A DNA stretch of 33,165 bases from an uncultured virus (IMG/VR IMGVR_UViG_3300030099_003764). Taxonomy: Duplodnaviria > Heunggongvirae > Uroviricota > Caudoviricetes. The translations under genes were made by a program, and so were the position numbers. The notes below the pieces were generated by a model, which was not told where the DNA came from, did not search any database, and saw nothing but the letters and a program-made list of their open reading frames with translations. The stretch lies in IMG/VR virus record IMGVR_UViG_3300030099_003764. One strand, written 5' to 3'. Of this stretch, positions 1-33,165 are shown in pieces (the first letter of the stretch is position 1; each line of letters starts with the position of its first letter).

Positions 1-11
1 AAGGTGGTAAT

Positions 12-338
12 ATGTCTTGGGAAGATATAATGAAAAAAGACTATGTAAATGTAGATGAAGAACTAGAAGATTTAGAAAATCAAGCAGAAGAGTATCAGCG
101 ATTAGCACTCGCTCTCGGTCAAATAGCCAAAATCGCAATACAAGGTCATACCTATGCTAACATGCCTGAAGACAAAAGAGAAGTATTTGATAAGGCGATA
201 GCGGGAATGGAAGAGATGGAAAAACAAGCGGAAAAAGCCAAAAAAGCATATAATGACGCAATAAAAAATATGGCTAAATTATTAGGTACTGAAAATACTG
301 CTAAAGATGTAAAGGACTTTATTCAGAATAATATGTGA
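12..338 (+). CDS. Hypothetical coiled-coil protein with N-terminal MSWEDIMK tag
   Basis: ORF with AGGTGG RBS at 2-7; helical E/K/A-rich sequence. Confidence 0.8.
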   Translation: MSWEDIMKKDYVNVDEELEDLENQAEEYQRLALALGQIAKIAIQGHTYANMPEDKREVFDKAIAGMEEMEKQAEKAKKAYNDAIKNMAKLLGTENTAKDVKDFIQNNM

Positions 339-347
339 GATGATGCT

Positions 348-716
348 ATGACATGGTTTGATGTAGTTAAGATTCTAACTCCAAGACAGTTTCTTGAGTC
401 TTTAGAGATAGATGGTATCATTAAAGGTAAAGCCGGTAAATACGGTACTAACATGGAATTAGTTAGTGATGATATTGTTATCAAGATTAGACAAGACAAG
501 TACGGGATGAACAGTGTTAATGTCAATGAAAAGAGGTTTGCATCCCATGACCTAAACAAGATATTAGTAGCGGTAAAGAAGGAATTGAAAGAAGATTCTT
601 ATACCGATGCTTTACTAAGAGAAGCAGGGGTAGTGGATTCCGGCAAGGCCGGTATCATTAATGTGAGATATTCACCAAAAAAGGAGGATGAAGAAGATGG
701 CGAAAAAGAAGACTAA
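348..716 (+). CDS. Hypothetical protein with N-terminal MTWFDVVK tag
   Basis: ORF in operon; acidic C-terminus. Confidence 0.75.
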   Translation: MTWFDVVKILTPRQFLESLEIDGIIKGKAGKYGTNMELVSDDIVIKIRQDKYGMNSVNVNEKRFASHDLNKILVAVKKELKEDSYTDALLREAGVVDSGKAGIINVRYSPKKEDEEDGEKED

Positions 717-1806
717 GAAGAGTCCTTCGGGGGATGGCTATGGTAATACCATAGAATCAGAACCTTTGACATTTAGAAAAGCATACTTAGAGTGGGAAAA
801 TAAGTGTAAGGGTATCAGTGCTAAAGAGATACAATCAGAAGGTAGAAAGGGAGTAAGAAGTGTTCCTCCTAATTTATTTGAACAGATTCAAGAGCATGTG
901 ACGGCGGCATTTAGACGACCCGAATCAAGCAATGATGGTACTAAAGGTGCCTATGTTTTGATAGATGATATAATCAAAGCACTCAAAGATGATAAGTTGT
1001 TTTTGGAAAATGAGAGAGATAATCTTGAAAAGTTTCAGAAGGATATGGGAGTATTCCTCAAGGCTAACAGTAAATTAAATCCAAGTAATATTGAGTTTAA
1101 TAGGCCGGAAACATACGATGTAGTGAACGGCAAAGTAGTCAATGAAAGTGAAGACACAATCACCATTTACGGGCATTATGTTGATAAGTATTTTATAGAT
1201 AAATACCCTAAGAAAAAGTATAAGGTAATGCCAAGTTGGTCGAGTAGAAATAAAAATGAATCTAATCCACCATACAAGCAAGCATTGTTTGGTGGTGGCG
1301 ATTTACTCGGAGAAGGTGAAGGTCTTTTAGATGTAATAGAATTAGCACTAAAAGAGTTAGATGAGAAGGTTATCGAACTTTATACTATTGGAATTAAAAG
1401 AGCATCTGCTTTAGCAAGACTACCTTCGGTTCAATCATGGGTTAGACGCAATATCAAAAAGAAACAATTCTATCCTTCTAATAGTGGTAAAATCAATTTG
1501 CGCCAAATAGGTGAAGCACTACTAACTCAAGAGTTTCCTATCAAGAACGATATAGAACAAAGAATGGTAACTATAGCGGCTACAAATAAAGACATTGAGT
1601 TTGCACAAAAAATAGAGAGATTCAAAGTCGGGCGAATAAGCAATCAAGTTATGGCTACTCTGATTAGAGAAGTTATTTCAAGAGGCAAAGAAGAAAACAT
1701 TAGAGTTAAAAATGGCTACTATCTACAATTAAGGGGATTATCTGACCCTCCTTCTGAAACATGGAAAGAAATCAAAAAGAGTTGGATGCAACATTTATGG
1801 GCGTGA
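697..1806 (+). CDS. Hypothetical protein (C-terminal WKEIKKSW motif)
   Basis: Long ORF 688..1806; GGAGG at 683-687 favours ATG 697. Confidence 0.8.
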   Translation: MAKKKTKKSPSGDGYGNTIESEPLTFRKAYLEWENKCKGISAKEIQSEGRKGVRSVPPNLFEQIQEHVTAAFRRPESSNDGTKGAYVLIDDIIKALKDDKLFLENERDNLEKFQKDMGVFLKANSKLNPSNIEFNRPETYDVVNGKVVNESEDTITIYGHYVDKYFIDKYPKKKYKVMPSWSSRNKNESNPPYKQALFGGGDLLGEGEGLLDVIELALKELDEKVIELYTIGIKRASALARLPSVQSWVRRNIKKKQFYPSNSGKINLRQIGEALLTQEFPIKNDIEQRMVTIAATNKDIEFAQKIERFKVGRISNQVMATLIREVISRGKEENIRVKNGYYLQLRGLSDPPSETWKEIKKSWMQHLWA

Positions 1807-2067
1807 TTAAATGAGTTGGGAAGATATAATGAAAGATAATAAAATGTTAAAGTCACTTATAGATAAGTATGAGAAAAAGATGGATTTAGAGAAACCAATA
1901 CAGTATCTTAATGAAAACATATTTGAAGCCTATCAACAGTTTCAAGGGGATTTACCAGACGAAATCCTAAATGAAAAGGAATTGATTGGCTTATTTAGAG
2001 AAATAGTTTTAGAAGAAATTGATTCAATGTTAAGGTGATTAAATGAATTGGGAAGATATAATTAAAG
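1803..2067 (+). repeat. Direct repeat pair (1803-1835 and 2035-2067) spanning stop/RBS/tag
   Basis: gtgattaaatgagttgggaagatataatgaaag vs gtgattaaatgaattgggaagatataattaaag; 31/33 identical by hand. Confidence 0.85.
1811..2038 (+). CDS. Small hypothetical protein with MSWEDIMK tag
   Basis: ORF preceded by GTGATTAA; flanked by 33-nt direct repeats. Confidence 0.75.
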   Translation: MSWEDIMKDNKMLKSLIDKYEKKMDLEKPIQYLNENIFEAYQQFQGDLPDEILNEKELIGLFREIVLEEIDSMLR

Positions 2068-2411
2068 TTGGGTATATCCCATCAGATGCAAGAAAAAGAA
2101 GCGCACCGACAATAAATTGGTTAGATGCTTTTGATAAGTTTGGATTTGATGACGGGGCAGAAAATACAGGGCAGACAGAAGAGATTGCTGAGTTTTTACG
2201 AAAGAATGGATATTTAGCACACTTAGTCGAAGCCGGAGGACATAATACTTACATTTCAGCAGTAATAGAAAAGGGAGAAGGAATCGCTTATCCTAAAGAT
2301 GGAATAAAGTTTCGCCGTAGTCCTGATAGAGAATATTTCAAATCCGAATTATTGAAGTTATTAGATGGTAAATACGGTAAATCAATGAAGTCAGAACACA
2401 TTAAGAGTTGA
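2043..2411 (+). CDS. Hypothetical protein with MNWEDIIK tag
   Basis: AGGTGAT RBS at 2033-2039. Confidence 0.8.
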   Translation: MNWEDIIKVGYIPSDARKRSAPTINWLDAFDKFGFDDGAENTGQTEEIAEFLRKNGYLAHLVEAGGHNTYISAVIEKGEGIAYPKDGIKFRRSPDREYFKSELLKLLDGKYGKSMKSEHIKS

Positions 2412-2416
2412 TTTAA

Positions 2417-3073
2417 ATGATAACCCGCAAACGATGTTCTGTCTGTCAGCATGAAGATAGAGAAGAAATTGAAGCCGCATTAGAAGGCGGATTCATTTCT
2501 TGTGATGATATGGATAAAAGACATGATTGGAGAAGTGGTTCATCAGCCCAACACATGAGAAATCATATGGGAGATTATACAAACAGTAGTAATCCCAAAT
2601 GTAAATTATGCACAGACCCAATGAGAAAGCATTACGAAGAAGCACTTTCAAACGGGAATATAACTGCTGATGGCGTTTCACAGGCTCTCGGTGTCACGAA
2701 AGAGCAGGTGCAAAGGCACATGAAGCACCACTTGGCACCGTTGGTTCAGCAATCTGCCGCCAGCATTATAGCGAAAAAGGAAGTAAATGAAATTGAATTG
2801 CTAAGTGCTAACATACAAAGGCTTGATACGAAGTTAGATGAGTTATTCAGAAATACAGAATTAGAGCCAAGAGAGATAGATAGCCTAACTAAACTTGCAA
2901 AAGAAGTTAGAGAGAGTTTGAAGTATCTTATGGAGTTTAAGGGTAAATTGGTTCACAAGCGGCAAGATACAATTATTGTTGCACAGATGCAAATTGTTCA
3001 AGAAGTGCTTGCACAGAACAATCCTGAGATTTGGTTAGATATTAAGAAGAAAATGCAGGAGAAACTACAATGA
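2417..3073 (+). CDS. Tandem Zn-finger/HTH plus coiled-coil protein; candidate terminase small subunit
   Basis: Two repeats CxxC-(~35 aa)-HMxxH (CSVC..HMRNH; CKLC..HMKHH) followed by helical oligomerisation-like region; lies upstream of terL. TerS call is inference. Confidence 0.5.
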   Translation: MITRKRCSVCQHEDREEIEAALEGGFISCDDMDKRHDWRSGSSAQHMRNHMGDYTNSSNPKCKLCTDPMRKHYEEALSNGNITADGVSQALGVTKEQVQRHMKHHLAPLVQQSAASIIAKKEVNEIELLSANIQRLDTKLDELFRNTELEPREIDSLTKLAKEVRESLKYLMEFKGKLVHKRQDTIIVAQMQIVQEVLAQNNPEIWLDIKKKMQEKLQ

Positions 3074-3323
3074 GTTGGGAAGACATAATTAAGAACGAAG
3101 AAAAAGTATCTAATTTTATTAAACTAGCAAAAAATAATATGGACAAGTTTAATGAAGATGAGAAAATAATGGTTAACTATTTAATTAATTTTTTAGAAGA
3201 TAAATATGACAGAAACATATTTGAAGCACTAAGGTTTGAATTAAAGAAAAAAGACCTAATTCATGCTAAATCAAGATTTTTAATGAAGGAGAAATTACAA
3301 TGAGTTGGAAAGATATTATTAAA
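3053..3323 (+). repeat. Direct repeat pair (3053-3093 and 3283-3323) spanning gene end and tag
   Basis: atgcaggagaaactacaatgagttgggaagacataattaag vs atgaaggagaaattacaatgagttggaaagatattattaaa; 35/41 identical by hand. Confidence 0.85.
3070..3303 (+). CDS. Small hypothetical protein with MSWEDIIK tag
   Basis: ATGA overlaps at both ends; flanked by 41-nt direct repeats. Confidence 0.75.
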   Translation: MSWEDIIKNEEKVSNFIKLAKNNMDKFNEDEKIMVNYLINFLEDKYDRNIFEALRFELKKKDLIHAKSRFLMKEKLQ

Positions 3324-3572
3324 CAAGTTAATAAAGATAAAATAAAAGAGATTAGAGAGTTTCTTTTTGCTTATGGGCACCCCGATGATGATGAAGAAGC
3401 ATTAGAAATGGGTAAAAAAATAGACGAGGCTATGGAAGATATGCCAAGAAGAAAAGGCTTTCATAGACTTGCTCACAAACCACCACGCTCACATAAAGAT
3501 AAGAAAACAAGGGATAAATATTGGCAAATAATTCATGAATATTTAGATGCGTTAGAAGGGGAATTACAATAG
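3300..3572 (+). CDS. Small hypothetical protein with MSWKDIIK tag
   Basis: ATGA overlap; GGAG RBS. Confidence 0.75.
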   Translation: MSWKDIIKQVNKDKIKEIREFLFAYGHPDDDEEALEMGKKIDEAMEDMPRRKGFHRLAHKPPRSHKDKKTRDKYWQIIHEYLDALEGELQ

Positions 3573-3580
3573 GTGATTCT

Positions 3581-5635
3581 ATGGTAAGGCAGTGGCCGGA
3601 TAATTATATGGGTTTATTTGCCATATTGTCTGATGATAATGCTACTGATGAAATGCTTAAAATAAAATCCGGTAAAAAGAATACAGGGATGAGTTTTGTT
3701 AATAGTTTTGTAAATGAAATGAACGAGTTTGTCCGTGTTGATGATATTTCTGATGATTTTGACACTGAAGAATATATGAAGGAAAAAGGTGCCGGAACAT
3801 TACTAAGTACATTTAGTGGATTAAGAGAAAAAATCAAATTTTTAGACAAAATAGAAGATAATATCGTAAAACTTGTTCAAGAAGTTAAAGGGAGAAGGGG
3901 CCGAAGTAAGTTAGATTTATTAATTTCTAATATTTTAGAAGAAAAAGACGATGTTAAGGCCAATCTTGTTAAATTACAGAAAATTATTCCTAATCTAAGT
4001 AAAGATAATATGAAACAATTAAGAAAAAGACACTTAAATGAGCGAAATAAGCAAAAATTAATCGAAATCTACTCAAAAAACCAAGATAAACTAACCGAAG
4101 ATGACTTCAATGACGAAGAAAAAGTCAATATAGACCAATCTTTACTAAAAATAACTGCATCAGCAAGTGTTTTTGACAATAATGAGTTAAAAGCCATTAA
4201 ACAAGGCGCAAAAAAGATGGATTTTAAGGTAAAATTAGAGAAAAATAGAATAATTATGCTAAAAATACTTCCATCAAGAACCGCTAAGAGTAAAGAAGTG
4301 AGAGATGCGCTTTTAACGGCAACAGTTGGTGATTTATTTTCAAAGGAAAGGGGTGGAAAAGCCGCAGATATTGAAATAATCATAGACCACTCAGATATTA
4401 GGAATCTTTTGATAGAAAAAGACAAGGTTCTTAGAGATATTGCCTCAACAGAATCTATTTTAGAAGAACAGGGAAGTACATTAGTGGCGGAAGAAACTAT
4501 TGATGAAGATAGACTTGAAGATTATATCAAATTAATTAAGCGTGGACTTTTGAAGCCCACTGCTACAAAGGCATTGACTTCTTTTAACTTAAATGGAACT
4601 TCATTATATGAAAAGGTCTTTGATGGTAATTCCGCAAAAAAGAACCATAATATGTCACCATACTTGGCTAAAGTATTAACAGGTTCAAGTGACAATCCTT
4701 TTGATGAGGCTATGGATAATAATGCTAAGGAAAGCATACTGCCGGAAAGAGTATTTAGAGAATATGTATCACAAAGAGATGGTTGGAGAGAATCATACAA
4801 GGGTCAAAGAACACCCGACCAATTAGGAAAAGATACTGCGGCAGGTAAAAACTACTTTGATGAATATGATAAATTAATTGAAGGCGGTACTGCGGGAGTA
4901 ATTAGCAAACATCTTGCTGACTTTTTGGTAACGAGAAATACCATAACAAAAGAAGAAAGGGATGGCTTCGATATAATAAACAAGGACTCTAAACCAAGCC
5001 ATCAATTGTTAGTAATCAAAAATATTGGAAAAAGAAGAGTAACTGAAATATTCGGGGGTAGCGAAAGCCCTACATTTCAGAGAAGATACAGAAGATGGTT
5101 AGAAAGTAATAATCTAACTGATAATCGTCAAGGCAAATTAGACAGGTTTAGAAAAGATGTAAATGTTGAAGGAATTGATTTCAGCAAGGAGTCAAAAGCG
5201 GTGGCGGCTATCTATTCTATTCTGATGAAAGAACCTTTGTTAGCCTTCTTTGGTTCAAGAACCGAACTCAAAAATATGTTTAGAGCATTTAATATAAACA
5301 ATGGACTGAAGGTATATTATCACATTATTAGCCTTATGACTAATGTAGATTTGAAGTCCGAAGTGCAAAAGATAGACTCAATGGTAGATAGAAAGAAGGG
5401 GGAGAAACCTTCATTAGATAACAATTCCTCCCTTCTTGCATCGGTTAAGGCTCTTGCTGACAAACTCAATACAGGTTTGGTCGAGTTTAAGAGGTCTTTT
5501 ACAGAAGCGTTAAAGCAAAGATTGAAGGATATAGAAGAAAAACCTAAGCAATATCTTGTTATACATAAGAATGATGATATTAAAAAATTATTAGTTGCTT
5601 CTAATTTAATGAATGAAAAGGTGGTTGAAGAATGA
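3581..5635 (+). CDS. Large K/E/D-rich hypothetical protein (684 aa)
   Basis: Long ORF, AGGTGAT RBS at 3571-3577; no motif recognised. Confidence 0.85.
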   Translation: MVRQWPDNYMGLFAILSDDNATDEMLKIKSGKKNTGMSFVNSFVNEMNEFVRVDDISDDFDTEEYMKEKGAGTLLSTFSGLREKIKFLDKIEDNIVKLVQEVKGRRGRSKLDLLISNILEEKDDVKANLVKLQKIIPNLSKDNMKQLRKRHLNERNKQKLIEIYSKNQDKLTEDDFNDEEKVNIDQSLLKITASASVFDNNELKAIKQGAKKMDFKVKLEKNRIIMLKILPSRTAKSKEVRDALLTATVGDLFSKERGGKAADIEIIIDHSDIRNLLIEKDKVLRDIASTESILEEQGSTLVAEETIDEDRLEDYIKLIKRGLLKPTATKALTSFNLNGTSLYEKVFDGNSAKKNHNMSPYLAKVLTGSSDNPFDEAMDNNAKESILPERVFREYVSQRDGWRESYKGQRTPDQLGKDTAAGKNYFDEYDKLIEGGTAGVISKHLADFLVTRNTITKEERDGFDIINKDSKPSHQLLVIKNIGKRRVTEIFGGSESPTFQRRYRRWLESNNLTDNRQGKLDRFRKDVNVEGIDFSKESKAVAAIYSILMKEPLLAFFGSRTELKNMFRAFNINNGLKVYYHIISLMTNVDLKSEVQKIDSMVDRKKGEKPSLDNNSSLLASVKALADKLNTGLVEFKRSFTEALKQRLKDIEEKPKQYLVIHKNDDIKKLLVASNLMNEKVVEE

Positions 5636-8202
5636 TTTTAGACAATCATGTAAAAGATTCTAAAAAGGTCTTAGAAGAACTTGAAACCGAGTTTAAGAAA
5701 AAGAATGTCGGTAATAATAAAGCCGAAAGAAGAAGAATCATTTATAATGAAATGGATGATTTTATTTTCGACCTTGTTGAAAATAATACTGAGGATTTAG
5801 ATGATGCCACCGTTGATGACATTATGGAAGAATTGAAAGAATATCTTATGGGTTTGAAAACTACTAAAGTTGCTGGTGAGATTGAAGAAAAAAGCGCCGA
5901 GTTTTTGCAAAAACTACCACTAAGCAATATATTATATGAAGGAACGCCCATTGCTGGACAAAGGAATATTCTTCTAACAAAGGGATTTAATGCAAATGCT
6001 ATTTCTGTTAAAGAAGGCAGAACAGTTAAAATAGATAGATTAGAAACCAAAATCAAAGAACAAAAAAGAATAGTAGATTCACTTAAAGAAGCAGAAAAAT
6101 TAATAGAAAATCCAATAAAAACACAATTCATAAAAACTCATGTATTTACCAACCTAAGAAATATGACAAAAAGAATCCGTAGAGTAATGAAAGAAGGCAC
6201 AAGGGAATATAAGGTGTCTAAGTTTGAATTACACTTAGATAAGATATTTGGTACTGAAACAGGGAAGTTCAAAGACCTAAAAGAAAGAGAGGCTACTTAT
6301 CAATATTGGTCTGAAATTAAAGATGAAGAAGATAAGATGATTAAAAATCTAAAAGAACTCTTAACTACACTAAAAGAAGTAAAAACTGAAATAGAAGGCA
6401 GAGAAGAAGAAAATAAAGCCATTAGCGAGTTTGTTAATTTTGTTGAAAAAAATATTGACAAACTAACTTATGTTGATATGTTTGAGCCGGTGTTCGATTC
6501 TTTAGAAGATATAGAAGTAAGGGCAGTAAAAATATTGAAGGACTTTGCCGAAGTCTACGGCATTAATATGAGTATGACAGGTCAAGAAGAAGGACTACAA
6601 ACTCAATATGAAGATGATGAGCCTTCTGACGATGAGGATGAGGAAAAGCCCTCAAGTGCTGGTGAAGGAGATACAATCAATCCTCAAGCCAAAGAATCAA
6701 TAGCAGAACTTGAACAAAATCTATCAGATGAACAGGAGTTTGACCCTCTTGGACTGTTGGTTTTGAAAGAAGATTTAGGTGCCTTTGCCGCAATATATGG
6801 TGAAGTAGAAGAATTGAAATCACTTGTCAAAGAGAAAAAAGAACGATTTGCTTTAGACCAAGACGATGAAGAAGCCGTCTTTGAAACCTTTGTTGATAAG
6901 ATTGAAGCAGTTGAACAGTATGTAGATGAATCAGTGTTCAGAACTAAAACATTCCCACTACCTATCTTTGCTGCAAACCTTCCGGCTCTTAGAATACACT
7001 ACAAAAAAGTAGGTTCGGAAATAAATGTAAGAACACAAAACATAGACAGGTTCTTGGAATTATTTGTAAATCTAATAGAAAAGGACAAGACTCTATTTCC
7101 GCAAGATGTAGGATTACAAATGGCTGGCGCAGGTTCGGGGCCGTTAAGTGAACAGTTGAAATTACCTGCGGGTAAAAGCGGAAAGAAGCCAAGTCCTAAA
7201 AGACAGTTTAGATACCTAAATACTGTTATTGGTGCAAAAGGTAGTCTAAGGGAGAACTTCTCATACACTACAAAAATTGATAATAAGATAGCAGAACAAA
7301 TTGATGCTCTTATCAAACCAATGGTTGAGATTTACTTAGGCCCACAATTTACTATTCACTCAGCAGGTATGGATTTACCATTTACAGACAATGCCGCTAT
7401 GAGAATTATTTCATCATACAAGGACTTGGATGCTAAGTACATTAATTACCAAGCACTGAATAAGAAGTTTGCTGAATATGGAGAAGCGTTGATTAAAGAT
7501 AGTGAGGCAAAAAGATTGTTGGAGTTCACTAATCTTTTGACGAAGGGAGATACTATACAGAATCTAAATACATTAGAGGAAAAGGGAGCAAAGTTTGTTA
7601 AGGGAGTGTATAGAATATTCAAAGATATAGATGAGGAAACCAAAAGCAAGACGGCTAACAATGCACTTAAAGATAGAATCCATAGAGAAGTCGCTTCACT
7701 GATTGGTTCAATAAAAATACTTTCTGATGATAAAGAGGATAGGCCGTTCCTTGTCGGGGCTACCTACAAGAAAAACATTAAGCCACTTGAAGAATACTCA
7801 AACTTAGGTGTGGATAGAGTTGGTGAAATCACTGCTATTAGGTCTTTATCACAATTGATAGCAAGCAGTAAAGGAGAGGCTATCATAGACAGTGACATCG
7901 GAGAAAAGTTGGTAGCCGACTTTAGAACCTTAGCAAAGAGCGAGATTAATGATAAACTATTGGCGGTGCATGATACTATTAGGTTACTAAAGAAGCAGCC
8001 TATTTACCATTCATTCAAGAGGCTGGATGATATAGACCATTTGGATTCTATGATTTCCAAGATGGAAAAGGACTACAACTTGGATATTTCAGCCAGCGAA
8101 ATAACCGGCATTGTCAATACAATCAATTCATTTGATAGTATTAGCAAAGCATACGGAATTAGCACAGAGCATGTGTATGTGATTAAGGCTAACTTTAGGT
8201 GA
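5632..8202 (+). CDS. Large acidic helical hypothetical protein (856 aa)
   Basis: Long ORF with ATGA overlap; acidic linker EDDEPSDDEDEE. Confidence 0.85.
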   Translation: MILDNHVKDSKKVLEELETEFKKKNVGNNKAERRRIIYNEMDDFIFDLVENNTEDLDDATVDDIMEELKEYLMGLKTTKVAGEIEEKSAEFLQKLPLSNILYEGTPIAGQRNILLTKGFNANAISVKEGRTVKIDRLETKIKEQKRIVDSLKEAEKLIENPIKTQFIKTHVFTNLRNMTKRIRRVMKEGTREYKVSKFELHLDKIFGTETGKFKDLKEREATYQYWSEIKDEEDKMIKNLKELLTTLKEVKTEIEGREEENKAISEFVNFVEKNIDKLTYVDMFEPVFDSLEDIEVRAVKILKDFAEVYGINMSMTGQEEGLQTQYEDDEPSDDEDEEKPSSAGEGDTINPQAKESIAELEQNLSDEQEFDPLGLLVLKEDLGAFAAIYGEVEELKSLVKEKKERFALDQDDEEAVFETFVDKIEAVEQYVDESVFRTKTFPLPIFAANLPALRIHYKKVGSEINVRTQNIDRFLELFVNLIEKDKTLFPQDVGLQMAGAGSGPLSEQLKLPAGKSGKKPSPKRQFRYLNTVIGAKGSLRENFSYTTKIDNKIAEQIDALIKPMVEIYLGPQFTIHSAGMDLPFTDNAAMRIISSYKDLDAKYINYQALNKKFAEYGEALIKDSEAKRLLEFTNLLTKGDTIQNLNTLEEKGAKFVKGVYRIFKDIDEETKSKTANNALKDRIHREVASLIGSIKILSDDKEDRPFLVGATYKKNIKPLEEYSNLGVDRVGEITAIRSLSQLIASSKGEAIIDSDIGEKLVADFRTLAKSEINDKLLAVHDTIRLLKKQPIYHSFKRLDDIDHLDSMISKMEKDYNLDISASEITGIVNTINSFDSISKAYGISTEHVYVIKANFR

Positions 8203-8206
8203 TAAT

Positions 8207-8743
8207 ATGTCTGATAAGGTCGTTGAGTTTTCTAATGAAGATGAGGTTATTGCTCGCTTCAAAGAAGATTGGCGAGGCAGGTCGGGCTATAACCCACGAA
8301 AAGGTAGACTACCGGACTTTTACACTGAAGGAATGAAATATTATGGTAGAGTAATTGACAATAAATTAGTCGGCGTAACGGGAATGATTGATAAAGAAGA
8401 TTATGTTATATTAGGAGGAACATGGATTCATCCCCAATATAGGAGAAATACTCCCAAACATAAGGAACACGGTTCTTCTTGGGCTAAAATAAAAATGAGA
8501 AGAGAGAATGAGATTCGTGGTAGGCCTAAGATTGCTGGTTTTAGATTTACAGGTGAAGATAAAAGTTTTGAGCAGGAGTGGGTTGATAAAAATAAAAAGA
8601 TATTCACTTTAGATTCACACGAAGATATACCCGAAGAAATGGTTAATCAGTTTAGAGAAAGATATGGTGATGCTTGGGGCATTGCTAAGATGTTCACAGA
8701 CTACGGAGAAAGAGAATGGAAAAATATTCTAAAAAGGTGGTAA
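8207..8743 (+). CDS. Putative GNAT-fold acetyltransferase
   Basis: YYGRVIDNKLVGVTGM...ILGGTWIHPQYRR resembles GNAT beta3-beta4/motif A (V.P.YR); C-terminal WKNILK. Confidence 0.55.
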   Translation: MSDKVVEFSNEDEVIARFKEDWRGRSGYNPRKGRLPDFYTEGMKYYGRVIDNKLVGVTGMIDKEDYVILGGTWIHPQYRRNTPKHKEHGSSWAKIKMRRENEIRGRPKIAGFRFTGEDKSFEQEWVDKNKKIFTLDSHEDIPEEMVNQFRERYGDAWGIAKMFTDYGEREWKNILKRW

Positions 8744-8744
8744 C

Positions 8745-9197
8745 ATGAGTTGGTGGAGTATAATAAAAATACTAAATGAACAAGGCGAGAACTTGATTGT
8801 AGAAGATGTTGATAAGTTTGTTGAAAGACTAAGAGCATCTGTTAGAGCAGTGGGCTTACAATATTTTGGTTCGATAAAAACCCCTGCAAGAGAAGGTGAA
8901 CCGAGAAAGGCTAACATTGTAGTTAAGGAGAGATACATAAGAGATAATCCAGCACTGCTAGAAATTAAGATAAGTGTTAGAAATCCCAACACAAAACAAA
9001 GAGAGTATTTTCAAATCCTAATGGAGGAAAATGATGAAGGTGATTTCTATTATCTAAGGGCTGAAGGGCCAAGCGTATTCCTAACTGAAAGTTCCAAAGT
9101 AAAGGATGAAAGCGCATTAATCATTATGATTTCTGATGCAGTAGAGAGGGTCATTAAAGCCCCAAGAAAGTTTAAGTCAGCATTTAGGAAAGATTAG
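8745..9197 (+). CDS. Hypothetical protein with MSWWSIIK tag
   Basis: AGGTGG RBS directly upstream; precedes terL. Confidence 0.8.
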   Translation: MSWWSIIKILNEQGENLIVEDVDKFVERLRASVRAVGLQYFGSIKTPAREGEPRKANIVVKERYIRDNPALLEIKISVRNPNTKQREYFQILMEENDEGDFYYLRAEGPSVFLTESSKVKDESALIIMISDAVERVIKAPRKFKSAFRKD

Positions 9198-9198
9198 A

Positions 9199-10629
9199 AT
9201 GGAAATAGAAACCTTCAATTTTGAACATCAGATGGATATGGAGTTATCCCGTAACTCCTTTCCATACTTCTTTCAGAATGTGTTAGGTTTCGATTTTCCA
9301 TCATATATTCAAGAGTGGCATGAGTTGATGAATGAAACTCAAAGAACAGTAATCATTTGTAGTCGTGACCATGGTAAATCTGTATTTATGCACAGTTGGG
9401 TTGTTTGGAAACTAATCTTTGAAGAACCGCCATATCAGATGCTTTACATCTCATCTAACCAAAAACAGACATTGGTTCACATGAGAGATATTGATAAGAT
9501 GTTCACTCATCCTATGCTTAAAAAGTTCAAACCTGCAAGGGGTTGGGCTATTGGTAACATTACATTAACTAACGGTAATCAAATCTTAGAGCGTTCAGTT
9601 GGTTCACAGATTCGTGGATTGCACCCGCAAGAAATAGTAATTGACGACCCTTTGAAAGAGTTTAGTATGACAGGTATTCAAAAGGTTACAGATTGGTTTT
9701 ATGGAGATATGATTCCGACTTTGCACCACACGGCATCGCTTAGGGTTATTGGTACTCCATTCAGTTATACTGATATTTACCAACAGTTATCAGAAAATGA
9801 CGCATATACTGTTAGAACATATCCATGTCTTAATTCTTTGAATGAACCCTTATGGCCGGAGAGATGGAATTATGAAGCACTGATGGCGAGAAAGGCTGAA
9901 GTTGGTTCACTAATGTTCACAAGGGAATATATGTGTGTTCCAATATCAACAGGTACTTCTCTATTCAATCCCGAATACTTGGATAAGGCTAAGAATAAAG
10001 ATTATGTTTTGAAACCACAAAGGCGTGAGGGCTTCAAGTATTATGTTGGAGTAGACCCTGCTATTTCTACTGATGGAGATTACAATGTAATTACTGTATT
10101 AGAAGTAGATGAACATGATAATAAGACAGTGGTATTTGTAGACCGTTGTAAGAATGTTGAGTTTAGAGAGAATATAGAAAAGGTTCGGCTAATAGGGAAA
10201 ATGTTCCATCCCGAAGTAGTCCTCTTTGAAACAAACACCTTTGCTAAATCATTTACACAGGAGTTAAGGAATGTATCTGATTTGAATGTGCATGACTTCA
10301 ATACTACACGAAAGAAGAAGGAAGAGATTATTCTTAGTTTGCAAATGAACTTTGAAAACGAAAAGATTCGTTTGCCTTATGGTAATGAAGAAAGCCGAAG
10401 AGTTACAGGCACACTGATAGAGGAATTGTCAATGTTTGCTATTACTGAAAGAGGCAAGTTTGAGGGTATTGGCGCACATGACGATATGGTGATGAGCCTT
10501 GCATTAGCAAATGCGGCAACACATACTATGAGTGAAACATTCATACTCTTAGATGATATGGGAATATTTGAGCCGGTGCAAACTAACAAGTATGCGAGGC
10601 AGAACGGTTTTATTGGTATGAACTTCTGA
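9199..10629 (+). CDS. terL: Terminase large subunit
   Basis: Walker A SRDHGKS, Walker B IVIDD, coupling motif VIGTP, RNase H-like nuclease YYVGVDPA and HDDMVMSLALA. Confidence 0.95.
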   Translation: MEIETFNFEHQMDMELSRNSFPYFFQNVLGFDFPSYIQEWHELMNETQRTVIICSRDHGKSVFMHSWVVWKLIFEEPPYQMLYISSNQKQTLVHMRDIDKMFTHPMLKKFKPARGWAIGNITLTNGNQILERSVGSQIRGLHPQEIVIDDPLKEFSMTGIQKVTDWFYGDMIPTLHHTASLRVIGTPFSYTDIYQQLSENDAYTVRTYPCLNSLNEPLWPERWNYEALMARKAEVGSLMFTREYMCVPISTGTSLFNPEYLDKAKNKDYVLKPQRREGFKYYVGVDPAISTDGDYNVITVLEVDEHDNKTVVFVDRCKNVEFRENIEKVRLIGKMFHPEVVLFETNTFAKSFTQELRNVSDLNVHDFNTTRKKKEEIILSLQMNFENEKIRLPYGNEESRRVTGTLIEELSMFAITERGKFEGIGAHDDMVMSLALANAATHTMSETFILLDDMGIFEPVQTNKYARQNGFIGMNF

Positions 10630-10638
10630 GGTGATTAA

Positions 10639-11994
10639 ATGACTACTGCTGAAGAATACGAAGAGGCCGAAGAATCAATGGGTCAATTGGCAGAGTTAGC
10701 AAGGCAAGAGGAAGAAGAACGGACTAAAGTTGAACAGGCTTTAGGTACTAAATTAAAAAGCATTAATGATTATGTCATGTCCGACTATGAAGCCATCACT
10801 ACTCTATCTAAGAATCTAAACATTAATGCTACTGATGCGAGAAAGCGTCTTAGCACATTCCCTTCAGAATACATAGTTGATGGACAGACTATTCCCGACT
10901 TGGTAAAGAAGATGCGTAAAGCAAGAAGAAGCCTAAAGGGAGAATCAAGAATAAGAATGTCTAAATCAATTGATACTGTTATTGAGGGATATGGTGAACA
11001 TATTCAAAAGTGCATTGATTCTATTTATTGGATTAGTCCATACAAGGTTCCATTACTTAAAATGAGATTTACAGAAAAGGACTTATCAAAACTCAATAAG
11101 ATTACTGATGTTAAGAAAAGAAGAGTTATTGTTGATTCTCTTTGTAAATTATGGGAAATTGATTTGAAGAAAGAAAATATGGCATATAGTAAAGAATATG
11201 CTAAATTAGAGAAAGATTCAAGAATTGCTAAGAAAGAGTTTAGAGAAGAAATAAAAACTATTACCGACCAATCTTTAATTAAATCAAAGAAAGAAAAGTC
11301 ATTAGACTTTATTATGAAGGCAATATGCGAAAATCCGGGAATTGGATTAGGTCAGATACATGATTCAATGCCGACTAATTTACACAAAATAAACTCAACC
11401 AGCACTATTTCTAAAATGATTAATAAATTAGAAGTAGGTAGTTCTAATGGTGGTTATTACAAATTACCTAATGAATTAAAGAAAAATGTATGGGCTTATA
11501 CTGCCGCATTTATTGATTCAGATGGCTACATTACTATGGATAGAAACCACAATCCAAGAGTAGGTTTAGTAGCAACAGGAGAAAGGGGTAAGGTGTTTAT
11601 GAATGAAATGCACAAGTCTATCGGCTTTGGTAAGTTACACTTAGACCAAAAATCTCCACAGGACACAAGACCGGTAAATCGTCTTAACTTCTATTCACAA
11701 GATGATGTGTATAACCTATTAACAAAATGTTTGCCACACTTTAGAATGAAGAAGGGTAATGCTGAATTGTTGTTGGAATTAATTCGCATGAAGAAGTCAT
11801 ACAAGAAGGCTGATTGGTACAAAGGTAGATGTGAGGAAATATTCAAACTGATGAAGTGGGAAAATCACAAAGACCATGTTGGGTTTGATTTCCTAAAAGA
11901 AGGTATATATGTTGATGATATTGCTAAGTTACAAGGTAATTGTAAAATGAGTCTTATGGATGAGTTAGAAGGTATTGGAGGAATGATAGTATGA
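10639..11994 (+). CDS. Protein with long helical N-terminus, probable winged HTH and C-terminal LAGLIDADG endonuclease domain
   Basis: WAYTAAFIDSDGYI LAGLIDADG motif followed by typical beta-strand pattern and CLPHFRMKK; ICENPGIGLGQIH HTH-like segment. Confidence 0.8.
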   Translation: MTTAEEYEEAEESMGQLAELARQEEEERTKVEQALGTKLKSINDYVMSDYEAITTLSKNLNINATDARKRLSTFPSEYIVDGQTIPDLVKKMRKARRSLKGESRIRMSKSIDTVIEGYGEHIQKCIDSIYWISPYKVPLLKMRFTEKDLSKLNKITDVKKRRVIVDSLCKLWEIDLKKENMAYSKEYAKLEKDSRIAKKEFREEIKTITDQSLIKSKKEKSLDFIMKAICENPGIGLGQIHDSMPTNLHKINSTSTISKMINKLEVGSSNGGYYKLPNELKKNVWAYTAAFIDSDGYITMDRNHNPRVGLVATGERGKVFMNEMHKSIGFGKLHLDQKSPQDTRPVNRLNFYSQDDVYNLLTKCLPHFRMKKGNAELLLELIRMKKSYKKADWYKGRCEEIFKLMKWENHKDHVGFDFLKEGIYVDDIAKLQGNCKMSLMDELEGIGGMIV

Positions 11995-12239
11995 CATGGG
12001 AAGATATTATTCACAAAAAGGGAAAAGCCCGAAGAAAGGCCGGAACCAAAAGAAAAAAGAAGAAGCGTAAATCAACTGTTAATCAAGCAGGTAACTATAC
12101 TAAACCTGCATTAAGAAGAAGAATATTCCTTAGAATAAAAAGAGGCTCAAAAGGCGGTGCATCGGGTCAATGGTCTGCAAGAAAAGCACAAATGTTGGCT
12201 CAAGCGTATAAGAGGGCTGGTGGTGGCTATCGTGATTAA
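11991..12239 (+). CDS. Small basic protein (GQWSARKAQ family, N-terminal half) with MTWEDII tag
   Basis: YTKPALR...KGG.SGQWSARKAQMLAQAYKRAGGGY recalled as a widespread DUF5872-like family. Confidence 0.7.
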   Translation: MTWEDIIHKKGKARRKAGTKRKKKKRKSTVNQAGNYTKPALRRRIFLRIKRGSKGGASGQWSARKAQMLAQAYKRAGGGYRD

Positions 12240-12507
12240 TTGGCGTGATGTTCTCAAAGCCAAATCAAAAAGGCAACAGGACTTAACAACTTGGACTCAA
12301 GAAGAGTGGGGAAGTCAAGAACAACACCGAGCGAAAGCAAAAGGGAAAAAAGCACCATCTAAAACTAAAGGTAGGTATATGCCAAAAGCAACTTATCAAA
12401 GAACAGATAAAAATACATTAGATTATCAAGACAGAAAAAAAAGAAAGGGTCGTAGGAAAGGAAAACAGCATATTCCAACAGGTAAAAAGTTTAGTCAGAA
12501 GGGATGA
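12232..12507 (+). CDS. Small basic protein (WTxEEW...RYMPK, C-terminal half of the same family) with MINWRDVLK tag
   Basis: GTG at 12232 is in frame with ORF 12157..12507 and follows a GGTGGTGG RBS. Confidence 0.7.
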   Translation: MINWRDVLKAKSKRQQDLTTWTQEEWGSQEQHRAKAKGKKAPSKTKGRYMPKATYQRTDKNTLDYQDRKKRKGRRKGKQHIPTGKKFSQKG

Positions 12508-12851
12508 TTATGAAATGGCAAACTCTTCTAAAAAAAGACCCAAAGAAAGGTACGGGTAAAAAACCAAAAGGTTCTGATAGAAGATTATACACTGATGAAA
12601 ACCCAAAAGACACTGTTTCCGTTAAGTTTAAGACCGCAGGTGATGTGAGAGAAACATTCAGTAGTTCAGCATTCAAGTCTAAGCCACATAAAAGACAATC
12701 ACAAATAATCAATTTAGTTGAGCAAAGAGCAAGAGTAGCGGCTAAAAGAGCAAAAAATCCAGAAACAAAAAAGAGATTAAACGCTGCACACAAAGTTGCT
12801 TTAGCAAGAAGAGAATCAAGTAAAAGAAAAACAAAGAGGATGAAGGCATGA
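12504..12851 (+). CDS. Small basic protein with MKWQTLLK tag
   Basis: DPKKGTGKKPKGSDRRLYTDENPKDTV recalled from marine viral hypothetical proteins; start 12504 or 12510. Confidence 0.75.
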   Translation: MIMKWQTLLKKDPKKGTGKKPKGSDRRLYTDENPKDTVSVKFKTAGDVRETFSSSAFKSKPHKRQSQIINLVEQRARVAAKRAKNPETKKRLNAAHKVALARRESSKRKTKRMKA

Positions 12852-13243
12852 ATTGGCAAGATATACTCAAAAAAGAAAAAGCCCACTGCGGTTCAGAAAA
12901 AACAGATGAAGAACCTATCATTGAAAAAATACCGGATTTATCCGGTGATGGTAAAGTAACTCGTAAAGATGTTTTAATCGGTAGAGGCGTATATGATAAG
13001 CAAGGAAATAAAGTCAAGAAGGCTAAAGCCGGAGGAATCAGAGGGCTTATTCTAAGAGAAATACAGAAAGAAGGTGGTGCTTTGGGTTATAGTCATTTAA
13101 ATAAAAAATTCAAACAACTTAACCCTTCTCAAATAAAAGGCGAAGTAATGGCTTTAGTCGAGGACGGAAAAGCATACATTCACGGAGATGGAGATATTAT
13201 CTCTATTAAGAAACCAAGTCGAGGGAGAGGATTTACTGCATGA
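12848..13243 (+). CDS. Hypothetical protein with EF-hand/dockerin-like loop and MNWQDILK tag
   Basis: DLSGDGKVTRKD is a DxxxDGxVxxxD Ca-binding-like loop; C-terminal possible winged helix. Confidence 0.7.
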   Translation: MNWQDILKKEKAHCGSEKTDEEPIIEKIPDLSGDGKVTRKDVLIGRGVYDKQGNKVKKAKAGGIRGLILREIQKEGGALGYSHLNKKFKQLNPSQIKGEVMALVEDGKAYIHGDGDIISIKKPSRGRGFTA

Positions 13244-13641
13244 GTTGGGAAATAATTTTGAAACAATTGGCTTGTCCAAGAGCAACCCAAGATTTAATGC
13301 TTAATACTAAAAATAGAGATGCGGCAGTTAAAAATCCTAGCATTAGATATGGGCCGCTTAATCTTGAAGATGAGGAATATTGGGAAAAATATGCTAAAAG
13401 ATGGAATACTACTGCTGATGTAGCAAAAGAATCTAATTGTAGTAATTGTATTGCATTCGACATATCTCCGAGAATGGATGAGTGTATGCCTTTAACTACT
13501 GATGAAGATGGGCGTTTAGGATATTGTTGGATGCACCATTTCAAGTGTCATTCTGCTAGAACTTGTTATACTTGGGCTAAAGGTGGCCCAATTGATGATG
13601 ATAAAACTTCTAAAGAAAATCAAATGAGGGGAGAAAAGTGA
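13240..13641 (+). CDS. Cys-rich metal-binding protein with MSWEIILK tag
   Basis: CSNC..FD..GYC..C..C..W pattern (HiPIP-like Cys spacing). Confidence 0.7.
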   Translation: MSWEIILKQLACPRATQDLMLNTKNRDAAVKNPSIRYGPLNLEDEEYWEKYAKRWNTTADVAKESNCSNCIAFDISPRMDECMPLTTDEDGRLGYCWMHHFKCHSARTCYTWAKGGPIDDDKTSKENQMRGEK

Positions 13642-13925
13642 TTGAATGGCAAGAAATCCTAAAGAAAAAAAAGCCATTCAAGGGTTATAATAAAAAGATT
13701 CATGCAAGAACAGGTGGACTAAGTGCTAAAGGTCGTGCTAAGTTTAAGCGTGAACAAGGCTCTAATCTAAAAGCCCCTGTTACTACTAAACCAAGTAAAT
13801 TGAAGCGTGGTAGTAAAGCCGCTAAAAGACGCAAATCTTTCTGTGCAAGGTCAAGAGGATTTAAGCGTGATGATGGGACATACAGTGAAAAAGCAAAAGC
13901 CGCTAGAAGAAGGTGGAATTGTTAA
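13638..13925 (+). CDS. Small very basic protein with MIEWQEILK tag
   Basis: GGLSAKGR..GSNLKAPV..RRKSFCAR..RRWNC, recalled as a common marine phage family (DUF6321-like). Confidence 0.7.
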   Translation: MIEWQEILKKKKPFKGYNKKIHARTGGLSAKGRAKFKREQGSNLKAPVTTKPSKLKRGSKAAKRRKSFCARSRGFKRDDGTYSEKAKAARRRWNC

Positions 13926-14392
13926 TGTGGAGAGATTTGCTAAAGGCTGATTTTGTTGTTAAAACAGATTACCCCGAAGCAGATTTTTGGCTACAAAAAA
14001 GAGGCTCTAAACAGAATGTTGGAAAGCCCATGCGAAAGTTTAGTGAGATACAAGGCCCATATAACATAGGAATTAAGGTTCCCAAAGGAATGAATAAGGA
14101 ATATGTTTATTCACAATTAGCCTCTTTATACAGAAAAGGATATTGGGAAAGACATTCTTATGGTTCCCTTCCTTTACAACACATTAGAATAGATGATGTT
14201 AAGAAGATTTTAGAATCGTTTGAAGATAAAGCAGATTACAAAGATGTTACATCAGATAAAATAGAAAAGATATATGATAAGTGGTTAAAAGATTCTAAAC
14301 TAATCAGTGAATTACTAATGTCAAGTAACTCTTTAATTAGAGAAGGTCGAGAAATTAAAAGGTTCTTACAAAAAATGGAGGGGATGAGATGA
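13925..14392 (+). CDS. Protein with HsdS/TRD-like small domain and MWRDLLK tag
   Basis: ATG 13925 overlaps upstream TAA; PEADFWLQKRGS..VGKP..IGIKV..EYVY..GSLPLQHIRIDDVKKI resembles a type I RM specificity-domain fragment. Confidence 0.55.
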   Translation: MWRDLLKADFVVKTDYPEADFWLQKRGSKQNVGKPMRKFSEIQGPYNIGIKVPKGMNKEYVYSQLASLYRKGYWERHSYGSLPLQHIRIDDVKKILESFEDKADYKDVTSDKIEKIYDKWLKDSKLISELLMSSNSLIREGREIKRFLQKMEGMR

Positions 14393-14523
14393 AGTATTGT
14401 GGGATATGCTATACTACGCCCGACCCCAAGCCCTTTGGGTTTTGCGAAAAGTGCTGGATAAAATACGGTAGGCCAAAGCCTATGAAAGCATTCATAAGAG
14501 AAGGCAATCGTCATAAATACTAG
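14389..14523 (+). CDS. 44-aa zinc-finger microprotein (absent from the ORF track)
   Basis: Manual translation MKYCGICYTTPDPKPFGFCEKCWIKYGRPKPMKAFIREGNRHKY*; GGAGGGG RBS at 14377-14383; ATGA overlap. Confidence 0.7.
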   Translation: MKYCGICYTTPDPKPFGFCEKCWIKYGRPKPMKAFIREGNRHKY

Positions 14524-14533
14524 GGGGTTCTAT

Positions 14534-16171
14534 ATGGTTGAAAAAAAGCGTAGATTTTCTTTTACTAATTTATTTAGGCGTTCCACTCCTAAACCTGCTG
14601 ATAGGCAGATATACAACATGGGTATTCAAGAAAGACAGAATAACTACATGATGACAGCACCTATTATTTATTCTATGGTTCAACAATCCGTTATCGTTAG
14701 AACCTGTATTACTCAATTGAAACAGGAAGTATATAGAAGAGGATATACTTGGGAAAAGGCCTTTGAGTCTATTTGTAATAATTGTGGAAAAAAGCACCAA
14801 AGACCTGTTGCCGCATGTTCAAGATGTGGTTCAGAAGATTTGAAATTACCTGATGTAAAACAATTAGAATACGCTGAGAAGTTTTTGGAGGGGTATGTCA
14901 ATCCATCAGAACAGTTATTCATTGATGTGCTGAAGGAATTAGAAGATGATTTGAATACTATGGATGATGCGTACATTGTTCTTGTTAAGGAATACTTCAT
15001 TGATGGTAACGGGCAAATAAGAATGCACCGTATCAAAGAGATATTCAGAGGCGACCCTGTAACTATGTTCATCTATGCAGACGAAGATGGTGTAAAGGGA
15101 ACCAAAGGATTTACTTGTATTAATCATAGAGATGTTCTACATACAGAACCACACCATAATTGCGAACATTGTGGTGGAGAATTGTACCCTGTTCATTATG
15201 TCAATAGAGCAAATGGTGACGACCAATACTTCTTAGAGGGAGAAGTATTACATTTTAGTAAATATAGCCCAAGTAGGCTCTATGGTTTCTCTCCTGTTAT
15301 CACACTATACAATCACATTATGACTCTTATTGCTATGGAGAATTATGTCAATTCAGCATATACTAAGAGTAGAATGCCAAGAGGATTGTTAGCAGTACAA
15401 ACACGCAACATGGACTCAATGAGAGCATTTTGGCGTGGTGTAAAAGAGAAAATGGAATCAGACCCACACTTTATTCCTGTTATGGGTATTGAAGCAGAGG
15501 GCGGTAAAGGTGCCGTAGAGTGGATTAAGTTTATGGATAGTTTAAAGGAAATGGATTACATTTCTGTAAAGGATGATTTGAGAGATAGGATTTCAGCATT
15601 CTATGGTGTGAGTAAAGTATTCATGGCTGACAATACTACAAGTGGCGGTTTGAATAATGAAGGTATGCAAATCTTAGTTACTAATCGTGCAGTACAAATG
15701 GCTCAGAATGTGTATAATAATTATGTATTCCCATACTTAGTTAAGCAGTTTGGAATTACAGATTGGGTTCTCAAACTACCGCCATCTGAAGAAGAAGATG
15801 AAATCGCTGAGTTGAGAAAAAGAGAGATAGAAGTCAATATTGCCGCTTCAATTAAAAACTTAGGCTTTGAAGTAGAAATGGATGAAGATGGTAACTTTAC
15901 CTTTGAAAAACCAGAACCGGTTGAACAAGAACAACCTGTTGAAGAAGGTGAAGTAGAGAATGACCCATTAGCAGGTTCTAATTTAGACCAAAGGGATTTA
16001 GATGAACAAGCAAGACAATTTGCTCAAGGTGGAGGAAAACCACAGGAAAACCCACCAGCCACAAGGAATAAAGCCCGAAACGAAGTAGGGCCGGATAAGC
16101 GTATGACAGGATTACCAGCAGAAGCAGGTAATCAAAATGTAGATTCAAGAACCGAAAGGAGAGTTGGTTGA
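14534..16171 (+). CDS. Portal protein with Zn-ribbon insertions
   Basis: HK97-like portal features (EVLHFSKYSPSRLYGFSPV, MPRGLL, DMDY/EMDY..RDRISAFYGV); CNNC/CSRC and CINH/CEHC inserts; position between terL and protease. Confidence 0.88.
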   Translation: MVEKKRRFSFTNLFRRSTPKPADRQIYNMGIQERQNNYMMTAPIIYSMVQQSVIVRTCITQLKQEVYRRGYTWEKAFESICNNCGKKHQRPVAACSRCGSEDLKLPDVKQLEYAEKFLEGYVNPSEQLFIDVLKELEDDLNTMDDAYIVLVKEYFIDGNGQIRMHRIKEIFRGDPVTMFIYADEDGVKGTKGFTCINHRDVLHTEPHHNCEHCGGELYPVHYVNRANGDDQYFLEGEVLHFSKYSPSRLYGFSPVITLYNHIMTLIAMENYVNSAYTKSRMPRGLLAVQTRNMDSMRAFWRGVKEKMESDPHFIPVMGIEAEGGKGAVEWIKFMDSLKEMDYISVKDDLRDRISAFYGVSKVFMADNTTSGGLNNEGMQILVTNRAVQMAQNVYNNYVFPYLVKQFGITDWVLKLPPSEEEDEIAELRKREIEVNIAASIKNLGFEVEMDEDGNFTFEKPEPVEQEQPVEEGEVENDPLAGSNLDQRDLDEQARQFAQGGGKPQENPPATRNKARNEVGPDKRMTGLPAEAGNQNVDSRTERRVG

Positions 16172-16172
16172 T

Positions 16173-16367
16173 ATGACTTGGGATTATTACGATATTAAGA
16201 AAAAACCTGATAATATTACAGGTGTAGAAATAAGAAGAAGAATGAATGCTGAAAGTTATAAAAAATTAGTGGCATGGTTGCAGAAAAATTACAATAAAAT
16301 ATTTGAAGAATATATGGATGAACAGTTAGAAAACAGGAAAAAAGTTACCGAAACCTACAAGGAGTGA
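16173..16367 (+). CDS. Small hypothetical protein with variant MTWDYYDIK tag
   Basis: ATG 16173 immediately after portal stop. Confidence 0.65.
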   Translation: MTWDYYDIKKKPDNITGVEIRRRMNAESYKKLVAWLQKNYNKIFEEYMDEQLENRKKVTETYKE

Positions 16368-16371
16368 TTAA

Positions 16372-16599
16372 ATGACAGAAGATTTGAAACAAAGAGAAAT
16401 GAGATTAAAGAAGGAATTAGCAAAGGTTAGAAGTCAAAATGCGGCTGATAACCGAAGGGCGACAGTTAGTAGAGATTACTCTATTGGTGGATTGCCACCG
16501 GACACTACGCATAAACCAATTAATGCGTCTAATGATGTTCCCGATGTAGTTTTGCTACCTTCTAAGAAAAGAGGAAAGAAAGAAAACATTCCATTCTGA
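16372..16599 (+). CDS. Small hypothetical protein
   Basis: GGAGTGAT RBS; N-terminal coiled coil. Confidence 0.75.
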   Translation: MTEDLKQREMRLKKELAKVRSQNAADNRRATVSRDYSIGGLPPDTTHKPINASNDVPDVVLLPSKKRGKKENIPF

Positions 16600-16609
16600 A
16601 GGTGATATA

Positions 16610-19600
16610 ATGTCCTCTTGGAAGTCTATCATAGCAGGTCGTGAAAACGATGTGTATTTTTTACTAAAGGAATTAGTAGAAAATAGAGAAATAGCGAAGG
16701 CTATTGGTGATTTCAAAGGACTATCCGGCCCAAAGAAAGAAGGAGAAGATGAAGAGGATGAGCGTAGTCTTGAAGAAAGACTCAAAGACTTTTCTAAAGA
16801 TAGAGCCGAGCAAAGAACAAAGTTTGAACAACAATTACAATCCTTAGAACGAGGAATTAAAAACAATCAACCTGATTTACAAGATATTGTTAATGAAATC
16901 TTCTTTAGTGATATGATAGTCGGTACGCCAACTTCGGAAACTAAAGGCATTAATTACTTGATAGAACCTAAAACAATAGAAACTCAAACAATCAATACTT
17001 CTGGAGTAAGTTTTCAAGAAAACAAATTCAAGAAAAGAATTAAAGAAACATTAAAAGATTTGTATAGAAGTTCTGATGAAAGAAAAGATGAAGAGTTTTC
17101 AATTACTGATAAACAATTTGATTTGTTTGCAGAAGAAAACTTTGAAAACATTAAACATCATATTAGTAGAGGATTAGCCATATCTTTAGGACTAAGAGCA
17201 AGCCGTAAAGATTTGGAATTAAGTGAAAAAGAGGCAGAAAAAGAAGTAGAGTCGAGAAAAAAATATCTTGAAAAGACTAAAACAGAAAAAAAGGAAAAAT
17301 CTGCTAAACTTGAAAAACAAATAAAAGCCTTAGAAAAACTCGCAAAAGAAAGAGGAAAATTGAAAGCAGATAAAATAACTTCTGTTGTACCAATCATAAA
17401 TGCTACTTATGAAAATGAAGTAGATAATGAAAAAATAGCAGACATATTAGATTTACCTAAAAAACCAATCTTTGATAGTGCTGAAGAAGCAAATGATTTT
17501 ATTGTGTCTTTTAACAAAGTCCAAAGAAAAAGAAATCAATTACAGGCACGACTTAAAAAAATAAAAGACAAAAAAATGTCTAAGGGTAAGTATGAAGAAA
17601 AGGATGAGTTTGCCCAAAGAAAAAGAAAAAGGGATAGAAGCATATCCGGTATGGAAAAAGCGATAACAAGACTAAATAAAACACTTAAAGAAGAAGGAGT
17701 TAAAGTTACTCAAATAAAACAATTTAGAGATTTATTGAGTATGAACTTAGATAGTAAAATAAAGTCTTTGAAAGGAAAATTAGATGGATTAAGCCAAGAA
17801 GTAGAACTTGCAGAAAGAAGAGTAGAATTAGCAGTTTTACGGGCCGCTTCAGTTATTGATGAAGATGACCCTTTGTATAATAAAAAGCGGCAAGAAATGT
17901 TCAAAAACTTAGAAAGGTTAGGAAAAGACATAAAAGTAGATTTATCTAAAAAAGGGATAGAAGATAGAATTAAACAAGAGAATCTCAAAGCGTTTAATTC
18001 AGATAAAAAGAAAGCACTCGAAACTTTTGATAAAACAACAAAGGTCATAGAAGAAAGAATAAAGGCTTCATTTAAGCAAAAAGAAAAGGACAAACTGATA
18101 ACCGAGGGTAAAGAAGAAAGACCACAGGCAAAAGAAAGCGTTGTTTTCTCTGAAATATTTAGTGAAATAGAAGGAAAAACTGCTTTGAAAACTATTAAAG
18201 AATTACTTAATGAAGAAGGATTTAAGCAGTATCTTAGTATATTAGATAAAAAGATAGTAATAGAACCAAAGATTGAAGAAGAACTTGGAGAGAACTTCAA
18301 GGGCCGTTCTAAGTTGGTTACACCAAAAATAGGTGATTTTAAGAGAATGACTCGTAAAGAAAAGAATGACTTCGTTCTTGATAACATGCCTAAGTTTCAA
18401 GGGTATTATACAAGACTTATGGGGGCATTAAATGATTTACAGGCAAAGACACCTACTGAAGATAAAAAAATTACAAAAATCAAAAAATTGATGGAAAGTA
18501 TGCAAGGGAGATTTAAGCGTCTTTCAAGGACAGAAAGAAAGGAAAGGGCAAAAAAATCACCTATTAGATACGGTGCCGATAGAAGTGATGATAAACGGAC
18601 TATGAAAGAAAAATTAGCCGAAGAAGAAAAGCAAATATATCAATACTTCTTTGAAAATGCAAAAGGCATTAAGAATGAAAAACAATTACTAACAAGTGAA
18701 GTAAATAGACCTACAATAACATTTTGGAAGGATTTATCTTCAAACATGGATGCGTTTGCTAAAGCGACATCAAACTATCAAAACAAAGATGATTTCGTAA
18801 AAGCAATTCAATCTTTCATTGGTAAAAATAATCTGCATGTAATAGATATTCTTAATCTAATGGGGACTAAGAGAAATAATAAAATTAGAAGTGATATACT
18901 CACTTCCATACAAAGCAACAAACTTTATCAAGATTTGACAAGGGCTAAGAAAGAAGCACCTACTCGATACAAAAAAGAAACGCTTGAGCAAAAAATTGCA
19001 AGACAAAAGAGAGAGGGAGTACCCGAAAGCAAAATTAAACCAAAAGACCCATTCAAAGAAAGAAGGAAAGCCCTTGCAGAAAAAAGAAAGGAAAAAGAAT
19101 CTATGCTGAAAAGTGTTCCCTCAGAGTCAGAAGTTTTGCAAAGAGCCGCTAAGGAAAAATATCCAGACAAAGACATAAAAGATTTAACAACCGACCAAAT
19201 TAGAGAATTAATAGCAGGTCTAAGTGAAATAGATAAGAAAAAATACTTTGGAAGAAGAAGAAAGGGAGATAGTGAAGAAGGAAGATATTCTCCTGTCGAT
19301 TTTAGAACTGAAGAACAATCTAAAGAATCAAAAGAAAAAAGAATGTTAGATTGGGGCAAGTTAAAATTAGAAGATGCAGTTAAATTAGCAAAGAAGATTA
19401 GGGGTGCTGAAGATTCTGATGATTTCGATACAAGTAAAAAAACACTACATACCCTCTTTACAAAAGAAAAAAGTAAAGAGGATAAGAATAGATTCTTTGC
19501 CTTCGTTGATGTAAATAGAAAGGCCGAAGTAGTTGTTAGAGGATTTTCCTACAAAAAAGGGGATAAAGGCTACAATGAAATAGAAAAGGCCGCAGACAGT

Positions 19601-20536
19601 ATTCTCAAAAACTTAGAGAAAGAAGTTACCTATGAAGGACAGGAAATGACTATACTTGAAGTAATTAATAGAATATCAAGAGGCACTTTCAAATACAAAG
19701 CCGGTAGAGTAGATTCTGACACGAAGGATGATGTGAGAGAACAATTTGGAAAACTTGTTGAAGAAGCAATTAAGAATGTTAAGGTAAAGAAATCCGAACA
19801 ATTCAGAATACCTAAGTTTTTCAAGTCACGAATGAAAGAAGATACTAAAGTTTTCAGAAATGATTTAATGAATATATTTTCTGGTTCAAAGGTAAAAACA
19901 GATGTATCTGGTGTTGGCTCTTTATCTAAGTTTTTTGAGAAAGAAGTAGTAAAAGTAAGTAAAGGAGTCTATGAAATCAATACTAAAATTATTCTTAGTG
20001 TAGACGAAAGAATAAAAGAAATAGGCGACATTTACGAACAAATGAATGCCACTGACAAAATTGAGCGTAAAGAAAAAGATATTGATTCATTAGTAGAAGA
20101 AAAAGAATTAGAACTTTTAATTTACGGAGATAAACAAAAAAGAATAGAAAGATTGGTTCGTGCGCTCAATAGACTTAGAGAAGAACTCACAGTCGGAAAA
20201 GACACTAAAATAAGACTTTTGGGAGAAGCCGCAGAAAAAATAAATGAAAAGATTGATTCAATGGTTGAATTAGAAGAGGGTAGTCCTAAATATGAAGCCA
20301 CAAAGTTTGTCGTCAATTTTATGCAAGATTCTGCTGATAGGATTCAAGAAGAAATTAAAGAAATACAAAGCAAAGAAGGCGAAGAACAAAAATTACTTGA
20401 CAAAATAGAGAAAGTGAGAAAGGAACAAGAAGAAGAACTTGCCTTATTTAGAAGAATGGTAGAAGCAAAAAGAGAAGGCAGACTCAAACAGGGTAAAGGA
20501 AGAATTACAATAAAACCGAAGGAGGAAAAGGAATGA
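16610..20536 (+). CDS. Very large K/E/R-rich coiled-coil protein (1308 aa)
   Basis: Long ORF with AGGTGAT RBS; starts MSSWKSII. Confidence 0.85.
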   Translation: MSSWKSIIAGRENDVYFLLKELVENREIAKAIGDFKGLSGPKKEGEDEEDERSLEERLKDFSKDRAEQRTKFEQQLQSLERGIKNNQPDLQDIVNEIFFSDMIVGTPTSETKGINYLIEPKTIETQTINTSGVSFQENKFKKRIKETLKDLYRSSDERKDEEFSITDKQFDLFAEENFENIKHHISRGLAISLGLRASRKDLELSEKEAEKEVESRKKYLEKTKTEKKEKSAKLEKQIKALEKLAKERGKLKADKITSVVPIINATYENEVDNEKIADILDLPKKPIFDSAEEANDFIVSFNKVQRKRNQLQARLKKIKDKKMSKGKYEEKDEFAQRKRKRDRSISGMEKAITRLNKTLKEEGVKVTQIKQFRDLLSMNLDSKIKSLKGKLDGLSQEVELAERRVELAVLRAASVIDEDDPLYNKKRQEMFKNLERLGKDIKVDLSKKGIEDRIKQENLKAFNSDKKKALETFDKTTKVIEERIKASFKQKEKDKLITEGKEERPQAKESVVFSEIFSEIEGKTALKTIKELLNEEGFKQYLSILDKKIVIEPKIEEELGENFKGRSKLVTPKIGDFKRMTRKEKNDFVLDNMPKFQGYYTRLMGALNDLQAKTPTEDKKITKIKKLMESMQGRFKRLSRTERKERAKKSPIRYGADRSDDKRTMKEKLAEEEKQIYQYFFENAKGIKNEKQLLTSEVNRPTITFWKDLSSNMDAFAKATSNYQNKDDFVKAIQSFIGKNNLHVIDILNLMGTKRNNKIRSDILTSIQSNKLYQDLTRAKKEAPTRYKKETLEQKIARQKREGVPESKIKPKDPFKERRKALAEKRKEKESMLKSVPSESEVLQRAAKEKYPDKDIKDLTTDQIRELIAGLSEIDKKKYFGRRRKGDSEEGRYSPVDFRTEEQSKESKEKRMLDWGKLKLEDAVKLAKKIRGAEDSDDFDTSKKTLHTLFTKEKSKEDKNRFFAFVDVNRKAEVVVRGFSYKKGDKGYNEIEKAADSILKNLEKEVTYEGQEMTILEVINRISRGTFKYKAGRVDSDTKDDVREQFGKLVEEAIKNVKVKKSEQFRIPKFFKSRMKEDTKVFRNDLMNIFSGSKVKTDVSGVGSLSKFFEKEVVKVSKGVYEINTKIILSVDERIKEIGDIYEQMNATDKIERKEKDIDSLVEEKELELLIYGDKQKRIERLVRALNRLREELTVGKDTKIRLLGEAAEKINEKIDSMVELEEGSPKYEATKFVVNFMQDSADRIQEEIKEIQSKEGEEQKLLDKIEKVRKEQEEELALFRRMVEAKREGRLKQGKGRITIKPKEEKE

Positions 20537-20895
20537 CATGGGATTTTTATGATAGTGGCGAAGAGTTTATTCTAAAAGCCAAAAAAGAAGAACCAAAAAC
20601 TATTCTAAATAGTTTAGATAAAAAGCAAACAAAGAGGCTCAAAAAGACATTACAGGCGGCTGAACCAACGGAGTTTTTCGGCCAAGACTTTACAAAGATG
20701 GGTGACTTGATTGATGTTCTAAAAGACTTAGACTTGATGAAGTCCGACAAGAAACTTAGTAAGCGTATAAAAAGTATGGATGAACGCAATCTTGATATTG
20801 TAGCCACTGCTACGAAACTTCGTAAGGACTACGAAACCTTGTATCGACAACTTCGGGAAATGGTATATCCAAAGAAAAAGGGTGATTCGGAATGA
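20533..20895 (+). CDS. Hypothetical helical protein (MTWDFYD...FILKA)
   Basis: GGAGG RBS; ATGA overlap. Confidence 0.8.
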   Translation: MTWDFYDSGEEFILKAKKEEPKTILNSLDKKQTKRLKKTLQAAEPTEFFGQDFTKMGDLIDVLKDLDLMKSDKKLSKRIKSMDERNLDIVATATKLRKDYETLYRQLREMVYPKKKGDSE

Positions 20896-21116
20896 CTTGG
20901 TGGAACATAATCAAAGCAAAAGGAATAAGCAGTGGTGGTGGAAAAAAGTCACCACCGAGAAAGCCATCTAAGAAAAAAGGCGGTAGAACCATACAAGGCG
21001 GTACTTACGAAGCGGCTATGAATAATCTATCATTAGAATATTCTAAAGGTAAAATGACTGTTAATCAGTATGTTCGTGAAAAGAAAAAGATTCAAAAGAA
21101 GTTTGGGAAGGATTAA
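20892..21116 (+). CDS. Small basic protein with MTWWNIIK tag
   Basis: GGGTGAT RBS; ATGA overlap. Confidence 0.75.
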   Translation: MTWWNIIKAKGISSGGGKKSPPRKPSKKKGGRTIQGGTYEAAMNNLSLEYSKGKMTVNQYVREKKKIQKKFGKD

Positions 21117-21118
21117 AA

Positions 21119-21358
21119 ATGACAGAAGTGAATGAAGATGTATTGGCTATACTAAAAGCCTTAACAGAAAAAATAGAACAGTTAGAACAAACTGTTTATC
21201 ATAAGGATAATCTATTGATGAAGTCTGGTCTTGTTGTAGCAACAAGTCCAAGCCCAAAGATGAATAATTCTATTGGCGGTGCTTCTGCTATTGGAGATAT
21301 TTCAAGTATGGAATGGTCTGATATTCATAAAATGGTTGAAAAGATAGGTGGACAATAA
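21119..21358 (+). CDS. Small scaffold-like protein sharing its C-terminal motif with the protease/scaffold
   Basis: Coiled-coil N-terminus; ends DISSMEWSDIHKMVEKI versus scaffold DIASMDWSDIHKMVNNI. Confidence 0.75.
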   Translation: MTEVNEDVLAILKALTEKIEQLEQTVYHKDNLLMKSGLVVATSPSPKMNNSIGGASAIGDISSMEWSDIHKMVEKIGGQ

Positions 21359-21747
21359 TGCCGGAAAGAGTAACAAAAGAGGAAAGGCTTGTTAGTCTTG
21401 CTATTGAAAAAGCAAGAAAGGTAAAGCAAGAACTGAATGCTAAAAATGTAGAACCTACTCAAGTTAGGGTTGTAGAAACCGACCCCGAACCTGTAAAGAT
21501 AAAGAGGCCTAAAGCAGTTAATGTAAAGGTTGAGAATCAAACTCAGGATAAAGAAGGATATGGTCTTGGTGGAGAAACTACTGAGCATAAAATCAAGAAA
21601 TCAGCACTTCAAGGAATGCTTGCTGATATTAATGGTATGTGTTCAAGGATTCAAAGTGTGGCAAAACAATATGCTAGTGATAATAATAGAAACGCATTAA
21701 AGCCTATGATGGAAGATTTGTCGGATATTGTTAGAATGTATAAGTGA
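21358..21747 (+). CDS. Hypothetical protein
   Basis: TAATG overlap; AGGTGG RBS. Confidence 0.75.
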   Translation: MPERVTKEERLVSLAIEKARKVKQELNAKNVEPTQVRVVETDPEPVKIKRPKAVNVKVENQTQDKEGYGLGGETTEHKIKKSALQGMLADINGMCSRIQSVAKQYASDNNRNALKPMMEDLSDIVRMYK

Positions 21748-21753
21748 TGCTCT

Positions 21754-24291
21754 ATGCCTAAAACCGGCCTTCTATTTGAGAAGGGTAAAGCCTCTAATGA
21801 AATCCTTCAATGTTTTGAAAGGGTAAGAGTCGCTTATCTTTCTGCAAGAACCGACCCTAAAGAGTACGGTTCAAAATGGAGAAGTGCCGTTGAATATCTT
21901 AGAGATAACTACGATGATTCAGACGAGTTTGGAGAAGAGTTGAAAAAGTACATTGATTCTAAAGACTTAGAAAATGAAGATGCTTTAGATGTTACCACCA
22001 CTATTGCTGAAAAGGTGTACGAATCAGTAAAAAGAATGAGATATGCTTCTGAGCAAGTTTCTGACCCTTTCTCTAAAAACTTCAAGGATAATGTTCTTGA
22101 AGCATTATTAGAATCACCTGAAACAATGGTTAAATTTGTGCATTATGCTATGAGAAATGACAATAAGGCACTTAATCCATCCATTTACAGCGTTAAAGAC
22201 ATGGAACCTGACACCATTACAGACGGTCTTATGGGTCTTGACCTACAAGTGGAGGATATACCCCTGTATATTATCGAACACTATGGGGATGGAAAAGACT
22301 CAAAGAAGGTAGAAAAGAAAGTAAAGGCCGCACTTAATATGTTGGAGTTACTCTTCTTTTCTAAACATAGCGAAGAAGAATGGGAAGAGTTAGAGGATAT
22401 TGATATGGAATCTGAAACTCCCAAAAAGATGATACAGAAGTCTGAAACACAGAAGGGCAAAACTGATTTCATAACGCCTAACAAACCTATGTATAGAATA
22501 TTTGATATTGATGATATTAATGAATTAAAAGGATTTAGTGGAGAATGGGTTGTTCAAGAAAAGTATGATGGTATGAGAATACAACTGCATAAAATAGATG
22601 ATAACATTAAGGTATATTCTTACAATGAAAAGGACATCACGGATAAATGTAAAAACATAGTGGATGCTCTAAAGAAGAAGCATTTCGGTGATTGCATATT
22701 AGATGGTGAATTGATATTGTTTAATGGTGAAGATGCACTTCATAGAGCAGATACAATTGCTCATGTGTTTAAGGACAAATATCCTGATGCTAAACTAAAA
22801 GCACATATGTTTGACATTATGCGACACAATGAGAAGTCTGTTGCTGATGAACCGTTAAGTGATAGAATGAATATTATGTTCAATAATTATTCTGTTCATT
22901 CAAGTGAATACTTAAACTTCCCTTCAAAGAAAGATACTCGTATGGCTGATTCAATTAAGGACATAGAAAACTATTCAAAAGAAATCATGGATATGCCAAC
23001 TTCTGAAGGTGTAGTAATTAAGGATGCTACTTCTACTTATTATATAGGAACACGAAAGAATCCTAAATGGATTAAGTGGAAAAAGTTTGTTGATTTAGAT
23101 GTTATTGTATTAGATAAGAAGAGAACAAAGAGCAATCTTTATTCCTATACTCTTGGTATTGATATTGGCCCCACTGAAGAAGAGGCTAAACATATTAAAG
23201 AATTAGATGGCAAAAAGTACATGAATGTTGGAAAGGCACTCAATACTAAAATTGCCGTTGATGTCGGAGATATTATTAGAGTTAAAGTAGATGAAGTAAA
23301 GAAGAAAGGAGAAGTATATTCCCTTTATTCAGCAAAAGTAATAGAAGTACCGGAGGTTGAAATGCCGGATAAATTAGTCACATTAGAGATGCTATCAAAA
23401 GATACAAAGAAATCTCTTAATTATGATGTGAAAGCATTAGAGAAAGGAGTATCTATTACTGATTATATTCATGGTGAAGCGTCTGTTATCATTAAAGGAG
23501 ATATGGATGGCTTTACTATTTATGGTTTTGATGAACATAACTTAATGGCTAAGAATGCGCTTGCTGATTTAGACCTATGGAAAAATCAAGCAGAAGAAAT
23601 AATGAAAACTAAACAGTCAAGATTAACTGTTGCTACATTTCAATTCCTAAAAGAAAAAGGGCCAAAGACACCAAAAGAAGTACACTTATTCCTAAAGAAG
23701 AATCATGCAGATATTTACGAAGATATATTAGAAAGTAAATTAGCAAGGGTACAGAAATGGATGAACATGAGAGATGGTATCACTTATGATAAAAAAGAAA
23801 AGAAATTAATGGCTGACCCTGACAAGATTATGATGGATGATGATATTAAAAAATATAAAACTCCTAAAGAATACCAAGAAGGTAATTTCAAAATATACTT
23901 GAGGGATGATGAAAACCTAAACTTAGTCATTAAGTTAGAAGATGAAACTATTAATTGGCTTATTGATTTAGAAAAAGACGATGATATTTTCAGATTATTT
24001 GGAAAGGCTAACAAATACCCTGCTCAAGTAGCACAGAACATATCTAAGAAGAAGGTTATTGATTCCGGCAAAATCAGATTAGGTGTTCAGAAAACAGGCT
24101 ACCATGAATACTTCTTAGAGGGTAATAAGTTTGAAACTAAGATGCACTTCAGAGTGATTGATACTGATGATAAGACTATGTGGTTAGCATGGACGGGCTA
24201 TAAACAGAAACCTGCTGATAAAGAAGGCGATTCCGGTTTATGGAATATCTATGAAGATAGGTACTCTAAACTGCCATTACCGGAAAAATAA
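21754..24291 (+). CDS. lig: ATP-dependent DNA ligase with extra N- and C-terminal domains
   Basis: Motif I VVQEKYDGMR, III ILDGEL, IIIa MFDIM, IV EGVVIK, V WIKWKK, then OB fold. Confidence 0.92.
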   Translation: MPKTGLLFEKGKASNEILQCFERVRVAYLSARTDPKEYGSKWRSAVEYLRDNYDDSDEFGEELKKYIDSKDLENEDALDVTTTIAEKVYESVKRMRYASEQVSDPFSKNFKDNVLEALLESPETMVKFVHYAMRNDNKALNPSIYSVKDMEPDTITDGLMGLDLQVEDIPLYIIEHYGDGKDSKKVEKKVKAALNMLELLFFSKHSEEEWEELEDIDMESETPKKMIQKSETQKGKTDFITPNKPMYRIFDIDDINELKGFSGEWVVQEKYDGMRIQLHKIDDNIKVYSYNEKDITDKCKNIVDALKKKHFGDCILDGELILFNGEDALHRADTIAHVFKDKYPDAKLKAHMFDIMRHNEKSVADEPLSDRMNIMFNNYSVHSSEYLNFPSKKDTRMADSIKDIENYSKEIMDMPTSEGVVIKDATSTYYIGTRKNPKWIKWKKFVDLDVIVLDKKRTKSNLYSYTLGIDIGPTEEEAKHIKELDGKKYMNVGKALNTKIAVDVGDIIRVKVDEVKKKGEVYSLYSAKVIEVPEVEMPDKLVTLEMLSKDTKKSLNYDVKALEKGVSITDYIHGEASVIIKGDMDGFTIYGFDEHNLMAKNALADLDLWKNQAEEIMKTKQSRLTVATFQFLKEKGPKTPKEVHLFLKKNHADIYEDILESKLARVQKWMNMRDGITYDKKEKKLMADPDKIMMDDDIKKYKTPKEYQEGNFKIYLRDDENLNLVIKLEDETINWLIDLEKDDDIFRLFGKANKYPAQVAQNISKKKVIDSGKIRLGVQKTGYHEYFLEGNKFETKMHFRVIDTDDKTMWLAWTGYKQKPADKEGDSGLWNIYEDRYSKLPLPEK

Positions 24292-24295
24292 CCGA

Positions 24296-24308
24296 TTTTA
24301 TTATATAG
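24296..24308 (+). promoter_or_regulatory. Possible archaeal TATA-box promoter for the head genes
   Basis: TTTTATTATATAG in one of the few intergenic gaps, about 30-40 nt upstream of the protease start. Confidence 0.35.
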
Positions 24309-24337
24309 TGAAAGAAGTACAAGGGAGGATGAAAGAC

Positions 24338-25573
24338 ATGAGCATAAGTGTCATGGCAACAAGGAACGATGATTTTCATATTCTAAAAAGCCAAGACGAT
24401 TTGATGATAGGAGGATATGCAAGTATTGAAGTCGTGGATAAACAAAACGATTTAATTACACTAAAAGCATTACAAACCGCCGTAAAAAAATTCATGGAAG
24501 ATAAAAAGTTTAGAAATGTAATGACAAATCATTCAAATGTTCAAGTTGGAGAAGTTGTAGACTCTTATAGAGATAAAAGTGGAAAACTATGGAAATCAGA
24601 AGTAGATGATGTAGGGTTCTTTGTAGTAATTAAATTAAGAGATGACATAGAAAAAGCCAAAGAGGTTGGAAGAGGTATTCGCAAAGGCACATTAAGGTCT
24701 TTTAGCATAGGTGGACAAGCATTACAAAAAGTAAAGAAAAGCCACAGTGAATTAGGGGAGTATAACGAGATAAGCAAATTAGAACTCCATGAAGTAACAA
24801 TATGTGAAAAAGGCATTAATCCCGAAGCGAAGTTTGATATTCTGAAACAAGATATTGGAGATGAAAAAATGAGTGATAAACTTGAAAAGGCACTTGACGA
24901 ACTTGATGTTCTTTTGAAAGAAGTCGAGATGTTGAGAGATAATGAAAAGGGCGACGAGGAAATGGCTGAATACGCCGATGAATCTGAAATGACTGAAATG
25001 ACTGAAATGGCTGATGAAATGATGGAAAGAGCCGATGATGATGATGGTGATGAAGATGCTAAAGAAGCAGGTGACTATGATAAGCAAATGACTTCTGATA
25101 AGGCATACCTTCGTACTCTTGATGGTGCTGGAAACCAAATTGGTGAACCAGCAGATAGAATCGTCATTAACAACGGAAAGCCAACTGCTTCCGATATGCC
25201 TGTTGTAAAGGCATTTGACAACAATGAGTTTGATACACTAAACCTATCAAATGCAAACATTGAGAAGGCTTACGAAGCATTCCGTCAAGAACAACTTGAA
25301 GCACTTGCATACGATAATCTTCGCAAGTCCTTTGAATCTCGATTTGAGAAAGAAGTTGCAAACCGTGAGAATATTCTCGCAAAGTCGCAATATGACGCAC
25401 AGGCTGAAATTGCTTCCATTAAAGAAGAGTTTAGCGAATTGAGAAAATCTCTTACTGCTGAAAAGGAAACTATCCTAAAGGCACAAGAAGAGTCAGTAAT
25501 TAAGATGCCAAGCATTGATGATATTGCATCAATGGATTGGTCTGATATTCACAAAATGGTGAACAATATTTGA
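24338..25573 (+). CDS. Prohead (maturation) protease fused to scaffold domain
   Basis: HK97-type protease motifs IGGYASIEVVDKQND, MTNHSNVQVG, LRSFSIGG, LHEVTICEKGINPEAKF; acidic and coiled-coil C-terminal half; GGAGG at 24324-24328 favours ATG 24338. Confidence 0.9.
   Translation: MSISVMATRNDDFHILKSQDDLMIGGYASIEVVDKQNDLITLKALQTAVKKFMEDKKFRNVMTNHSNVQVGEVVDSYRDKSGKLWKSEVDDVGFFVVIKLRDDIEKAKEVGRGIRKGTLRSFSIGGQALQKVKKSHSELGEYNEISKLELHEVTICEKGINPEAKFDILKQDIGDEKMSDKLEKALDELDVLLKEVEMLRDNEKGDEEMAEYADESEMTEMTEMADEMMERADDDDGDEDAKEAGDYDKQMTSDKAYLRTLDGAGNQIGEPADRIVINNGKPTASDMPVVKAFDNNEFDTLNLSNANIEKAYEAFRQEQLEALAYDNLRKSFESRFEKEVANRENILAKSQYDAQAEIASIKEEFSELRKSLTAEKETILKAQEESVIKMPSIDDIASMDWSDIHKMVNNI
24984..25014 (+). 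repeat. 9-nt tandem repeat CTGAAATGA x3 (EMT-EMT-EMA) in scaffold linker
   Basis: ctgaaatga ctgaaatga ctgaaatgg ctga. Confidence 0.7.
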
Positions 25574-25583
25574 GGTGATTAAG

Positions 25584-26918
25584 ATGGTAGGATATATTAA
25601 CACAATTGCAGATTTAGAAGCACAAACATACGGAATGAATCTACCTGCTGGTAATGCTTTGCTAAAGCAAGCCGGTATGGTTGGTGGAATACACACAGGA
25701 CATGACGGTTCTCCGTCATTTAGCGGTTCAGCCGTTTCTGATGTATCAGCACTATACAATGTCGTTTATGGACAAAAGGTTTGGTCTATGCTAAACCGTG
25801 AAGTAAATGCACTTTCAATGATTTCAAAGAGGCCATACACTTCAAGCGGTTGGAGAGTATTAAAGAGCAGACCTGCTGGTGGTAGCGGTAATCTATTTAC
25901 TGTTGATAAGGCAAATGTTTCCCTAACATTGGGAGAATTGGGTTCAGACACACCAAGAGCAGATTCTATTGGTGGTGTTCCTGAGAATGCTGGTCTTTCA
26001 ACTGCACAAGATGGATTGGGGCCAATTGCACCAACTTATGCTCAATTGAACATGAGTCCAAAAGTCGTTGCACATCAATTTGATTTCAGTGAATTGGCAA
26101 TGGAGATGGCGCAGATTGACGATGGAATTGGCGATATTAGAGCGCAAATGCGTGAAGATATGGGTAAGCACCATGCAGAAGTACAAAACAAGATGCTTGT
26201 TATGCCACTAGAGTTTTATGGTGAAGCGTCACTATTGCCTAACATTGGTAACAACTATACTTCTTTGCTAAAGGTTATTACTTCAAAGGCTGAATTAGAC
26301 CTATTGGATGCACAATCTTCTCTAATGACTGATGGTGCAACTGCAACAAATGTGAGTCACATTTACGGTACAAACCGTGATAGTGCTTCATTCCTTGATG
26401 CTGAAGTAGATGCTGGTTCTACTTATGCGGCAACAGGAGTTAGGTCACTAACTCTAACTTTGCTAAATAACATGGTTCGCAATCTAAGACTTGCTGGTGG
26501 TTCACCAAAGGTTATTCTAACCGGATATGATACCATTCAAGCACTTGCAGACCTATTGCAAAGCCAAGAGAGATTTATGGATAGAAAGGAAATTGTTCCA
26601 ACAGTGAACGGTGTTCGTGGAACAAAGGGTCAAGAAGTCGGATTTAGAGTAGCAACATACTACGACATTCCGCTAATTCCTGTAAAGGACATGACTACTA
26701 CCGGACTTGCTTCAACAAAACTATCAGACCTATTGTTCCTTGATACAGACCATCTATGGCTATCAGTTATGAAGCCAACTCAATACTTTGAAGATGGTAT
26801 TTCTAATGGAAACCCATTCGGTGTAGGAACACTCGGAAACCGTGCATTGTACCGTACTATCGGTGAAGTCGGTTGTTCGTTCTTCAAGGGTCAAGGAAAA
26901 ATTACTAACATACAGTGA
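25584..26918 (+). CDS. Major capsid protein (HK97 fold)
   Basis: Directly after protease; GAGGTGAT RBS at 25572-25579 favours ATG 25584; HK97-like features (EDMGKHHAEVQNKMLV, GGSPKVILT, YYDIPLIP, LLFLDTDHL, GKITNIQ). Confidence 0.9.
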   Translation: MVGYINTIADLEAQTYGMNLPAGNALLKQAGMVGGIHTGHDGSPSFSGSAVSDVSALYNVVYGQKVWSMLNREVNALSMISKRPYTSSGWRVLKSRPAGGSGNLFTVDKANVSLTLGELGSDTPRADSIGGVPENAGLSTAQDGLGPIAPTYAQLNMSPKVVAHQFDFSELAMEMAQIDDGIGDIRAQMREDMGKHHAEVQNKMLVMPLEFYGEASLLPNIGNNYTSLLKVITSKAELDLLDAQSSLMTDGATATNVSHIYGTNRDSASFLDAEVDAGSTYAATGVRSLTLTLLNNMVRNLRLAGGSPKVILTGYDTIQALADLLQSQERFMDRKEIVPTVNGVRGTKGQEVGFRVATYYDIPLIPVKDMTTTGLASTKLSDLLFLDTDHLWLSVMKPTQYFEDGISNGNPFGVGTLGNRALYRTIGEVGCSFFKGQGKITNIQ

Positions 26919-26938
26919 GGAAATAAGGAGAGGATAAT

Positions 26939-27202
26939 ATGGCATTTGCAACAGTTATACACTTAGAAATGAACCTAGAAGGAAACAGAAAGATAGTTTG
27001 CGGTCAAACTACTTCTGATAGCACAGACGGAAATATTGAAACAGGGCTTTCAAGCGTTGATTCTCTAGTATTTACCCATAAGGGTTCTGCTGAAGAAGCG
27101 GCGGCGGCAGTAATTAATGCTGATTTGCCACTTTCAAGCGGTGATGTAGCAATACATTGTGTTAGCGGTGATGTAGTTTATTTCATGGCAATCGGACAGT
27201 GA
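26939..27202 (+). CDS. Small beta-rich protein, probable virion/head accessory
   Basis: Follows MCP; GGAGAGG RBS. Confidence 0.6.
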   Translation: MAFATVIHLEMNLEGNRKIVCGQTTSDSTDGNIETGLSSVDSLVFTHKGSAEEAAAAVINADLPLSSGDVAIHCVSGDVVYFMAIGQ

Positions 27203-27212
27203 GGCGGTATAA

Positions 27213-27578
27213 ATGGTAACAGTTACTATTTTAGCCGACCATAAAGGCGTTGCTCGACCAAGAGTACACGGTGACGAATATGTGGTTGATGCAGTATTTG
27301 ACCTAGACCCACATGCGGCGGCTGGTGTTGAAATATTAGCAAGCGATTTGGGGCTTTCAAGAATTACTGCGGCACATATCACAGGAGTAGAAAAGTTTGA
27401 TACTTTTCTTCCCCAAATACATATTAGTGCTACTGATGGTTCTTATATGGATAGTTCCGGTAATTCGGTTACAGACCGATTTACAATCGTAGCAACAGAT
27501 TTGGACGGTTCTAACGCTTCTGCTTCTGATGCTGACGATATTGGTTTTATCCGAATTAGAGCATACGGATTGATTTGA
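27213..27578 (+). CDS. Beta-rich protein, probable virion/head accessory
   Basis: GAGGCGG RBS; composition and position. Confidence 0.6.
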   Translation: MVTVTILADHKGVARPRVHGDEYVVDAVFDLDPHAAAGVEILASDLGLSRITAAHITGVEKFDTFLPQIHISATDGSYMDSSGNSVTDRFTIVATDLDGSNASASDADDIGFIRIRAYGLI

Positions 27579-27588
27579 GGTGAATTAG

Positions 27589-27927
27589 TTGGTTAAACTT
27601 AAACTAACTCCTAATTCATCAATGGGTCTTTTGAAAGTTACACCAACACAGGAAATTACAAGAGAGAAAGAAATAGAAGTTAGCGTTGCCTTTGCGATTA
27701 ATCGCATTGGCGACCCTAACTATCTATTTACTTTTGAAGAATGTGACCGTTCTGAGTTGGAAAACGCTGATGAAAAGTTATTGGCAAGTGCTTCTATTGG
27801 TCTAAAAAGAGAATTAACCGCAAAGGATTTGGTTGATACTCTACTACCAAAGAAAGTAGTGCCAAAGAAAACTACACCAAAGAAAACTACGAAGAAGGCT
27901 ACTAAGTCCTCTCTATCTACTGAATAA
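27589..27927 (+). CDS. Hypothetical protein with PKKTT-repeat basic tail
   Basis: TTG start after GAGGTGA; C-terminus PKKVVPKKTTPKKTTKKATK. Confidence 0.7.
   Translation: MVKLKLTPNSSMGLLKVTPTQEITREKEIEVSVAFAINRIGDPNYLFTFEECDRSELENADEKLLASASIGLKRELTAKDLVDTLLPKKVVPKKTTPKKTTKKATKSSLSTE
27847..27891 (+). repeat. 15-nt tandem repeat x3 (CCAAAGAAA-N6) encoding PKKxx
   Basis: ccaaagaaagtagtg ccaaagaaaactaca ccaaagaaaactacg. Confidence 0.7.
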
Positions 27928-27982
27928 TATCGGTAGTATTAATAGAGAGGCGTAGCCTCCCTCAAGTGAAACAGGTGATACT

Positions 27983-28282
27983 ATGGGATATTCGTGTAGG
28001 TCAAGTGGAGTATTGGGCGCAAGTAAATTAATTGTTACAGGTAGAACAAAATTAGTTAGTATTCATGCGGCTCTTTTTGTTACCGGCGGTGACGCAGTAA
28101 CAATTAATGTGTTCGATGGAACCGATAATACAGGCACTAAAATAGCAATGATTTCAAGTGCGACTAATGGCTATCACAACTTAGAATATGACATGCACGG
28201 AGTTTTGTGCAATACAGGATTATTCTTAGAAGTGGCCGAAGCAGGTTCTTCTACCGTCAATGTTTCTATTGAGTTTAACTGA
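27983..28282 (+). CDS. Small beta-sandwich protein, probable structural
   Basis: AGGTGAT RBS; alternating beta-strand pattern. Confidence 0.6.
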   Translation: MGYSCRSSGVLGASKLIVTGRTKLVSIHAALFVTGGDAVTINVFDGTDNTGTKIAMISSATNGYHNLEYDMHGVLCNTGLFLEVAEAGSSTVNVSIEFN

Positions 28283-28291
28283 GGTGGTTAA

Positions 28292-28681
28292 ATGGCGGCA
28301 TTAAACCAAGATACAAGACTAATTATGACTATACTATTCGTTGGCACTGTTAGCGGTGCTAATGTATATTTTTATGCTAACTACGGAATTAATTTCCCAT
28401 ACACTACATTGGCTCATGCTACTCTATTTGGGCTAATTACAGTCGGCGGAATTATGTGTCTAAAGGCTATCTTCGATTTATCACTTAATGATAAGATAGA
28501 GTTGAGATTGTTAGATAGAAGAATCAATGCTTATTGGGAACGCAGAGCGAGAGATGAGCAACAAAGACAAAAACTTACAGAAACTATGAAGCAATACAAT
28601 ACTAATGTTATTGCACCAAGCACTTCAATGTACGAAACCGAAAACACAATCTCAAATGATTTTTTGGCTAAGTTACAATGA
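28292..28681 (+). CDS. Membrane protein (2 predicted TM helices plus coiled coil)
   Basis: Hydrophobic LIMTILFVGTVSGANVYFYA and ATLFGLITVGGIMCLKAIF; charged helical tail. Confidence 0.75.
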   Translation: MAALNQDTRLIMTILFVGTVSGANVYFYANYGINFPYTTLAHATLFGLITVGGIMCLKAIFDLSLNDKIELRLLDRRINAYWERRARDEQQRQKLTETMKQYNTNVIAPSTSMYETENTISNDFLAKLQ

Positions 28682-28690
28682 GGTGATTAA

Positions 28691-28906
28691 ATGTTTAATG
28701 ACATAATGGGTTTTACAGAAACCGACTATGTTTATAATCAAAGCAGAGCGCACTCTGCTGATATGTTTTTTATGAAAATGAGAATGTGGTTTTGGGTCAC
28801 TTGTGCTTCTTTATCATTCTTCTTTTTAGGAAACATAATGGGAGTCTTTGACATAAATGTTGTCGGTTGGCTATTAGACAACCTTTGGCATTCATGGGAG
28901 GTTTAA
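28691..28906 (+). CDS. Small membrane protein
   Basis: MWFWVTCASLSFFFLGNIMGVF hydrophobic segment; GAGGTGAT RBS. Confidence 0.75.
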   Translation: MFNDIMGFTETDYVYNQSRAHSADMFFMKMRMWFWVTCASLSFFFLGNIMGVFDINVVGWLLDNLWHSWEV

Positions 28907-28908
28907 TC

Positions 28909-29571
28909 TTGTCAGTAATGACAGGTTTTGCTATTCTTGTCGGAGAAGCAATGATAGGTTTTTGGAAAAAGATACATGCAATTAATTTCGGCGTTTATGG
29001 GGCGACAATGGTAGGGAAAACAACATTAAGCCATCAATTAAGAACAAGGGGAGAAGTACAACAAATTAATGAAAGGACTGTTGGGCTACATAGACCAACA
29101 AGAAAAACAATTAAGATAGATGGAGATATGCACACTATAAGAAGTTCTGATATAGGGGGAGAAGCGATATATTGGAAAGAATGGGCCAAAGATATGAGAA
29201 TAAGAAAACCCAAATACATTATTTTTATGATAGACCATAGGCATTTAGATAGCGGAGTTAATTTAGACCATCAAGTAGCGTGGAAGTTTTTAGTTGATGT
29301 TATTATTAATGATAAATGGCCCAACGGTAAAAAGAAAAAAGAAAAAGATTATCCTTTAGCAATAGGAATATGGGCTAATAAATATGATATATGGGGAGAT
29401 AAATACAAATCAGAAAAGTCTATTGAAAAACATGAGATTTTTGAACCTTTCAAATACGGTATGAGGCAACTAAATGATAAAGGAATACCGACATTCAAAT
29501 ACATAGTATCAGCAAAATCAGACCCCGAAATGGTGTATAAAGGAATCACTACGATGATAAAAGATTATTGA
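28909..29571 (+). CDS. Ras/Arf-superfamily small GTPase
   Basis: G1 GATMVGKTT, G2 T (RTVG), G3 DIGGE, G4 NKYD, G5 SAK; start TTG 28909 (GGAGG at 28897-28901) or ATG 28918. Confidence 0.85.
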   Translation: MSVMTGFAILVGEAMIGFWKKIHAINFGVYGATMVGKTTLSHQLRTRGEVQQINERTVGLHRPTRKTIKIDGDMHTIRSSDIGGEAIYWKEWAKDMRIRKPKYIIFMIDHRHLDSGVNLDHQVAWKFLVDVIINDKWPNGKKKKEKDYPLAIGIWANKYDIWGDKYKSEKSIEKHEIFEPFKYGMRQLNDKGIPTFKYIVSAKSDPEMVYKGITTMIKDY

Positions 29572-29580
29572 GGAATAAAT

Positions 29581-30255
29581 ATGGCATATCAACAACCGAA
29601 CCTAATAGGAACTAATGTTTCAGTAACACCTAATTCAACTAACCCAAGTCAATTAAATTCATTTTCTATGAATAAGTTTTTACCTAAACTACAACAGTTT
29701 AGAGCAGGTGGAAATATAACAGAATACAAGTATGATGCTATTAAACCTAAAAAACAATTAAAAGAAATAAAAAAGATTCTATTACCGGAAAAGAAAAGTT
29801 TTCTGAAAGTAAAGTATGGTAATAAGTTTAATTTTAAGGATATTTGTGTTGTTTGCGGTACACATCATGTTTGGGAATCGGGAGATTTTCTAAGGCCTCC
29901 TATTCCTTTAGATAAAGTAACAAAGGGTAGACCAATGAGAGGAACATATTGTCCTAAACATGCAGGTATTCATAAACAAATGGAAATGCTTCAACAACAG
30001 ATTCTTGCTGATGAACATGGATTAGATTTCAAAGCCTTCATTCCTAAAATGAAAACCCCTCAAATTATGAAAAGAGGGCCATTAACTACATTGAGTAAAG
30101 AAGATGTTGTTAGTTTAACTTCAACCGGATGGGTTATAAAGCCGCCCACCATGACAGACAATGAAACGACTATGGCGGAGATAGTTCGCTTAGTCACAGA
30201 GATAGGTTTATCCACAGAAAGACTCAATCATTTATTAGGTAAAGGAGAGGAATAA
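29581..30255 (+). CDS. Hypothetical Zn-binding protein
   Basis: CVVC...CPKH ligand set; GAGG RBS. Confidence 0.75.
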   Translation: MAYQQPNLIGTNVSVTPNSTNPSQLNSFSMNKFLPKLQQFRAGGNITEYKYDAIKPKKQLKEIKKILLPEKKSFLKVKYGNKFNFKDICVVCGTHHVWESGDFLRPPIPLDKVTKGRPMRGTYCPKHAGIHKQMEMLQQQILADEHGLDFKAFIPKMKTPQIMKRGPLTTLSKEDVVSLTSTGWVIKPPTMTDNETTMAEIVRLVTEIGLSTERLNHLLGKGEE

Positions 30256-30256
30256 G

Positions 30257-30907
30257 ATGGCATTTGGAACAAGTAACAAAGCGGTATTAGGTGCAGTACA
30301 AGCACAAGGCGACCAGCAATTCAAGAATGTGAGTAACTTACTTTCACTACAAGAAAACCATGTCGAAGAGTTTTTTCAATATCACGGAGAACAGTTTTTT
30401 GCCGCTATGGAAAAACTCTTAGAAGATGTAATAGAAAGGTCAGTTAGTCAAATGCTAACAAAATTAGTTTTTGTTCAAGATTCTACTTCCGGTACTATGA
30501 AGTTACAATCTGGTTCTTTAGCAGAGTTTGAAAAGATTACACAGGAAAATATTGATTTAGATTTGACAAGACTATTGGATTCAGCAATCAATACCGAAGT
30601 AATTAATCAGAGAAAGATGGCTAAACAACAATATCTTGAATCACAAGGATTCTCTTCACCTCAATCAGTTTCAGCAGGTGCGGCAATCGCTGGCGTAACA
30701 GGTAATATGCAACAATACCAACAAATGCAGGGTGCTATGAATAATGGTAGTGGTTATCCTGTTCCTCCAAATGGAACAGACGGATATGGTAGGCCATATT
30801 GGATTGACCCACAAACAGGACAAATGAGTTATGAGCCGCCTTCTTCTGGATTAGGATTAGGTTCAGCAATACAGAAAGGTGCGGCTTGGGCTAAATGGTT
30901 AATGTGA
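30257..30907 (+). CDS. Hypothetical protein with Q/G/P-rich C-terminus
   Basis: Helical N-terminus; GYPVPPNGTDGYGRPYWIDPQTGQMSY; terminal amphipathic helix. Confidence 0.8.
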   Translation: MAFGTSNKAVLGAVQAQGDQQFKNVSNLLSLQENHVEEFFQYHGEQFFAAMEKLLEDVIERSVSQMLTKLVFVQDSTSGTMKLQSGSLAEFEKITQENIDLDLTRLLDSAINTEVINQRKMAKQQYLESQGFSSPQSVSAGAAIAGVTGNMQQYQQMQGAMNNGSGYPVPPNGTDGYGRPYWIDPQTGQMSYEPPSSGLGLGSAIQKGAAWAKWLM

Positions 30908-30918
30908 GTTGATTTATA

Positions 30919-32877
30919 TTGAAACTGTTTTATCAGAGAACCGGCAGAAGTGCCGAATGGAATGAAGATACTGCTAAAACAGAGTTTTTATATTTTATTT
31001 TTCAAGACTACATTACCACTAAGCAAAAGAATATCTCTGAGATAGATGAGTTTATCGAAGAGATGGCCGATGTTAATGAGGAAAAAGAGTTTATGAAAGA
31101 TGGTTTTAATAAAACTGAGTTTAATAATATAAACAAAACTGCGATAATAGAAATTGAAAGTAAAAAAATAAATGAATTGAAAGTTTTAGGAAACAAGGAT
31201 GATATTTTTCAAGACGCTCTCAAGTTTGTTGGTGATTCCACCATAAAAGATGCGGCTAATAAACTCAATCTACAAAGCAAATTAAAAATCACTTCTGATT
31301 TTGATAAAGAAGTGTATGCTAAAAAGGGATGGACAAATCAATACGGGTCTTATTTTTCCAAAGTCTTTGATACTATGAAAAAGGATGAAAAGACTAAAGA
31401 GAATCGTGATAGAAAGGTAGAAACTAAAACATTTACTCTTAATGAAGATAAAGTAGAAGGTGACTTAACTAAAGTTAAGAAGTTAAAAGAAGCAGGTTTT
31501 CAATTTATTACAAAAGAAACTATCGGTACTAAAAAGGAAACCGGTGAAACCACAGGTGGAACCGGAATGGGCGATATGAAGTATTCAAGAACAAGAAGTG
31601 TTACAAGAAACTTCGGCACTGTTCAACAAGGTATTCTTGATATGGATGAATTAGCGACTTTTTATGAACAAAAAATCCTTCCTACAAAAAGAGTTCCTGA
31701 AGGTGGTAAAAAATTAGATTGGAAATATGAAACTGTTGATTTACAATATGTTATTCAAAGACTTCTTTATTATGCGGGGGAGTTTAAGGATGCTAAAGGT
31801 AAAGCAACAGTAAAAGGATTAAAACTACCAAGATTAGATGCTGAAGCACAGAGAGAAGGTGCTGAAAGGTCAAAAAGAAGAAGAAAGGGTGAAAAGGTAG
31901 GGCCGTTAGATGATAAGTTTAAGGTAGATGTAGACCCTTCTATGATTGCTTCTATAATATCTAAAAAAAGAAATATAAAAGCAATACAAGATATATTTGA
32001 CGATATAGAAAAAATAGTCGAATTGGGTCAAAAGGGTAAAAAATTAACTAAAACTGATTTAGAAAAAATCCATGAAGGTATTGCTAAAGTACAGAAAGAT
32101 ATGGATGACCTCTACCCCGAAAATTTCAATTATCCGGCATTTTCACAATCTAAAGAAGATGGGGCTAAAAAAGGAAAATATGGTTTTAATGGGTATATTT
32201 ACATTTTTAACGCTGCTTCAAAAAAATTAGCACAGAAGTATGGTAGTAAATATCATAAAATAATTGTTGGACTTGAAGAGAAAGGAGAAAATAAAACAAT
32301 AAAAGCGTTCAAGGAACGGCAATTTGAATTATACAACGGCAGTGTTAACAACTTTTTAGCATGGGCGACAAAGGGATTAGATGCACTTGTATTGGCATAT
32401 ATCGAAGCAATACAAGAATATGGTAGACAGGTTCTTGCGGCATTAGAAGAGGCCGCAGGTATTAGATATAAACAAGACCTAAAGGCAAAAGAAGCATGGA
32501 ATGAACCCGAAAAATGGTTGAAAACCCAATTGACAGGGGTATTAAATGACATGCAGCATTTATATGTAGTCACATTAGTTGTATCAAAAACTACAAAAAA
32601 GGTTGCGGGTAGCGAAAATGTGTCATATAGAGTTGATAAATGGAATGTAAAGCCAAGATATGATTTACTTCCTCCCGCTATTCAAAGATATACTTCTATG
32701 CCAGCGCAAAAATTAGGTGGCGGTTCTTTTGTTTCTGATGAACAAATGGGTGCAAAACCAAAACAAAGAAAGTATATTAGAGCCGAGGAACAGGTAGATT
32801 ATCAAACTCAAAAGAAAGTTTCTGTATTTGCTAAAACTATTCTTAGAAGATTAAATGAAATAAAGAGTGTGATTTGA
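30919..32877 (+). CDS. Large K-rich hypothetical protein (652 aa)
   Basis: Long ORF, TTG start. Confidence 0.8.
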   Translation: MKLFYQRTGRSAEWNEDTAKTEFLYFIFQDYITTKQKNISEIDEFIEEMADVNEEKEFMKDGFNKTEFNNINKTAIIEIESKKINELKVLGNKDDIFQDALKFVGDSTIKDAANKLNLQSKLKITSDFDKEVYAKKGWTNQYGSYFSKVFDTMKKDEKTKENRDRKVETKTFTLNEDKVEGDLTKVKKLKEAGFQFITKETIGTKKETGETTGGTGMGDMKYSRTRSVTRNFGTVQQGILDMDELATFYEQKILPTKRVPEGGKKLDWKYETVDLQYVIQRLLYYAGEFKDAKGKATVKGLKLPRLDAEAQREGAERSKRRRKGEKVGPLDDKFKVDVDPSMIASIISKKRNIKAIQDIFDDIEKIVELGQKGKKLTKTDLEKIHEGIAKVQKDMDDLYPENFNYPAFSQSKEDGAKKGKYGFNGYIYIFNAASKKLAQKYGSKYHKIIVGLEEKGENKTIKAFKERQFELYNGSVNNFLAWATKGLDALVLAYIEAIQEYGRQVLAALEEAAGIRYKQDLKAKEAWNEPEKWLKTQLTGVLNDMQHLYVVTLVVSKTTKKVAGSENVSYRVDKWNVKPRYDLLPPAIQRYTSMPAQKLGGGSFVSDEQMGAKPKQRKYIRAEEQVDYQTQKKVSVFAKTILRRLNEIKSVI

Positions 32878-32878
32878 A

Positions 32879-33165
32879 ATGCCGGTAGCATCCTCCCCAA
32901 GTGATTACACTGCGATTAATGTTGATTATTCAACAGGTCAAGGTTTCTATACAGATAAGAATGCAGTTTCAGATATGTTACAGATACCAGCATTCTCTTC
33001 TTCTACTTATCCAACTCAAGCACAAGTCGGTGCAATCATCAAAAACATAGAAGGTATTGTTGATGATAAAGTAAAGCGTTCTCATAGGCCAATCATATAC
33101 AAGAATGAATATCATAACTTTGAGTTTATTCGCCATCCTATGCAATCCTATTATGGTGGCTATGT
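32879..33165 (+). CDS. Partial gene, probable head-tail adaptor (runs off window)
   Basis: Manual translation MPVASSPSDYTAINVDYSTGQGFYTDKNAVSDMLQIPAFSSSTYPTQAQVGAIIKNIEGIVDDKVKRS...; the Y-T..V...L...PT...V..II...E..VD pattern resembles gp6/gp15-type adaptors. Confidence 0.55.
   Translation, partial: MPVASSPSDYTAINVDYSTGQGFYTDKNAVSDMLQIPAFSSSTYPTQAQVGAIIKNIEGIVDDKVKRSHRPIIYKNEYHNFEFIRHPMQSYYGGY

Follow-up and report, generated by a model that had tools for sequence, protein, structure and literature searches.

A terminal peptide tag shared by many unrelated magrovirus proteins, a candidate signal for loading cargo into the prohead

Many unrelated proteins of a magrovirus, an uncultured tailed virus of marine archaea whose genome measures about 91-96 kb, begin with a short peptide of consensus M-x-W-x-D-I-x-K or, more fully, M-[STN]-W-x-[DE]-[IV]-[LI]-K. 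We studied it in the window, the whole stretch of 33,165 nucleotides analysed here, and in 83 related sequences (about 1.5 Mb); a literature search found no mention of it in print. The tag is real, peptide-level, modular and lineage-wide, and to that extent the cargo-loading interpretation given in the initial annotation is supported; binding in the procapsid, cleavage and delivery are steps that we infer. With about even confidence, we suspect a terminal address peptide that mimics the tail of the scaffold or prohead protease and loads cargo into the prohead in the manner of the T4 CTS. To the N-terminal tags already listed we add C-terminal copies and the fusion of one cargo domain to portal proteins in other viruses. 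The genes concerned are as follows.

12..338 (+): tagged gene MSWEDIMK, 108 aa; no Pfam or PHROG match
348..716 (+): tagged gene MTWFDVVK, 122 aa; 3/3 family members tagged
688..1806 (+): conserved basic protein, 372 aa, tag-like C-terminal tail ...TWKEIKKSWMQHLWA; PSSM score 12.0
1811..2038 (+): tagged gene MSWEDIMK, 75 aa; N-terminus confirmed
2043..2411 (+): tagged gene MNWEDIIK, 122 aa; N-terminus confirmed
2417..3073 (+): conserved 218-aa protein, two Cys-x2-Cys units, part helical in appearance by eye, tail ...EIWLDIKKKMQEKLQ; tail motif in 3/3 family members
3070..3303 (+): tagged gene MSWEDIIK, 77 aa; N-terminus confirmed
3300..3572 (+): tagged gene MSWKDIIK, 90 aa; N-terminus confirmed
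8207..8743 (+): GNAT-acetyltransferase-like family member, 178 aa, C-terminal tag ...EREWKNILKRW; PSSM 17.8
8745..9197 (+): tagged gene MSWWSIIK, 150 aa; 4/4 family members tagged
9199..10629 (+): terminase large subunit, untagged; phrog_38, E 5e-58
10639..11994 (+): 451-aa core gene product with HNH-like region, untagged; phrog_5046, E 3.6e-5; 0/57 members tagged
11991..12239 (+): tagged gene MTWEDIIHK, 82 aa; phrog_17747 domain after tag and Lys-rich linker (residues 21-81, profile positions 3-63 of 63)
12232..12507 (+): tagged gene INWRDVLK (GTG start), 91 aa; phrog_14910 domain after tag (residues 10-90, profile positions 2-74 of 80)
12510..12851 (+): tagged gene MKWQTLLK, 113 aa; N-terminus confirmed
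12848..13243 (+): tagged gene MNWQDILK, 131 aa; tag, indel-rich linker, then conserved C-terminal domain
13240..13641 (+): tagged gene MSWEIILK, 133 aa; Cys-rich domain, a frequent part of large multidomain proteins of viruses
13638..13925 (+): tagged gene IEWQEILK (GTG start), 95 aa; DUF6321 (Pfam)
13925..14392 (+): tagged gene MWRDLLK, 155 aa; DUF6943 (Pfam); 10/10 family members tagged
14534..16171 (+): portal protein, untagged; PF04860 and phrog_18178, E 1.6e-65; about 30% identity to halovirus portals
16173..16367 (+): variant N-terminus MTWDYYDIK, 64 aa; single-member family
16610..20536 (+): large protein, 1308 aa, encoded in the post-portal slot, which is hypervariable; degenerate tag MSSWKSIIAGREND
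20533..20895 (+): 120-aa core protein, split tag MTWDFYDSGEEFILK; tag contiguous in some family members (MSWTSILK, MTWEYILK)
20892..21116 (+): tagged gene MTWWNIIK, 74 aa, basic; N-terminus confirmed
21119..21358 (+): 79-aa protein, tail ...SMEWSDIHKMVEKIGGQ; last 20 residues alone in common with the protease
24251..25573 (+): HK97-type (S78) prohead protease, acidic helical C-terminal part, tail ...SMDWSDIHKMVNNI; start likely at 24338
25584..26918 (+): major capsid protein (MCP), untagged; N-A-L-L-K at residues 24-28

All 18 N-termini named in the initial annotation (15 listed, and variants at 16173, 16610 and 20533) were found at the coordinates given for them. The strict motif, ^M.{0,2}W..[ILVM][ILVM]K, stands at the N-terminus in 14 of the 44 gene calls of the window, about one third, against 0.008 per 44 genes expected from composition; 2000 shuffles of the residues gave at most one match (mean 0.0095). 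MTWEDIIHK at 11991 falls outside the strict motif because of its extra His. Counted as start-codon positions rather than genes, the matches number 15; the additional one is presumably TTG 13919, which could be an alternative start of the gene at 13925. Elsewhere in the window the core motif occurs just twice in 10,918 residues, and the three minus-strand frames hold no strict match. Trp is among the first five residues in 19/44 window proteins.

Across the 83 related sequences, the tag begins 360 of 1521 plus-strand ORFs, against 0 of 372 minus-strand ORFs. Two complete relatives have it in 16/77 and 13/72 plus-strand genes, compared with 0/67 and 0/71 on the minus strand. When 27 proteins of at least 140 aa from the minus arm of one genome (G004) were compared with Pfam, the matches included DNA polymerase B, clamp loader, ligase, helicase and chaperonin. 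The tag is confined to the structural arm, and no replication-arm gene has it. Within the window, TerL, portal, MCP and the post-MCP genes lack an N-terminal tag, as first proposed.

Codon use points to selection on the peptide. The Leu position in 295 distinct tag DNAs is written CTA 60, TTA 56, CTT 45, TTG 32, CTC 29 and CTG 7 times, so that all six Leu codons occur at one position, and all three Ile and both Lys codons are likewise in use at conserved positions. This agrees with the earlier remark that codons differ between copies, and contradicts conservation at the DNA level only. Two of the refuting conditions set in the initial annotation, DNA-only conservation and an equal frequency in replication genes, were thus put to the test, and neither refuted the proposal.

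What follows the tag is diverse. With the first 12 residues trimmed off, the tagged ORFs of the 83 sources fall into 99 BLAST-distinct families; window genes 12-338, 11991-12239 and 12510-12851, missed by the automatic gene caller, are absent from this clustering. The statement that the proteins share nothing after the Lys holds at the BLAST level, where the trimmed window genes go to separate families. None of the 99 families has a predicted membrane helix, and in high charge the tagged proteins could not be distinguished from other small ORFs. In the 12848 family (26 sequences, mean column identity 46%), M1, W3, L7 and K8 are invariant. The interval between the HNH and portal genes shows 39 arrangements in 57 loci.

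PHROG and Pfam matches begin downstream of the tag, which is an add-on, since homologues of three tagged domains occur elsewhere without it. For the DUF6321 homologues of 24 phage records, the alignments start at residues 21-27 and never cover residues 1-20; the two sequences inspected, from S-TIP28 and HTVC031P, have N-termini without the tag, and DUF6321 also occurs in many longer proteins. The 13240 domain has 818 representatives at E<=1e-3, and among the matches listed 4 of 150 homologues have an N-terminal tag. Of the large proteins with this domain, 32 were examined; a portal domain is present as well in two of them, and a zeta-toxin kinase domain in one.

The motif is terminal and not merely a start-of-gene feature. 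A PSSM built from N-terminal tags alone gave, as its top non-N-terminal matches in the window, one alternative start and three C-terminal tails including that of the protease. A relaxed regex found 10 N-terminal copies, 5 C-terminal copies (at most 15 residues from the end, a zone with about 8% of residues) and 2 internal ones. The C-terminal motif is carried by five conserved proteins: 688-1806, 2417-3073, 8207-8743, 21119-21358 and the protease 24251-25573. A number of the C-terminal and internal copies seem to have arisen where genes fused or split at the tag, and may be by-products. Those on the Cys-x2-Cys protein (2417-3073) and the GNAT-like protein (8207-8743) could point to a non-capsid partner. 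Of the 15 members of the latter family, 6 match GNAT families in Pfam (best E 4e-9); the member encoded in the window matches none.

The protease and the 79-aa protein both end in M-[DSE]-W-S-D-I-H-K-M-V, which matches the tag consensus M-x-W-x-D-I-x-K; their tails are identical at 14/20 residues (E 6e-8), and the proteins are otherwise unrelated. The protease tails, of which there are 35 distinct ones, all fit the pattern A-x-M-[DSE]-W-[SN]-[DE]-I-H-K-M-V, and their M, W, I and H never vary. Agreement between tail and tag consensus extends to only 5/8 positions, and the invariant His of the tail at +4 is never seen in the 360 tags, which have L, I, V or M at that position. In a clade at 54-55% portal identity the protease tail has lost its Lys (MSWNEVHELM) and the tags retain theirs; tail and tag therefore do not co-vary. 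A second likeness lies in the MCP N-arm, where N24, L27 and K28 of N-x-L-L-K are invariant in 36 sequences; a clade at 47% MCP identity has S-N-I-M-K instead. This site and the end of the tag are possibly a shared cut site, of a motif (two hydrophobic residues, then Lys) that is short and common by chance. The protease tail, the MCP N-x-L-L-K and the portal fusion of one cargo domain lend circumstantial support to a capsid destination.

If the tag addresses proteins to the prohead, it would be a portable terminal label on soluble accessory proteins, placed at the N-terminus and at times at the C-terminus. The short peptide appears amphipathic and, if helical, would have W, I and L on one face. 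It would imitate the tail conserved at the C-terminus of the prohead protease/scaffold of the same virus, and so would most likely dock at that tail's abundant site within the assembling procapsid. Small proteins from a rapidly changing repertoire, together with a few large proteins, would in this way be co-assembled into the head and reach the next host cell along with the DNA, like T4 internal proteins. The HK97-type protease may clip the label after the Lys.

We consider it unlikely that the tag docks accessory proteins on a host hub (a chaperone, replication factor or protease), as unpackaged intracellular effectors of host takeover or anti-defence. Many tagged genes are small, fast-turnover ORFs without a known family, typical of host-takeover genes; 3/82 family representatives (DUF6321, DUF6943 and PAP2) passed the Pfam cut-off. 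The cluster 12-3572 opens the transcription arm, adjoining the divergent region of the relatives and far from the head genes, and may consist of early genes. However, no minus-strand gene of the two complete genomes is tagged. The tagged genes are intermingled with those for TerL and portal and with the slot for large proteins after the portal, and in a more distant clade they occur in the tail module too. The prohead protease/scaffold that ends in the motif acts in the procapsid interior, not on the host.

Quite unlikely, in our judgement, is that the tag binds another viral assembly component (portal, terminase or protease) and has a role in assembly or regulated proteolysis instead of loading cargo in bulk on the shell or scaffold. 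Tagged genes lie on either side of the portal and terminase genes, and on our own reading, to which no family match speaks, the protein at 2417-3073, with its repeated Cys-x2-Cys and C-terminal copy, is possibly DNA-binding and small-terminase-like. The hydrophobic-hydrophobic-Lys ending, resembling the MCP N-arm site, could be mainly a protease recognition site. Yet 15-20 different tagged proteins per genome would presumably compete for twelve portal subunits, as the portal copy number is known, and the 8207-8743 family is GNAT-like by its Pfam matches and not a small terminase.

A nucleic-acid feature that enhances translation initiation, or that serves as a recombination linker through which gene cassettes are exchanged, with the peptide as by-product, is highly improbable. 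The tag does lie exactly at gene starts, the five left-hand tags of the window are alike at the DNA level too, and BLASTN homology blocks between relatives often have edges within 30 nt of tagged starts. Such blocks stop equally often at untagged gene starts, however, and the six Leu codons, the C-terminal copies, the ordinary Shine-Dalgarno sequences at tagged genes and the lack of a tag on MCP and other core genes all tell against it. Tandem duplication could yield local clusters of small tagged genes, but we give very little credence to diverged paralogues of one ancestor recognisable by the N-terminus alone, given that tagged proteins span 41 to 994 aa and have Pfam domains unrelated to one another (DUF6321, DUF6943 and PAP2, which pass the cut-off, and GNAT), and that the same domains are untagged in bacteriophages and large multidomain proteins.

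Among known systems, the preferred reading, an address peptide for the prohead, invites comparison with T4, to whose CTS we take the tag to be unrelated in sequence. The protease also differs, the magrovirus one being of S78/HK97 type and not gp21-type, and the host is archaeal. In T4 the CTS of IPI-III and Alt is described as targeting them to the scaffolding core, the prohead protease removes it, and the proteins are ejected with the DNA (PMC3012670, PMC7411985). As described there, a short N-terminal peptide is the sole common feature of diverse, fast-evolving proteins, as in magroviruses. Alt is an enzyme, and the magrovirus set has an enzyme-like GNAT member; T-even internal-protein loci are reported to be polymorphic (PMC3012670), and the magrovirus tagged set is polymorphic between close relatives. 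T4 has four named carriers, whereas a magrovirus genome has about 15-20, and about 1.5 Mb of related sequence yields 99 families; the magrovirus tag is also found at C-termini.

For HK97, the C-terminal part reportedly brings the protease into the prohead (Duda, Oh and Hendrix, 2013). The tail of the magrovirus S78 protease is likewise strongly conserved and is found on a second small protein, whereas in magroviruses dozens of unrelated proteins appear to have received a copy of this kind of peptide at their N-termini. We know of no case in HK97 of a tail-type peptide on the N-termini of many unrelated proteins.

In phage P1, the first 30 residues of DarB, a very large anti-restriction protein, are described as sufficient to send it or a reporter into the capsid (PMC9024508). 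The large post-portal proteins of magroviruses similarly have the tag or a degenerate form of it (8/74 strict, 24/74 relaxed). In that account the P1 signal is reported for one protein, not as a motif of many families (PMC9024508).

Encapsulin targeting peptides are described as short, usually C-terminal and sometimes N-terminal, docking cargo inside an HK97-fold shell, and transplantable onto foreign proteins (PMC8346489). The magrovirus tag would be a comparable terminal docking peptide for an HK97-fold shell. Encapsulins differ in being cellular compartments without portal, DNA or tail, with typically few cargo proteins per system, and their consensus as given in PMC8346489, SDGSLGIGSLKRS, is unlike the tag.

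Finally, polyvalent proteins and MuF/portal-fused effectors are described as travelling in the virion by covalent joining to a head component, and Iyer et al. (2017) take such fusions to mark virion-delivered effectors (PMC5512222). The 13240-13641 domain occurs in such proteins, twice with a portal domain. In magroviruses, by contrast, the domains are separate small proteins, and a non-covalent label would stand in for the covalent link.

An N-terminal peptide, M-x-W-x-D-I-I/L-K (the tag), had been proposed in the initial annotation for many unrelated proteins of this virus. All of the N-termini that it listed are present in the window, two of them behind a GTG start. The strict motif, M-x(0-2)-W-x-x-[ILVM]-[ILVM]-K, heads 14 of the 44 window genes against 0.008 expected, and 2000 shuffles of the residues gave at most one match. 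The minus-strand frames of the window gave no match to the strict motif, and the core motif occurs elsewhere in the window proteins just twice in 10,918 residues. A simple custom gene caller was applied to the window, to 80 related loci and to two complete genomes, 83 sources in all. On the plus strand 360 of 1521 ORFs begin with the tag, on the minus strand 0 of 372. The consensus is M-[STN]-W-[KEQ]-[DE]-I-L-K; conservation ends at the Lys. At the level of BLAST the tagged proteins indeed have nothing in common beyond that residue, given that the tagged ORFs, trimmed of 12 residues, fall into 99 of 485 BLAST families (approximate counts, because the caller dropped the tagged window genes 12-338, 11991-12239 and 12510-12851 and mis-set some starts). 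Most families are all-or-none for the tag (45/51, 34/35 and 10/10).

Codons were said to differ between distant copies, and they do. All six Leu codons occur at the conserved Leu among 295 distinct tag DNAs (CTA 60, TTA 56, CTT 45, TTG 32, CTC 29, CTG 7); ATT, ATA, ATC, GTT and GTA encode the Ile/Val position, and both AAA and AAG the Lys. Conservation at the DNA level only therefore fails as an account of the motif. The Shine-Dalgarno sequences of tagged genes are ordinary which, together with the varied codons, places the signal in the protein. The tag DNA was also considered as a recombination linker, of which there was no specific sign: homology breakpoints between relatives cluster at untagged gene starts as well as at tagged ones.

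All genes of the window are on the plus strand, and the following could be assigned.

Assigned features of the window (coordinates, strand, product, databases)
9199-10629, plus strand, terminase large subunit (TerL; Pfam/PHROGs)
10639-11994, plus strand, 451-aa protein with an HNH-like region (Pfam/PHROGs)
14534-16171, plus strand, portal (Pfam/PHROGs)
21754-24291, plus strand, 845-aa protein with an ATP-dependent ligase domain (Pfam/PHROGs/NCBIfam)
24251-25573, plus strand, HK97-type (S78) prohead protease with a long C-terminal extension (Pfam/PHROGs/NCBIfam)
25584-26918, plus strand, major capsid protein (MCP; Pfam/PHROGs)

The portal has about 30% identity with its counterparts in the haloarchaeal tailed viruses HVTV-1 and HCTV-5 and has 230 relatives in IMG/VR. 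Four relatives are rated 100% complete (90.9-95.9 kb, terminal repeats in one), and in two of them the structural genes lie on one arm and a replication block on the other. In the complete relative G004 (90.9 kb, terminal repeats), DNA polymerase B is split over two genes flanking an HNH gene, and a scan of 27 proteins of at least 140 aa from the replication arm also identified a clamp loader, a second ligase, UvrD helicase, nucleases, ribonucleotide reductase, Cpn60 and ThiF. Magroviruses are described in PMC5434244 as having a halovirus-like structural block, a large archaeal-type replication block and a chaperonin, with a ligase inside the structural block and a polymerase that is split in group B. 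By this gene content, the window is from a magrovirus, a group of tailed viruses ascribed to Poseidoniales (marine group II archaea).

Several features of the window stand apart from the tag. The coding strand is purine-rich throughout (GC skew about +0.2, AT skew about +0.2), and GGTGAT-type Shine-Dalgarno sequences precede most genes. In the protein encoded at 21754-24291, between portal and protease, the ligase domain occupies residues 258-443 with large unassigned parts on both sides; conservation of the protein extends to all relatives, with 43-44% identity in the most distant clade. Neither a family nor a structure match was detectable for two large conserved proteins, encoded at 3581-5635 (684 aa) and 5632-8202 (856 aa). 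These two and the product of 16610-20536 matched nothing meaningful among the sequences of solved structures, and the ESM Atlas gave no usable match to 5632-8202 or 16610-20536. NCBIfam, applied to 30 window proteins, added nothing beyond ligase and protease, and a near-identity DNA search of a phage collection with the window gave no match. Directly before the portal gene is a 44-aa Cys-rich ORF (14389-14523; MKYCGICY...CEKCW), of which 36 related ORFs recur at varying places in the HNH-to-portal interval.

The tag is confined to one part of the genome. In the two complete relatives it heads 16/77 and 13/72 plus-strand genes and 0/67 and 0/71 minus-strand genes, so it is not equally frequent in replication genes. 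It occurs from the beginning of the structural arm to slightly beyond the portal, with one tagged exception among the head-tail genes of G004. TerL, portal and MCP, which had been reported as untagged, are never tagged in the clustered sources, and neither are the HNH-like protein, the ligase protein, the protease and the 856-aa protein. Early genes may make up the left-hand tagged cluster (12-3572). Across 57 loci with portals 75-98% identical, the HNH-to-portal interval has 39 arrangements of 0-10 genes. A scan with a degenerate DNA pattern found further tag carriers, and 10 of 10 records checked were of the same broad lineage or without a portal region; portal identity of these carriers to the window ranges from 54-57% up to 81%. 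The tag consensus is unchanged in the distant clade, where tagged proteins of 245-330 aa also occur in the tail module. HVTV-1, which has the same head-gene order, carries the tag on 0/20 head-module proteins and has a protease tail unlike it. No membrane helix is predicted in the 99 tagged families, and neither net charge nor pI discriminates: most tagged proteins are basic, with pI above 9 in 63% versus 56% of other small plus-strand ORFs.

The tag is an addition to domains that exist without it. In the family of the tagged gene 12848, M1, W3, L7 and K8 are invariant and are followed by an indel-rich linker and then by a conserved C-terminal domain. The PHROG or Pfam matches of 11991, 12232, 13638 and 13925 begin after the tag. 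For 13638 (DUF6321), alignments with homologues from 24 phage records (cyanophages, pelagiphages and others) never start before residues 21-27; the two phage proteins examined are small, stand-alone and untagged, and one of the two is encoded between scaffold and capsid genes. Longer proteins with DUF6321 number in the thousands. A profile of the 13240 family found 818 representative proteins at E<=1e-3, nearly all matching from profile positions 7-11, with an N-terminal tag in 4/150 of the matches listed. The 13240 domain occurs in large multidomain proteins, with a portal domain as well in 2/32 examined; others carry guanylate-kinase or zeta-toxin-like kinase domains.

Individual families are worth recording. 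The Cys-rich 13240-13641 domain (CP-x-AT-QDL-x-LNTKNR ... YGPLN ...) matches no Pfam family, and its relatives range from about 70 to 1742 aa, with DUF5754, DUF5824, DUF5872, guanylate kinase, YbjQ, zeta-toxin-like kinase and portal as partner domains. The small basic DUF6321 protein of the 13638-13925 gene (compared in records L237 and L238) is 42-62% identical to proteins of marine cyanopodoviruses, pelagiphages and a Methylophilales phage, a pattern that suggests exchange of the gene between marine viruses of bacteria and those of archaea. A related locus (L058:4569-5144) encodes a tagged 191-aa protein (MNWFSILK...) that matches the PAP2 phosphatase superfamily (E 1.2e-12) and is without a predicted membrane helix. 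In G004 a 602-aa protein in the position of 3581-5635 is tagged (MNWQFVLK); BLAST clustering kept the two apart. The core 120-aa family of 20533-20895 has a split tag (MTW-DYYEEGKEF-ILK) in most members and a contiguous one in a few. The post-portal slot (16610-20536; second or third gene after the portal) is hypervariable, with 18 BLAST families among 74 instances of 480-1487 aa, and many of these unrelated large proteins share an N-terminal signature of their own, approximately [FW]-x-K-A-[IV]-[IL]-x-G-R-E-[ND]-D, of which the window has the form MSSWKSIIAGREND.

The motif is also found at C-termini. With a scoring matrix built from N-terminal tags alone, the best matches in the window off the N-termini were three protein tails (8207-8743, 688-1806 and the protease) and one alternative start. 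A relaxed pattern matched 10 N-terminal, 5 C-terminal and 2 internal sites in the window, the last 15-20 residues of proteins making up about 8% of the proteome. The protease, whose S78 domain matches PF04586 at E 3.1e-9 (above the cut-off) and phrog_23555 at E 5e-16, ends in A-x-M-[DSE]-W-[SN]-[DE]-I-H-K-M-V in 35/35 distinct tails, among which M, W, I and H do not vary. Only the last 20 residues are common to the protease and the 79-aa protein of 21119-21358, and 14/20 are identical. Tail and tag agree at 5/8 positions (M-x-W-x-D-I-x-K), and the distant clade keeps M-x-W-x-[DE]-[VL] and loses the Lys; the resemblance is therefore real but partial. In the MCP, N-x-L-L-K is conserved at residues 24-28, where the distant clade has S-N-I-M-K instead. 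Set beside the I-L-K of the tag and the D-I-H-K of the protease tail, this short motif could be a candidate cut site that the tag would share, although it is too short to be given weight.

The 8207-8743 family is GNAT-acetyltransferase-like (Pfam GNAT match in 6/15 members, the window member being unmatched) and often ends in W-x-x-[VI]-L-[KR]. The tag motif is terminal in short members and internal in long ones, and the domain after it in long members is a separate tagged gene elsewhere (at related locus L079:4133-4441), which suggests gene fusion and fission at the tag. Proteins of this type are encoded after the 856-aa gene in the window and in loci L024, L042, L017 and L046. We considered 8207-8743 as a small terminase, an identity that would have argued for terminase or portal as the tag's partner, and rejected it given the relationship to GNAT acetyltransferases.

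The simplest reading is that the tag is a capsid-loading signal, since it resembles the protease tail and sits on unrelated soluble proteins encoded among late head genes; judged from these sequence features, we give it about an even chance of being correct. A prohead protease or scaffold must enter the procapsid, and Duda et al. (2013) reportedly found that the HK97-like protease does so by its C-terminal part. A tail-like peptide on many unrelated soluble proteins would be a way to bring them into the procapsid too. More support for capsid loading, of a circumstantial kind, comes from the lack of membrane helices, the occurrence of the 13240 domain in multidomain proteins and of DUF6321 in longer ones, and, short as it is, the MCP motif; domain fusions such as those of the 13240 domain are a mark of virion-delivered effectors according to Iyer et al. 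(PMC5512222). The tag's partner may instead be a host hub or another viral assembly protein. Complex prediction of MCP with residues 1-35 of the 12848 family scored 0.00 in both runs, in which controls were not folded, and so speaks neither for nor against the reading; the AlphaFold2 models of MCP and the 13240 protein (mean pLDDT 50.5 and 42.6) were too poor to use.

A broader form of the capsid-loading reading, offered tentatively and with somewhat more doubt than belief, is that the infectious capsid of magroviruses houses a programmable cargo system akin to that of encapsulins. A label of eight residues, derived from the tail of the head protease or scaffold, would, at either protein end, load any of at least 100 interchangeable effector families and replace covalent portal or MuF fusions. 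The cargo would include enzyme-like proteins such as the GNAT acetyltransferase and the PAP2 phosphatase. If so, no larger repertoire of virion-delivered proteins would be known, and no archaeal virus would have been known to use such a system before.

Magroviruses rank with the most abundant surface-ocean viruses; their hosts are uncultured, and no function is known for the majority of their small genes. Should the tag mark virion cargo, the injected proteins, presumably first-strike tools against archaeal defences, can be recognised by a simple sequence rule, which also shows the injected set changing fast between close relatives. Capsid-targeting peptides would then extend from T4 and P1 to archaeal viruses and be linked mechanistically to scaffold tails and encapsulin cargo peptides. 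Because the tag is only eight residues long and can be at either terminus, it is directly testable by fusion protein, and it could be of use for loading cargo into HK97-fold shells. Supplements aside, no mention of the tag was found in the magrovirus, archaeal-virus or capsid-targeting literature searched, PMC5434244, PMC10160649 and PMC11706807 included; the words 'N-terminal' and 'motif' are absent from the first two, and the third has two unrelated uses of 'motif'.

The closest known system to the tag is the capsid targeting sequence (CTS) of phage T4 internal proteins, whose sequence we take to be unlike that of the tag. The CTS, as described in PMC3012670 and PMC7411985, is a short N-terminal peptide that is the sole conserved part of diverse internal proteins and is removed by the prohead protease, the proteins being ejected with the DNA. 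The magrovirus tag is likewise a short N-terminal peptide on otherwise unrelated proteins (14/44 genes; 99 families), with its carriers in polymorphic loci that differ between close relatives. In contrast to T4, the magrovirus protease is a Peptidase_S78 / TIGR01543 HK97 proheadase, with no T4-type family reported; its S78 domain is a feature that it shares with HK97-type proteases, and its conserved C-terminal tail may be the part needed for encapsidation. The tag also resembles the capsid signal of P1 DarB in being N-terminal (PMC9024508). Encapsulin cargo peptides act at either terminus, on an HK97-fold shell (PMC8346489), but the tag is unlike the family 1 cargo-peptide consensus quoted there, and the magrovirus locus encodes terminase, portal and MCP, whereas the encapsulin shell has neither portal nor tail. 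Unlike polyvalent effectors and those fused to portal or MuF domains, the tagged proteins of the window stand alone; fusion to a portal domain is seen just in distant homologues of 13240-13641 (2/32). By sequence or protease type, the magrovirus tag lies outside the T4 CTS, P1 DarB and encapsulin systems and, by analogy, would work like them.

Follow-up and report, generated by a model that had tools for sequence, protein, structure and literature searches.

Why should a 79-aa ORF and a prohead protease of the same virus end in the same ten residues? In the window, by which we mean the whole 33,165-nucleotide stretch of DNA analysed here, ORF 21119-21358 ends in ...GDISSMEWSDIHKMVEKIGGQ and ORF 24251-25573 ends in ...DDIASMDWSDIHKMVNNI, each directly before its stop codon, the ending common to the small protein and the S78 protease-scaffold being M-x-W-S-D-I-H-K-M-V. 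A single matching stretch was found between the two proteins by BLASTP (14/20 aa identical, E 6e-8), which, with the ORF ends, confirms what a first, sequence-only reading had proposed. Its count of 27 identical nucleotides out of 29 between 21308-21336 and 25532-25560 was also correct, and the match is in frame.

21308..21337, + strand: C-terminal peptide of the small protein, M-E-W-S-D-I-H-K-M-V, short helices predicted at residues 61-63 and 66-76
25532..25561, + strand: C-terminal peptide of the protease-scaffold, M-D-W-S-D-I-H-K-M-V, short helices predicted by AF2 at residues 396-401 and 404-413

A six-frame scan with the pattern [MLIV]xWx[DE][ILVFYM] gave 13 matches, all on the + strand, with 11 at ORF starts and the other two being these C-termini. 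We then compared codon use in 58 distinct small-protein/scaffold pairs out of 135 loci. Identical residues used the same codon at a frequency of 0.473 within genomes versus 0.46 +/- 0.03 for shuffled partners, and this comparison of within- and between-genome codon identity rules out a DNA-level repeat or recent gene conversion. The signal of gene conversion being absent, the likeness is therefore maintained by selection on the peptide.

The virus of the window is a magrovirus, and its hosts are marine Poseidoniales archaea. It encodes a haloarchaeal-like capsid protein, portal and protease, with an ATP-dependent ligase gene within the structural module, the combination that marks the order Magrovirales (viruses of Poseidoniales); this placing of the ligase gene has been described for magroviruses by Philosof et al. 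2017 (PMC5434244). The nearest named capsid proteins are those of HVTV-1 and HCTV-1/5, and the major capsid protein (MCP) shares 25-26% identity with those of HVTV-1 and HCTV-1. The protease-scaffold gene lies directly upstream of the capsid gene and adjoins it. The module also encodes a giant protein of 1308 aa, which has 1744-1767 aa in a second clade of magroviruses (clade 2, the window belonging to clade 1).

14534..16171, + strand: portal protein (Pfam PF04860, 42.5 bits vs cut-off 39.1)
21119..21358, + strand: small protein ('mini-scaffold'), 79 aa, with N-terminal helix, invariant core, loose linker and C-terminal peptide
21754-24291: ligase domain, between the portal and protease genes
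24329..25573, + strand: prohead protease-scaffold fusion (first ATG 24251, likely start 24329)
25584..26918, + strand: MCP, HK97-type (Pfam SU10_MCP, 26.6 bits, cut-off 24.1; phrog_24667, E 8e-25)

The larger of the two proteins had been called a protease/scaffold, and this is borne out by a Pfam match to PF04586 Peptidase_S78 (37.6 bits vs cut-off 21, residues 49-202 of the 440-aa ORF) and by a helical region in its AF2 model. PF14550 (27.3 vs 24) and phrog_23555, a head maturation protease family (E 5e-16), also match this ORF. Its likely start is 24329, where the match in the complete relative G003 begins (residue 27 of the longer ORF). Three regions were delimited, with residues counted from that start.

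24404..24841, + strand: protease domain, residues 26-171 (AF2 pLDDT 80-90)
24950..25234, + strand: acidic linker, D/E/M-rich and predicted disordered, residues 208-302 (AF2 pLDDT <50)
25250..25492, + strand: helical scaffold region, helices 308-354 and 357-388 (AF2 pLDDT 70-91)

H68, S126 and H154 of the protease, candidate catalytic residues, are invariant across 30 relatives in alignment A6. The scaffold helices conserve ..EKAYxxFxxEQLExxAYDxL.. and ..LKxEFxxLRKSL... Among 16 protease-scaffold relatives of 26-40% identity, no column beyond the protease domain is invariant except the Trp of the C-terminal peptide. The AF2 models of this protein and of the small protein are of modest confidence (mean pLDDT 64-65).

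Homologues of the small protein formed 133 clusters of 43-139 aa, one of them named Poseidoniales virus YSH_150918 gp097. The small protein matched no Pfam or PHROG family, and a protein atlas look-up returned nameless viral clusters only. The invariant columns of alignment A1 are D30, N31, L32, L33, M34, K35, G37, V39, P44, P46, W66 and I69, most of which fall in one core. In the AF2 model (mean pLDDT 64), a helix, a loose linker and a short helix follow one another.

21125..21223, + strand: predicted long N-terminal helix, residues 3-35 (AF2 with alignment A1, pLDDT 70-88 per block)
21206..21256, + strand: best-conserved core, D-N-L-L-M-K-S-G-x-V...P-x-P, residues 30-46 (invariant columns of A1)

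The counterpart of this core in clade 2 is ..L-[RK]-K-A-G-F-V..T-P.., and we regard residues 30-46 as a candidate second contact surface. When the small-protein family was aligned by hhalign to the last 130 residues of the scaffold, 51 colinear columns, covering the last ~52 scaffold residues, were obtained with a probability of 96% and E 3e-9, a score that came largely from the tail. The 133 clusters show that the 79-aa ORF is a genuine, conserved gene, and it bears the scaffold's tail, as had been read earlier; on this alignment the small protein appears to be a free-standing paralogue of the last ~55 residues of the scaffold. A longer, fused form of the small protein was also looked for and discarded, as only 1 of 106 longer candidates matched. 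In both clades the small-protein gene is placed between those of the portal and the protease; it is about 4.2 kb upstream of the protease gene here, and the distance is 4.4 kb (median) in clade 1 and about 7.5 kb in clade 2.

The co-conservation check that had been proposed across related genomes was carried out. Both proteins with the peptide were present in 124 of 124 clade-1 loci with enough upstream DNA and in 102 of 102 such loci of clade 2, the clade-2 genomes being examined via viral contigs and the metagenome scan using a 5-sequence alignment. The MCPs of clades 1 and 2 are 39% identical, i.e. the clades are deep, and the peptide pair is ancient. The tail consensus over both clades is M-x-W-x-[DE]-[IV]-H-x-[LM]-[VA], while the logo of 37 distinct clade-1 small-protein cores reads M-[DE]-W-x-[DE]-I-H-x-[ML]-V. 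Val occupies position 10 in 15/28 scaffold cores and 34/37 small-protein cores of clade 1, and Ala does so in 30/30 and 33/33 of clade 2; moreover, His is replaced by Asn in both proteins of one clade-1 lineage. By these substitutions, the tails of the two proteins change together between clades.

We also examined how far the peptide extends among proteases of this type. Among the best 150 of 1,163 library matches to the protease-scaffold, 21 carry the strict pattern within the last 25 residues and at least five more carry xWx[DE][IV] there, down to ~35% identity; the peptide is missing from most of these 150. The nearest named relatives are without it, the HVTV-1 protease ending ...QQLYDL, and the peptide is therefore not general to this protease type; these two observations rule it out as a general S78-protease feature. 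The distant protease-scaffolds P0132 and P0164, used as queries in the viral contigs, found no relative, and P0144 found three weak loci only, which were left out of the counts.

A looser copy of the peptide begins ~16 other small proteins of the window. This tag, M-[ST]-W-x-D-I-L-K, was described by a logo built from 291 distinct N-termini, and is a short N-terminal peptide common to otherwise unrelated proteins of one virus.

12..338, + strand: tag ORF, MSWEDIMK
348..716, + strand: tag ORF, MTWFDVVK
1811..2038, + strand: tag ORF, MSWEDIMK
2043..2411, + strand: tag ORF, MNWEDIIK
3070..3303, + strand: tag ORF, MSWEDIIK
3300..3572, + strand: tag ORF, MSWKDIIK
8745..9197, + strand: looser-tag ORF, MSWWSIIK, directly upstream of the large terminase gene and adjoining it
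11991..12239, + strand: basic tag ORF, MTWEDIIH (phrog_17747)
12232..12507, + strand: tag ORF, (GTG)-I-N-W-R-D-V-L-K, start codon uncertain
12510..12851, + strand: basic tag ORF, MKWQTLLK
12848..13243, + strand: tag ORF, MNWQDILK
13240..13641, + strand: tag ORF, MSWEIILK
13638..13925, + strand: basic tag ORF, (GTG)-I-E-W-Q-E-I-L-K (DUF6321 domain)
13925..14392, + strand: tag ORF, MWRDLLK (DUF6943 domain)
16173..16367, + strand: head-module ORF with variant tag MTWDYYDIKK
20533..20895, + strand: head-module ORF with variant tag MTWDFYD
20892..21116, + strand: basic head-module ORF, MTWWNIIK, directly upstream of the small-protein gene and adjoining it

Trp stands at position 3 in 13/44 first-ATG ORFs on the + strand of the window versus 0/28 on the - strand, and in 17/106 and 16/95 ORFs of two complete relatives. 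A tag weight matrix trained on other genomes was scored on 8-mers inside the + strand ORFs of the window, and among 10,020 internal 8-mers the two C-termini ranked first (12.9 bits) and second (7.8 bits), in agreement with the earlier remark that the peptide core resembles the tag. A loose regex for tag-like peptides showed no excess at C-termini, with 11 matches in the last 25 residues versus 135 internal ones; this test is uninformative because 104 of the internal matches are one conserved capsid-protein strand, ..DHLWLSVMKPT...

The sequence-only reading had gone on to propose that the tag mimics or derives from the capsid-binding helix of the scaffold, and this claim holds in part. D-I-x-K is common to the tag and the clade-1 tails, the clade-2 tails having E-V/I-H-x at these positions. 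Clade 2 is without the tag though its tails are present: W stands at position 3 in 11/1180 + strand versus 21/1170 - strand ORFs, and the strict tag DNA pattern has 0 matches in three near-complete clade-2 genomes compared with 9 and 7 in two clade-1 genomes. The tail, found in both clades, is older than the tag, found in only one, as would be expected if the tag derives from or mimics the tail. On the other side, position 7 is L/I/V in the tag, with His not among the eight commonest residues of 291 tags, whereas it is His in 118/128 distinct tail cores. The tag also keeps K8 (81/91) in sublineages whose scaffold ends ...HALT or ...HSLV, and by this measure it does not track changes in the scaffold; because K8 is kept in the tag where the scaffold has lost it, 'one shared pocket' is not established. 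An initial Met before Ser or Thr is usually removed from N-termini, so the tag would lose its Met, whereas the tails keep an internal one.

From the conservation, paralogy, co-occurrence, order of appearance and resemblance that we observed, we infer the binding steps, the identity of the target and the packaging of tagged proteins as follows. The shared tail would be a short amphipathic docking helix active in head assembly, by which the protease-scaffold and the small protein attach to one site inside the growing procapsid. By analogy with solved scaffolds, this site would most likely be the inner face or N-arm of the HK97-type capsid protein, and the MCP is the presumed target, although the target could be another protein. 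The small protein would be a duplicate of the last ~55 residues of the scaffold, comprising helix, loose linker and docking helix, whose own invariant D-N-L-L-M-K-S-G core probably contacts a second component. It would be a core head-assembly gene product, a second, protease-free scaffold or adaptor. The tag would have arisen later and in the clade of the window alone, as an imitation of positions 1-6 of the docking helix, and it probably recruits a varying set of small proteins to this site or to one nearby. We give this reading, a head-assembly docking peptide shared with a second scaffold or adaptor and later imitated by the tag, a probability of roughly 55%. A complex prediction of the MCP (alignment A2, 22 rows) with the small protein (A1, 25 rows) scored 0.00 in both runs, which had no controls and speak neither for nor against binding.

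A bolder form of this reading is tentative, and we consider it less likely than not. It supposes that one large magrovirus clade copied the first six residues of the capsid-docking helix of its scaffold to the N-termini, and in a few cases the C-termini, of 16-20 or so fast-changing small proteins in each genome, making a natural multi-cargo loading system. The cargo might then enter the head on the scaffold's site and be delivered to the host with the DNA, and the small protein might determine the number of sites that remain for the protease, the scaffold and the cargo.

The peptide might instead dock on the portal or the giant head-module protein, with the scaffold and the small protein helping to start assembly at the portal vertex, and the portal is an alternative candidate target for the peptide or for the core of the small protein. 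The gene order (portal, small protein, protease) in both clades would suit this, as would the requirement of lambda Nu3 for portal entry into the procapsid (PMC3224144) and the second invariant motif of the small protein. However, scaffold tails touch the capsid protein in the solved cases consulted (PMC5644958), and the peptide of a main scaffold would be expected to meet hundreds of capsid subunits, not 12 portal subunits. We consider docking on the portal or the giant protein rather unlikely.

Self-association is a further alternative to docking on the capsid protein: the scaffold and the small protein would form mixed bundles through the shared helix and contact the capsid protein elsewhere. 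Paralogous helices that change together (V/V vs A/A at position 10) would be expected of a helix-helix pair too, and scaffolding proteins do oligomerise, Nu3 dimers being an example (PMC3224144). The layout argues otherwise, as a short peptide (~10-13 residues) at the extreme end behind a loose linker is that of a docking tail and not of an oligomer core, for which the long upstream helices are better candidates; this alternative has a small chance of being correct. Equally improbable is a role for the peptide as a signal that the prohead protease recognises or cleaves, with the small protein as a decoy or regulator of protease activity and the N-terminal tags as removable leaders. The peptide does sit on the protease's own polypeptide, and the capsid-targeting sequence of T4 also permits cutting by the head protease (PMC9958956), but cutting at the very end of the chain would free next to nothing, and a wholly conserved amphipathic face (M, W, I, H, V) would suit binding more than a cut site.

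The sequence-only reading had also offered the small ORF as a capsid-size modulator, which would compete with the scaffold as SaPI1 CpmB does. Its size (79 aa vs at least 72 residues), helical N-terminal part and scaffold-like tail are all near those of CpmB. But the gene is the virus's own, is present at every locus counted above in two deep clades and shows no satellite sign, and a universal core gene is unlikely to serve the making of smaller heads; this suggestion finds no support and is very unlikely. A chance match or DNA-level repeat, meaningless for the proteins, could be entertained because the peptide is short and AT-rich codon bias raises DNA identity, but it is refuted by the conservation in hundreds of loci of both clades, the matrix ranking of the C-termini and the freely varying codons.

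Magroviruses, none of which is in culture, count among the most abundant viruses in surface seawater (PMC5434244). In the article texts searched, we found no published description of the peptide, the small protein or the tag; in the article text of Philosof et al. 2017 (PMC5434244), 'motif' and 'N-terminal' each occur 0 times. A ten-residue peptide kept across the deepest split of the magroviruses offers a definite starting point for studying the assembly of their heads, and its length suits tests with synthetic peptides and with capsid protein produced in a laboratory host. Should the tag use the same site, this would give a mechanism for loading many proteins into the capsid; it would show a loading signal arising by copying of the scaffold's own docking helix, and would supply a transferable label with which foreign proteins could be packed into the shell of an archaeal virus.

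Several known systems share parts of this arrangement. For the N-terminal tag, the closest known match is the capsid-targeting sequences of T4 internal proteins and P1 DarB. An N-terminal peptide of T4 IPII/IPIII (~10 residues) or P1 DarB (the first 30) suffices to load proteins, including foreign reporters, into the head, and these proteins are then injected and act against the defences of the host (PMC9958956, PMC9024508). Unlike here, few T4 proteins carry such a sequence, and the cited passages report no likeness to the scaffold tail; the tag of the window begins ~16 ORFs, resembles the scaffold tail and is known from sequence. Encapsulin cargo-loading peptides are 10-20 residues long, sit at protein termini and direct unrelated cargo into an HK97-fold shell as it assembles (PMC11664910). 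They are short conserved terminal peptides like those described here, but encapsulins are cellular compartments without scaffold, protease or DNA, and the peptide motifs are unrelated.

For the protease, the S78-type prohead protease gp4 of HK97 reportedly enters the procapsid by means of its own C-terminal tail. A separate scaffold is lacking in HK97, and we know of no second protein in it with the same tail. In lambda, as here, a head protease (C) and a small scaffold (Nu3) have a common C-terminal part and so enter the same procapsid. The lambda small scaffold is said to be made from an internal in-frame start within gene C, whereas the small protein here is a separate upstream gene that has kept only the tail and the outline of the helix before it. 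Nu3 dimerises, interacts with the capsid protein E and is needed for incorporation of the portal (PMC3224144).

The 80alpha scaffold and SaPI1 CpmB offer a further parallel, a large scaffold and a small helical protein (CpmB, at least 72 residues) whose C-terminal tails are almost identical (Dearborn et al. 2017, PMC5644958). Their common C-terminal helix-and-hook binds the N-arm of the capsid protein, and CpmB has an N-terminal dimerisation part and a loose middle (PMC5644958). The hook there is R-I-I-K, which is absent here, where the tail is M-x-W-x-D-I-H-x-M-V; the scaffold here is fused to a protease; and binding was solved there, whereas the present pair is known from its sequences. CpmB is encoded by a satellite, competes with the scaffold of the helper and shrinks the head, unlike the universal gene of the virus itself described here. 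The magrovirus pair shows an arrangement like that of gp46/CpmB but does not belong to that family. By analogy, the small protein may be likened to lambda Nu3 beside protease C in its role, and to CpmB beside the 80alpha scaffold in its shape.

All long ORFs of the window lie on the + strand, its G+C content is 35%, and the following genes concern us here:

9199-10629, + strand, large terminase (weak match)
14534-16171, + strand, portal
21119-21358, + strand, small protein of 79 aa
21754-24291, + strand, protein of 845 aa, ATP-dependent DNA ligase domain at residues 258-443 (PF01068, 105 bits)
24251-25573, + strand, S78 prohead protease, fused to a helical scaffold (protease-scaffold)
25575-26918, + strand, HK97-type major capsid protein

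The closest named relatives of the capsid protein are the haloarchaeal viruses HVTV-1, HCTV-1 and HCTV-5 (25-26% identity), and this capsid, together with a ligase gene located within the structural module, matches the features described for magroviruses by Philosof et al. 2017, namely kinship to those haloarchaeal virus capsids and a ligase gene in the same position (PMC5434244). The ligase protein is encoded after the small protein and before the protease, and long N- and C-terminal extensions flank its ligase domain. A 451-aa protein (10639-11994) between the terminase and a block of tagged genes matched an HNH endonuclease (phrog_5046, E 4e-5, residues 286-399), which agrees with the nuclease gene inserted in the magrovirus structural module according to the same description. 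One cluster of small-ORF homologues bears the source name 'Poseidoniales virus YSH_150918 gp097', and the genomes of close relatives are 90-96 kb long, with terminal repeats in one.

The small protein and the protease-scaffold end in the same Trp peptide (the tail; DISSMEWSDIHKMVEKIGGQ and DIASMDWSDIHKMVNNI, respectively), exactly as the sequence-only reading had written it, and its count of 27/29 identical nucleotides in the tail-coding DNA was reproduced, in frame. Only the tail stretch aligned when the two proteins were compared by BLASTP (14/20, E 6e-8). A six-frame pattern scan of the window gave 13 matches, all on the coding strand, of which 11 were ORF starts and two were these C-termini.

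The peptide was also co-conserved across related genomes. It ends every protease-scaffold frame in the 80 closest loci, where the small-ORF frame, wherever it lay within the retrieved DNA, closes with it too. In a wider sample obtained with more distant queries (159 loci with both proteins, 65 distinct tail pairs), [ML]-x-W-x-x-[ILV] was kept in both tails of all distinct pairs but one, which has a truncated frame (locus L200). A metagenome scan revealed a second deep clade (clade 2), whose protease and capsid protein are ~40% and 39% identical to those of the window, a member of clade 1. Here the protease-scaffold ends in M-[SDT]-W-[DE]-E-V-H-x-L-A, and the small protein has as its counterpart a 93-124-aa ORF, ~7.5 kb upstream of the protease-scaffold and two genes past the portal, in which the small-protein core is recognised (..L-[RK]-K-A-G-F-V..T-P..) and M-[ST]-W-x-[DE]-I-H-x-[ML]-A is followed by 8-17 further residues. 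Among loci with sufficient upstream DNA, both proteins, each with the peptide, were present in 124/124 of clade 1 and 102/102 of clade 2; these are loci, not independent genomes, some being overlapping cuts of one contig, and they include nine beyond the narrow pattern that were identified by eye. At its N-arm the capsid protein opens with ~17 residues (25584-25634; M-x-G-Y-I-N-T-I-x-D-L-E...Y-G) that are almost invariant in clade 1 and recognisably alike in clade 2 (M-A-R-N-Y-V-R-T-I-T-D-M-E...Y-G; 11362-11415 of locus L265).

A homologue search of 1.84 billion representative proteins returned 1,163 matches. Among the best 150 of these, the last 25 residues carried the strict pattern in 21 and x-W-x-[DE]-[IV] in at least five more, while the others were mostly plain S78 proteases without the peptide; it is likewise absent from the HVTV-1 protease. 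In 16 peptide-bearing proteins with 26-40% identity, the Trp was the sole invariant column outside the protease domain.

We ascribe the likeness of the tails to selection rather than to DNA copying, judging from codons and residues. Position 10 is Val in both proteins in clade 1 and Ala in both in clade 2, and His has changed to Asn in both proteins of one lineage; such joint change between the clades is expected from a common partner. Old gene conversion between the two copies may still have occurred, but the same-codon rate at identical residues showed no excess within genomes (0.473) over shuffled genomes (0.46 +/- 0.03).

The small protein had no Pfam or PHROG family, and its 133 homologous clusters are of similar length, with a longer form in 1/106 candidates. 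Their alignment opens with an N-terminal amphipathic helix, after which come the invariant core D-N-L-L-M-K-S-G-x-V..P-x-P, a linker that varies and lastly the tail. AF2 predicted a helix at 3-35 and, beyond a middle part of low confidence, short helices spanning 61-63 and 66-76 (mean pLDDT 64). In its model of the protease-scaffold, the protease domain is confident and is followed by an acidic disordered stretch, a pair of long helices and, at the terminus, two short ones. When its profile was compared with that of the scaffold's C-terminal 130 residues, residues 14-76 of the small protein were colinear with the last 52 (probability 96%, E 3e-9), much of the score coming from the tail. We read the small protein as a free-standing duplicate of the scaffold's C-terminal module. 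The first ATG of the protease ORF (24251) gives a 41-nt overlap with the ligase gene, and comparison with relatives and a match in the relative genome G003 suggests ATG 24329 (MKDMSISV...) as the true start.

The tag, an N-terminal peptide of ~16 other small window proteins, has Trp at position 3. This residue was found there in 13/44 first-ATG ORFs on the + strand of the window versus 0/28 on the other strand, and in 17/106 and 16/95 versus 1/113 and 2/108 in two complete relatives. From 291 distinct N-termini the logo reads M-[ST]-W-[KDEFQ]-[DE]-[IV]-[LI]-K, and the codons vary freely. The resemblance of tag and tail is real, since a tag matrix trained on other genomes ranked the scaffold tail first and the small-protein tail second of 10,020 internal 8-mers in the window. 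The earlier claim that the tag core matches the scaffold tail holds within limits; position 7 is L/I in tags versus His in 118/128 tail cores, and K8 is kept in tags (81/91) where scaffolds have lost it. Tags were absent from clade 2: the strict tag DNA pattern matched 9 and 7 times in two genomes of clade 1 and 0 times in three of clade 2 (reversed control, 0). As tails occur in both clades and tags in clade 1 only, the tails belong to the core and came first, and the tag was added later within one clade. The broader interpretation, in which the tag mimics or derives from the scaffold's helix, has partial support: the resemblance and the shared scaffold-type module stand, tempered by these systematic differences and the clade-limited tag.

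Three proteins (688-1806, 2417-3073 and 8207-8743) lack the N-terminal tag but have a peptide resembling it at the C-terminus or close to it (PPSETWKEIKKSWMQHLWA, NNPEIWLDIKKKMQEKLQ and YGEREWKNILKRW), and the homologue of the first in the relative genome G002 ends in two copies (TWKDIKKSWQDILRW); the tag may work at either protein end. A loose pattern showed no C-terminal excess of such peptides (11 matches within the last 25 residues versus 135 internal ones, 104 of the latter in a single conserved capsid-protein strand). Two tag ORFs, 12232-12507 and 13638-13925, open GTG-ATT-NNN-TGG, placing Trp at position 3 like other tags only with an ATT start, not GTG; this GTGATT resembles the local ribosome-binding site GGTGAT. 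Several tagged proteins within 11991-14392 and 20892-21116 are very basic (K/R runs), resembling DNA-condensing internal head proteins. Families without an assigned function were matched here:

11991-12239, + strand, phrog_17747 (E 5e-30)
in 13638-13925, + strand, DUF6321 (E 2e-15)
in 13925-14392, + strand, DUF6943 (E 2e-7)

Two large proteins amid the tagged genes, 3581-5635 (684 aa) and 5632-8202 (856 aa), had no Pfam or PHROG family, nor had a K/E-rich 1308-aa protein (16610-20536) that starts MSSWKSII, with Trp at position 4. The latter stands where HVTV-1 has a 1314-aa protein annotated 'zeta toxin' and clade 2 has one of 1744-1767 aa; it may represent a giant protein conserved in the head module.

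Taken together, the best-supported reading, by analogy with known phages, is that the shared tail is a common docking helix, which the protease-scaffold and the small protein would use during head assembly. This makes capsid assembly, and possibly the loading of cargo, directly open to experiment in a virus group that is abundant and uncultured. In phage lambda, protease C and scaffold Nu3 have a nested-gene arrangement. They are similar in role to the magrovirus pair (interactions described in PMC3224144). The closest solved case is that of the 80alpha scaffold and SaPI1 CpmB, which share a C-terminal helix and are described as using a common helix-and-hook on the capsid protein N-arm (PMC5644958), so the N-arm is a candidate contact for the tail peptide; however, that pair has another motif, and CpmB serves a satellite as a competitor. 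For the tag, the nearest known counterparts are the capsid-targeting sequences of T4 and P1 (PMC9958956, PMC9024508) and encapsulin targeting peptides (PMC11664910), as those sources describe them.
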